The translations under genes and the position numbers were made by a program. 64,000 nt of DNA. Origin: Iphione sp. A-MEVVRFRX5. Its lineage: Eukaryota. The number at the start of each line of letters is the position of its first letter. Within the stretch, counting starts at the first letter, position 1. The stretch covers positions 59,520,001 through 59,584,000 of the forward strand of contig OZ320319.1 in assembly GCA_976226885.1 (NCBI GenBank), read 5' to 3'. This document shows, in pieces, positions 1-64,000 of the stretch. The notes under the pieces are model-generated. The model was not told the origin of the DNA. It did no database searches and saw only the letters and a program-made list of their open reading frames with translations.

Positions 1-414
1 AATTGTATACATCAAATAATACACGTGCATTAAAACTCCTATTTCCAACCACATCAATTTGCGACATTTCTCGCTAATACAACCAGGTCAGCTTGGAACA
101 GAAGACTACATTTCTTATATTAACAATAACTGATTTCTGACCAAATGTGCCACTGTGACCACTTGAGCTAGGAACCAAGGGATGGTCGGAAATAGAGGTT
201 CAACTGTACACAGGAATACATTGCCTTGAAGCTAATTAAGAAATGTAGAACAGTGAAGTGTGATGACAATCATCCGTAGCCTTTGAGGTCCTATTCTTCT
301 CGAAGTAAGGAGCGACTTCATATGCATGTACCTTCCAATATACTAAACTACGTAGTCTGAATATTTTCACTATTATGGGGATAATAAACGGGTGCTCGTA
401 GTCTGCCAACCGAC

Positions 415-756
415 CTGGGGTTGAGAAGAGTGTGGATGACATGGACGGGTCACTCCTTCCATACTTGTTCTGCGCGCGCACCCGGAACATGTAGTCCTTC
501 TGTGGCTTGTAGTCGATCATGGTCCATGAGGTGGAGCACAGGTCCACACCCACTTCGATCCAGTTCTTGCTCGGTGGACAGCGCCTTTCGACAATGTACT
601 GGATCTCGGTCTGGACCCCGTAGGACGGGATTTCGGCGGGCTGCCATGAGAGCCGGAGTGAGTCATGGGTAATGTCGTGGACCATGGGCTTGTCCCTGAT
701 GGCACGAGGCGGGAGTTTCTCTTTCACCGGCTCCCTCCGCCCGGGCACCGCTTCAA
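415..756 (-). CDS. OBSCN: Exon, 342 nt, phase 1-1: second FN3 domain
   Basis: ORF 236..748 (LRLSWQP...YIVERR...YMFRVRAQNKYGRS); cag| acceptor. The G|GTCGGT donor is less certain. Confidence 0.88.
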
Positions 757-3700
757 CTGAAATGTCAAGAGAGGAATTCTGGAATTAGGGTCCAAGGATG
801 TAGGTGATGAAAACTTTCGGAGGAAAATGTGGAGTATATTCGGTACACTAGGTACGGTTTTTTTGGCACTGTTATTTTGTTCACAGAATGAATGACCAGA
901 AACAGGTTCCTACACATGCATGACATATTAGATCAGTCCCGACACAAATGATCTAGAGAGAAAAGTAACTAAACCATGTTCATAAGCATGTTCATCACTC
1001 CAAAATCTGATAGAGATAAATGGAAAGCTATTAGTGGTGTCATCACAACAACTGCGATATTAGGAATGGTTTAGACATCAATAAAGCGTTGTGTATGTTG
1101 TTGAATAAAACCTATCACCTAGAACATGTGCAGTCCATTTATATACATGGTGGCTCACATAGCCGGTACTATATCACTGAGTATTAATCGACAAAATAGT
1201 GACAAATTGTATTGCCAAAGCTCAACATTTCTTCCAAGTGAGAATGATTCGCATGAGCCCTAAGCATTTCCGTAACTGCCATGCAAGCCTTAAAAAGTTG
1301 TCTTCGATAAAGTACTTTATGGAAGGATATTTTTAAGCATATAATGGGCGTTGCATTTAGCGAAATGATATAGTTTGTTTGCTCTATCTAGCATCTACAT
1401 GAATTAGTATGTGAGTAATATAAGTAACAGACAAGGTAAACGAATCGAACTAAAATGAATATTGTTCTAGATATTATTGACACCGAACCCTTATTGTAAG
1501 AGCTTTGTACCGGAGAAGGTAAATGCCATATTAGTGCTTAGGAATTATCTCATAACGAAATTTATCCCATTCCCGTAGAAGAGGGTCCATCGTGCAACAA
1601 AAAATGATGAGTCAACATAAGAGGAAGCAAATGATTATGAAGCGTCTGTTTGGCGCTGAATCATTGAAGTCTTTACCATCACGGTCTAGACTGCCTCGGC
1701 CCAGACTCATACTTCGCCCTCGACTGAAGCTCCGACGACGGTTTCCTACCGTGGGGATGCAGATAAAAGAGAAGGACAAGAGAGGTCAAGGTATCGCACT
1801 CGGGGCACGGTCAAATATAGAGGTCAAAGTGAGATGTGTGCGTCAAGATCATATTAGATGGCATTTGGGTTTATTGGAGACAGACATGGGAACACAATAG
1901 TGTTCCAAGACAAGTGGAGTCAGGTGATAGGCAAGTGGGCTAAGTTAAGACGGACAGACAAGTACAAGGATTCAGCGAGCTGTTTCGATTACTTGAGATA
2001 TGTATGAGCGGGAGGGGTTTTAAATTTTGTTCCCGCTAGACAACTTGAAATATAGCTGATGTTGAAAACCATGATACGGTTTGGAACAATGACGAAAAAG
2101 TACAAAACTAAGAGAAAGGGGGTATGACCTACTAACGGGGTACCTGGAACTTTAACCTTTTGTGATTTATTCCTAGGCTACTGAAGTTTGGTAAACTGTA
2201 TACTCCCACTACTGTTGGCCTTTAAATACGGTAGCAACGGAAAAAAAAGGTGATTGGTCTATACTTTCACATTCTTGAATAATTAGTATGTCTTCGTTGG
2301 TGTTTCAAGAATTTAAGAACGTTCGGAACGAGAAGGGGAACTTTTGTAAATTTTCCTTTAAAAAGGACGCCTAGTCATGATCTTAGAATCAAGGATAAAG
2401 AGAATATCTTAGTTTCAGACCCCCCAAGAAAGGTCCCCTGCGAAGCTAAGTCGAGTAATGCAGGAGTCCACTTGGGTTGGGGAGAAAGCTGCCAGAAGAA
2501 AGACGAGTGTTTTGAATAAGAGGAAACTGGGATGAAGATTATACTCACGGTGCTTGGCCAGCACAGAGATGGTGTTGGTCGGATCTGAGTATCCACCAGA
2601 GTTGTAAGCCTTAACGCGGTACATATAGTCCTTTAGAGGGTCGAAGTCCGACACTTGACAGTTGGTATCCACCAAGTCGGCTTGCACCGTGATCCATTCA
2701 TTGCCAGGGAGCTGACATCTCTCTAGACAGTATCTGAAAATAGGCAAGAAGAAGGAAAATGCCATGGAAAAAAAATTAGCACAGGAACAGAAAGAGCAAT
2801 CCTTAGAAAAACAACTTTGGAAAAGTCAATGAAATTCGTCATAGGTCATGTAGAAAATTGTGTAAAATATAACATTGTGTAGTTCTTAGCACACTTTATT
2901 TACGAAAACTAAAAAAGTGATATATGGGATGTGGTATTCACTAACACTCAAGCTGCAGTTTGGAATGTCTCTCATTGCGCTCCTCCTAATCCCTAGAGAA
3001 TAAATCACTTAAATCTAGGGAGTTTTTATAACTAGTCGTCGGCTAACTGACAGGCAAAAGGACCACAAACGTACTTGATGATGACAGGCTTGCACTTAGG
3101 TGGTAAGATAGCTGGCAGCCAGGAAAGCTTGAAGTTGTTGACGTCGATGTCTGTCAGGTAGGGCTTGTCCATGGGCATGATGGGAGGTTTAACAGACTTA
3201 TCAAACTCTCGACCAAGCGACGTGCGCAGAGGTTCAACAGGCTTCGGAGCTTTAAAACAGGAACATATTATCATTGTTATACCTATATGACATGAATTTA
3301 TGATCATGAAGATAAAGGAGTGCTCGAGAAAAAAAACAAGAAAAAAAATAATAACACCAAGACGAACAGGGAGAACATAGGATTTGAATAAAGTGGTGTA
3401 ACTTAGGCACAGGCCTACACAGAACTACAATCTATGAAGAATCTCAGGTACTCCAAGGTTCAGGTGAGATACTTCACCCACTGAGATAAGATCGGTGTCT
3501 ATGGGTTGCCCATCTTTTCTCTGACTTAGTTAAGAACGGATGTAATGTGGTGTTGGTTAAATGTAACTTGTTTATACGATTGACATGGAACTGGCTGAAA
3601 GGAGAGTTTGGCTTCAGACACATGCTGATGCCATATGAAGTAGCCATATCTTATGAACGTCAGGGGTATCCAAGTTGAGTGTCAACGGATGACATGTAAA

Positions 3701-6700
3701 TCTCCTCTGAGGAGGCACATAATTGAATTGTATTTAAATTTGCTACTTGGCAATGATTCAAAAGCATTTTCATATGTAAAATACAAATCACTCTAGGTCT
3801 AAGCATAGAATAAATGATGAATGAAAGCACTCCCTGAAAGGAACTGGAAAGCTGCTTATAATTAGGCTTCAAGTCCTCTTGTTAATGATGTACATCATGT
3901 CTGACCAGCTTAATGATTACAACCGTCACTGGTGTTCTACTAATCTTCGATGACGAGCAACTTACTCTCAATGGTGAGCTCAGCTGAGCATTTGGTAGTA
4001 CCAGCCGAGTTGGTCAGGATGCATTCGTATGTCCCTGCATCCTCCATCTCCGCATTGTTAATCATTAGGCTGAACTGATTCTGCTCTCGCTCGATGATGA
4101 TGTGTTCGGTTGTTTCGAGAACCTTTCCTTCCTTTAGCCTGGAAAAAGAGATAATACACAGTGCAACAGTTAACCTTGACATTGAATATATCTTCATTGC
4201 ATGTATTTAATTCACTCTAGTATATGCAAAGAGAAACCACAGACAGGGCGCATTTATTCGATAAATATCTAGTACGTGCACAGGGAAACCACAGACATGG
4301 TGCATTTATCCGATAAATATAGGAAAACAGCAATTGGATAAAAAAAAATTTAATTTAGTGATTCCCTGTTGTCTCGATTTGAGCGCCACCCGGATCTACT
4401 CGTATATAACAATGTGCAATCACCTATTTATCATTCTGACCGGCATTGCTCAAGTATATAATATTAGGATATAATTTCCACGTATTCAAGAAGGGGTACG
4501 ATATGTAATTTTTTGCTTACCAGGAGACCTCAGGGTCAGGTACACCCACGCACTTACAGTTGAAGCGTGCTAAGGTTCCTAGTGGGACTTTCTGGTTGGA
4601 GATGCGGCGGGTGAAGGATGGAGCATATGCCATCTCCATGGGCTCTTCCTCCCTGGAAGAGAATATAAACGTTTCTGCAGATCATATAAAAACATTGTTT
4701 CAATCAACTGCTACCTAGACTGAGCTGATGTGTCCCCATTGTCACGTACTCGTGGCCATCAACAAGCGAGAAGGTGGTTACTTAACCAAACCAGGAGATA
4801 AAGTCGTACAAATACGATTAAAAGGTGAAACTTGTTTGCAAGAGAGATTTCATCCGACAAGCTAGGTGGATGAGGTGTACCTCCTAACTAAACATTTTCA
4901 AAAACTACGGCTGTAACATGGTCTCTAAGAAGGATTTTATCTAATAAGTAATATAGATGAGGTAAACCTCCTAGCTAATTAAAAATAGATGGGTGTCTTC
5001 CGGCCTTTTATTTTATAATTAGAAACAGATACTTAAGGTGGTAACATGACTATTTGCAAATTTAACAAGGGTCTTACATATGTAATATTGTTCTGGCGTG
5101 ATACTGATATGGCCTTGGAAGGAACTTCAAAGGCAACGTGTACATGAATGAACATCCTGCCCAATAATCAAACCTACGGGTTTATTTGGGCAATGTCAAT
5201 TTCGATTTTCATTAAAATGGTCTTAACATTCTGGTAGATCTACTTGCTAGCCACCATAAAGGAAGAATTTACTTGACAGCCTCCTTCAGTGTGAGTGTAG
5301 CGCTGCAGGACACTTCGCCTGCCTCGTTCGCTGCCTTGCATGTGTATTCTCCGGCATCCCTCATCATGGTTGTGTTAAGTACCAACGTGTGCTCACCCTC
5401 TAAAGTGTAGATCTTTATACGCTCAGTCTCCTGCAGACAAAGTTATATACAATTGACATGGGTGAATACAGATGTGAACACATCAGAGTCCAGATCCAAA
5501 CTGTTTACTCCTCAGCTAGATCCTCCTTTTTATAGCCTCTTAGGCACAGTATTAGCCAATAAAGTTGTTTAACTCATTTACGTAGCCGATCAGACCACAG
5601 CTCCTTATAAAGATACCATGTATACAATTATTGAGTAATTACAACCAATCTGCTCAGAACAACAGGTTTGCAACAAAGTAACGCTTTATGGAACAGTAAG
5701 TTAACCAATGAGCATAGCTGGTACAGAATAAGGGAAGCAGGATGCCTGTGGCACAACTAAATATGGGGGCAAAGTGACCATAGCCTGATCTAAAGGTGAG
5801 TTTCAGGCTATGGAGCTTACACATTGTCCACTTTACTTATATTCTCAATGATCTCTCTGTATGCAATGAACCCAACAATTTAAGGCTAGGGACCTTATAT
5901 ACTGCAGGCATTTTGGGGCTGTGAAAATTGTCACTCTCACACAATCTAGTTGACATTCTCTATTGAAAAACGGTATCTTGAGTTAAAAATGTACATTTTT
6001 CAAGATAATGAAGTAGTGGTTTTGGCAATACTATAGTCTACCAATGTATACTTCGTGTCAGGAGTATAAAATAGTATTTAAGGTTTTCCAAAGGAAAAAC
6101 ACTATCAGCAAAGGACTGCAAACTCGGCCTCCTTCTTTTGAATAATCCAGTGGAAAGTCGTGTATGATATTTAGATTACAATGCTGATCGATGATTCTCA
6201 ATTTTGTCTACTATAGATTAATGACTGCAAGCCTCTAACTCATTAGAGGCAATGTCTGACAGACAGCAAAGATAATATAACAGACTATGTCAACCACAGG
6301 AAAATTATAACAAGAAACTTGGCAATCCAAAGGTATTAAGATAAAATCTAGAGGCTTATTTTGACCTGTTCATTTGACAGTGCTACTCACAATGAGCGGC
6401 ATGTGCTTGAAGTACCACGTGACTTCTGGCCGGGGTTGACCTTTCACCCAGCACCTTAGTTGCGCCTTTTCCCCGCAGGTGGCGGTTACGTCTGTGAGTT
6501 TATCAGCAAACTCAGGCTCGACGGCTGGTGCCGTGGGGGTGGCCGGGTCGACCAGGAGGACGGCCATGGAATCAGCCGTACCGGCTTTGCTGGTTATACG
6601 ACAGGTATACTTGCCAGCGTCCTTCAGTGACGTCGACTTGATGGTAAGGATGGCTGTCTCACCTGTGTATTAGGCGCCACATATTCATATAATTATTTTC

Positions 6701-9700
6701 TAACTAAGATGTTTTCAACAAAACTCCCAATTTAAAATATTAAAGTAATTTAATCTGCCTAACATAGGGTTATCTTAATCTCCTGTACACAACATTTTTC
6801 ATCACAAAATATTATATTCAGAGTAACAAAGAGAACACCTCACCAGAGGGCTGTTCCTAACCTGGGACACATAGAACTTCACCTAAATCCCGCATGATAT
6901 TAACATCAACACGATTCGTTACTACGGCTACAAAGATCGTCACGGAGTTGTTTTTCACAGCCTCTTTAAGAAAATCATTAACTCACCATCGAAGCTCATT
7001 CTGTAGCCCTTGTCAGGCTTGACAACCTGGCCATCTCTAAGCCACATAATCTCCGGTTCTGGGACTCCCGTGACAGTACAGCTCAGCTTGGTTTTTTGAC
7101 CTTCAACAGCTGACACGTCCTTCAACCCAGATGTAAAAGCAGGTGTGCGCCAACTTAGCTTATCGTCAAGGTCACTCACGTAGAGATTTGCAGAGGACGT
7201 TTTCTTGCCTGCACTATTGGTGGCTTTGACCTTGTAGGTCCCTTCGTCTCCGGTGCTCACCCGTTCAATGAAAAGGACGTACGTCTCTTCATCCTCGAAT
7301 AGGAACTTGAAGCGGTCCCCGGACTGGATCTCCTCACCGTTGTGGTACCTTTTGTTAATAAAATTGATTATTCGATACTCACATTCATTCAATTGTTGAG
7401 GATGCTAGGTCATAACCGAAGGATGATTAATCGCGCAAACTGTCACTAGACTCGGGAAATTCTACTATGATCCATGAGCATTTCCTACTTTTTTCTACTA
7501 CAAGTTGACGTGCACAATAGATAATTCCCTACACACTACTAAAATAGTCACTCTCGTACAAAAACTATTAGTTTAAAGTCATGAGATTTAGCGGTTAGAG
7601 ATACAAGGAACATGAAGTTGTATTTTCGTCCACTCAATGCAATATTATATTCGGATCGTACATCGCGCGCGAGCAGTTTTGAGACCCGATTTCTATTGAC
7701 GTTACAGTCTAATAATACTCTATCTGTTTTAGATGTTTGCGAAGGAATCCCAGAATACGTATGACTCACCAAGAGACCTCAGGTTCAGGGACACCTGTGA
7801 TCTTGACTTCAAAGCGTGCTTGACTTCCTAGGTTGGTGTCAACGTCTGTCAACTTGGTCTTGAACGACGGCGCCACACTCTCCATTTCTAAACAAGAGGC
7901 CATTGCACAGGTTTGATTATGAGGCGCAAGATTTCAGACGTTAACGTTTTGAAAGTCAACTTTGACAACCACGTATGAATATAGATATTCAAGTGTTATA
8001 CATATATATAGTGGCACAAAATGTACGATACAATATCAGAAGTCCTGGCGTTCTCTCTTGTCTACTTTGTTCGTTTTAACCAGGAAGAAAATTATGTTTG
8101 GGAAAATATTTACTTCGGAAAAACTTCAGTACTTTGGTTCTTTCAATACTCCCTGCATCTACATCCTTTAGTTGCTATTTCAGTGAGACGCTGCGTGAAC
8201 AAATAGTATACAGAAAGTTAATGATTCCTATTACCTATTGATCAAGGTAATATAAACACATAATTATCTAGAAATATGTTTAACATTAGGGAAATCATGC
8301 ATTTTGATTATGGAGAACACACCATGCACGCTGAACTTTACGATTGATACTCGCTGGTATACAACCTGCGAGAATATAAGGGCACTACCTTGGGTGTCTG
8401 TGTCTGAACCACTCGAATGAACTACAGGTCTGTCAGTCCGACTGGGGGCAGCAGCCTCAGAATCAGAAGCACCAGAAGTCGCTGTTAGGTAATTTAGACT
8501 AGACAAGCTTCCCCTCGCTGAGAGGTAATCCTGGCGGCTTGTGGTGGAGTGAGCATCAGTGAAGTCGTCATCCGTGAGACTTGAAGCTGATAGGTACCCG
8601 GCACAGTGTCTCAGAGGAGGGGAGTCTGCACTGAGGTACTCGCCGTCCGTCAGACTCGAGAACGAGTTGTACCGCGAGCTGATGGTGGAGCGCGCATCGA
8701 GATATTCACCATCGGTCAGATTCGATATGGAAGATTCATATCCGCTGAAGCTGTACAAGCTGGCAGGTCTTGAGTGAGCACTAAAGTACTCGGTGTCTGC
8801 AAGACTCAGGTTGGATGCGGTGAGGCTGAGCCTGGACTCGGTGGGACTCAGGTTGGCTTCGTCCCTCTCGTCAAGGCTCGAGTTAGACGACGAGCACCTC
8901 ATACGGTGTCTGGCCATGGGTGATGAGTACACCTCATAGAGATATTCCGGAAGGCTCATCGTCGAGCCAAACGTGGTGAAGTCCTCCTCGTTGTAGATGC
9001 GGTAGTCTCCTGAAGTCAAAGGCACACACCATGCACATGCAAAGGGAGGGTCATACAAACACCGGAATAAAAACTATATTCTTAAAGTCCGAGGCATAGG
9101 AAGATATTTGCAAGAAGCTCATATCGAAAACAATACTGATAGAACAATGCTTCAAGTATGGTTGCGTTTAAAGCAGTTGTTAGTAAAACTCCTGTTTCTC
9201 AAGGGTCATGCTATGAGAACAATTGAAAACAAAGGCACTACTGCTGCCTTCAACATGGCATTAGTATCTGTCTGAAGGAAATTCAACTGTTATTTTCAAC
9301 GTCAGCATTTTGAAAGGCACGTCGGTAGAAACAATCACTTACCTATGATTAGATCTGCCGAGGATTCAACTTCCCCGTTCTTATTCCTGGCCTTTATCGT
9401 GTACTTCCCAGCGATGTCCTTCCTGACTTTGGGAATGAATAGCATGTACTTGCTGCCATCCATCTCGAACCTGTAGTCGGTCGACTGCTTCAGCAACTGA
9501 CCGTTGTAGTACCATTTGATGTCGGGGGCAGGTAGTCCAGAGATCTGACACTCAAACCACACAGGCTCACCCTCTGTACAGGAATTAAGAAATGTACTTT
9601 GTTGTAGCATATCTCTAACAGTCAGTAGTTATTGTTGCTTTTATCATGCGGCTTCCCCACAACCTGATAAGATACCAGATGTGTTAACATATAATGCATT

Positions 9701-12700
9701 TCTTTTGGTAAGAGTTTAAGGAACAAGAGTTAGCTTTTGTCAAAGCATCATAAACAAAAATATCCCACCATCTAAACAAGATTTAAGATAATACATAGAT
9801 TTACATTAGCGTTGAAAACTATCAAGTGGTTTATAATCTATAGAAAGTTATATGGTCGAACATCAAGGTAAATCCAGTTCCTATGTTGTACCAACTCATC
9901 TCAATTGAATAGTTTAAAATTCTGAATTCAGATCAGGACACCGGAAATAGCCCCAGTTGTACAACAAATGAATATACCTAGGGCAGCAGATCGCCTTGAT
10001 AGACCAGTGAGTATTATAAATTAAACTATACAAAGAATCAGGAGAACTGCACCTGTGGAGGTGACTGGCTTGAGTTTGGCAGTGAAAGTTGGTGCTGCAT
10101 TCTCCTCCTCCACGGCAGAATGGTAGCTGCTGCTAATGTCACTCTCCTCTCCATCAGCTGTCACATAACCTGAAAGGTGAGCACCATATCTGAAGATACG
10201 CCTACCTTGAATCAGGGGTTCAATGTTCTAGTCCTGTCCCCTAGTTGCTTTCATTCACACTCATATGTAAGATAAGCCTAAACGTTCTACGTATATAGCA
10301 CGTACATGTACAAAAAGAAACTGCCTAAATACATGAAACGTATATTCTCTTTCAGCACATTCACATACCGACAGATAAACGACAGGTCGTATTTACTCCA
10401 CCGCCCATAGATATGTTTACATGTAATTAAATTCACTCTTTTGTTATGATGAGCAAGTTTGTCAAATAGAACGAAAAAATTAATTATCATATATTACACT
10501 ATATCTATTTGTCCATCATTAATTTAAGAAGTCCAAATGTATTTAATTTGAATGATTATATTTTGAATTTGCCATAGGATGTTGGGATTATTTGTGTAAC
10601 AATTTTATTACTGAAACTGCCTGTTCAAAATGAATCTTCATTTTAAAGAATCATTCTTTATTAATTTCTGGTTTAACTTTCTTTCATAATTGTTTTGTCA
10701 TAGAAAATTGACTATACACAGCTTGACACCACATTAAGAAAGGGGACGTAGACCTTGGTAGAAGAATATTACATGTATAATAAGGTGTAGAAATACATGT
10801 ACAGAGAGAAGGTAGAGATACACAAATAAACCCCTCAATCATCTGTGATTTAATCTCTGGTTACGGTAAAGCACGGTAAGAAAAAGTATTTAAGGATAAA
10901 AATATTTCACATTAACTTTACAACCTCTTTCCGTAGGAAGGGTTAAAATCATGCAAAATAAATGCAGAATAACCAAGGTTAACACTGAAAAAATGACAAG
11001 CCAGAATCATGCTGCTGCGACAGTAACTTGACAAGTGGAGAAGCGAGAAGCTGGGGAATGCCAGTAAGTACTGAGTATTGAGAAGAAATGGAGAGCCCAT
11101 GGTATCGTGGGATTACTACGTGTAGAAGAAAGAATTCGCCAGAGGAAGAATGTATTAACATCTAACATCAACTAGACAAGACAAACCCCAAACACAAATA
11201 CATATACACATATTACAAAACAACAGTAGGAAGAAGAAAAACAGAAAAAAGTACAAAAGTAATCTTCGTTTTAAAATTAAAGCTTGAAATTCTAGTCATA
11301 CAAATCAACTACAACTACAAGCTATACTAGTGGCAATAAGTAATGTCGATTTGTATGCAATTTAAAAAAGAATATATACTATGAATCAATTTCATACCTC
11401 TGTTAACGAAGCAGATGTGTTCCTTTGTCTCGCTTCATTGCGAGCAGCTTCACTATCAGAGGTGCTAGTATTTCAGGCTACATTTCCAATGCTCTTTACT
11501 TGATATAGATTTAAGTGGAATTTGTGATTGTAGAACTGTCTGTTATCTGTAATTGCCCTCTTTCACTTCAGTTTATGAGCGTGAAAATAACTTTGCAAAA
11601 TGGGCCTGACACCGCAAGACATTGAGCGGAAGACTAACTTTGATATAGAGGAGCTTCGTTCTCAGAGGCTTCCTTAATTGAAATATACTTGCACTAAATT
11701 CGCGGGTATATGAGATGTACATGTATACAGCTAAGTATCAGATCTAACGCACATGTATATTCCACGTACCATTGCGGAGCATTTTTGTTGAGCGAGAGTG
11801 GACCATTAGACATCGGTCAAGTTAAGTGAGGCTGACCTAGCTTGAACTGGACACGTGCGCCATCTCATGGCCATGCATGTGACCACAGTCACGTAATAAC
11901 GACAACGTGATCCCTTTAAAGTGTAACCGTGAAGCCTCCCATGTTACTTACTGGCCCAGGGGAAATTGCCAACACCACGCTAGTTACTGTAATGATCGTA
12001 GGTGACCTTTAAATGTCCCCGTCCCCCAGGACCTCCAGCATCTGCTATAATACGTGACCCCTTCACTTCCGGTACACATGCTCACCACGGGCGCTGGACG
12101 CAGAGATGTCGCTATCAGACCGGAAGTCAAGCAGGTCGTTGACTACTTCCGGCGGCGCGTCTGGCCGAGCGCGGGAAGGTGCACCTGCCTTTTGGGGAAA
12201 GGTGGGGCGCGCGCGGAGGAGGAGACGTGAGCGCTCCTCAGCGGGAATGTCGATTTCCTCAATGCCTTTTCACAAGCAGAGCGCCATTAGATAGGTTATA
12301 GGGGAATGGAAATTAGGGTCCATTTTGTAATTGGGTGATCAGAATATTATGTATTTGGGGAGGTTACTCTTAGTATGGAACCAGTAGAAAAGGAAGGCGA
12401 CGGAGAAATGAAAGAGTGAAAGAGATAGACAGAAAATAATATAAGAAATTGGGAGGGAGAGTGAGGTGGAGGAGAAGGGGAGTTAGAAACAGGAGATAAG
12501 AGTGTGAGAAGAGAATCGAGGGTCAGAAGGAGAAAGGGCAGACGGACCGAAACAGCGGTAGTTTCAAAAGGGGGGGGGGGTGGATCCAAATTGCTTTATA
12601 GCTTCATGGGGAGATGTTGGTGAGGCAAGGGCAGAGGAAGGATCGGTTATATCGGGCAGTGAATTATATCATAACACCCCGAAAGAAGCAACCCGAATAA

Positions 12701-15700
12701 TAAAAGCTTTTAACATCAAGCCAGTGTGTGACAATATCAATAAGCAAAATCTCCTTCGATACTGCCACCTTTTCCATCCTTCGTACATTTAGACTGATAT
12801 TGGAGAATATGTTATGTTTTCGGATCGAAAAGACAATATTTCATAACTGTTTTATCTCTTTAACGTAAGTTTCAGATCGAGAGGACCTATGAGGAACCAC
12901 TACGCAGGCCTAATCATGAGATATGTCTAATTGACAGAAAAAAGGGTTCCTAAACTGATGCTTGCTATCTATAGACGCTACATCCTAAACATGTTAGAAC
13001 AAAACTGAAATTTGGCAAATTATCTGTACAAAGGATTGAATTTCCCACTAAGATTAAATGCAGTTTGATTGCCAGGAAAATTTCTTTAAAAAACACCAGG
13101 GATAACTTGGTACTGTTTTACTAATTTGAAAACTGAACAGGCAATATCTACATTTTCCAAGAGTTTTCTTAACTAATAACTGAAATCCAAGAATGTCAAA
13201 TATGGTCATTGTGCGCTTTCATTGATAATCGTGTTACAACTCACATTACATATACATATTGAAAAATTGTTACAAAAGTATCGGATATTTTATACCTGTA
13301 ACGATATTTTCGAACTTTGTTCGAATAATTTTAACATTATTAAGGCGAGCAAAAGCAGAAAATGATTTTAAAAAACACACTAATTTTACGAAAACATTGT
13401 TTTGAAGGATGGTGGCAGTACCAAAGGAAATCACTACGAAAATGAAAACTTCACAATAGCTGAACATTGAAATAGAAACATGCTTTCATGCTTCAAAGAC
13501 AGAACTGGAAAGGTCTATAAACAAAAACAGTGCAAACTGCAGTAAAACGCTATGTGAATTTTTTCCCTACTGGATTCTACAAAAGTATAGCCAATACCAA
13601 ATATTTAAGAAACTAACCGATGAACTACAGGTAGGGTATATATATATTTATATGGATCTTTTTGATTATGTACACGGTTCCCTGCGTAAAAGCTATTTTC
13701 GATTATATGGTTTTTCATAGTTCTATATCTAAAGATATATTTGTATCCCGCATGACCGCGGATTACCTTGCTCCAAAGCTACTTGGGATGAGAGACCAAA
13801 TAAAACATGTTCAAAATAATTTGCTATGTTCTAGCTGCTATATGAGTGTGGGCATATATATCACTGTTTCTCTTTGGAGGTGAATAATATGTATTCAAAC
13901 ATGTTTTTCCCATACGTTTTCTTTTCTGATTCTATATGATTTCAGATATGATTTCAGAAACACTGGTTTTGTCTTTTTCAGCGGCTGGACACCCGCTATA
14001 CGAGAGAGAATGCGGCACTTACCCAGCTTGCGCATACAGCGACGTATGTCATCGCACCAGGCCTGTTTGACATGCGCGTTGCGGGCTTGGAAGGTGACCT
14101 TGTCAGTCTTGGCATGTGCGTACCATAACTCGAAGCGTCGTTCATCCTCAAGATGTTCGTTCATCTGAATATCTGGGAGCTGGGTAGCAAGTTTGGAATA
14201 TTTGATAGATATTTGCCTTCAACACTACATTGTATACATTCGACAAATTGTACCCTCAACTACATGGCAGTTCATAATCATTATCAACAACTCAGACTTG
14301 AGTCTGCATAATGAAATGCCCCAGTACCGAGTGAAACCTGTGGGATTGTCAAAGTCCTGTTAACAAATCTCTGTATGCACGAACTGTTTAGAAAAGTGGA
14401 CGCAATGAGGCCGAAAACAGGCTGAAAATGCAGCACGGACACTGCTAATTCTGCTAAAACGAGAGTTTGTGTACGTGTTGTGCCTACCTATGCAACGTGT
14501 AGCACGCAAGTATAGAAGTGTCAATAACAATTTAAGGTTTACAGTCTCTAGTGGCAGCGGCAATCCGAACAAAGGAATGCATAGGACAAATAGTCATTTG
14601 GTGATATATTTCAACACAAAGTACATATTCCATTTTCTGTCTAGTAGGAAGTCCTTAAACTAAAGTTATAGGAATAGGAATACCTGTTCAAATAATTTGT
14701 CTTTAATAAAGGGATAGCTTTCCTAGAGTAGAACACTAGCCGTATCGGTCTAAATCATAATACGCGGACAAAAAGTCACAACCAATGAGGTAATACGATA
14801 GATATGGATGGAAGGAAAACCCAGGTACCTTACATTATATTGACAACTTAAAAGGGTGAGAGTCAAGTACCTTGAAAAGTTACTTTTTACAATAAATATT
14901 TGTAAACTTAGTCAATACAATGATGTAGATCAAATATAAGATCGGTTAAAGTAAAGGCCAGCCAGACATTAACGCATGACGGATTCGATGGATGGATTCT
15001 ATGTTACTGTCTTTTCAGTCATATGCAATAAAAGTCACATTTAAAATTAATCAAATTTCACCTGACCTATACCCTTTCATGTTGTCAATATAGCGTAGGG
15101 TGCCTTTTTCCCTACTATGCAACTTTATAGTTACGCTGCTGAAAGGTATGCGTGGGAAGGGTTTGATTACTCACATCTATGATGGATTTGAACTCGTAAG
15201 TGAAAGGCTCTCCTGCTGACTTGGACTTACGCCTCTTGGTCAGCATGAGCTTGTTGTCAAAGAGGAACAGATGTCGCTCTTTGCCTTTACCACTAGGTTC
15301 AGTGTCCCATACCAAGAAGTCGTCCTGCAAGGAGAAAAGTACAATAAATAATCCACCAATACAATACAGATACCGGAAGACTGCCATTGCAGCGGGAACA
15401 ATTTGCTGCAGGTGCATTTCTTTGGATCCCTGCCTACGGCACAACTGACAAGTATGATCTGTGAATGTACAAACTCCTTTAAGGGAGACGGTAGCTCAAC
15501 AATTTCTTTTAACTGCAATGACTGGGAGCTTGAGCGGATGGTTGAGGCATTTTGGGCTACTCCGGACACTAGATACACTAGAACCATCCTACGTTCCGTA
15601 AGAGTTAATGTTCAAACTGATACTAGGGTGGTCATGGCTAGGGAGAAATCAACTCAGAGGTCAAGGATTGAAGGTGGCTCAGTTCCGAGTTTCCTCAGTT

Positions 15701-18700
15701 CATCTCAATATGAAATATACAAGTACTGATGTATTTATGTATGGAGCGATATGGAGTATACAAACGTAGGTGCAAAAATACAAATGTGCCGATCTGTACT
15801 TTGTACCATGATAAAATATATACGACTATCGGAATGTTTAAAGAAATAGTGAAAATAAAACCTACATGTCGAAGTATGGGGCCAAGTGAGCTGAGATCAC
15901 CTGGGTATCCCACAATCTTCTTGAGAGCGTTCTCGTCCTCAGCCTTTCGTTGAAGCTCTAGAAGCATCTTGATGGCGGCGTCTGCCGTCGTCACGTCCTC
16001 ACCGGCACGGGCACTGTAACATAAAAGGTAGATAGATAAACAATGAAACAATATCTACCAGCTAGATAGCTCATAATCTACAACAAATCCACCCACATAG
16101 GTCTACAGTATAGAGTGCGCTCCTCACAGTCTAATTTAAAAAAAAAACATGTATTCATCGAAATGATTTTTCACACTGATTCTATGAACGGTCTATTAAC
16201 TTTAACATCTGAAAAGGTATTCTCATAGTTTTGTATTTAACACATCGATCGGACTCTCGCGTGTGAAATTTTTTCAAGTCACCATTATAATGGAACGTTC
16301 TTCCCATTCTCTCTTTCTGTTATCGTATTACATTATGTAGACTAAGAATTCTTCAACAACTGATGCACATATTGTTCCTTTAGTGCCACGTTAAGGAAAT
16401 GTTATCTAGTCTTGTAAATTTAATACATTCTCAAATTGACAATTCGATTTCTCAGCCGAGGTCGCACATGAATCTTAACATTTCTCATTTAGCATATCAG
16501 GGTTCCTCTTACCTGTAGCGCATGAAGTCCTTTAAGATGTTGATATATTCATTGATGCGCTCCGTGGGGCGAGCAAGGTACTCAGGCAGGCTAAGTTTGC
16601 TCTCTCCGATGTTGCCAATGGTCTTGTCATGATCCTAGTAAATCAATGGACCGAAGCACATATCTATAATACATATATATGTGATTTTTAACAATATATT
16701 ACTGAATTCATCTAGAGTATACACTCGATTTGGGGTTTGTTTCTCAGAGTGACCGGGCAACGGCCTGAATAAACATTTCTGAAAATGAACCATTTATTGC
16801 CATCGAGTTACCACAAACACGATGTTGTTGATACTTCATCTAATGTAAGGAAAGTAGAGTTGGTTTTACAGAAAACGCTTCAATTTAGATTGTTGGTGGT
16901 GACGCTTGATACTTTTAGCAGTGGAAGGATTTCAAAGAAGGATTTGTCTTTTATAACGAGCTGGACATTGATTATGCACATTGATAGCTATTATGGTGCG
17001 ACACAATTGGCAACTGTTCCATACACGTCGTTGCTGATATTCTTTCCGCATTCTGAAAGGAAAGAAGTACATGCCAGTGCTAAGGAATGCTGTAAATTAA
17101 AGGGGTACTTCACAAACTAAACGTATAACGGAACCGAATATGACCGCACAGTAACTCAGTGTAATAAATCCTCCTGCCCAAACCATGTCAGCAAATCGAC
17201 GACAAACATCAGAAAGCCACGTCTTGCAACAAATACAATCCTGGAATAAAAGCAGCGACATAAACAGACCAAAGGTCAACTTCAATAAAGGGTGTTATTA
17301 TGAGCAATGTTAATAACAGAGTTTAAAGCAGGGACTGAGAAGCGAGAAACTTGAAGTGTGGGGGTGCCATGCATCGCCTTCAGTATTCATTCAGCAATCC
17401 TGCCTATTATGCCTATTGAAAAGCTTTCAGTGGCACAACATGGGGCTGACAGTGGTGCAAATATTGGTCCAAATGTTGTTTATGACCGAGATCTATCTGT
17501 GGTTAATATCAGCTGCCAATACCCAGTATGTAACCAAGTACTGATGAAACAGTGGGAACTGATATGATGAATTTGTTGTCTGTCATTGTGGGCAAACAAA
17601 CACCAAAATGATAAGGCCTTCAAACTGAATCTCAACAAAGAGATTTTATCGTCAACGTAAACTAATACAATAAAAGTAATGTATCGAGCACTTTTCAAAC
17701 TACAAGCAGCAGACATTGACAGTGATATAGACCTAAGGTTGATCTCAGGTAAAAAGTAATATCAGGTCAATGTTGCTGCGTGATATTACTCTGAAGTAAG
17801 TTTTTGTACTTTCTTTTAAACAATATGTAATATTTCTTCTGTGTCAAATCAAAAATAATTATTGAAGAAAACGTTACCTAGACAGGTTTAAAATCAAATG
17901 TAGATATCAAACTGCGATAATTAAATAGTGTTTCACTATTCACAAATCTTTCAAAGCAATCGACAACAATCTCAGTTTTATGTGTTTGCAATCCCAACTG
18001 TGATTTATATCATAGTATATGTTGTAAACTGTTATTTAATATTTGTTTTGGATATTATTTTAACTAAGGAACATCCGTTTGAATGTTATTTGAACGCTGA
18101 AAACCAAATTTTGTTTTATTTAGGCTTCTACCAAATGAAGGACTGGCAATGTCTTGCTATATGATATTAGTAGCCCTATCCATTGTATGTCATCCGCAAG
18201 AGACCGGAAATATACCTTTTATATCGTCAGGATCATCGATATAAAGTTTATCAGTTGCTAAATTACCAGTCCCTTGTTTTTTGCTAGATATGTTAAGAGA
18301 TGATTTGTATTGACTTAGTGCATATATGTGATTGAAAGGAGCAAATGATTTCCTCTGTGTTTGGTGGAGGACGGAAAGACATACGGACGACTACAAATCT
18401 ATATAATCACTACTGGTTACATCTAATCAGATTTAGAGGACATTTAGCTTTTGAATGTTAGTGTACTATTTCTAGAGAGTAAACAGACAAATACATTGAT
18501 ATATTGCAGTTCCTCTGATGAAAATTATCCAAAACCAATTGTCATAACTAACAGTGCTGGAAAGATATTGCTCTCTGAGGGTGACAAGCTAAATGTCCGC
18601 TATTTTGACGTCCCATTACCATGACTAAACATACCTGGAGTGCACGTGCTGCCTTTTGCGCCTCCCTTCGGACCCACTGTCAAAGTGTACCATGCAAGGT

Positions 18701-21700
18701 CACACAAAGGTAAGAGAAAGCGCAAGGTCATCCAAGATCACCGAAGGGCATCGAAGATGAGGAGACAGAAGTGTTGTTAGATATTGTTGAGAGCTAGATC
18801 CTTAAGTACTAATTTGAATGTACCAATGCAAAAGTCACAATGCTTATGGTAAAATTACATGTATTTGTGATACCCTTTGCGTTCACCATTTGGTGTCTTT
18901 AATCCACTTTACAAGTACTTACATTCATAAACCGTATTCCTAGTGGAAGCTTGTAATATGAAACATTTGTCATGTAAATGCTATATTTCAATCATCTTTT
19001 TCAGGAAAAAATGCGACTCTAAAATTCAAAGGCTGAAAATGAAACAACATGTCCGCTGTTCCTGATTCTTGATGGAAATGTTAGTTGAAACAATTTTGTT
19101 ACCGGAAACTATTACATATTTGGTTGAATAGGATGCAGGTTATCTACTCGTACAGGAAGCTACTTTAATCTACTTTTTATCTGCAGTTAAGGCTACTTTT
19201 GCAAATACCCACCTTTCCTTCTACGGTGTTTCTATAGGCATTTATTTTAAGGCTACTTGTATTTTTAGTATGTTCTTTGTATTAGGTAATCATTTAAACG
19301 TTTCTAACATGTATGTGTTTCGAAGACAGGGTAATGTATCTCTAGGGACATTCACCTTAATTTTTCCTATGCCTACATTAAAAACTCTGAATTTATGGAA
19401 TCGTCTGCCAAGCATTTCATAAACACGATTCATGTGTGCAGAACATAACACGATTAATAGAATAAAAGAGGTCTCTAGCAGCTAAAAGTAGATGATGGTT
19501 TTCTAGCACAAGTTGATATAACGTCTGACATATTATACCCTTCGTAAGCTTTCAGCAACAACTGGTTTTATTGTGGTGTTACGATTCGGAAAGATTTAAC
19601 CCCCAGTTGGAGGTTAGGGAGACAAATTCACTTTATTAATCAGAGACCCTTTAGCCTATCATCATTCCTATATTTCATTGTTATTTCCAGGAATAAAAAT
19701 GGAAATTCGAAATTTGATCAAAGAATACAAACACAACTAGCCAATCGATTATAACACTGTATTCGAAGATAACTGTTAATAAAAGATTGAAGCTAGGTCA
19801 AAGAACCTGCTTCAGCCTGGAAAGCAGGAAAATGTGGAACAGTTAAACAGGGGTATCAAGTAAAACTAGATATAAATGCACACACGTAGGCACATTTATA
19901 CGATGACTTCCAGTTGAATGATTCTAAGTCTGCAGAGGCGGTACAATGCTATGATATGATAAAATACTCCGCATAGCTAGAGGTGGTCTTTGCTATTGTC
20001 ATCAAGATAGGTTAACCCCATGAAGGAAAAAAATTGGTTAATCACAAATGTAAGTGACAAGAGATCATAACTGACCTTGATGAACTTCTGAGGCTCATCT
20101 AAGTTGAGAAGATAGCTCACATGGTCCCGGTCAAGGTAGTATGGTACATACATTTGGAAGTCTTGAGCCTGTAGCGCCGAATAGTAATTATACATTGTAA
20201 GTGTATAGTGCATGCATCAGTGTACAGTAGAAGTAAACAGTATATATGCAGTTTATTTGCAGTGAAGCAAAAATATACAAGAAAGCAAGTATAAAATAAT
20301 CACACGGTATGAGAATATGATGAATTGAATATGATATGAAGTATAGAATTGAATATGTTATGAAGCATAGTATGAAATTATAGGAACACAGAGGTCCCAC
20401 AGTGTTTTTGTTAAATAAATACAGAGAATACTCCAAAACCGCACACTCGAAAACTGAATTTCTGAAATCCGAACACTTTGCACTGCAATGAATCATTTTT
20501 CTCTAAATAGCTACTCGTACAACTGAAATATTTGATTTCCAAATCTGAATGTGAAAAGACATTGAATTAGCACTCAAAAACCGATTGCCCATTGAAGAAT
20601 TCCCCAAGCTCTTTTTGAATCAAAAGGGATAGAGCTACTCATTGTTTTGTGCCTTCTTCACGTGTGGGCTGCCCTTTATCACTCTCCCTCAAATTCATTA
20701 TGAATGAAAGAGATAGAGCTACTCATGCAAAGTTTCACACCTTCTCCATGTGTTGGCCGTCCTTCACCAGTCTCCCTCAAGTTTGTTATGAATCAAAGGA
20801 ATAGAGCTAGTCATTGAAACATTTATGCCTTTTGCCGATTTTCGGACAAACTTGACTGAATTTTGCCAATCTTCAGATGAATTTGGCTGGGTTTTGCCAA
20901 TTTTTGGATGAAATTGCCACTATTCGAAATCCAAAATATCCGAAATCCGAACGTTTTTGTCTGAAATGGTCTGTGTTCAGATTTCGAGTATTCACTTTAT
21001 ATGAAGATGAGTAGGCGAGAAAGAAAACTTTCCAGGGGATTTTTCAAGGGATTTAACATACATTCATCTACAAGACAGCTTACAATATTTCCAGCCTTTC
21101 CTTATCTTTCGAACTTTAGTCTAACCGACCACCAGGAAGTGGGGCACCATAACGCACTAGTAAAACTCTGTGACTGCACGCTCTGATGGGCAAACTCGTC
21201 AGCTGTGATAACAGCCACCATTGTTCCAATAAATCTTGATATAAATGGCGACAGAAATATATTGTAAATATTTTCCATGGTAGTGGATGAGACTTGTCGT
21301 CGTGGTTATATTTGGTAGAAAAGATTCTTAAATACTCACGTGATCGAGGAAACACTGGCCGACGCTGTTCGCCTTCGAGTTACACTTGAGTAGGTCAGCA
21401 AGGAACTGACTGCAAGTGACAGAGGAGGATGTAAATATATGTATGGCAATAGGGAGCAGATGATCTCTCAGACGAGGAAAAGTCAACTGAGATATCCCTG
21501 GTTCCATCACTGGTTTTCTTTTGCAATGCTACAGGTTCTAACCTTTATTAGTTTTGACTTGACCTAGATTCCCATCGATGCATTAGTTGAGAAGTCAGCA
21601 AGAACATTTTGTATGATAAAGCATGGTTCGAATTAAATGTTTTAAAAAGTCGATCAACTAGATTAAACGCCTTTGAATTATTTTAGACGTTACCACGTTG

Positions 21701-24700
21701 TGCTAACTCTAAGGTTTAAAGATTATGGCAACAACATGGGTAAAAATTATTAAAAGGAGTGTTAATTTCGAGCATTGCAGAAAGATGAGTGGAGGTATGC
21801 ATGTATAGGTTTGTAAACGGAAACGTACTCGCAATGGAACTTATGGATGTTGGGGAAGGTAGAGAAGATGAGATGCTTTTTGCCCTTCAGAGCCTCCGGA
21901 AGGTCACCATCAAACTTGGGATAGTAGGTCTCCATGGCAAAAGTTAGGTCCCGGATGTAGTCTCGCTCAGATTCCCATAGGTCGGTGAGAGCATACCTGG
22001 AGTAAGCAAGAAATATATTGTTAGTCATTGTATTTAGTTTAGTCGTATAAATCAACATTATATCGGTCGAAATGAATTCAATATTTATGCCTCATGAAAA
22101 AACACGATGAGCTGTTGGACGATCAAGTGTAAAAAAAATGAGGATGAGTCGTGTAAAAACGACAGTTATTCTTTCATAAAGGACGTATGTAAGGTGCAAA
22201 AGTAAATGGGGAAAATGTCTTGGTGCCTCCTGTACCTACTTGTTCAGCTGTGCAGTGACCAGGATATATTTCTGACTTACCGTCTCTTCATCTGTGCTTC
22301 CTGCTCTTTGTTGTCAAGCTGTAGCACCTCTTCCCGGAACACTTCCCGTGGCGTGCGTGTGTCCGCATGACCCGACCCCCTCCGGGTTTCCAGGTAGCTG
22401 GGTGGTACCCAGCCCTGCTTCGGTCCGCTCGACTTGGTTGGTTTGGTCCTGCAGAGCCAGCGCTCCGGATTGTTCTGGTCGAGGATATCAACGAACTGCC
22501 CCTCCTTGAGACGAAGGTGGTCGGTAGTTCCCTCTGGTGGGGTGTAGTCGGCAATGGCCTGGAAGACAGGGATGGCTTCTGCCTTATCGGTGAGCTCCTC
22601 CTCCTCAGAGGACTCCTCCTTCTTACTGGGTGAGCGAGACAGGCGGCCCTTCTTCTTATCCTTCTTACCAAGGAGAATTTCAACTGGTACATAACACACC
22701 TGGTAAACAAAAATAAACGAATACACGGTATCCGGTTAACTTACTAACTTAATAGCTGACAGGAAATTTATTGTTAATTAGATGAGTTTGATCATTTGTA
22801 CCTTTTCCTTGTTGTCCTGTTTGCGTACCAACCACTCGTCATCCTTCTCTGTATCTAACACCTCAACGACGTCTCCCTTCTTGAGTGGTACTCCGCGCAC
22901 CTTGTCCGCATAGTCCTCTAAGCAAGGGTACTCCTACATAGACAAAAATGAAACAGTGTGTTCTCATTTGATACTTCGTTATCAACCTCTTCGCATTTTG
23001 ACAATCCGAAGGTCATTACTTAATGTACCTATTTCCAGTTCAGTTCCTACTGATATACTATTTATATAGAGGCACATTCTATCGTTTTGTGAAAAACACA
23101 CTCGTAGTGACCGTATTTCCTGTATTATTTTCCAGAGTGCTTGTCCCACATTTTATAGAAAACAGAAGGTTTGTTTGAGCAAATCTTTTTCATAGCATCA
23201 TATGTTAGATCAAAGGTATTGAATAAAACGTGTTGTTTGTAAGGTCCCAACAAGTACTAAAGTATAGTAGAGTAAATGGGAAAAGACATGATGTGGCCCA
23301 AATGCGGACATAACGTATGTAGCCACTGACCTTGAAGAGCATCTCGTCCTCATCTTTGAGCTTCTCCTTCTCAGCTGTGATCTTTGGTAGGAGCTTCTCA
23401 ACTAGTGCGAGGTCTTTGTCCTCTTCCTTTTCCGTGTCCTCCTTCTCTGTCGCCGCTGGGATAGAATTGAAACACAGGAGTCAGTTTAGGCTCAGGGAAA
23501 TATGCAAGCCTATTGCTAGGACCTGATCTCTTCCTGTTTCTATGCCTTCCTATTATGTAAAGAATTTATGATACTGCTCCAAAATGTTTCCAAGCTACTG
23601 GCCGGATCAAATACTTTTATTCTTTGTATTTATTGCAGTATTTCCTCAGAGTAAAGAGAATTTCCCCATGACACGAACGGTCAACACTTCAAACGCACTC
23701 ACCTTCTACAGTAATGTTGACGGTGTGGAATGTTCCTCCTGCCTCATTGTTAGCAGTAATGGTATACTCGCCTGCATCTAGGAAGGAAGCGCTGGGGATA
23801 GTCAGGGTAAAGCAGTCGCCAACCGACTCAGTGCGGGTTGTCGCTCCCCGCAAAGGCTTACCCTCTTTGAACCAGGTTACCGAAGGATTGCCTAGGAAAG
23901 CATCAGTGAATTATTGTAGTTTGATGTCAAACGGTACTAAACATGTTAAAAAGTATATTGAGATTTCCTGCGCCATGGAAAGAATGGTGTGTGTGTGAAA
24001 TGCTACATCATTTTTTTCATTTTACAACAAGTTTATTTCTGGATCACTAGGTACAGATAGCGTAGAGCCATTCCATAATAACACAGATGGGCAGTTTACG
24101 AATGAATATAATGTAGTATGATTAACGACAACGTAGATTTGATGCCTATATATCATAACATGAACTTATAACCTATCAACCAGATCAAATACTATTCTTT
24201 GGTAGGTCCGTAGTGCTTCCTACATATATACTCAAGCCAATGGGGTAACCTAAGGTTAATCAGTCAATTATATGTGAACAATTTGCGATACAGGATTATT
24301 TTCATCCTCCAGTTAAATCCTCAAAGATTGACCATTACCTACCAGTCGGGTGAGGAAGCTAAGACCTAGCTCCCATATAGTGGTGTAATCTTCTGTACGA
24401 AACAGGTTTTAGTTTGGGCAAAAGAATTCTATGTTTACACGACATAGATAAAGATGTACGGAGGTTCTGAACGGAAATATATCTTAAGTATTGTTATATT
24501 TTCTTGTAGACTCCCAGTATAATTTAAAACAAATACCCCATAGGTTTAGAGCTACAAGGGCCATGAAATTTAGAAACACCGGCATTACTTAACATTTCAC
24601 ATGTCAGCCTTATAAGATGTCTAATTAGTTCACTGTAGTTCTAAGGTACATTACCCTGCTTACAGGAAAGTGTTCATGTGCATGTTATAGCATGTTTTGC

Positions 24701-27700
24701 ACGTAGGCGACCCCCGATGTGAATATTGATTTGGGTGCATTAGCAATATTGATCGGAGTTTAAACTTACAGAGCCCGATGAATTTGAGGTGTTAATCTCA
24801 TTGGCCTGGTCTTTGACCAACATATCAGTTCAATAAATTAGCTGAGTGCTAAAGCAAAATAAGCCAGAGGAATGATGACTACCTACGCATATAGGTCCAT
24901 TTTTATAACTGTGATAAATTGGGTAAAATCCTATTTCCCCGTAGATACTTCTGACAAACATTCCGATAGCCAGGAATACCAAATCATGTATATTAACAGG
25001 CGACAAATGGAACTACAAATAGTACCTAATGGCCCTAACAAACTGCGAGGAAAATACATCGATTTCGTTGCACCTTTTGACTAGGCTCCCGAAAACAAGA
25101 ATTGAGGATATGTCCTTGAATGTATTTTGTCCACTAATAATTATACTAAAATGAATAATGCCGAATTAACCCAGGAGGGACATTATACTGGCCTTATCCT
25201 TATACTCTATATCCACAGATTCTACTCTGATTGGAGCTTACCTGTAATCGTCGCTGTAATTTTGATGGGGTCAAACTCGTTGACGGTAACTTTCCCCGGC
25301 TTCTTGATGAACTCTGGAGGCTTGCTGGCCGGTCTGTCAGAGAATATGCACACAGCGTGAAATCTAGTGCTAGTTTTAGATTGGTCCGAAGAGGAGAAGA
25401 GGATTTTCGGTAAATTTAGTCAGCTGTTTGAGAAAACATGAGCATATCGGAAAAATAGTGTCATTCCCTAAGATTTTATGTCTTCAGTACAAATCTAACG
25501 ACTTTGGTCATGATAGTTCATCAATACATTGTAGTTGATTAAATGATTGATTCTAAAGAAAATGCTCAGGAAGACGATGCATACTTGGCAGCAGCTCTGG
25601 CCTCGACCGTGACTTTGATGCTGTGGAAGACTTTGCCTTCACTGTTTGTAGCAGACACAGTGTACTCCCCATCATCATTGGTGTTGGCTTCATCAATGAT
25701 CAAGGCAAACTCATCGCCATCGACAACCACAGAAATACGCGCGTCAGGCTTGACCGGCTGGCCACCATGGAGCCAGCTTACCTGCGGGGCTGGGATACCT
25801 GTTATGGAGAGAGCAACGATCCAGTAAAGCCTGGTGGCATACTTACTGTAGCATTTTCTGCTGTTGAGGAAATAACGTAGATTTTTGGGCAAGTTTGAGT
25901 GAAATTATGTACTCATATAATACATGCGTAAACTATTACCACGAAATGTCTCTAATTATAATAAAGGTTTTATATCCAATATAGTACATTGCTAAATTGC
26001 ATTCTTCTCCCTAATCTGGGAGTGCCATATTGCGTTCTCTGCCATAGTTTGGGAGTGCCATTTGCGTTCGGACGCTAAAACGGTTTAATATTTCCTATTG
26101 ATATAATCAGTGACTTCCCAAGGGCATATTTGTTTGTCTGGTTGACGAAAACATCGTTTTCAATACGTGATGCCATATGTTTTTACTTTGTACTGTGCAA
26201 AGCGATGTCAAATCGGCAATGGTCTACACTCTCCCAGGCAGAGTCAAACAAATATTCAAAGATATAAAAAACATAGCTTCGTCGACATCTTGATGAAACT
26301 AACCCGTGAGTTGGCAAGTGATACGAATGGTCTCCCCTTCTCGGACGCTGACCGGCTGGGGAAGCCGAGCGAACTTAGGTGTCTCCTTGGTGAGCGTGGA
26401 CTTGACATTAACGTCAACTGTATGCTTCACGGTGCCATTGGCGTTGGTCGCTAAGATGACATAATTTCCCGAGTCCTCTGCAGTTGCTTTGTCGATCTCC
26501 ATGACTTCTAGGCCCTTTGTGGTGTCATGATAAATCTTTACACGCGAATCCTTCTTCTTTTGTTTTAGTTTCTTGTTGTCCTTCATCCAAGTGATCTCAG
26601 CCTCTGGCTCAGCTGAAATATTAAATTAAGCTTAGCTGCTTGGTTATGTAAATATCATTCTTTTCTTTCTTCATTACTTGCAGGGTTTTATCAAGAGACA
26701 TATATATACATGTGCGTGTACATTATAAACATATTTGAAAGGTCACTCCGATTATAACTGCCCGAATAAAAAAATATACATTTGCTCAGCTTTCCGGAGA
26801 GATATGGGTTTCCTAGATATGGATGACACGTTTCATTTTATATACTCGTCCACATTAACAGTTTTCACAATGGAAAGTCCACATAAACAATTTCTACAGG
26901 AGTTTCCATAAAAAAGGTCAAAGATAAGATTGTCCAGAGGGATCTCACAATCCAAGATTATATTGTGAGCATATTTGAATATCAAGGCACGTTTGATGCA
27001 TCCAAAGGGAAAAGGAATGGTTTGTTATGTGAATGCATCATGGGAATTAAAAGAGATACCTCTGGACAAAGATATTACAGCTTTGGGTAGAGCTCAATGG
27101 TGACTATTTACCAGTGGTCCCACTGGATACATTAGACATAAATAACGTGTTAAATTGATTCTCAATAATAAGCATGATGAACACAAGCGACTTCAATTAT
27201 TGTGATATATGCAACAGTTACAGTCCTGAAATGTTACAGAAAATGACGGAGGGTCGATCGATGTTAATGAAGGCAGGAGTCGTTGAACAACTTCACACTA
27301 GTGGTCCGTGTGAATTCTGCAATGCGGTCAAAATGATCTGTACATCTGGCGCAGACTCTGCCACAATGTGCACAAGAAAGCTGTAGCATTGTAAAATATG
27401 CGTTCACTCATCAAAAGCATTATCCACAAATCCATACCAACGCGTTTTTCAACGAAGCATATGGGGCAAATTTAATTGGGTCCGTTTTGACAAATTGGGC
27501 TTAGAATACACAATACAGCATAAACTGTTAGGTTGGATCGCTGCATGAATAAGCAAAATCAATGTAGTAGTAAACATTTAAATATATATAATGCATATTA
27601 TATGCATCGGTGGAGAAAAGTTAAACAGGGATTGGAGTCAATGAAAGGTTAAGGACAAGAGAATGTAAGGGTTGGAAACACCAACCTTGTGTAACTGTGA

Positions 27701-30700
27701 CCATAATTATTCTGACTACGTGAAAGAAACATTATATTATGCAGAGTAGTTACGTTATTTGTATATGGCGATGAAAAGTGGCTAGCATTTCATGAGTTCT
27801 CAGGGATGGTCTTCTATTTGAGAAAATGACTAGTCTAATCTAGGCTTCACTTTCCAGGATAAAGAACTGAGGTACGCGTAAGCATTTCTTGCCTAAGTGT
27901 TACATTATGTAAATCACCAAGCCTCGATAGCCCTTGGGATAGGATTGAGGAAGGAAATAATATTGATATTGGCCTCAATAAGCCGTATAACATCTCCTAT
28001 GTATACGATATTTAATCTATTGGGGAGCATAGTCAATAGCATCAGCTATTTGCATTACTGACATCTCCCTTCCAAATACATGTAATATTATTGACTGGCG
28101 AAGCTCTATCTGTCGAATCCAGATAGAATCATGCGTGCATGATGGCTGGGATGCTCAAAGTGTCAGGTCGCCCCGTACATACGAAAATTTCACATCAATT
28201 CAACTTGAAGGCTGATAAATTCTTAGTAAAGTCATTAGGAAAGGTCGCCATGTAGAACCGAGTGGTCGCTTTGGCAGTATTGAATATCTGGTCGTGCGTT
28301 TGAGAGCTACTGGTATCACGTTTGAGAGCTACTGGCATCAAATTAACCAACTCTTTTATGAAAATAGCAAGAGACGTAAACTTTCCTCTTTGCTATTCAA
28401 GTGTATGTGCTGTCTGCAGTGTGCCAATTAGTATTATTTTGCTGATGGTTGTTTGGTATAAGGGTTAAGCCAAAGACAGAGTTAAAGTATCAGAGATGAG
28501 ATGGAGGAGAAAACAAACTTTAAATGGGATATTGCGTAGCCTGCATTTTGCATAGGAACCATAAAGAACAGGAAAACAAGGCAATGGTTTGAGTAGAAAC
28601 ATCCGTAAGTACACATGAAAACAAAGAAGAGACAACAGCCGGACACAAACAGAAATACAGAATAAATAAGCAGTTATGAGGTACTTAAATAAAAATGGAC
28701 AAGAATAGACACTTGACCACAACAGGTATTAATACATTAATATTTAAGAGATAGTTGTGAAATATGATTTTGTAGTCGGTATCTTTTAAGGTATCAACTT
28801 GCTGTTGTCACTATTTGCTTCGTTGCTGTGCAGTCAATGAGCTTAGCATTGACCATTTCGGTGTGGTTAGACGCAAATAATACAACAGAAAAAATTATTG
28901 CAGCTCAAACCTGCCACTGAGCATGAAAGTCGTATAGGTTCTCCGTAAGCGACTTCCAAAGTCTGAACGTCCATTGTAATGTGGGGATATATATCTGGTA
29001 AGAGGGTTATGTGTTGCTCTGTGGATACTTGGTAGCTATCAGGAGTATCAAAGCTTGTCATCTGTCCTTCACTCTCCTTTGCTGCTTCATTTTCGTCTTC
29101 ATCCTGGAGTTCTGCGATGGTGACCATGATGGATGCCTCGGCTTTTCCGCCTTCGTTCGAGGCCTCAACTTTATATTCCCCTTCGTCGCTTTTTTTCACA
29201 TCACGGATACGTAGCATGAAGCAGTCATCGTCCCAATCTGCTTTTAGGCGGTCTATACTCTGTCTTCGAGGTAAAATGGTACGGTCACACCGCACCCACT
29301 GAACATCCGGAGTACTGCCTTTGCCTACGAAAGGGTGGACACACATAAAACAACATGTGGACAGCCACTAAAGGACAAACACAGTTGACCATCAACAGTT
29401 CATCCTGTAGCCAATGAATCGTTCTGTGCATTACTGAAATACTACGTTCACATGGGAATTAATCAAGAAAGATGACTAAGAAGAAATACAGGGCTGGGCA
29501 ACCTGTCGCATTTCGCAAAAAAGTGCGACATAGGGATTCTAAAATGCGACAACTTTCTTTTACTTCTCGCTCATTCAGTACTGAAAATAACATTAATTTG
29601 CAACAGGGACATTAAGAAATGCGACAATTTTTCCTGGGTACCCAGCTCTGAAATAGTTGAAAACAATGATCCATCTTATTTGATCAGGTTATCTGTGTTT
29701 TCTATTTTTTCCGTGGAAAGCAGAACTACTGAAAGAAAACTTCATTTTCTAGAATTTCAGCATGGGATAAAATGGCCGGAGTACGGAGATAGCGAAAGCA
29801 TGGATATCGAAGAATGGTATATTTAAAACTACATTTCAAATATATAGAGATTTACAGCGTATATATTTGGTACTAGTGGCAGAATGAACTGGATACTACG
29901 ACGCCACACCCTTTGCTCTAAGGAATGTCTTATTTGATGTCTGGGTTGTACCTACACAACAGGAACATACATTTTCCCTACATAAGGACTTTGCTATTCT
30001 GACTACTTCATTCGTTTAGTTTCATTATATGTTTTTATTGTACTGCTGATTTACCTTGCTGCCAAGTCGAGACAGAAGACTGCAGTCTAGTAGGTGTGAG
30101 CTAGTTTAGGTACTGAATGAGAACTTACTGTGTAAAGTTTCTGGGGAAGGGAATAAGGCAATAGTTTGGTTACTGTATCATATTGCAGTTAGTTTTATTA
30201 TATTTGATTGGGTACGGTTGCCATAAATTGCATTAGAGAGTGATGAATACCTGCACAAAATTATGAGTTAAATTTTAACAAATGCATTATGTGGAGAATT
30301 GAGGTGTATTTCTTATGGGAAATAAGAGCATTTACACATTACAACAGCTGTGCAGTAACGAGTACTGAGTTAAAGCCTTCCTACATTGAAGGTTCATCTA
30401 ATGGTTAGTAGTGGTTTGTGTGGACCGCAGCATGCTGAGAAGCCATTCGCTGTCCGGGAATGAGAGTAATGCCGCTGGATTCTGACCTTTGATCTTGCAG
30501 CTCAACCAAATGGTGTCCCCTTCCTGTACAACAACTGGCTCAGGCGCCTTCTCGATCTGAGGTGGTTCTGCTGCCTTCACAACCTCTGTGCTAGCAACCT
30601 CTGTTCTGATCGCAGCTTTGGTCTCTTCTATTAATGTAAATTGATCGGCTATGAATTGTTCTGTCGCAAACTCCTTCGGATTAACATTGACCATGACGGT

Positions 30701-33700
30701 GACACTCGTCATTCCATAAGAGTTTGTCGCTTCCACTTGGTAGGCTCCCTCGTCGTCCTCGGTAGCTTTCTCAATCACTAGGGTGTTTAGGTCTTGCTTC
30801 ATATCCCAGTCGGTTCGAATGCGACTGTCACCCTTCCGCGGTTTTATTCTCAGTCCATCCTTGAACCAGTGAACTTCTGGGTCTGGGTCACCTACACACA
30901 TTACATGAAATACGCAATGATAACTCGGAAACGATTTATAGTTGTTTTTCTATTAAAAAGGGCCTGATGAAGCCTGATTAACCTTTGAATTTTTCAAGAT
31001 GCCCCTATTCGATTATATTTGTATTCTAATTTATAAATATAGGTAATACCTAGCTTTTTACTGCACCGCAAATTCTGGCAGATATATGTTAGAGCAATGA
31101 AGAGTATCTTGATATAAATGTGTAGAGAACCCACAGAATTTAATAAAACGTTAAGGATACGATGTTTTCATGCATTTAAAAGCACTTAGTATCTGCCGTA
31201 ATTTTCGGTTAAACTATTAGTCTAGAAATAGCATTGTTTTCTTCAGAAATACTTATATTTACCATCACAATGTGAACTGAAAATACACAACTAGGGAAGA
31301 CATTACATTAAAAAAATGAACATTATGACAGATGACTGGAAAGGGAAATTTGAAAACTATTCCTCTAAGGAAATGGTTTCAAATAGTAATAAAGTGAATG
31401 AGATTCAACGAGAAGTAGCTGTGGAGGTTAGTCATGTGCAAAGATAACGAAGCCTCCGCTAGAGAAGAGGAAGAAACTTCGGCAATGTCTTGCGTACTGG
31501 CATCTTCAAAGGCCAGCTTGCCATGTAGCAATAATTGAGCATCAAAACGTGATGAACTCAATTTGGAAACCCGACGAGACAATGAGATATAAGCATCCTC
31601 TAGGAAAGAACAGAGATCATAAGATGAAACCATGCAGAACAGAATGAACAACTCTCTACCGGTTACGCGCGTTGAGAGACGAATTGTTTCGCCAATGAGG
31701 CAGGAGAAGGGCTGAGGTGGGATATCAAAGCGGGGTGACCGGTCCTCTCTCATGGTGACCATCACTGTCACAGCCATCGAGCCGTTCTCATTGACAGCTT
31801 CGAAACAGTAAGCGCCAGCGTCAGCGCTGCAGGCATTGTCTATGGTCAGCACGCACTCGCTCGTCGCCTCACTCCACATCATGCGGATGTGGCGGCCATC
31901 GAACAAGAGGCGCTCATTGTCTTTGTACCACGCAATCTCTGGTTCGGGATACCCTGTGAAAACAGAACCATAAGCTCAAGGCTCATATCAACAGTAAGCC
32001 AAATCTTTTCCTCTAATCAATTGTTTGGTAGCCACTCGCAGCCTACAAGGCACCTGGAATTGGGAATAAATGGGCATGTTAGAAGTCCTTTAATGAATCG
32101 TCACCGGAGACACAGGAGCAGTGTAAACCTGTTTGAAAGGTAAACACGGAGACGTGGGGGGGGGCGGTCCTGAAATATTTAAAGATGTAATTTCATCTAA
32201 CCTGTCACACCGCAAGTAAGTCGAATCGTCTCCCCCTCATTGACGCTGACCGGCTGGGGGGCGTGCCTGATGACTGGTGCAGTAGCCGGCTTTACTGATG
32301 CCTCAGCAGTTGTCTTCGCAGTGACCATGACGGTCACACTAACCGAGCCCTTCTCATTCTGCACCTTCATCCTGTAGCCGCCACCGTCCGCCCTCGTGGC
32401 TTCTCTGATTGTCAGTACGTGCAAATCTTGCTTCACGTCGTAGTGTGTGGTGATCCGCTTGTCCTTGCTGGGTTTCACTTTATTATCATCCTTGTACCAC
32501 TTCACCTCTGGTGCAGGAGTTCCTATATGGGGGGGGGGTGAAGCCAAGAAGGGGAAATGCATAGTCACATAGTAAGCCATGGAAGTTCTTCACGAAAAGG
32601 AAACAATGCAAATAACAGTATAATGCATACGAATGTAAGAATGTACAACAAAAAATTACATCGTATCTTTGTGCACAAACGATGCACTAAACGCTATATA
32701 TGTCTCAATATATGCAGGGGAAAAGGGAGCATGCTTACTTCAAAGGACCCTAGCTCAGGTACTTCCCTCATAAAATTGTATACATGTATGTGTAAGATGT
32801 ATTCAACCTCCATGTAAGGATGGGTCGGCGTTTCATTATTGATTATTGACAGGTGGAAAAGGGGGACAGGAACATCCATATCCATATAGGTATAGTATTA
32901 CATACTAATAATCAATAAAGATCAGTGTCGGGGTACATGACTAAAAATTCTAAATATTGCCCACAGAATAATTTAGGTTTTCAGACAGCAATGGACATGC
33001 AAAAGTTTCATATTCACGAGGAACGTCTTTAAAACTGGGGGGATATAAATTCAATTAAAAGTTCAATTAAAACAAACTGACTCAAAACAGTCCAGCGGCT
33101 ACTTAGACATTCATGTTAAATGCTACTTAAGTTGAAATGTTCTATGACTTCAAGACATGCACCGATATCTTGTCCCAGGAAAAGATTGGAAACGGTTTAC
33201 CTCAAACATATAAACGAATCATTTTAAAATCATTAGACGTGGATCTTGCACGGATGGGGATTTCAACATAAACTAAAAAAACTATTCTCGTGTATAAACA
33301 TTATGAAATAGTATGGTATAGTCCATAAAATAATAATTAATTGATGACAAGGTAAAGCTCTGAAAACATTCATGCAATAGGCATGGATTAGTAGGTCATC
33401 TCATTGTGGCGGTGCTGCCAAGCCTCCACTGGAGAAATGATATGATCCTATAGTATTATCTTTGAATCTCATACGCAAAGCAGGTTGGGTTCTCGGCACT
33501 GCAGTACACACCATACCATGCATCTAGTCCTAACCTGAGACTTTGCAAGAGAGGGTAATAGTTTCTCCTTCAACAAACTCCACAGGCTCAGGAGCGACGT
33601 CAATCCTTGGTTCACATGGTACAGGCTCAGCTGTCAGTTTCATCGTTTCTGATAGTTGTTCCTCGGTTATCTCTTTACTTTCTACCTTGGTTTTCTTTAC

Positions 33701-36700
33701 TTCTTCTCTCACCTCCTTCTTCACGACTTCAACAGTTTTTCCTGTAACCATGACAGTCACACTGACTGAGCCTTTCTCATTTTGCACCTTGAGTTTGTAC
33801 GCTCCCTCATCTTCCATTGTGGCGTCTTTGATGGTGAGGATGTACAGGTCTTGCTTGGCATCGAAGTGCATGGTGATTCTTTTATCTTTGTTTGGCTTCA
33901 ACTTGACATCATCTTTGTACCATTTTATTTCAGGGGCAGGATATCCTGATCATTGGAAATAAATCTATTATATAATATTCATTGAAACAAAATTGTTTGC
34001 ATCAATCGCTTTCTTATCAAATGCAAATCTTTAGAGGGAAATATGATTTCAAACGCATGTATAAGGATAAAGAAATCAATACCAACATTACAACAAGTAC
34101 CTGAAAAGCGAACACCTAAAGAACAAGACTATAAAATGAAATATAATATGCAGGGCGGATTAATCCTGAATATAATGGAAAACAATTTGTAATGCATGCA
34201 CAAATAATACGTTTACATATTTCATCAAGTGGATTAGAAAAAGGAGAAGTAAGCGATTGACTGATTAATCTTAAAGTAAAAAAAAGCACCCAAAACTCTA
34301 TTCTTATATACGACGCTACAGAAAATCTACTGTATATTATTACTAGACACTTCCATATGAACAAGATGCACTAATCACAAAGACCCAGAAGTATGATAAA
34401 AAGAAGAATGGTTATAAGAAGAAGTCTCTGGAACAAACTGAAGGAGAACCTAAAAGCAAATCACATTCAATGCGTGACTTGCTGACCTGAGAACCTGCAT
34501 GACAGCATGAAATTTCCTCCCTCTACAAATTCCACTGGTTCAGGTGCAACTTCTATCTTTGGTTCGCATGGTTCAGCTACGGCTCTACCGTCTGTACTTT
34601 CAGGCATGGTTTGCCTTTGCCGTAACTCTTTGGGTCCAAGTAACTCTATCACTTCTGCCTTCCAAGGCAACACTTCCATCTGTGCCAGCTGATTTGGGTT
34701 GTACCTCTCTATTTGCTGGTCATGTTTCATCTTTACTGTTTCACTCTTAATATTAGTCACTTCTGTTATTTCGTTAACCTTTTCTGTGATTCTAAAGGCC
34801 TCTGCTGTAACCATGACTGTTACGCTGACTGAACCTCTCGAATTTCTTACTAGTAGTTTGTATATCCCTTCATCGTCAAGAATCGCATCTTTGATAGTCA
34901 GTATGTTCAGGTCTTTCTTGACATCAAAGTGTTTGGTGATCCGTTTTTCTTCATTTGGTTTCAATTCAATATCATCCTTGTACCATTTTATCTCAGGGGC
35001 AGGGTATCCTTATCGGTAGGAAGAAAACATAGTTCTGAATATGCGTCTCTTGGAATATAACCAGTACACATAAAAAAAAACTATCGTGTAGTATCATAAT
35101 GGTATTACCTAACCGTTTTGAATACTGATTATGTGTAACTTCGATGCCACTTTCTTAAATTTGAGAGCACAGAGGAATATTTCATTGGTGAGTTCAACTT
35201 AATATAAGAGTAATTTACTTCCACTGAGTGAAAACCTTGAAAGAGTTATGATATTCAAAGGTTTCTCAAAATTACGAAGTCATTATAAAAGTATTCAGCT
35301 TAACACCACAGTGCATGTGGCTGAATTATTTATAAGTAGTTCTGGTCAAAATTACTTTCGAAGGCAAGCTATGAAATATTTAACTTCAAAGTTAATTGGA
35401 AATTGTAAGTTAAAACATTGCAATGTGCATCTAATGAAAAGGCTTTGCTGAATCGTGTGAAAAAAAGCATTAAAATATTAATACAGCAAAAGTTTCTGCA
35501 GAGTGATTAGGTTTGTAAGATCCTTAATATGAGGATTACCTTTAATCTTTTAGATGATTTGTTTATCAGGACAAAAAGTACTTATTTGTTTGAATAAGCA
35601 AAGTAAAAAAGAAATGCTAAGAAGCATATCATTCCTCATGCACAACTTGCTGACCTGAGACGCGGCATGAGAGCATGAAAGTTCCTCCTTCTACAAATTC
35701 CACTGGCTCAGGAGAAACATCTATCCTTGGTTCGCAGGGTATCACTGCAGCTGTAGAGTCTTGTTCTTGAGGTAGGGTTTGTCCTTTAAGTACATCTGTA
35801 GTTTTCAATATCTGAACTCCTGCCTCCTCAGGCATTACTTCCATCTTTGGATTCTGTCTCTGTTCATAAACGTCTGCCGCTTGTTCCACTTTCCATTCAC
35901 TGTCCATCATTTTAGTTGTGAGTTTCTTAACCTCTGTTACCTCTTTCTTCCTCAATAAAGGAATATGTTTTGCTGTAACTATGACAGTCACACTGACTGA
36001 ACCTTCTTCATTTTGGGCTCTGACCGTGTAAGATCCTTCATCTCCAATAACAGCATTTTTGATAATGAGAATGTAAAGACCTTGTTTCACATCAATGTGA
36101 GTACTTATTCTTTTGTCCCTGTTTGGTTCCAACATAATATCATCCTTGTACCATATGATTTCAGGAACAGGGCATCCTAAGTAGTGACAGAAAGGATATG
36201 TTTAGGCATCTTCCGCTTAGGAATCACTTATTGTTAATGATTATTTTCCGTTCAAATTGGGAGCACGGAATCATAGCGAATAACCATAAAACCGGTATAT
36301 TTTTACCAGTTAAGAAAACCGGTCAATTTGAATGTATTTCATACTTACGATCAATAAGTCATTATCAAATTTACCTTCGATTGGGATATCAAATAAAATG
36401 ATGTCTGATGCAACCACTACCCTGAAACCGAAATACATGTCTTCTAGGTATACCCTTCCCTCTTTAAATAGACAACCTTTTACCACGATAAACAAAAGAA
36501 CGAAAGATAAATGCAAAGCTTCGAGAGAGTGGCAGGCTCTAGTTCCTTCAGAGTTTCAGATTATTTCCCCGTTCTCAATCTTACATGAAAATGTTCTTTT
36601 CCCCAGTAATAAGCAAATTAAAAAGCAAAAGCTACGAAGCAAATCACTTTCCATGCGTGACTTGCTGACCTGAGATTCTGCTTGCCAAGGTGATAGTTCC

Positions 36701-39700
36701 TCCTTCTACAAATTCTACTGGTTCTGGGGCAATTTCTATCCTCGGTTCGCGAGGTTCAGTTTCAGCTCTGGTGTCCACGTCCTGAAGCACTGTCTGTCTG
36801 TGTAATATTTCTGTTGTTCCCACAAACGGAATTGGTTCTACGTCCTCTTTCATCATCTCTACCGGAGGATGCTCCATCAGCTCGAAGGCTTCTACCATTC
36901 TTTGTTCATTCAGCTCTTTTTCTTTTCTTGTAGTTGTTACTTCTTTCACGTCCTTTGTCCTCTCTTTCTTTTCCGATAGACGAGTATCCTTTGATGTAAC
37001 CATTACTGTTATACTGACTGAACCTTCTTCATTGTATGCTCTAATTGTGTAAAATCCTTCATCTGTGATGGAAGCCTCATTGATGTTAAGGATGTAGAGA
37101 CCTTTGTTTACATCAACATATGTTGTCACCCGTTTGTCTTTGTGTGCATCCAGTTCAATATCATCTTTATACCACCGAACATCTGGTATAGGATGTCCTG
37201 AATTAAAATCGGTGTCAATAAGTAAATCAAGAGGAACTTACCATTTTTATACATAGACCGATATATGTGTATATGCCTTACATAATCAGGTAAACCAATA
37301 GATGATAACATAGTGCATAGAGTAAGAAGTACGTTTTAACAAGAACAGAATCTATGGTACACTAAACATAAGTTATGATGTAGAAAAGTGAACAATTAGT
37401 AAATGATATATAAGCGCAAGCACTTCATGCATTTTCTGCAAATACTCCTAAAGTACGCAAATACAGTAGGACTTCCCCTTGTGGACACCTCTGGGATGAG
37501 GACACCTCCCAAATGTGGACAATTTGGAGAAGAACCAAACTGTTTCCTATAGTTAAGCATTGTAAGAGGACCTCCCTAATCAGGACACACATTTTAGAGA
37601 AGCCTCTCCCTGTGGACACCCTCAATGTGTGTTTTAGCGTGAATTTAGGGCTCCAGGGAGGCCTTATGAGTCATTTTCACACATTTCCCTTGGTGTCCCC
37701 CTATAGACAACATGTTTTAGTGTGAATTTGGGGCTTCAGGGAGGCCTTAGAAGTCATTTTCACACATTTCCACATGGAGGTATAAAGGTTAAACATTAAT
37801 CACCCAGGGTGTATGAGGTGTTGATTCAGTCATCAAATTCAGTACTTTTTGGACTTTTAGTCATCAAATTCAGTACTTTTAAGACTCAAAATCATCAAAT
37901 CTAGTACTTTTTGGAATTTTAGTCATCAAATTCTCCACTTTTAGGATTCTAAATCATCAAATTCAGTACTTTTCGGACTCTGTTATGACCCCAAAGTCAT
38001 ATCCTACTATCCTTAAAGTCAGTTGTTATTTCTTTTACTATACTACTCACTGCTTCTCCAATCAGGACACCTCTACAATGTGGACGAATTGGGGAAGAAC
38101 GCAGGGTGTCCGGATTGGAGAGGTCCCACTGTATACCGTTTTTCATTATATATTCTGATGACATAAGACTACGTGTATGCAAATATACGAGAAGGTTGTC
38201 AATTCCTTGCTTGTTTTGGGCTCTTAGGTACTCGAGAAAACAACGACACCAAGATTCTTAAGTTAATCTATCTTTTTCGTCATCTTTACTGGTGCATTAT
38301 ATGCATCATTTCCTTATTAAGAAGAACTGCACATATCCAATTGCGGAAAATGAAACATTTCAATCATACATAATTGTAAACATTTTAACGCATTGCTCTA
38401 GAGGAAATGAAAAAGCACTGAAGGGCAAGAAACTAACGTTGAGTGGTGGCAACCGAAGATACAGGAAAAAGATTCCATGTGAAGATAGCAGAGGGCAACG
38501 TGTACAGGTACACACGCTACATCTACAGAATGCACAATATTATAATAGACACCAAATCGACATGCAATACGAATAGACCGAGACAAACAAGAAAGCAAAA
38601 CATCGGTAGTTTGCTATGGTTCGGAAGTGAAAAAGGGTAGCCAGCATAATGAATCTATCTGAAGTAACTCTATAGGCCATGTCGACAAATAGAATGGCAT
38701 TCTAAACTACGGACTCGGAATGTGGCCCAGGTCCATGCAGTATCTAAGTCTTTCGACGGGAACAAATCTAACCTGAAACTTTACAGGAGAGCATGATGAC
38801 ACCTCCTTCGATAAACTCCACTGGCTGTGGAGCCGCGTCAATCTTAGGCTTAGCTGGTAGTCTTTCTGGTTCACCTGCAATTTTGTCTTCTACTGCCATT
38901 CCATCAAGAGCAGCTGCTTTGGTAATTGCCTCAATTTCAGTTGGCCGAATGTCGCTTTTGTCTGTGTGGTCCATGTTTTTTTCTAAGGACAGGGCTTTCA
39001 CTGGGACACTTACATTGGTGGAACCCTTCTCATTCACTGCCTTCAATTGGTACATGCCTTCGTCACCTTTACTGCCATCTCTGATGGTTAATATATGCGA
39101 GCTACACTCTGCATCAAAGTCTGTTGCAATACGTTTGTCCTTGTGCGGTTTCAGTTTGCGGCCATTTTTGTACCACTTGACCTCAGGCTTCGGATTACCT
39201 GCGCATGATTTAGGAAGTGACAGAAAAGACACAAGGGGGTCTGAGCATACATTCAATACACATGTACATTTAACAATGCATTGCATCGAGGGCACATATA
39301 AGAGTTTCCACCAGAGATTAATATGTAAAACAAAGCCAAGCAAAACAAGTACTAAAACGTATATGTAGAGACATTAATACGACGAATGACAATTCATCAG
39401 TATAACATATAGCTATTAACATGCCAGAAGGTTTGGAATCATTGAGTGAGTGACACTAAACATAGTACAAAAGCGAAGACAATGTATTACATTAACTGCT
39501 GTGAAACATAATGAAAAAATAGTGTAAAACAATGAATATTGTCAATGTGTCATGAAGCGAAAATGAATCGACACAAAATAAAAACAGAAGCCATAAAAAA
39601 TAGAAACTGATATCTTCCTGCAATGGAACTGAAAATAAGAACACCTTCAACAGCGTTACAAAAGTAAAATAATTTTGGCCCACGATGCACTTCTGCTGAC

Positions 39701-42700
39701 CTGATATTTTACAGGAAAGGGTAATCATTTCTCCCTCGATGAACTCCACCGGCTCTGGAGCTGCCTCTATTTGTGGTTCGCATGGCATTTGGCGTGAAAG
39801 ATCATCTGCCTTGTATATTCTCTCTGGTGCAATGATTGGGATAGGTTGTTGTAGTTTTGCCTTTTCTCCCACCCCTACAGGCATTTCCTTTGTAATATGG
39901 GGCTGGGTTCTTTCATGCATTCCAGCTTCCTCTTCTCCAATGGTAGGTATTTGCCTCCTAGTAGTGGGCTGGACAGGCTCTTGTATTTTTGCACTTTCGT
40001 CATCCACCACAGGTATTTCTTTTGTAACACCTTGAATAGCTTCTAAAGTCACAGTCTTTACATCACCCCTTGCTATCTTTGCCTTAGCAGAAATCTGTCC
40101 AGAAGGCTCCTCTATTTTTACCTCCTCCCGGTCCAGGGTAATCATTTCCTCCTGAGTAGAGGGCTGAATAGTTTCTGGTACATACACCTTTCCTTCAGCC
40201 AATGTGTGTGCTTCCTTTGGATTAATGTGTTTCATAGCCTCTGCTTTCATTGCTTGTTCCTGTGCCATTGCAAGTGCTTCCGTTTTAGTGAAGGGTTCAG
40301 TGAGCTTTTGCACTGTTGCCGTTTGCTCATCCACCACAAGCATTTCTCTTGTTGCAACCATTTCCTTTCCATAAATCAATGGAGCAGATTCCTGTATTTG
40401 TGCCTCCTCTTGGCCCAGGACAGCTATTTCCTCCCAAGTAGTGGGCTGAATAGGTTCTCGTGCATACACTTTATCTTCAGCCAATGTGTGTGCTTCTTTT
40501 GGATAAATGTGCTTCATAGCCTCTGCTTCAATTGCTTGTTCTTCAGCCATTGCAAATGCTTCCCTTTCAGTAAGGAGTTGAGGGAGCTTTTGTACTATTG
40601 CTCTCGGTTCATCCACTACAGGTTTTTCTTTTGCAGTAGCAGCTTGAATAGCCTCAAGAGTCATAGCTTTTTCTCCACTCTCTGCAACCATTTCCTTAAC
40701 AGAGATAAGTTCAGCAGGTACCTTTATCTTTGTTTCCTCTTCACCCAGGGCAGCTATTCCTTCCCTGATGGTTGGCTGTGTAGGTTCTGATACAAACACC
40801 TTTCCTTCTATTAATGTGTGTGTTTCCTTTTGAGTAATGAGTTTGGTAGCCTCTGCTTGAATGGTTTGTTCTTGAGCCATTGCAAGTGCTTCCCTTTCAG
40901 TGATGGGTTGAGTGGCCTTTTGTACTATTGCCCTTTGTTCATCTACTACAGGTTTTTCTTTTGCAGTAGCAGCTTGAATAGCCTCAAGAGTCACAGCTTT
41001 TTCTCCACTCTCTGCAACCATTTCCTTAGCAGAGATAAGTTCAGCAGGTACCTTTATCTTTGTTTCCTCTTCACCCAGGGCAGCTATTCCTTCCCTGATG
41101 GTTGGCTGTGTAGGTTCTGATATAAACACCTTTCCTTCTGTTAATGTGTGTGTTTCCTTTTGAGTAATGAGTTTGGTACCCTCTGCTTGAATGGTTTGTT
41201 CTTGAACCATTGCACGTGCTTCCCTTTCAGTGATGGGTTGAGTGGCCTTTTGTACTATTGCCCTTTGTTCATCTACTACAGGTTTTTCTTTTGCAGTAGC
41301 AGCTTGAATAGCCTCAAGAGTCATAGCTTTTTCTCCACTCTCTGCAACCATTTCCTTAGCAGAGATAAGTTCAGCAGGTACCTTTATCTTTGTTTCCTCT
41401 TCACCCAGGACAGCTATTCCTTCCCTGATGGTTGGCTGTGTAGGTTCTGATATAAACACCTTTCCTTCTATTAATGTGTGTGTTTCCTTTTGAGTAATGA
41501 GTTTGGTAGCCTCTGCTTGAATGGTTTGTTCTTGAGCCGTTGCAAGTGCTTCCCTTTCAGTGATGGGTTGAGTGGCCTTTTGTACTATTGCCCTTTGTTC
41601 ATCTACTACAGGTTTTTCTTTTGCAGTAGCAGCTCGAATAGCCTCAAGAGTCATAGCTTTTTCTCCACTCTCTGCAACCATTTCCTTAGCAGAGATAAGT
41701 TCAGCAGGTACCTTTATCTTTGTTTCCTCTTCACCCAGGGCAGCTATTCCTTCCCTGATGGTTGGCTGTGTAGGTTCTGACACAAACACCTTTCCTTCTA
41801 TTAATGTGTGTGTTTCCTTTTGAGTAATGAGTTTGGTAGCCTCTGCTTGAATGGTTTGTTCTTGAGCCATTGCAATTGCTTCCCTTTCAGTGATGGGTTG
41901 AGTGGCCTTTTGTACTATTGCCCTTTGTTCATCCACTACAGGTTTTTCTTTTGCAGTAGCAGCTTGAATAGCCTCAAGAATCATAGCTTTTTCTCCACTC
42001 TCTGCAACCATTTCCTTAGCAGAGATAAGTTCAGCAGGTACCTTTATCTTTGTTTCCTCTTCACCCAGGGCAGCTATTCCTTCCCTGATGGTTGGCTGTG
42101 TAGGTTCTGGTACAAACACCTTTCCTTCTATTAATGTGTGTGTTTCCTTTTGAGTAATGAGTTTGGTAGCCTCTGCTTGAATGGTTTGTTCTTGAGCCAT
42201 TGCAAGTGCTTCCCTTTCAGTGATGGGTTGAGTGGCCTTTTGTACTATTGCCCTTTGTTCATCTACTACAGGTTTTTCTTTTGCAGTAGCAGCTTGAATA
42301 GCCTCAAGAGTCACAGCTTTTTCTCCACTCTCTGCAACCATTTCCTTAGCAGAGATAAGTTCAGCAGGTACCTTTATCTTTGTTTCCTCTTCACCCAGGA
42401 CAGCTATTCCTTCCCTGATGGTTGGCTGTGTAGGTTCTGATATAAACACCTTTCCTTCTATTAATGTGTGTGTTTCCTTTTGAGTAATGAGTTTGGTAGC
42501 CTCTGCTTGAATGGTTTGGTCTTGAGCCATTGCAAGTGCTTCCCTTTCAGTGATGGGTTGAGTGGCCTTTTGTACTATTGCCCTTTGTTCATCCACTACA
42601 GGTTTTTCTTTTGCAGTAGCAGCTTGAATAGCCTCAAGAGTCATAGCCTTTTCTCCACTCTCTGCAACCATTTCCTTAGCAGAGATAAGTTCAGCAGGTA

Positions 42701-45700
42701 CCTTTATCTTTGTTTCCTCTTCACCCAGGGCAGCTATTCCTTCCCTAATGGTTGGCTGTGTAGGTTCTGATACAAACACCTTTCCTTCTGTTAATGTGTG
42801 TGTTTCCTTTTGAGTAATGAGTTTGGTAGCCTCTGCTTGAATGGTTTGTTCTTGAGCCATTGCAAGTGCTTCCCTTTCAGTGATGGGTTGAGTGGCCTTT
42901 TGTACTATTGCCCTTTGTTCATCTACTACAGGTTTTTCTTTTGCAGTAGCAGCTTGAATAGCCTCAAGAGTCATAGCCTTTTCTCCACTCTCTGCAACCA
43001 TTTCCTTAGCAGAGATAAGTTCAGCAGGTACCTTTATCTTTGTTTCCTCTTCACCCAGGGCAGCTATTCCTTCCCTGATGGTTGGCTGTGTAGGTTCTGG
43101 TACAAACACCTTTCCTTCTGTTAATGTGTGTGTTTCCTTTTGAGTAATGAGTTTGGTAGCCTCTGCTTGAATGGTTTGTTCTTGAGCCATTGCAAGTGCT
43201 TCCCTTTCAGTGATGGGTTGAGTGGCCTTTTGTACTATTGCCCTTTGTTCATCAACTACAGGTTTTTCTTTTGCAGTAGCAGCTTGAATAGCCTCAAGAG
43301 TCATAGCTTTTTCTCCACTCTCTGCAACCATTTCCTTTTCCAAGATCAGTTCAGTAGGTACCTTTCTTTTTGTGTCCTCTTTGCCCAGGGCTCTCTTTTC
43401 TATTGTTTGCTCTTCTGTGAGTGCTTCTTCACTGAAGATCTCCTGAACACATTCCCCAAGTTTCGACAGCCTGGCCTTTGACTCTTGCTCAGTGACCATA
43501 ACATTCACACTAACGGAGCCCATGCCATTTACAACTTTTAGAGTGTATAGTCCAGCATCTTCCCTTGATGCCTGTTGAATAGTCAATATATAGAGGTCTC
43601 GCTTGACGTCAAATTCTATTTTGAGACGTTTATCCTTGTTTGGCTTCAATTTCTTGTTGTCTTTGTACCACTTGATCTCTGGTGTCGGATGTCCTGTTTC
43701 AATAATTCAAAGTAACTGCTTAGAACAATTCTAAGTGTTGATCCAATCGACAACCTATAATGCGCACCAAATGGAAATTATCAAAAATTATGTATTGATG
43801 TAAGCCTTACCAAACGTCATTTTACCTTGTGGATACATATGGACTATGAAAAAATAGGTGTCTTCTTTTAGTGAACATGGCGTCGTCAAAAATATCGTTA
43901 ACAGAACTTGGCTGTGAGATGAAAGCTTCGCAAAATATTGATAACAGAAAAAGCAAAAAAATCTCAATATTATTGCAGGGCTATGAACATAGAGGAAAGG
44001 AAATAAAGGAAACGTTAATCGAAAATTTAAAAAAGGATACCAAAGATAACAAAAAAGAAATAATGAATATACGACAAAAGGAGTATGCCTATCTACACAG
44101 TTGAAGGAAATACCTAAGGTGAAGAAAGAAGTTAAAACCATACTGAAATTAATAATGGAAAATGTAGTTATAAACAACATTCCTGCAACGGAATCAATGA
44201 AGCGTTAGAGCAACGCAGCGCATGTTATGTCCTTGCAAGAAACAGGATACGTCCTAACCTTGGACCCTACAGCTCAGGCGTATTTCACCTCCTTCCTCAA
44301 AGTTAACCGAGTCCGACAGGAGGCTGATGGTTGGCTTGGAAGGTTCCACCTCTTCATCTGGCTCTTTGGGAAGTTTGCGGACTTCCAACGTTGCACCGGC
44401 CTCACCAAAGTCCTTCGTGACCTGTCTAGACCGCCCAGTGCCTTCAGCAACATACTGGTTCCGGGCTTCAGCATCCTCTGACATAACCGGCTTGACGACT
44501 TCTTCTCGTGAAATGCCTTTATCTGGAGCAGATCTCTTTTTGGTAGGCTGTACTTTGATTATCGCTGCAACATCCTCCTCGGATTCACTTTCAGAAGACC
44601 CTGAATCCCAAGGTGTCTCTTTGGTAGGTTTTACTTTGGTTACTTCTGCAACATCCTCTTCGGATTCACTTTCAGAAGATCCTGAATCCCAAGGTGTCTC
44701 TTTGATAGGTTTGACTTTGATTACTTCTGCAACATCCTCCTCGGATTCACTTTCTGAAGACCCTGATTCCCAAGGTTTAGCAGGTTTTGTCACAGGCTTG
44801 GGTTCTCTTGGCTTCACCTCTGCCACAGGTTCTGGCCTTTTCCTAGGATCTTCAACAACAATAGCCGTGTCAGAATCTGACTCCAACGAAGATCCTGCTT
44901 CCCAAGGAAGTGTCTGCTGTGGCTTTTTCATGTCCTCTTTTGCCTGTTCGACTGGTGCCTTGGGCTGTGCAACTTCAGGAACTTTTTGAATGGCATGTTT
45001 GACATCCTCGAAATCTGATGATGATTCTGACTCAGACTCAGATCCAGACTCAGATTCTGAGTCCCATGGTTTTTTCACCTTAGCTGATTTCTTTAGCTCA
45101 GCTCCAGTCGGTGGCTTTTGAATCACCGTTGTCCCTTGCTTGTGTTCCGGGGGCAAGGTGACAATGGCCTCAGCAGGGGCTTTATCCGCTACACCGAATG
45201 TCCTTTCACCAGCTGCAACGTCTTCAATTTGTGGGATCTGCTTTACTCCTTGCTGAATATCCTTTAACTCTTGCAGTTGCATTGGGGCCGATATAGGTTT
45301 CTGGTATACCTTAGCCCCTGGTTCGAGTGGCTGACCTTCTGCCAGCGTAACCCCCGGTACAGCCGATGATGGTGCCTGAACTGGGAACGCCTCTTCCATG
45401 CTGAGCGCCTGTGTGGGTATACTTTCAACAAGAACATCATCCACGGGGGCTGCCTGGCGTACGGTGACTTTCGGTGGTGAATCCTCTTGAGGTACAGACT
45501 CCGTAGGTTTAATTTCTGACTTTTGAGCCTTCGGGCTTAATTCATCTGTCCGTTCTTTCGGTTCAATATCTGCCCGACCGCGTGTTAGATTCGCATCTCC
45601 TGCTGGCAGTCGTCCAGCTTTGTCCTTACCAATAGACTGCACTTGTCGTTGCTCAGTTGTCTTCAGATGTTCCGCTGGCTCTTCTAAACAGCTGACCATG

Positions 45701-48700
45701 AAGCTAATAACTGGTGTTCCCCTCCCATCGTTGATTCGTAGGATGTAGAAACCTTCGTCTTCAGGTCCCGCATCCATGACCGTCAGGGAACACAGGTCTT
45801 CGGTGTCCTTAAAGTCCAGTGTGATCCTTGGGTTGACATTAGGCCTGATGCGCTCGTCATCCTTGTACCAGTGTAACAGTATGGGCGGTACTCCTAAACA
45901 CATATACATACAAAATGTGACTATATGGTATAAAGACATAGTATTTAGATAATATTCGCTATTTACTACGAAGTAAATGTTTTGACAGATATGAGGAGAA
46001 AGTTTTGTGAAAAATAATTTACCAAAACAATACGTGAAAAAAATTAGAGGTAGTATGTCATTTAACATACTTTCTAAAACAGAATTGTTAAAAATATATA
46101 TATACATATATACACATATTTCCGTGTGCACTATTTAAAACAAAACATGTGTCTATCAAACTACGCCTATCCTACTTCTCCTTCCTGAAGTACGAAGCAG
46201 ACCTTTTAAACATGCGTCAAGAAAAAATCAAAATAAGAGAAAAGTGGCAATAAAGTACTATTCACGCAGAAGTAAAATAATATCTACTGTAAAATTAATT
46301 TTCCCTACAACTGAAATGAAAATGAAAAGTGAACATAATGTTGAAATAAGTCGGAGAGCATTGTTGTCATCAGGATTTAGCGTTAATATACAGACAAACC
46401 ACTTTCTAAAAAGCCACTGTCTGACGGACATCCACCAGAGAAAGAAGCAGGGTTATAGTTGCATTCGTGCTTGCTGACCTTCCACTTGTACAGTCAGTGA
46501 GATTTCCTCTCCCTTGGTGAAGGAGACATTGTGAGGTGTTGGTCGTGGTTTCAGCGATTCTTGTGGCATCGCTTCTTCGTCCGAACTGGTAACCGACTCC
46601 GAGCTGGTAACCGATTCTGATGAAGAAAAACCATTGATGATATCCACTTTTCGCTGGGGGCTATCCATTGTTTCTATTTGCTTTTGATCTTGAACAATTA
46701 TCCTGTCTTCGCAGGTGACAGCTTCCGTTTTACCCTTTTCCCTTAAGGATCTTTCTATTGTTCTCTTCTCGGAGCCCTCAGTCCTGTGGACGGTTTTTAC
46801 CGACCGCTGTTGTTCCTCAGTCAAGACGCTTTCAGAGTCCTTGGTTCTCGATATTCGTTCTTCGAGTGTCAAAGATCTGTCGACTGCTTCCTTTGTTTTC
46901 TTAATGCTGCGTTTTTTCTTACTCATAGCATCTTCAGTAATGTCCTCAGCTCTGCTGTCATCCTGGATGAAAACATCAGAGTCGTGGATGACTATATCAA
47001 TGGTCTCGTCTTGTTGGCCTCTCTCCGTTGCACCTTTGAGGACCACTCGAATAGTTACAGTGGATGAGCCATAGTCATTGGTTGCCCGCAGGAGGTAGAT
47101 TCCAGCATCCTGCTCAGTAGCTTCCACAATACGGAGGATCTGGAGGTTCTGTTTAACCTCCACATCCATTGTAGTCCTGCTATCTCTGCGCGGATGTACT
47201 TTCTTATTATCCTTGAACCACTCAATATCCGGTTCCGGGTAACCTGGGAGCATGGTGGCAGTATAGGTATGTTGTATCAAGGGACCAGATTATTGTATCA
47301 AGGGACCAAATAACAAGATTTATAACAGAACACTCGTGGGCCCCTTTAAGAAAATGAGATTATGGCGCGTGAGCGCTTTGGTCCACATGAAAATGGGACT
47401 GCAATAAAGTACAAAATGTTTGGTAGGAAAAATTACCCGTTATGAGCTGAAAATACATCAACATTTGTTTGCTTCAGAAGATTGTTTGTTGGTTTACATA
47501 ATGTAGGCGTCCGGATGATTGCGTTTGCGAGACATTTTTCCACATGAAAAGATCATGTGTTCTAACAGCTTGGTGGGGAAGGAAACATCGAAGGACTCAC
47601 TGTGGAGTGGCACATGAGCTACGCAGACTTCACAATAAAAAGTGAAAAAATGGACGGGACACTAGCTTCTTGACGAGATATTCCAAGAATGGGGATTCAG
47701 TAAGGACAGATCCGGTCAACACATCTTCTGATAACATACAGGACTCTGTAAGTGAAAAAGTATGGATGCCTACCTGACACTTTGCAGGAGAGGGTAATGG
47801 TATCTCCCTCGAGGAACTCCACTGGTTCGGGCGCCACCTCAATAACTGGCTCCTGTGGCTTGGGCGCTGGCGCCGCCGCGGTGGTGCCGTCGTCCACGTT
47901 CACCATGACGCTGACCTCCTTGGTGCCATTGTCGTTCATGACCTCCAGGTGGTATGCTCCTTCGTCCTCCTTCTTGGCGTCCTCAATAATGAGGACATTG
48001 AGATCATCTTTGAGGTCAAAGTCCATGCGCACCCTGGGGTCTTCGGGAGAGGGCTTGATCTTCTTGCCGTCCTTGTACCACGTGAACATGGGCTCCGGTT
48101 CACCTGCGTTTAGAGAAAATGAAAGGGGATTTCAGTTAGATCTGTGCTTCTAAGTCTATGGGGCAAGCTTGTTAGTGCAACACAAATATGAGGTATTAAT
48201 TGGAGAACTGGGGTTTGGCAGATCGTAGGAAACTTCCCAAAGCAATACTCAACGCGATATCTCATGCACGATTGTGAGGAGGTGAGCTTCCTAGCCCAGG
48301 CCTATGGTGGTGTCACAAGGAAAAGATAGGAGCATACGTGGGCTAATGAGCTGATTGTTTTTATTGGAAGACAGAACAGAAATACTAGACGCCAACATTA
48401 TTGATCCTACTTTTCTTTAGGTACATAGTATTCCTATGGACGGTGGTAATAAGTAAGATATCTGCTTTCTGAAAAAAGTGTGTTTTTATCACTGGTTCTC
48501 GGAGACTGATTTCCGAAAGATGAAGTTCTGAGCGCAGGAAGGAAAAAAAGACAAAATGAAGAATTTGCTTTAGAAGACGTCGTTGGTAGAACGAAATGAA
48601 GAAGGGTCTTGCCTGAAACAGGACACAAACTAAATATGAACAGGGCCTATAACTACCTAGCAATGCAAACCAATAATTATAAGGAACACCATGCACATCG

Positions 48701-49514
48701 ACAGATAAATATAATCATTCATGACAAAAGTGCAATGATAAATTAATTCTGAAGAAATGAAGATAATCAAGATAAGAAATAAATATAATCAAAGCCATTA
48801 GCATTCATTTCCATGGCAGCAATGTAGATCAACCTGGAAATGAGACTGATAAAGCATTAGCAGGCAATACTGGGTTACATTATGATTGCCCCCTCCTCCC
48901 ATAAGTAAGCCACACATCATTTACACACTTGGCACACTCCCTTGTGTTAGCATATTAGTGGGTCGTTACTTGGAGGGTCATAGGGCCGGTTCCAAATGAC
49001 TGAACCGAATCCCTCCCCACTTTTGCCACTCCCAAGGTCCGTTCTCCTTGAAGGGCAGCCTTGTTCACTCTACCATGACGCTGACCTGCAATGCGACAAC
49101 TCAGCCGGATCGTCTCGCCCGGTTGTACCGACGCTGGTTCGGGCGCGATCGCTATGATCGGCTGTCCCTCGACGTGCGGCAGCTCCATGTTCGCCGTCGT
49201 CGACTGGACGCGACGATCGGCAGTGGCGGAAACGGAAGTGGTCTCTGAGACGGTGACCTCTTCGACCGCATACCCAGCGCCCTCGATGACCTTGGCATGC
49301 TTCTCCATGACCTTCACTGGAACAACTGCACGCGACGCACCCGTGACCGATGATACAACGACTGTGTAAGCGTCTGAATCTTCCGGTCCCGCCCCCACCA
49401 CTTCCAAAGTATGGACGCCTTCTACCGCATCCATTGCTGTGTGAACGCGCGCGTCCGCGACTGCCGTGAGTGGTGTTTGACCTTTGTACCAAGTCACTTC
49501 AGGTTCCGGATCAC
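415..49514 (-). CDS. OBSCN: Obscurin/UNC-89-like giant muscle protein, partial multi-exon gene (43 exons traced, ~5,500 aa): Ig x17 - SH3 - SH3 - DH - PH - Ig x5 - FN3 x2
   Basis: Exon chain reconstructed manually with GT-AG sites and matching phases. The DH/PH sequence (YLARPTERI...KAED...YPGDLSSLG...FLVW...RHLFLF...RFELW) has the obscurin-type RPxER and YPGxLxxLG signatures rather than the Trio/Kalirin KPVQR. It is flanked by many I-set Ig domains and FN3 domains. Confidence 0.88.
1677..1745 (-). CDS. OBSCN: Putative cassette microexon, 69 nt, phase 1-1: RNRRRSFSRGRSMSLGRGSLDRD
   Basis: Long pyrimidine tract plus tag acceptor, G|GTAAAG donor, frame-preserving between the two FN3 exons. Confidence 0.65.
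2549..2733 (-). CDS. OBSCN: Exon, 185 nt, phase 2-1: FN3 C-half (YMYRVKAYNSGGYS)
   Basis: ORF 2415..2765; cag| acceptor, C|GTGAGT donor. Confidence 0.93.
3075..3249 (-). CDS. OBSCN: Exon, 175 nt, phase 1-2: linker + FN3 N-half
   Basis: KPYLTDIDVNNFKLSWLP; aag| acceptor, AA|GTACGT donor. Confidence 0.9.
3966..4138 (-). CDS. OBSCN: Exon, 173 nt, phase 2-1: Ig C-half (DAGTYECILTNSAG)
   Basis: ORF 3940..4197; cag| acceptor, A|GTAAGT donor. Confidence 0.93.
4521..4652 (-). CDS. OBSCN: Exon, 132 nt, phase 2-2: Ig N-half (APSFTRRISNQKV...GVPDPEVSW)
   Basis: Translated manually; cag| acceptor, TG|GTAAGC donor. Confidence 0.92.
5273..5430 (-). CDS. OBSCN: Exon, 158 nt, phase 0-2: Ig C-half (DAGEYTCKAANEAG)
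   Basis: Translated manually; cag| acceptor, AA|GTAAAT donor. Confidence 0.92.
6391..6662 (-). CDS. OBSCN: Exon, 272 nt, phase 1-0: Ig C-part + next Ig N-half
   Basis: GETAILTIK...DAGKYTC...GQPRPEVTWYFK; cag| acceptor, ATT|GTGAGT donor. Confidence 0.9.
6987..7348 (-). CDS. OBSCN: Exon, 362 nt, phase 2-1: Ig C-half + next Ig N-part
   Basis: ORF 6955..7392; aag| acceptor, G|GTGAGT donor. Confidence 0.92.
7770..7887 (-). CDS. OBSCN: Exon, 118 nt, phase 1-2: Ig N-half (APSFKTKLTDV...GVPEPEVSW)
   Basis: Translated manually; tag| acceptor, TG|GTGAGT donor. Confidence 0.92.
8389..9009 (-). CDS. OBSCN: Exon, 621 nt, phase 1-1: Ser/acidic disordered segment with repeated [YF]-x-[STD]-A motifs
   Basis: ORF 8264..9058; tttgacttcag acceptor, G|GTAGTG donor; GC-rich codon usage like the other exons. 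Confidence 0.82.
9343..9573 (-). CDS. OBSCN: Exon, 231 nt, phase 1-1: Ig domain
   Basis: ORF 9335..9610; cag| acceptor, G|GTAAGT donor. Confidence 0.93.
10053..10169 (-). CDS. OBSCN: Exon, 117 nt, phase 1-1: acidic linker + Ig N-start (APTFTAKLKPVTST)
   Basis: cag| acceptor, G|GTGCAG donor; joins in frame to EGEPVWFEC. Confidence 0.85.
12086..12265 (-). CDS. OBSCN: Putative cassette exon, 180 nt, phase 1-1 (GIEEIDIPAEERSRLLLRARPTFPQ...DFRSDSDISASSARG)
   Basis: GC-rich island, open in the required frame, G|GTGAGC donor, weak aaag acceptor with a distal pyrimidine tract. Confidence 0.7.
14023..14179 (-). CDS. OBSCN: Exon, 157 nt, phase 0-1: PH domain C-half
   Basis: RRFELW...FQARNAHVKQAWCDDI; cag| acceptor, G|GTAAGT donor. 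Confidence 0.93.
15175..15324 (-). CDS. OBSCN: Exon, 150 nt, phase 0-0: PH domain N-half
   Basis: DDFLVW...ERHLFLFDNKLMLTK; cag| acceptor, GAT|GTGAGT donor. Confidence 0.93.
15866..16013 (-). CDS. OBSCN: Exon, 148 nt, phase 2-0: DH C-terminus / PH start (KAED...YPGDLSSLGPILRH)
   Basis: ORF 15695..16051; cag| acceptor, CAT|GTAGGT donor. Confidence 0.92.
16513..16634 (-). CDS. OBSCN: Exon, 122 nt, phase 0-2: DH CR3 (LSLPEYLARPTERINEYINILKDF)
   Basis: Translated manually; tag| acceptor, AG|GTAAGA donor. Confidence 0.92.
18635..18676 (-). CDS. OBSCN: Putative cassette microexon, 42 nt, phase 0-0: WVRREAQKAARALQ inserted in the DH domain
   Basis: Pyrimidine tract plus tttgacag acceptor, CAG|GTATGT donor, GC-rich island in an AT-rich intron, frame-preserving. 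Confidence 0.6.
20076..20168 (-). CDS. OBSCN: Exon, 93 nt, phase 0-0: DH domain (AQDFQMYVPYYLDRD...PQKFIK)
   Basis: cag| acceptor, AAG|GTCAGT donor. Confidence 0.88.
20422..20998. mobile_element. MITE-like element with imperfect inverted ends (GAATACTC...GAGTATTC) and internal short direct repeats
   Basis: Left CAGAGAATACTC...CTCGAAAACTGAA versus right TTCAGATTTCGAGTATTCAC; internal GATAGAGCTACTCAT-type repeats. Confidence 0.45.
21340..21409 (-). CDS. OBSCN: Exon, 70 nt, phase 2-0: DH domain (DQFLADLLKCNSKANSVGQCFLDH)
   Basis: cag| acceptor, CAC|GTGAGT donor; matches the typical 'FL..L...vg..Fl' DH segment. Confidence 0.88.
21829..21996 (-). CDS. OBSCN: Exon, 168 nt, phase 2-2: DH domain CR1 (DLWESERDYIRDL)
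   Basis: ORF 21762..22058; cag| acceptor, GA|GTACGT donor. Confidence 0.92.
22281..22699 (-). CDS. OBSCN: Exon, 419 nt, phase 0-2: end of SH3-1, SH3 domain 2 (AIADY...GWVPPSYL), start of DH
   Basis: ORF 22277..22726; cag| acceptor, CG|GTAAGT donor. Confidence 0.93.
22802..22933 (-). CDS. OBSCN: Exon, 132 nt, phase 0-0: SH3 domain 1 (EYPCLEDY...LKKGDVVEVL...EWLVR)
   Basis: tag| acceptor, AAG|GTACAA donor; SH3-like pattern, completed by VCYVP in the next exon. Confidence 0.85.
23331..23455 (-). CDS. OBSCN: Exon, 125 nt, phase 1-0: charged linker (AATEKEDTEKEEDKDL...EDEMLFK)
   Basis: cag| acceptor, AAG|GTCAGT donor; needed to convert phase 1 to phase 0. Confidence 0.82.
23703..23891 (-). CDS. 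OBSCN: Exon, 189 nt, phase 1-1: Ig C-half (GNPSVTWFKEG...DAGEYTITANNEAG)
   Basis: Translated manually; tag| acceptor, G|GTGAGT donor. Confidence 0.9.
25242..25333 (-). CDS. OBSCN: Exon, 92 nt, phase 2-1: Ig N-half (KPPEFIKKPGKVTVNEFDPIKITATITG)
   Basis: Translated manually; cag| acceptor, G|GTAAGC donor; phases bridge both neighbours. Confidence 0.88.
25585..25798 (-). CDS. OBSCN: Exon, 214 nt, phase 1-2: Ig C-half
   Basis: cag|GTATCCC acceptor, AA|GTATGC donor; GIPAPQVSWLH...DDGEYTVSATN. Confidence 0.9.
26304..26612 (-). CDS. OBSCN: Exon, 309 nt, phase 1-1: Ig C-half / Ig N-half
   Basis: cag|CTGAGCC acceptor, G|GTTAGT donor; AEPEAEITWMK...DSGNYVI...TCQLTG. Confidence 0.92.
28911..29324 (-). 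CDS. OBSCN: Exon, 414 nt, phase 1-1: divergent Ig C-half / Ig N-half
   Basis: tag|GCAAAG acceptor (an alternative in-frame aag lies 6 nt downstream at 29318), G|GTTTGA donor; TPDVQWVR...DEGEYKV...SCSVAG. Confidence 0.85.
29489..29650. mobile_element. Short MITE with inverted ends CAGGGCTGGGCAACC / GGGTACCCAGCTCTG
   Basis: Near-complementary 15-bp termini and an internal repeated TGCGACA motif. Confidence 0.55.
30487..30891 (-). CDS. OBSCN: Exon, 405 nt, phase 1-1: Ig C-half / Ig N-half
   Basis: tag|GTGACCC acceptor, G|GTCAGA donor; GDPDPEVHWFK...DEGAYQV...SCKIKG. Confidence 0.92.
31660..31953 (-). CDS. OBSCN: Exon, 294 nt, phase 1-1: Ig C-half / Ig N-half
   Basis: cag|GGTATCC acceptor, G|GTAGAG donor; GYPEPEIAWYK...DAGAYCF...STRVTG. 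Confidence 0.9.
32202..32522 (-). CDS. OBSCN: Exon, 321 nt, phase 1-1: Ig C-half / Ig N-half
   Basis: tag|GAACTCC acceptor, G|GTTAGA donor; GTPAPEVKWYK...DGGGYRM...TCGVTG. Confidence 0.92.
33535..33945 (-). CDS. OBSCN: Exon, 411 nt, phase 1-1: Ig C-half / Ig N-half
   Basis: cag|GATATCC acceptor, G|GTTAGG donor; GYPAPEIKWYK...DEGAYKL...SCKVSG. Confidence 0.92.
34487..35008 (-). CDS. OBSCN: Exon, 522 nt, phase 1-1: Ig C-half / Ig N-half
   Basis: aag|GATACCC acceptor, G|GTCAGC donor; GYPAPEIKWYK...DEGIYKL...SCRFSG. Confidence 0.88.
35655..36176 (-). CDS. OBSCN: Exon, 522 nt, phase 1-1: Ig C-half / Ig N-half
   Basis: tag|GATGCCC acceptor, G|GTCAGC donor; GCPVPEIIWYK...DEGSYTV...SCRVSG. Confidence 0.9.
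36670..37197 (-). CDS. OBSCN: Exon, 528 nt, phase 1-1: Ig C-half / Ig N-half
   Basis: cag|GACATCC acceptor, G|GTCAGC donor; GHPIPDVRWYK...DEGFYTI...ASRISG. Confidence 0.9.
37464..38131. mobile_element. TA-flanked MITE (Tc1/mariner-pogo-like CAGT...ACTG termini) containing an internal minisatellite
   Basis: TA|CAGTAGGACTT at left, AGGTCCCACTG|TA at right, repeated AGGACACCTC subterminal motifs. Confidence 0.65.
37829..37982. repeat. 31-bp minisatellite x5 (GTCATCAAATTCAGTACTTTTTGGACTTTTA-like)
   Basis: Units start at 37829, 37860, 37891, 37922 and 37953. Confidence 0.9.
38773..39198 (-). CDS. OBSCN: Exon, 426 nt, phase 1-1: Ig C-half / Ig N-half
   Basis: cag|GTAATCC acceptor, G|GTTAGA donor; GNPKPEVKWYK...DEGMYQL...SCKVSG. 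Confidence 0.92.
39701..43693 (-). CDS. OBSCN: Giant exon, 3,993 nt, phase 1-1: Ig C-half, 110-aa tandem-repeat linker, Ig N-half
   Basis: cag|GACATCC acceptor, G|GTCAGC donor; continuous 1,385-aa ORF 39492..43649. Confidence 0.92.
40400..43380 (-). repeat. Coding tandem repeat, 330-bp (110-aa) unit: 8 near-identical full copies plus a diverging 9th, with further degenerate copies down to ~39900
   Basis: TCAGCAGGTACCTTTATCTT recurs at 40711, 41041, 41371, 41701, 42031, 42361, 42691 and 43021, with a variant at 43351; MVAESGEKA occurs 9 times in the protein. Confidence 0.97.
44259..45893 (-). CDS. OBSCN: Exon, 1,635 nt, phase 1-1: Ig C-half, long PEVK-like/acidic linker, Ig N-half
   Basis: tag|GAGTACC acceptor, G|GTTAGG donor; GVPPILLHWYK...DEGFYIL...EIRLSCRVQG. 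Confidence 0.9.
44540..44780 (-). repeat. Coding tandem repeat, 81-bp (27-aa) unit x3: PW[DE]SGSSESESEEDVAEVxKVKPxKET
   Basis: CTGAATCCCAAGGTGTCTC at 44601 and 44682 (81 apart), third copy near 44762; visible in the translation. Confidence 0.92.
46479..47243 (-). CDS. OBSCN: Exon, 765 nt, phase 1-1: Ig C-half, charged linker, Ig N-half
   Basis: cag|GTTACC acceptor, G|GTCAGC donor; GYPEPDIEWFK...DAGIYLL...SLTVQVEG. Confidence 0.9.
47774..48103 (-). CDS. OBSCN: Exon, 330 nt, phase 1-1: Ig C-half / Ig N-half
   Basis: cag|GTGAACC acceptor, G|GTAGGC donor; GEPEPMFTWYK...DEGAYHL...SCKVSG. Confidence 0.92.
49086..49514 (-). CDS. OBSCN: Exon, 429 nt, phase 1-1: Ig C-half (GDPEPEVTWYK...DSDAYTV), linker, Ig N-half (...ETIRLSCRIAG)
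   Basis: cag|GTGATCC acceptor, G|GTCAGC donor; lies within ORF 48955..49533. Confidence 0.9.
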
Positions 49515-52500
49515 CTGGTGTGGGTGGGGTCATTGGTAGGGATCATAAGGCGCAGGTAAATATGTGAGAGAATTGCGTGTAAGAGAGGATTGTATTTGAT
49601 CAAAGTGTCATCGACGATCAGAGATAAAATATTCATGTATAATCGATCACCAAACTGCAATCTTTATGCATTATTTATCATTGACGGAAAATAGCGATGC
49701 ATACAGTACGGCACAGATATATTTAGTGCGAAACTATTGGGGCTCCGGAAAAATAAACATAGGTACAAGGGTGTAGTATTGAGCACGTGGGTCACCGCGG
49801 TTAGGTAAGGGTTGAAAAAAAGTAAAATAACAGATGAAAGAGGAACAATATACCAAACAATATACATGTAAACAAGGAAAAGGAAACAGAAAAAAGCTGT
49901 GTCCACAAACGGAAAAGAAATATTACATTGAATATGGAATGAGACAAAGCGAGACAAGTATCATCAGAGCTGTACAATGTAGAAGCCAAGTATAAAGAAA
50001 ATTCTCTAGAATAAGAGAGTCAGAGCGCCGACCGACAATAAGGCTGCGCTGTACAAAGGACTGGTCTTAGAGGAAACGAGGAACACGCGGAGCTAAATGG
50101 TTATAATGGGAGCTGATAGAGCGAAAGATAGACTCAGTATGAAGTAGCAGGAGACAGTCAGAAGAATCAAGAGAGAAAGATGGGAGAAAGGTGGCCATAT
50201 AACAGCAAACTATTCTGACGATGAGGTAAAAAGGGAGGAAAAAACAGACTGGCAATGGTAGAGACAAAACAAATGAAAAGGGGGAACGATAAAGAGAAAG
50301 AAGAGAGTCAGGTCCAGAGTGCTAGAGAGAGCCAACAAGAATTGGAAACAGAGACACAGAGTGGGACAGATAGGAAAAGAGCGATGAAGATGAGTCAACG
50401 AAAAGCGTTTGTTAGTCAGACGACGTTCAGTTGGTCTAGAGCTGATCAATATCGACATGTCTCTGTCAACTCTGCAAACGAAAGGTCATCAATGATAAAC
50501 GGCAAGCAAGCAGACAAAAACGACGCTCGGTAAAGCACGTTGGTCCATATTAATCTCATGGTGGGGTGACAGAAAGACGATAACATGGCCACGCTATGAA
50601 TACCGGCGTGTGGTCTTTGATACGTTGTGAAATAGAAGGCCATCAATAACATTAATAAGCACTGGGGAGGGTTTTTTTGACGCTAATCTCTGATCGATAG
50701 CTTGGATTCAATCACGCTGTGCTGGGGATTTTTTTTTGGAGTAGATGTGCATTGCTTTAAAGGGAAACCTGCCATCGAGATTCCATATCTCCTGGAAGAC
50801 AAATGAAATAAATGCTTTACTTCCGGTGTAATCTATCGATCAAAATAGGTTTTAAGGGAAAACATAGCTGTAGATGTAATTACAAGAAGCTAATAAAGGA
50901 GTTAGGTGACACCTTTCTGCTCTTATAATGTTCGTGCTTCGTTAAGGCCAATCTCTTAACACAATGGAACCTGCTTAAGAAAGAAGCTTTACTATTTTAT
51001 CTTATGATAGCAATGTAGAGCCTCTGGATTGGCTCGATATTTTAAGCTGAAGTATGATCATCGTTGAATGTGAGAGAACCAAAGGGGTCTTTAATCTTTG
51101 GCCTTTGGAAGGTGTCTACATGTCTTGACCTCTAAGACTTGATTGTATGCGACGGTTCGGCGATGAAGTAGTAGTTGTAGTTATATTGATCAAGATAATG
51201 GTATTCTGCAGGGACTATCATTTGGAGAACCACACAAAACGGCACTAATATATTGCTCATAAATGTGTGTTGTGAGCGTACACACATGAAGGATTTCCGC
51301 ATTTACCACAAAGTCCAATCACAATAAAAACAATACAAAAAATATTCATTTCATGTGCAATCGATCTACGGAGTGAGCACTTCGAAAATTTCGCTTGATT
51401 TAAAAAAAGTCTCACGGTTTTACTTTTCTAGCAATATGTGCGCTATCGTAGTGTTTTAAATTTCATCCGTTGAGACAAAGATTCGAAGATATCACCAAGT
51501 CTCATCTCTAGGGCGACCCTCTGGACCGTAGTCCGTCAGCTTACATCGTACAGTAAGAAAGCACGGTGAGCAGGATGATGAATCGGAGGGCCTCTTTGTT
51601 AAAAAAAACCCTCTCCAACGGGAACCTCCTCCTTCTTGGGGAACTATGTACTGATTGATGTCTTGAAGGGGTCAATGCGGCCAGCCTAGATATCACTTTG
51701 GTGACCTTAGTTGCAGTATGCGTACTTCTGGCCTGTGACTTGTCAAATCAGCATCATAATAGCTAACCACGGCCTCTCTGGGCTCTCTTCGGCTTCTTTT
51801 TTCCTTTTTTAGGGGGGCGCTCTAGTGGTGATATGCGAGGACCAACTCTGTATTTGAGGCCACTGGTTTGGGGTTTCTGGTCACGGCTACGTTACACATG
51901 AAAAATGACCATTTCACGATGTCGAGGAGAGATCATTACATCTGTATCATGCTGTAGTTCTCACTGCAGTGAATGCTAATGCAGACAGTTTTATAAGTAC
52001 CTTAGGAGAATGCCCATTTTATGGTGCCTATGCCTTCGTATGAGGTTAAGTACCTGGCCAGTTTATCCATTGGTGAATTTCCTGCAGGCCGTAAATGACG
52101 TCCCCTCATAATCCGGTGCAAGGAGAAACCTATCATACATATAATTATTTATGGCAGTTTCTTACTTTCATCCCTCTCTCTCTCTTTATATATATATATA
52201 CATGTATATATAAATGGAATGGAACATTTATACGTCATAGTCATCTCCAAGGGAGGGGTTCCTAAGACATCGTTTCCTAGATGATCAACAACTAAACACG
52301 CACTTAAATATATATGTATGTATATATATGCGTGTGTGGTGTGTGCGTCCACAGTAGCTGCATCAACTGACATCACCGCACAGACTCCTAAATACAATAA
52401 TGACACTAAGTTGTATTTATCATTTATCATATATTTATCACTACATGGTCCTCATATACTGACTCTACAGATATTCAATACACAACTCCTCTTAGCAAGC

Positions 52501-52534
52501 AGCCTGGAGGGCCTTCCTATCTAATTGGGGATAC

Positions 52535-54382
52535 CTAATTACATCTACTATTGACTGACCCCCTTGCTTGCCTGGCAGTAAGATGAAAACCTTGTTTAAC
52601 TGCCTGGTGAGCACCGTCTGGATGAGCGGAAAAATGATACTTGAGCCATCCCCACGTAAACATGTTTCTGCATGGCTGTATTATCGTGAAAGGCAGGATG
52701 GGATTTCTATATGGTGACAGTCCAACCACATGCTTGCTACAAAGCCGCTTAAAGCACCAACATTAGATTACCCCTGACCCTATTCAACATCCACTCGCCC
52801 TGCATCTCAAGAGCCGCAGTATTACCTAATATTCTCATGATCGAATTCTGGAACCATTACACAGCCAGACCTATGGTCAAGCAGTTTGCTCTGCCAGGAA
52901 AAAAACCTAGTTCTTTATATAGGTTCCTACTGACAGGAGGTGAACTGGCTTTTACCAGATCTAATAAGCCGCCTGTTATATATCACTCTCCCTGAGCAGC
53001 TCTTTAACTGACGCAGCCTGGACCTCCCTGGATCAGCGTTTTGTGGTACCGTTGCAAGCACGCCATGTAATCCATCGCGGCGCAACCAACGCTCAGACCA
53101 GTACAGGAGGTAAGTGCTACAAAATGGAACTTGACCACATGGCAAAGGGCGGTGGACGCAGGAGTCGACAGAGCCGCCACATTCATGGACGGTTGCCAAC
53201 ATGCTAGACGTTATACCTGCGTTTGGTGATTTTCTTCCAGCTATCAGATTTGCCCTGATATACACTTCAAAGTACTGATATGACATCTCAAATATTCCAT
53301 TTACGAATGAGACGACAGCCCAATATTTTGAATAGGCCGTGGCAAATTGCATAAGATTAACATCATGTGTAAAGTGGACATCCTTCCAAACTGGGAAGAT
53401 TGGAACCTATTCGTCACACATAGCCGGATATGCCATCGCTGTCCGCCACACGGGTATCTGCGCATACAATTCTTTGCTGGCGGAAAACCTGCACACACTC
53501 TAGTGAATTGTTACTCTCGATAGATACCTCCCAAGCTCCACAGCTCAATGCGATAAACATTTCCAATCGAAGCCACAGGTTTAGTCTGAGAGCTATAAAA
53601 TGGTTTCCGGATTTACTGAGGGCTCCAAGACGATATTTTAACAGAACTACATCTAAACTGCATCTCTGCTCTTTCTGCCTCAGAGATACCTGCTGTACAC
53701 CTGTTCATGTTCAGCGTAGAGTCAAGTATCAAAGAGCCTGTACGTCCTCCGACTGCGTGTTGTATAGGCCGAGGGGTGATTGAACCTCTAAATACGTATA
53801 CTCACCTGGGCTTAAATTTTATTCGTTATCAGCCCCCCCATGAAAACCTTACTGGTGATATTTACGCATCGTATTTGAAGTATGTTGCACATTACAATAC
53901 ATCTCCCGAACGCGAGGAGTAAACATGCAGTGGACGACCCAGGGGCTGTAGCGATTGTTCTCACTTGCATTAGATAAAAAAGCCTCCCTAATGAGACGCG
54001 GCCTTGATTATCAACATCTTTACATTGAGAACCCTACACGTGCCTCGCCATTAGTAAATCATACACAGAAGGGATGACAATCCGAAATAGCACTTTTAAC
54101 AATGTGATAGATTCGCCTCGCGGACCAGTCTAAAGCAGTCTCTAGTGAAGGCAAGGTGGCATTGCCTAAAGGAAGCCTGGTAGTCTGCAGCAGGCCAGAT
54201 CCTGAATTCAACCAATAGACGACCATATCGATCTCCGACCTCGCGGAACAATAGTAGACAGCCGGGCTAAAAGAGGGAGGTCCACAGGGGGCTGATACGG
54301 CAGATACTTGGTGGATAGTTGAGAAGGGGTTGATATAGCTGATACTTGGTAACGCTGGATGAAGATGCATTGGGAGGATCAT
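52535..54382 (-). mobile_element. Possible heavily decayed non-LTR retrotransposon (LINE ORF2 remnant)
   Basis: Weak motif resemblance only: '...IVKSAISDCHP' resembles the APE C-terminal SDH motif, and 'GRKSPNAGIT' about 280 codons later resembles RT domain-0 KSPGxDG. Frames are broken. Confidence 0.3.
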
Positions 54383-57300
54383 CAGTTGGTAGCTTCGCCT
54401 CTGGGGATGGATCGATTAGCCTTGACCTCTATCGCCGCACGAGGAGGACGAGTTCTTGTCCTCTGGTATAGTTGGGGTGGCATTAAGGGTCTGCATCGTT
54501 TCTGTGGTGGTCTTTGGGGGGGGGAATGAACATAGAATCACCTGTTAGGGTTGGGTGAAATATGGGCAAAACAACGAAGGGCCAAAAGACAGACACAAAT
54601 ATGAATACGGACAGAGAGCAAAAAAGGGTAGAGGAATGTAGAGAGGTGGAACAGGGAAAGGGAAGGGGAGGGGGAAAAGGTAGGGGTAAAAAAAGGCGAA
54701 GTTTGGAAGTTAGTGATAGGATGGATGGATTGATGGAATTAACGTTGGAAACAGGTAAAATAACAGAAAAGTGAAAGGAAGGTAGGGAGGAAAGACGGGA
54801 GAGGGGGAAAGGGGGTAGACATCTAAATGGAACGTGAAACACGTGAACAGAGAGTGCAGATAAAGGACTGGGCAGGGTGGAGGGAGTAACACACAGCAAA
54901 AGGGCAGAAATGCGGATCAAATGGGAGGCAGGGCCTGCAGGTTATACAAAGAAAATGGAAAATGGCCTCCGTTCTCTTAAAATTTCTCCATTCGCCTTTT
55001 GCATTGACAATTATTTCTTTCACAAAATGTCCTTATACATTCACTGATTCTATCAAAGCCTCCCTTCTCTTTTTCACGTTACAAGCAGAAATCCGGCTTC
55101 AAGGGGATCTCGGACATAAGATGCAATATCCGTCTACCTATATTTGGACAACGTATCTAGGAGGTGCAGATCTGAGGCGAAAGTCCAGTCGGTGACGCAG
55201 GAAGGCGCCCTTGTGTATTATGAATTATAGAGTGCTGCGATGTTGTTGTAAGAGTCCTAGTCTATACTAGTGTATGAAGTAAACCACTGCTATTATAACA
55301 GCCTTACATTGCCATTACTTGATGTGTTGTTTGATTGTCTTCCTACACAATGATTAGGTAGGAGGATGCAACACTTTCAAATTAGTCGTGACACTCAGTC
55401 TATCTTCCATCATCCTTTCTCTTCGATAAAGGAATATATTTGTCATGCCATTAAAAACTATATGTTCTAAATTGAATGAATTACCAGTAATAGCATTTCT
55501 TCTTTGAGGAGTAAGTTGGTACAAACATATTCATATACGAATACGAAAATCAGGGAACCTAGTCTATGTCACAGTTTATATTGATTTCAAACGCCCTGAG
55601 AGGTGATCTGTAAACAAACTTAAATCCAGTAGAATTATATTTTACATGTTGTCATTTATTGGCAGCATGCATTTAGCATATAAAACTTACGTCATCCATT
55701 TTCCGGTTGGCCAGTCTGATTTAGTTACCTGTCTAAGCAAAGGACAGGCCCGTTTCAAGGCCCATTGGAAAGGTTGTGTACCAGGTATGTGAATAATGCA
55801 ACCCTTAGAATATGAGTTCCCTATAATATATCGTTACCAAACCTTGAATCAGAAACAAAGGCAAAGAGTACCATACATAAAGAAGTACGCAAAGCCTGCT
55901 TTTGTATAGAAGGATTTTATAGCTGTGCCGTCCTCGTTTCCCTAGTGTAATTAGCATGTTGCTGGTATGCATGCTGTTTCTCTCAGCTGATTTTCTCTTT
56001 CAAACCTCATTAATTCACGTTCCGTACGATACTATCTAATATCCTGTGCTACAACAGTACATTCCTTGAATGGAATTTCCTGTGATACCCAGGTCAAGGC
56101 GTTTACAACTATATTCTAGGTATATAGACTTTGCATGTTTTACCTAGTTACAATTGGCCACCAAATTATAGGGTTGGAAGAGCCGTCCCTTTTCTATCAG
56201 GCATCTGTGTGCCTGTATGTCACACAAAACAACATTGGGAGCAGCAGTAGCTATGTGGTGCTGATAGCCATTATCTGGGTCGTTGCGACGTCCCTTTGCG
56301 ACCAGCGACAGCGCTGCAGTGGAGCAGTAAGGACTAGGACGTATGGGGGATGCCAGGGGCCTTGCTATCTACAATACTGGACAGTACAGAGTACACCAAT
56401 GTACATTGTACTCTGGTGCAAAGCAAATGTTTTTTTCCGTGGCCTAGAGATTCCTTGTGATTCCCAAAGGGTGTATCCAGGATGACTTGCTAGAATACCC
56501 GAACGATCTGTCAGCCCTTTTACAAACATTTCTCTTACTGTACAAACAACTGTGATAATATGGTCCTGCCTGGAGTAGCGCAACTGCACTTCCTCAGGAA
56601 AAGGTTACGTCACATGTATCGATTCCTTTTCCACAACGCCATAGCTGCTATGTGTTCAAAAATAAAAACTACTTCTTGTTCCCTAATTACACAATGTGCA
56701 CCACACTTAGTAAGTCACAAAAAATAATAATCTAAATGTAGTATACAATGCCTTAATTTGTCCAGAGATACTGGCTGTAAATCGGTCATAACAATAATGG
56801 TAAAGCAGTACAGAACAATATTCCCAAGTGACAATTTTACACTGCTACCGGGGTGTGGTGATGTCGCAGTTATGTTTTGGTAACAATATGATACAATGTG
56901 AAAATCCTAAAGTGAATTTGTCTTTAGAAGCTTTGTATTACAAGTCTTCTACCACATTGTAGCCTACTGTTCCCACAATGCTGGGCACTGTTGTTTCTGA
57001 CCTAACAAACCGGCAACATTTTGAAACCGCGGCCTTCTCATACTGTAACAATAATGTCATACTACAATTTTGTTTTTAAAATATTACTGCAAAATTGTTA
57101 CTTCATTATAGCTGACCTTACGAATTTAATATTCCTACAATGTTGTGAATTAATTTTGCCAAAACAATGAAATCAAATCGCGTTTAACATGTTGTGTGCC
57201 TTTTCTCAATCTTGGTTTTACATTATTTCTGACTTAACCGAACCAACGCCAGATTGCGAAAACGTATTTTCCTAGATAGGGTGGTATTTATTCTTCAAGA

Positions 57301-58197
57301 TAAGGATATTTATGTATTTTCCACCATTGGCAAAACGCTCCTATATAGATATATGTATATGTGTGTGAGGTTTAGAAACGTATGGGAAATCATCTATAAG
57401 GGCAATTTTAAACATACATATCTAGGCAGACAACTTCCAATATTAAAAAAAAAAAAAAAAAACATTTTCAACTAAGTACTACAATACCTTGCGAAGCAGT
57501 CAGTTTTCGCCCTATTGTTGCCAATTCTCTAGACAGTACCTAGCTAGCCTTGGCTGGTGGTAGTGTGGGCACTCTTCTATGCGAAACTCCCCCTTGGCAC
57601 TTCACACCTGAAGCTTATCGCTTGAGGTACCCCAGGGGATGTTCGTTGGAAATCTCTGATGCTGTGTAACTGACGGCCAGACTACATTCTGCATGTACCC
57701 CCCTGGTTTCCTGATCCCAGCTAAATCGCTACGCACTATTATATTTTGGCAGCCCCGTTTTGGGAAGCTTTGAGCTTGGGAAGGGTGTCAGCAAGGCTGG
57801 AAGTCTACAAATGATCTCCAGTGCTAGTATCCAGTGCTTACATCAGAGCCTGACTCTGTAAGTACAGACCACAGGAGACGGCCGGCAGTGATTTGTGGTC
57901 TGTTAGGGGAGGTCTGGGGGAAGCTCTTGTGTAAGGAAGGAATCAGACTGGGAGATATTACGTCTCGTAATGCCGTACATCCGCGTGACTATTGACGTGT
58001 ATAAATGAGGGTATATCGATTCGCCAGCGGCCGCTCTCATATTGATAAATTTCGTGAGGAATATAGCATATGATATAGTAGATGTAAGGCCACCTCAGTG
58101 TAAATATTTGTCGCGTATGTTTCCTAAATCAGGAAGAATAGGTTCTGTTTTGAGAATTTCTTATGTTCTGGTATGTACACACGATTATCAACATAAT

Positions 58198-58517
58198 AGG
58201 CCCGTAGCCAAGGGGGTATCGGGGGTATCGGACGATACCCCCACAAGAGGCCAGAAGTTCCACCTCTCTAATTTCAGATAGTATCTGAAATTAGAGAGGT
58301 GGAGGGAGACAGGATAGAGACAGAGAGGGAGGAAGGGAGAGAGAAAAAATGGCAGAGAATGCTTCCCAGGGACATATTTTATGGCATTTAGAAGAGATTA
58401 TGACAAAATTTGTTACCATGAGTTCCACCACGTTAACCAGGAGTCCCCCCTCTCGTACCAGGAGTCCCACCTCTCTAATTTGCGATACCCCCCACAAACT
58501 TTCCTGCCTACGGGCCT
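58198..58517. mobile_element. MITE with TIR AGGCCCGTAG...CTACGGGCCT
   Basis: Perfect 10-bp inverted termini; similar flanks aacataat / gtcataat (possible degenerate 8-bp TSD); internal duplicated CCACCTCTCTAATTT and GATACCCCC. Confidence 0.7.
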
Positions 58518-60357
58518 GTCATAATGACGAATGAGCGGAGGATTGTTGTAGAGACTTATTGACCTTATGACTACATTGGATAAAAGTGAATCGCATCGAA
58601 ACATTTGGAATCGAGATTCCATGTTATTTAAGGCTCAGGAAGTTGCGATATCGAATTTAATTTTAACTTGATAAGCACCTTCGAAACTAAAACCTGACCC
58701 AATCATTAATATGCCAAGTGCACCCAGGCGGAACCAAAACTAGCAAAAAATGCAGCTGTTAGCTCCAAAGTCGAGGTGAGTTTAAAACTGCACAACAGTG
58801 TAAATGCCTCATGAAAAAAAACCAGAGCAAATAACTCATGAAATGCGTGAAAATGTGCAAAACTATTAAAAAATGTGCAGAAAATGCCTAACACTCAGCC
58901 TGCTTTAAACCTTAGATTCCAACGCCCCCCTTCACACCTCCCACCAGGAGCACCCAGTAAGAGTAAGTGGCTGCTCTTTGCCGGCTCAGGCATCACACGG
59001 CGTGCTCTGTACCGAGCACGTGGTTTGAACGCTACCTATCGTGGAGGTCAGATGACCTCCATTATACTCTCTGTCTTCCACTAATGATTAGAACGGAATG
59101 GCTGAAGCATAGGGGAACAGAGACACTGAGGACGATGTGGGCATCTACAGCAGACGTATTCGTGTTACAGCTATGTATATTGTACATGTACCAAGAATGT
59201 CACCCTGTTCGCTGCAAGCAAAAAAAGAGTCATACTCCTGCCAACTGTATTATTCAGTTATGGGTAAGACATAGCAGATATTATCAGGTTCTCAATTTAG
59301 TACATCCTCGCGACTATGCACACGGTCATTGATTGCCCTTTTCGTCTGTGACAAGAAAAAGGGGGGGGGGACGAAAGAAAGCATTTTAGACTTCTCAGAG
59401 AAATAAAGATCGCACCCTGGCCAGCTCAGTAGGTAAAAGTGGACGAATTGTATGCAGTTGCCTTTAAAGGGAGAACCACACAGATAGAGTTCGTAAGAAA
59501 GGTGAACCCATCAAAATAATATCCTACATAGTTGAGCTCGAATTATTATTTAATGAAAAAGTGAAAAAGATGCTTATGGCTTCACAGCCTTCGATGTATG
59601 GAAAGGCTGACACTGGAACACCAACTGGATACATGCAGTGTTTATAAGAGAGCATTTGGTAAGCTACAATATAGGTCTTCCTGGTCTGCTTGTCACTTCG
59701 AAGACGAAGGAAAGATGAATCATGACCGCTGCCACAAGCTACTCATTAACATATGTGAATATGTTAATCCCCCAGGTCACCGCCCGGACTCAACATACGC
59801 TGTGTTGACCGCTGACCCCACCACTCATCCCTGTCCTCATCGCCACAGCGGCGCAGCGAACCAGTCTACTACCACCAGCAATCAAGCAGAAGCTGGTTCC
59901 TGACTACTTCAACTGATACTCAGGCAACACTAGGACCATCTGATAGGCAGCCTATCGACTTTCTCCGCAAATAAAACATTTGCAATCGCAACACGTTTAA
60001 TCTCCCGGCTATATCCTAAAGACTTTTAAAAAGTATCCATAACGCTAAAGAGGCGTTTGCAGCATGGTGCGAACAATCGATTGCCCAGACGCGAAAGCGT
60101 CTTTAATTACTTTATTCTGACCTCCACAAATAACTGGCATACTGTCTTGTCTAGTGGTTAATCACTTGACCACATCATCTTGAATGGTAATACTTAACTC
60201 CTGTGAGGTAAGGTCTACCATTGAGTCAGATAACTCCACCAGAAAAGCACAGTATTATTCAACTTTCTGCATTTCATGTCAATAAAAATATTTTGTTTTG
60301 GTTAGTTGATTTTGAAACCCATAAACATGTTACCAATTTTATCTAATCCACCTCTTA

Positions 60358-60704
60358 GGCCAAAAAAATAATAGGTGTGTTTCTGGTAACCCACCCCTAC
60401 CTAGTAAAACCCCACCCTACCTAAAAGTTTTTTGGCCCCAAAGAGTTTCTGAGGGTGAATTTCCTTAGATACATGTTTTCATGGCATATGTTTTTAGTAA
60501 ATTTAGTAGAAAAACAACAAAATCCATGAAATTTTACCAAAAAACTGTAAAACTAATACAGATTGATTAAAATTCTTCTTGTTGTCTTTATTATTATTGA
60601 AATCCAGAGGAAGAAAGTGAAAAAAAATGAAAAAAAGAGACCCCCCCTCCCTACCTAGGTTTTTGGCTGGTCGTGACCAGAAACACACCTATTTTTTTTT
60701 GGCC
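60358..60704. mobile_element. PIF/Harbinger-type MITE (TTA target-site duplication)
   Basis: TTA|GGCCAAAAAAA...TAGGTGTGTTTCTGG at left and CCAGAAACACACCTA...TTTTGGCC|TTA at right. Confidence 0.8.
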
Positions 60705-63227
60705 TTATGCTGGCCTTCATAACTTCGTCGTTGGTACCGAAAATTCTGAGTCAGTGTTAGCTTGGCCTGTCCTCCTTTTCTAAACCAAAATAGCATTTAT
60801 CCTAATCAATCAGTGTATTTCATTCAATGTCTTCTGTATTCCTATAAATGAAAAACTGCAATGATAAATACTACGTGCTTAGGTATATTTCAATTTCCTT
60901 TTCTGGGCGACTACGCTCTTTCATTAGCCTATCCTTCTAAAATCTGGAATTTATAAGAAATATTAGACTTTAAAATAGGGCAGGACAATAGTTTATCAGA
61001 GATTTCCCTTTGACCAATGGTATAGCATTGATTCCTACGGCAAGGCAACACATTAACGTTTCCTGCCATATGTATCTCCTTATAACTTTGAAAAATATTG
61101 AACAGTTTGATCTTCTGAACACTTGATTTCGGTAAGGAAGACCTTATCTAAGTTTGTAGTAAGAGCAGTCAGCTGCGATTAAACTTATCATTATTAGCTC
61201 ACATCAGAGAGCAGAACCTCTCAATTGTATTCCAATAGTCTGACTGCAACATTTGCATTCCCATCGGGTAAGGTATCGGGTATCTCTTAGCACTGCTATA
61301 TTATACAGTCAAGTACCATGTCAGTGTCATTTCAAGGCATAGTATCTCTGTCTTATATTCCTAGTACAGTAACAACTCACATGGTGGGCAATTCCACTAT
61401 GAGGCAACTTGTTATTCAGAATTAATTACAGTTTTTCTGGTCCCAATATATAAAAAACAAACCTTCAATAAAGGCAGAATTAGCTGGTCCCTCTAAAGGT
61501 CGTATTAGAGGGTTTCCATTGCATATGCGGATTCCTGTCTATAAAATACCTGCCCCTGACATATGTAACCCCTGGCAATAAGGTTTAGGAGAGTACTCAA
61601 TGTTGTATACGAACATTTCCTTTAAAACAAAGGGTACACGAGAGTACCATCTGATATTAGATCCCTTAATGCAATCGTCGTCTTAGGTCATCCCAGATAT
61701 CGATTCCACATAATCGACCTAATACATACATATATATGTAGATCTCAAAAGCTACAGAAAGCATTAAAACCTAAAATCCCTTCATTTTTATTCCCTGGCG
61801 TGTGCCATTCTTTAGTATGAACACTTTGGCTACCGGCTAGATAATGCACTTGCAGGCGTAAGGATAGATATTTGGAGTCCTTATTTAGTAAACAAAAGGA
61901 GAGAGTAGTCTGGTTCACATTGAAGGCAGTGTTGGTCAATCTGGTGGGCTTTCGTAAGCCTCTCCTGAGACGATACTTGGGTAGATTTCTGGGAGGTGGA
62001 AAAAATCGATAATAGAGACCCTAGTTGGAGGAGAGGTGGAGTAATATCGCTTTCATTGAGATAATTAGACTATCAAGGAACGTAAGGGAGGATTGTGCCT
62101 AAATAGTACGGGACAAAGAGGACAGGAGACAGGAGGAGAGAAAGTAGGAAAGAGAGAGTATTAAAGGGAGACGGGATAGAAGTACTGCTTGAAGGATACA
62201 GGTATATGAGGGCGCCTAAAAGCAGCAATGGGAAAGGAAACAGGAGGTGTCACTTGCTGAAGGAGGCAGAAATCGGGTGCCAACACACTACCAACATTAT
62301 TGACATTTGTTTAAATCGCAGGGCCTTAGTGTCAGTACAGATTCAAGTGTACGGATGGCAAGGTCGGTGGACTCTTTACTGCACCTGCTTCTGCGTGCCT
62401 CTGCATGTACATATTATACTAGTCTATTTCGCCGAACATTCCATGGTAATCTAATTAGATTTAGGGTACTGCATTCCGATATCACACGCGGAGTGACGAT
62501 TATAAGAAATGTTCCAGTTAATGTTGGTTGTGATCCCTAAAGCTACAATGACTCAAACATTACCCTCTTTTAAATATAAAGGAATATTCCATAATTGTCC
62601 TCCGGATTTCCTCTTCGAGGCGCCCACCTGGTTGCGTCCCTGACTCTCCTCTTCATGTGCCTGCCCTACCATTCACGCTTACCGGCCTTCCTCACCAACT
62701 TGCTGTCCTATTCTCTCTCATCGTTCGCTAAATATCTTTCCTACCCTGACCCTCTAACATGCCTTTTTCTCTCCCGTCTCGCGCAAGCTTTCCGCCTCTC
62801 CGTTCGCTCGAACTATCAGTTTATAGCCCACTATGACCATTCTTGTGCCACGAGGGGCTGAATAGATAATACCTTGAACAAGCATGGCTCGTTCTGGTGA
62901 TACTTGACTATATAGAGGATGAAAAACGTTCTGCATACATGTATTTGACATCTTGAATGTGCGCGGAAACGGTATCTTTTTAACTTTGACAAACACGGGA
63001 TAAACTGCAGCTTACTTTTCTACAGTTTACCTTTTCTCTCACATTAACCTATTGAACTATCGTCTGCATATGAGGCGGTCCGTACTACTTTTTAATTTAT
63101 TTATACTGAATGCCCCCCCCCCAAAAACCTTTCCTATTTCAATGCTATAGGCCCAAGCCGCATATCCTTCTGTTTGCTTTCTTACAAAGCTACCAGATCA
63201 CACGTAACTGACATTTTATCACAGGTG

Positions 63228-63998
63228 TTAAATCTGCCAACCTGGGCTTGGCTGTGACATCGCTCCGCCCTCCATCCTCGTTAATCCCGCGGGACGTTGG
63301 CCCGTGCCCGTTACTTCCGGTTGAATCATCGACGATGGCGAATACGCCGGAAGGGAGGGTTGGCCGCCGTCAGCTGGCGGTCTTTGGCGAATACGGCCGG
63401 GGACTGTCAATTCAACAGCTGTATCAGTGGTATGAGAAGGGTTCGGACCAGGAGCAAGGTGGTGGCCGTACCCCTGGCCGCGTCGGCCGTGAGTAGGGTC
63501 GGAGGGGCCCGGTAGGCCCTGGTTGGGACTGGGAATGCGGCCGGTGCCGGGGTCGGAAGGGCTGTGGCTACGCAAGGAAGCATCGGGCCGTCGGCCTGCC
63601 GTCGCTGCATGCCGCCCTCCTCGCCCGTCGGCCGGTTGCAGTCGCTGCTGCCTCTGCCCTTGTCGCTGCTGCTGCTGCTGCTGCTGCTTTTGCCACCGCT
63701 GTTCTTGCTGCTGTTGCTGCTGCTGCTGCCGCTGCTGCCGCCGAGGCTGGGAGCAGGCAGAACCCTCCCCTACCTGCCGGGAGCGGTGCTGGTGCTGTGG
63801 TCTCCGCCGAGCCTCCTGCCCTGAGCGGCGGTCCCCGGTGAAGCGACTGTGAATAAATTCCACCACTTCCTCCATGATATCCGTAGCTAGGACACCAGCC
63901 CTTCTCTCCACCATCCTCCTGGCCCTCCCCTTCCCTCTTTGCCTCCTCCTCCTCCCCCTCCTCTTCCTCCACCTTCTCCCACTATAGTCTCCAGCACT
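63228..63998 (-). other. Open reading frame (>=256 codons, open to the window edge), Arg-rich then polyQ then Pro/Gly-rich; function unknown, possibly retroelement ORF1
   Basis: The frame of ORF 63228..63914 stays open to the edge (SAGDYSGRRWRKRRGRRRRQRGKGRARRMVERR...); CAG/CTG trinucleotide runs at ~63640-63740. Confidence 0.35.
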
Positions 63999-64000
63999 AT

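What the first reader, a model, noticed from the sequence alone, without database searches (positions are those of the whole stretch)
26304..49514. Fifteen consecutive symmetric 'half-Ig + linker + half-Ig' exons: a plug-in cassette array for tuning the length of a giant protein
Seen in sequence: all 15 exons start and end in phase 1 at the same Gly of the Ig fold (…SCxVSG|xPxPEIxW…). Their lengths (429, 330, 765, 1635, 3993, 426, 528, 522, 522, 411, 321, 294, 405, 414, 309) are all multiples of 3. Each exon therefore carries the C-half of one Ig, a linker of very variable length (about 10 to over 1,200 aa) and the N-half of the next Ig. Inference: skipping any subset keeps the frame and rebuilds a complete chimeric Ig from two paralogous halves. 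Splicing could thus combinatorially change spring length without breaking domains. The mostly non-optimal GTCAG/GTTAG donors fit regulated usage. Established: titin, projectin and obscurin tune elasticity by alternative splicing, but usually with whole-domain exons.
Basis: partly seen in the sequence, partly recalled or inferred. Interest (0 to 1): 0.72.

Follow-up and report, generated by a model that had tools for sequence, protein, structure and literature searches.

The report
Off-register Ig exon array, obscurin-like gene
A giant muscle-protein gene of a marine invertebrate is built from 15 exons that each begin and end inside an antibody-like domain, so an exon can be added, lost or skipped without breaking the protein. 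A related species shows that evolution uses this, and conserved splice signals suggest, without RNA proof, that the cell may use it too.

Summary
On the minus strand, 15 consecutive exons (49514 to 26304) have AG/GT borders, are phase 1 at both ends and have the stated lengths. Each is cut at the same B-C-loop position of an I-set Ig domain.

Two corrections:
- The cut is at about 29%/71% of the fold, not in the middle.
- The junction codon before exon 15 is Ala, not Gly.

The gene is obscurin-type: Ig array, then SH3, DH and PH, then Ig and FN3.

A related species (ENA contigs) keeps the same borders and phases. Its linkers differ greatly in length (exon 4: 1635 vs 4017 nt). It also has a different exon count, because window exons 7-10 are lineage-specific duplicates. 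So the exon is shown to be the unit of evolutionary gain and loss.

Alternative splicing could not be tested, because no RNA run was listed. Two indirect signs favour regulated use:
- Unusual donors with a pyrimidine at +3 (GTCAG/GTTAG) are conserved between orthologous exons, while other donors of the gene are GTRAGT.
- (U)GCAUG lies within 60 nt downstream of 11 of 29 array exons (about 2 expected). In two introns its position is conserved.

AlphaFold2 models of single exons are consistent with non-native N/C pairs forming one Ig, but the docking was inferred, not seen.

The scan had already reported the same architecture in the adjacent upstream part of this gene (s1-334843).

The parts
49086..49514 (-). 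Exon 1 (429 nt): C-part of an Ig, linker of about 48 aa, N-part of the next Ig. Donor GCAG|gtcagc.
   Evidence: Orthologue in L001 is 426 nt with a gtcag donor.
47774..48103 (-). Exon 2 (330 nt), linker of about 15 aa. Donor gtaggc, one of the four donors with a purine at +3.
   Evidence: Orthologue is 309 nt and 68% identical.
46479..47243 (-). Exon 3 (765 nt), linker of about 160 aa rich in E/S/T/D. N-part lacks the Cys. Donor gtcagcaa.
   Evidence: Orthologue is 756 nt with a gtcagc donor.
44259..45893 (-). Exon 4 (1635 nt), linker of about 450 aa rich in E/P/K/S, with an 81-nt x3 repeat. Donor gttagg.
   Evidence: Orthologue is 4017 nt with a gttag donor.
39701..43693 (-). Exon 5 (3993 nt), linker of about 1236 aa including 8.8 copies of a 330-nt (110-aa) repeat at 96% identity. 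Donor gtcagcag.
   Evidence: Orthologue is 2247 nt with an identical gtcagcag donor. No protein homologue of comparable length was found.
38773..39198 (-). Exon 6 (426 nt). Donor gttaga. TGCATG at +34 of the downstream intron (window 38734-38739).
36670..37197 (-). Exon 7 (528 nt), a young paralogue. Donor gtcagcaa. GCATG at +14 (window 36652-36656).
35655..36176 (-). Exon 8 (522 nt), a young paralogue. Donor gtcagcaa. TGCATG with its GCATG at +14 (window 35637-35642).
34487..35008 (-). Exon 9 (522 nt), a young paralogue. Donor gtcagcaa. Degenerate GCATT at +14.
33535..33945 (-). Exon 10 (411 nt). Donor gttagg. TGCATG with its GCATG at +14 (window 33517-33522); the same spacing is seen in relative exon R07.
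   Evidence: AlphaFold2 model.
32202..32522 (-). Exon 11 (321 nt), linker of about 12 aa. Donor gttagatg.
   Evidence: Orthologue R09 is 318 nt with donor gttagata.
31660..31953 (-). Exon 12 (294 nt), linker of about 3 aa. Donor gtagag. TGCATG with its GCATG at +25 (window 31631-31636).
   Evidence: Orthologue R10 is 294 nt with TGCATG (GCATG at +23).
30487..30891 (-). Exon 13 (405 nt). Donor gtcaga. AGCATG with its GCATG at +52.
   Evidence: Orthologue R11 is 405 nt with donor gttaga.
28911..29324 (-). Exon 14 (414 nt), the most divergent Ig parts. Donor gtttga.
   Evidence: Orthologue R12 is 423 nt with donor gttggc. AlphaFold2 model.
26304..26612 (-). Exon 15 (309 nt). Its acceptor gives an Ala junction codon (G|CT). 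Donor gttagt.
   Evidence: Orthologue R13 is 309 nt with the same CT start.
25585..25798 (-). Exon 16 (214 nt): C-part only, which closes the last Ig of the array. Phase 1 to phase 2. Consensus-type donor gtatgc.
25242..25333 (-). Exon 17 (92 nt): N-part only (phase 2 to phase 1). Donor gtaagc.
23703..23891 (-). Exon 18 (189 nt): C-part only, starting at the same Gly. Donor gtgagt.
13898..22735 (-). SH3, DH and PH exons downstream of the array, which identify the gene as obscurin-type.
   Evidence: Pfam: SH3_2 E=1e-8; RhoGEF E=1.6e-5 (fragment, below the curated cutoff); SOS1_NGEF_PH E=2e-12 and 8e-8. Colinear tblastn to vertebrate obscurins.

Best explanation
This is the Ig-linker segment of an obscurin-type giant muscle protein gene. 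It lies just upstream of the SH3-DH-PH cassette. Each I-set Ig domain is interrupted by one phase-1 intron in the B-C loop, and there is no intron between domains. Each exon therefore carries strands C to G of one Ig, a probably disordered linker of about 3 to 1236 residues, and strands A, A' and B of the next Ig. Because every exon is phase 1 at both ends and ends in G, one exon is a self-contained insertable unit. Tandem duplication, loss or skipping of an exon always restores a complete Ig at the new junction. Shown: evolution uses the exon as this unit. Inferred: several exons, most likely 6-8, 10 and 12, are regulated cassettes whose weak GTYAG donors depend on a downstream (U)GCAUG enhancer of the Rbfox type. 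Their inclusion would then set the length of the extensible tether in a tissue- or stage-specific way.
For: Anatomy. Gene identity. Conservation of borders and phases in a related species, with linker lengths changed (exon 4: 1635 vs 4017 nt; exon 5: 3993 vs 2247 nt). ORF fragments from other assemblies start and stop at the same borders. Tree: eight starred orthologue pairs, the window-only clade of exons 7-10 (98/97) and the relative-only pair R07/R08 (93/75, not starred), which gives 5 vs 3 exons between the orthologues of exons 5 and 11. Donors: 11 of 15 have a pyrimidine at +3, against none of the 12-13 best candidate donors elsewhere in the gene. The purine/pyrimidine class is kept in 10 of 11 orthologous pairs. 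(U)GCAUG at +7..+60 occurs in 11 of 29 introns against 2.0 expected (P<5e-5). With young paralogues collapsed it is 8 of 25 against 1.8 (P=2e-4), and 0 of 12 control introns carry it. Its position is conserved for W12/R10 and W10/R07. Introns 7-9 keep only their first 33-62 nt alike. AlphaFold2 on single exons gives pLDDT about 90 (exon 10) and 80-90 (exon 14) for both Ig parts, with pTM 0.69 and 0.62 and linkers near pLDDT 50. The C-part superposes on titin, obscurin and OBSL1 Ig domains at 1-2 A. Precedents: whole-Ig exons of human OBSCN are skipped during development (PMC11871629); Rbfox proteins bind GCAUG and regulate muscle exons (PMC11874969, 10.1101/840272).
Against: No transcript evidence: the look-up of sequencing runs listed no RNA run, so no junction was seen. 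All 15 exons keep long open frames, and 11 have clear orthologues, which also fits constitutive inclusion. The exon side of the donors (CAG|GT) and positions +4 and +5 are consensus, so the donors may be efficient. In an unbiased 5-mer test, GCATG ranks among the top words but does not survive correction for 1024 words; I noticed the motif post hoc. Control donors were chosen with a score that favours a purine at +3. The two species are related, so their counts are not independent. I inferred the AlphaFold2 docking of the N-part from pLDDT and pTM and did not see it in coordinates. The pairs modelled are the duplication-junction pairs, not skip junctions.
Confidence: 0.6

Rival explanations
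1. Constitutive array. The off-register layout is only the footprint of an old intra-domain intron plus tandem exon duplication. All exons are always included in muscle. The unusual donors and GCAUG merely ensure efficient, perhaps muscle-specific, constitutive splicing.
For: All exons are open and most have orthologues under evident purifying selection. Off-register exons with another intron position occur in the C-terminal Ig domains of the same gene, so the layout is a general habit of the gene. No RNA evidence for skipping exists. Donors keep CAG|GT and +4A/+5G.
Against: A non-consensus +3 pyrimidine is conserved across species while all other donors of the gene are GTRAGT. GCAUG is enriched and position-conserved right after the exons. 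Homologous giant genes (human OBSCN, titin) skip such exons.
Confidence: 0.3
2. Mutually exclusive choice among the equal-sized young paralogues, exons 7, 8 and 9 (528, 522 and 522 nt), as in Dscam or tropomyosin, giving one of three linker variants per transcript.
For: The lengths are near-identical. The first 33-62 nt of their downstream introns are conserved although the rest has diverged. They form a lineage-specific clade.
Against: Including all three keeps the frame, so nothing enforces exclusivity. The introns are 493-646 nt, so there is no steric block. No docking/selector-type complementarity stood out above shuffled controls.
Confidence: 0.05
3. Annotation artefact: some of the 15 are decaying pseudo-exons rather than used exons (for example exons 3, 7 and 12, which lack the Cys, or exon 14 with a gtttga donor).
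For: The B-strand Cys is lost in three N-parts and one donor is weak.
Against: Every exon has an uninterrupted frame of up to 1331 codons. Exons 3, 12 and 14 have orthologues with the same features in the related species, including the lost Cys.
Confidence: 0.03

Closest known systems
Vertebrate obscurin (OBSCN) and its developmentally skipped Ig exons
   Same: The domain order is the same: a long I-set Ig array followed by SH3-DH-PH, Ig and FN3. The SH3 domain is 45-50% identical and colinear. In human OBSCN, symmetric Ig exons (17, 18, 48-56) are skipped during muscle development (PMC11871629).
   Different: Human Ig exons each encode one complete domain, with introns between domains and short linkers. 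Here the intron is inside the domain, none lies between domains, and linkers of up to about 1236 residues separate the Ig domains. Nematode UNC-89 hits have the SH3 near the N-terminus.
Titin I-band / PEVK cassette exons
   Same: Both are a giant muscle protein with a series of symmetric exons, a low-complexity charged (E/K/P-rich) spring sequence and Ig domains. Titin length is tuned by exon skipping (my own knowledge; PMC3575840 was seen as title and abstract).
   Different: Titin exons are in register with its domains. Titin skipping is controlled by RBM20, which I did not examine here. The signals found here are GTYAG donors and GCAUG.
Half-Ig alternative exons of Dscam (exons 4 and 6) and FGFR (IIIb/IIIc)
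   Same: Alternative exons encode part of an Ig, so the mature domain is a composite of constant and variable parts (PMC3364881; FGFR from my own knowledge).
   Different: Those are mutually exclusive same-length alternatives that change binding specificity in extracellular receptors. Here the exons are serial, of very different length, each spans two domains plus a linker, and the protein is cytoplasmic.
Kettin / Sallimus Ig-linker modules
   Same: Both have I-set Ig domains separated by linkers. Seven exons here give modules of about 135-143 residues. A related ENA ORF (P0006) has six regular modules of about 135 aa in one exon.
   Different: Kettin linkers are regular (about 35 aa) and follow the actin repeat (my own knowledge). 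Here linkers range from about 3 to 1236 residues, and the gene carries a RhoGEF cassette, so it is not a kettin orthologue.
Hybrid spectrin repeats after in-frame exon loss in dystrophin
   Same: Exons are out of register with the structural repeat, so an in-frame deletion or skip yields a hybrid repeat that can still fold (my own knowledge).
   Different: The fold is different and exon phases are irregular, so only some dystrophin deletions are in frame. Here every exon is equivalent in phase and cut point.

Membership tests
Obscurin / UNC-89 family | Long array of I-set Ig domains | tested here: met
   Pfam I-set matches in every exon (E 1e-10 to 1e-17 for most; weaker for exon 4 at 9e-5). 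Foldseek places the C-part on titin, obscurin and OBSL1 Ig domains.
Obscurin / UNC-89 family | SH3-DH-PH (RhoGEF) cassette | tested here: met
   SH3_2 E=1e-8; RhoGEF E=1.6e-5 (a fragment, below the curated cutoff); SOS1_NGEF_PH E=2e-12 and 8e-8. Colinear tblastn to five vertebrate obscurins.
Obscurin / UNC-89 family | C-terminal Ig/FN3 region and protein kinase domain(s) | tested here: inconclusive
   Ig and FN3 exons are present downstream. The kinase region would lie beyond the start of the window and was not seen.
Regulated cassette-exon arrays of giant muscle proteins (titin/OBSCN type) | Symmetric exons whose removal keeps the frame and the domain structure | tested here: met
   15 of 15 exons are phase 1 at both ends, all end in G, and the cut point in the fold is constant.
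Regulated cassette-exon arrays of giant muscle proteins (titin/OBSCN type) | Transcripts with and without the exons | not testable with these tools
   The look-up of sequencing runs listed no RNA run, so read laying could not be used. No near-identical protein of this species is in the protein collections.
Rbfox-activated exons | (U)GCAUG in the proximal downstream intron | tested here: met
   6 of 15 window introns and 5 of 14 introns in the relative carry it within +60, against 2.0 expected in total (P<5e-5). None of 12 control introns carries it.
Rbfox-activated exons | Conservation of the motif between species | tested here: met
   W12 (+25) and R10 (+23) share flanking sequence. W10 and R07 both read gttag-N7-TGCATGG. 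W06 has TGCATG and R06 has TGCATT at about +34. The motif is not conserved for exons 3 and 13.
Rbfox-activated exons | Inclusion depends on an Rbfox protein | not testable with these tools
   This needs a knock-down, a minigene or CLIP in the animal or a heterologous system.
Kettin-type Ig-linker actin-binding modules | Regular linker of about 35 residues giving a constant module length | tested here: not met
   Linkers range from about 3 to 1236 residues.
Mutually exclusive exon clusters (Dscam type) | Docking/selector RNA pairing or another mechanism that enforces one exon per transcript | tested here: not met
   RNAduplex of the conserved intron starts against the local pre-mRNA is no better than shuffled controls. 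Joint inclusion stays in frame.

The most novel reading that the evidence does not exclude
The array is a true combinatorial hybrid-domain splicing system. In different muscles or stages the animal skips various subsets of these exons (and of the dozens upstream), each time creating a chimeric Ig from the N-part of one paralogue and the C-part of another. Conserved weak GTYAG donors, read out through downstream UGCAUG/Rbfox, would act as the per-exon switch. I found no description of this mode of length tuning for any giant muscle protein.
Probability: 0.15. Interest if true: 0.8.

Novelty: new variant of a known kind. Interest (0 to 1): 0.5.

Why it matters
Exon shuffling theory expects symmetric exons to coincide with domains. 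Here a whole array is symmetric yet out of register with its domains, and it still evolves by gain and loss of single exons. This shows that a fold can be modular at a loop inside the domain. If the exons are also skipped in vivo, this would be a natural system of chimeric Ig domains. It would provide a set of tolerated A-A'-B / C-G strand combinations useful for protein engineering. It would also add a new way to tune the length of a sarcomere-associated tether in a lophotrochozoan. The conserved GTYAG donors paired with GCAUG give concrete, mutable elements, so the question can be tested directly.

Tried and rejected
1. RNA evidence. The look-up of sequencing runs on window:31600-37400 listed no RNA run and the cap is one search, so read laying was never usable.

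2. Spliced proteins of the same species. Neither search of protein representatives nor search for homologous proteins returned near-identical proteins. All close hits are unspliced ORF calls on genomic contigs of relatives.

3. Exon 5 (1330 aa) had no homologue of comparable length.

4. Docking/selector-type RNA pairing of the conserved intron starts was no better than shuffled controls.

5. Same-exon versus same-domain coupling of N-part and C-part similarity gave r=0.56 vs 0.45, which is not decisive. The tree was more informative.

6. An unbiased 5-mer enrichment test puts GCATG among the top words, but it does not survive correction for 1024 words. The targeted resampling test is significant.

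7. The upstream 14.5 kb (49515-64000) has no N-part or C-part exon, no Pfam hit and no orthologue of the relative's extra exon.

8. The 205-kb ENA contig of a third assembly could not be read because its file is too large.

9. One two-exon translation (exons 16+17) was printed inside a script only to check phases and was sent to no search tool.

10. The organism was not identified by me. Other notes of the scan call it an annelid or lophotrochozoan (unchecked).
Full report
**Observation**

The coding strand is the minus strand. Each has AG before, GT after and an open frame in phase 1. Pfam I-set matches begin at profile position 27-29 of 90 at the first residue of every exon. The last 26 residues of every exon form a conserved N-part, roughly EP.I..APEPVEF.EG..I.LSCKVS. 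Each exon therefore carries strands C to G of one Ig, a linker, and strands A, A' and B of the next Ig. The cut is at about 29%/71% of the fold, not at the half.

All exons end in G. The split codon is completed by the next exon and is Gly, except before exon 15, where it is Ala (G|CT) in the related species too. Approximate linker lengths are 48, 15, 160, 450, 1236, 47, 81, 79, 79, 42, 12, 3, 40, 43 and 8 residues.

The series is capped downstream by three exons:
- exon 16 (25798-25585), C-part only;
- exon 17 (25333-25242), N-part only;
- exon 18 (23891-23703), C-part only.

No partner exon for exon 1 lies within the 14.5 kb upstream in the window.

**What the gene is**

Downstream of the array lie an SH3 domain, the start of a DH (RhoGEF) domain, a PH domain, more Ig domains and an FN3 domain. 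These are colinear with the SH3-DH-PH region of vertebrate obscurins. The SH3 domain is 45-50% identical and sits near the C-terminal end, as in vertebrates, whereas the nematode UNC-89 hits have it near the N-terminus. The gene is therefore obscurin-type.

Other notes of the scan call the animal an annelid or lophotrochozoan; I did not check this. The Ig domains after the PH domain are also split inside the fold, but at another position. The scan had already described the same off-register layout in the part of this gene that starts about 6 kb beyond the window end (s1-334843). This finding is the downstream continuation of that array.

**Related species**

ORF calls from unannotated ENA and Logan assemblies are 50-66% identical to exon 10. 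They start just before G.P.PE.KW and stop just after LSCKVSG, so they have the same exon borders.

For one assembly (ERZ25767047) I fetched 34.6 kb, as L001 plus L003. It holds 14 exons of the same type, all AG/GT, phase 1 at both ends and divisible by 3. A maximum-likelihood tree of C-part plus N-part gives strongly supported orthologue pairs for window exons 3, 4, 11, 12, 13, 14 and 15. It gives weaker grouping for exons 1 and 2. Exons 5 and 6 were paired with R05 and R06 by position and donor, because the tree leaves them unresolved.

Exon lengths are nearly conserved where linkers are short:

| Window exon | Window (nt) | Relative (nt) |
|---|---|---|
| 1 | 429 | 426 |
| 2 | 330 | 309 |
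| 3 | 765 | 756 |
| 11 | 321 | 318 |
| 12 | 294 | 294 |
| 13 | 405 | 405 |
| 14 | 414 | 423 |
| 15 | 309 | 309 |

The long linkers differ greatly: exon 4 is 1635 vs 4017 nt and exon 5 is 3993 vs 2247 nt.

Between the orthologues of exons 5 and 11 the window has five exons and the relative three. Window exons 7-10 form their own clade (support 98/97), and R07/R08 form their own pair. The relative also has an extra 993-nt exon 1.7 kb upstream of the exon 1 orthologue, with no counterpart in the window.

This shows that the single off-register exon is the unit of duplication and loss, and that linker length drifts freely while phase and cut point are kept.

**Signals bearing on regulated splicing**

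(a) Donors. Of the 15 donors, 11 have a pyrimidine at +3: 7 gtcag, 3 gttag and 1 gtttg. The best candidate donors of 12-13 other exons of the same gene are all gtaagt/gtgagt-like. My scoring for those controls favoured a purine at +3, which is a caveat. The purine/pyrimidine class at +3 is the same in 10 of 11 orthologous exon pairs, often with identical hexamers or octamers (exon 5: gtcagcag in both; exon 11: gttagat in both), although the introns are otherwise unalignable. Read-through 'SGQ' in ORFs from other assemblies shows gtcag donors there too. A non-consensus donor kept across species indicates selection for it.

(b) GCAUG. GCATG lies within +7..+60 of the downstream intron for window exons 6, 7, 8, 10, 12 and 13, and for relative exons 0, 3, 7, 8 and 10. 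That is 11 of 29 introns, against 2.0 expected from resampled interior windows of the same introns (P<5e-5). With young paralogues collapsed it is 8 of 25 against 1.8 (P=2e-4). None of 12 control introns has it. The position is conserved for W12 (+25) and R10 (+23), and for W10 and R07 (both gttag-N7-TGCATGG). In an unbiased 5-mer test GCATG is among the top words but does not survive full multiple-test correction, and I noticed the motif post hoc.

(c) Intron starts. Introns 7, 8 and 9 are alike only in their first 33-62 nt (78%, 67% and 57% ungapped identity). The rest of the introns and the upstream 60 nt are at random level. Four-fold sites of the C-parts are about 50% identical.

GCAUG is the Rbfox binding element, and Rbfox regulates many muscle exons (PMC11874969 and 10.1101/840272, seen as abstracts). 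From my own knowledge, a site downstream of the exon usually promotes inclusion. A weak donor with a proximal GCAUG is the textbook layout of an Rbfox-activated cassette exon. This is an inference from motifs, not a demonstration.

**Folding of non-native pairs**

In a single exon the C-part and the N-part come from two different native domains. This is the pair that forms at the junction right after a tandem duplication.

- Exon 10 gave pLDDT 88-97 for residues 1-70 and 93-97 for residues 111-136, about 46-61 for the linker, and pTM 0.69.
- Exon 14, the most divergent, gave 76-91 and 81-89, with pTM 0.62.
- The C-part superposes on titin, obscurin and OBSL1 Ig domains at 1-2 A.

A pTM this high, with about 40 disordered residues, implies that both segments form one body, that is, a circularly permuted Ig. 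I could not inspect coordinates, so this is an inference. The N-parts of exons 2, 5-10 and 13 are 46-84% identical to one another (most pairs 57-84%), so many skip junctions would differ little from native ones.

**Mechanism and odds**

Shown:
- the anatomy;
- the gene type;
- conservation of the layout;
- exon-wise birth and loss;
- free drift of linker length.

Inferred:
- The linkers are disordered tethers. They have low pLDDT and an E/K/S/P/T-rich composition.
- Several exons are regulated cassettes.

I put about 65-70% on at least some of the 15 exons being alternatively skipped in some tissue or stage. Mutually exclusive use of exons 7-9 is unlikely, because no selector pairing was found and nothing enforces exclusivity.

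**Comparison and novelty**

Human OBSCN and titin tune length with symmetric exons that are in register with whole domains (PMC11871629). Dscam and FGFR use alternative part-Ig exons, but as mutually exclusive variants in receptors (and my own knowledge). My literature searches found no description of a serial, off-register Ig-linker exon array, or of hybrid Ig domains produced by skipping in a giant muscle protein. The searched library is incomplete.

I rate it a new variant of a known kind. It is moderately interesting, and the scan had already seen it on the adjacent stretch of the same gene.
- the cross-species proof of exon-wise evolution;
- the conserved GTYAG donors;
- the GCAUG enrichment, which makes the splicing hypothesis directly testable.

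No stretch was taken for human, and no N runs occur in the window.

Noticed in passing
window 22781-22933 (-): There is a second, partial SH3-like open stretch (Pfam SH3_2 E=1e-4; it matches the obscurin SH3 core) just upstream of the main SH3 exon (about 22699-22281). It could be a duplicated or alternative SH3 exon.
   Followed up: partly
window 9338-9628, 6958-7404, 6373-6669 (-): The Ig domains after the PH domain lack the B-C-loop intron. They are split later in the fold (I-set profile position about 46-57), so the gene has off-register exons with a second intron position.
   Followed up: partly
window 40483-43391 (-): Exon 5 holds 8.8 copies of a 330-nt (110-aa) repeat at 96% identity, rich in E/A/T/K/Q. 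No protein of comparable length matches it. The orthologous exon in the relative is 1.7 kb shorter. The scan noted this separately as s1-349378.
   Followed up: partly
window 62000-64000, especially 63637-63753: A GC-rich island (GC 0.52) with (GCT)n-like triplet repeats lies inside the 14.5 kb or longer intron upstream of exon 1. Its ORFs have no Pfam hit. An internal promoter or an unrelated element is possible.
   Followed up: partly
L001:5452-6444 (+): The related species has an extra 993-nt off-register exon whose linker is made of 13-aa APTDRSEPNKEEL-like repeats. It lies 1.7 kb upstream of the exon 1 orthologue and has no counterpart in window 49515-64000.
   Followed up: yes
window 36609-36669, 35594-35654, 34426-34486 (-): The first roughly 33-62 nt of introns 7, 8 and 9 are conserved (gtcagcaagt..gcatg..gtgat.tgctt) although the rest of these introns is unalignable. 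Read-through would give ...SGQQV(T/V)H and then a stop.
   Followed up: yes
protein P0006 (ENA contig, 33 kb): A single 1172-aa ORF from another organism starts at G|DPSPDVEW and ends at ...CQAKG|. It contains six regular Ig-linker modules of about 135 aa without the internal intron, so it is a multi-module off-register exon, kettin-like in its spacing.
   Followed up: partly
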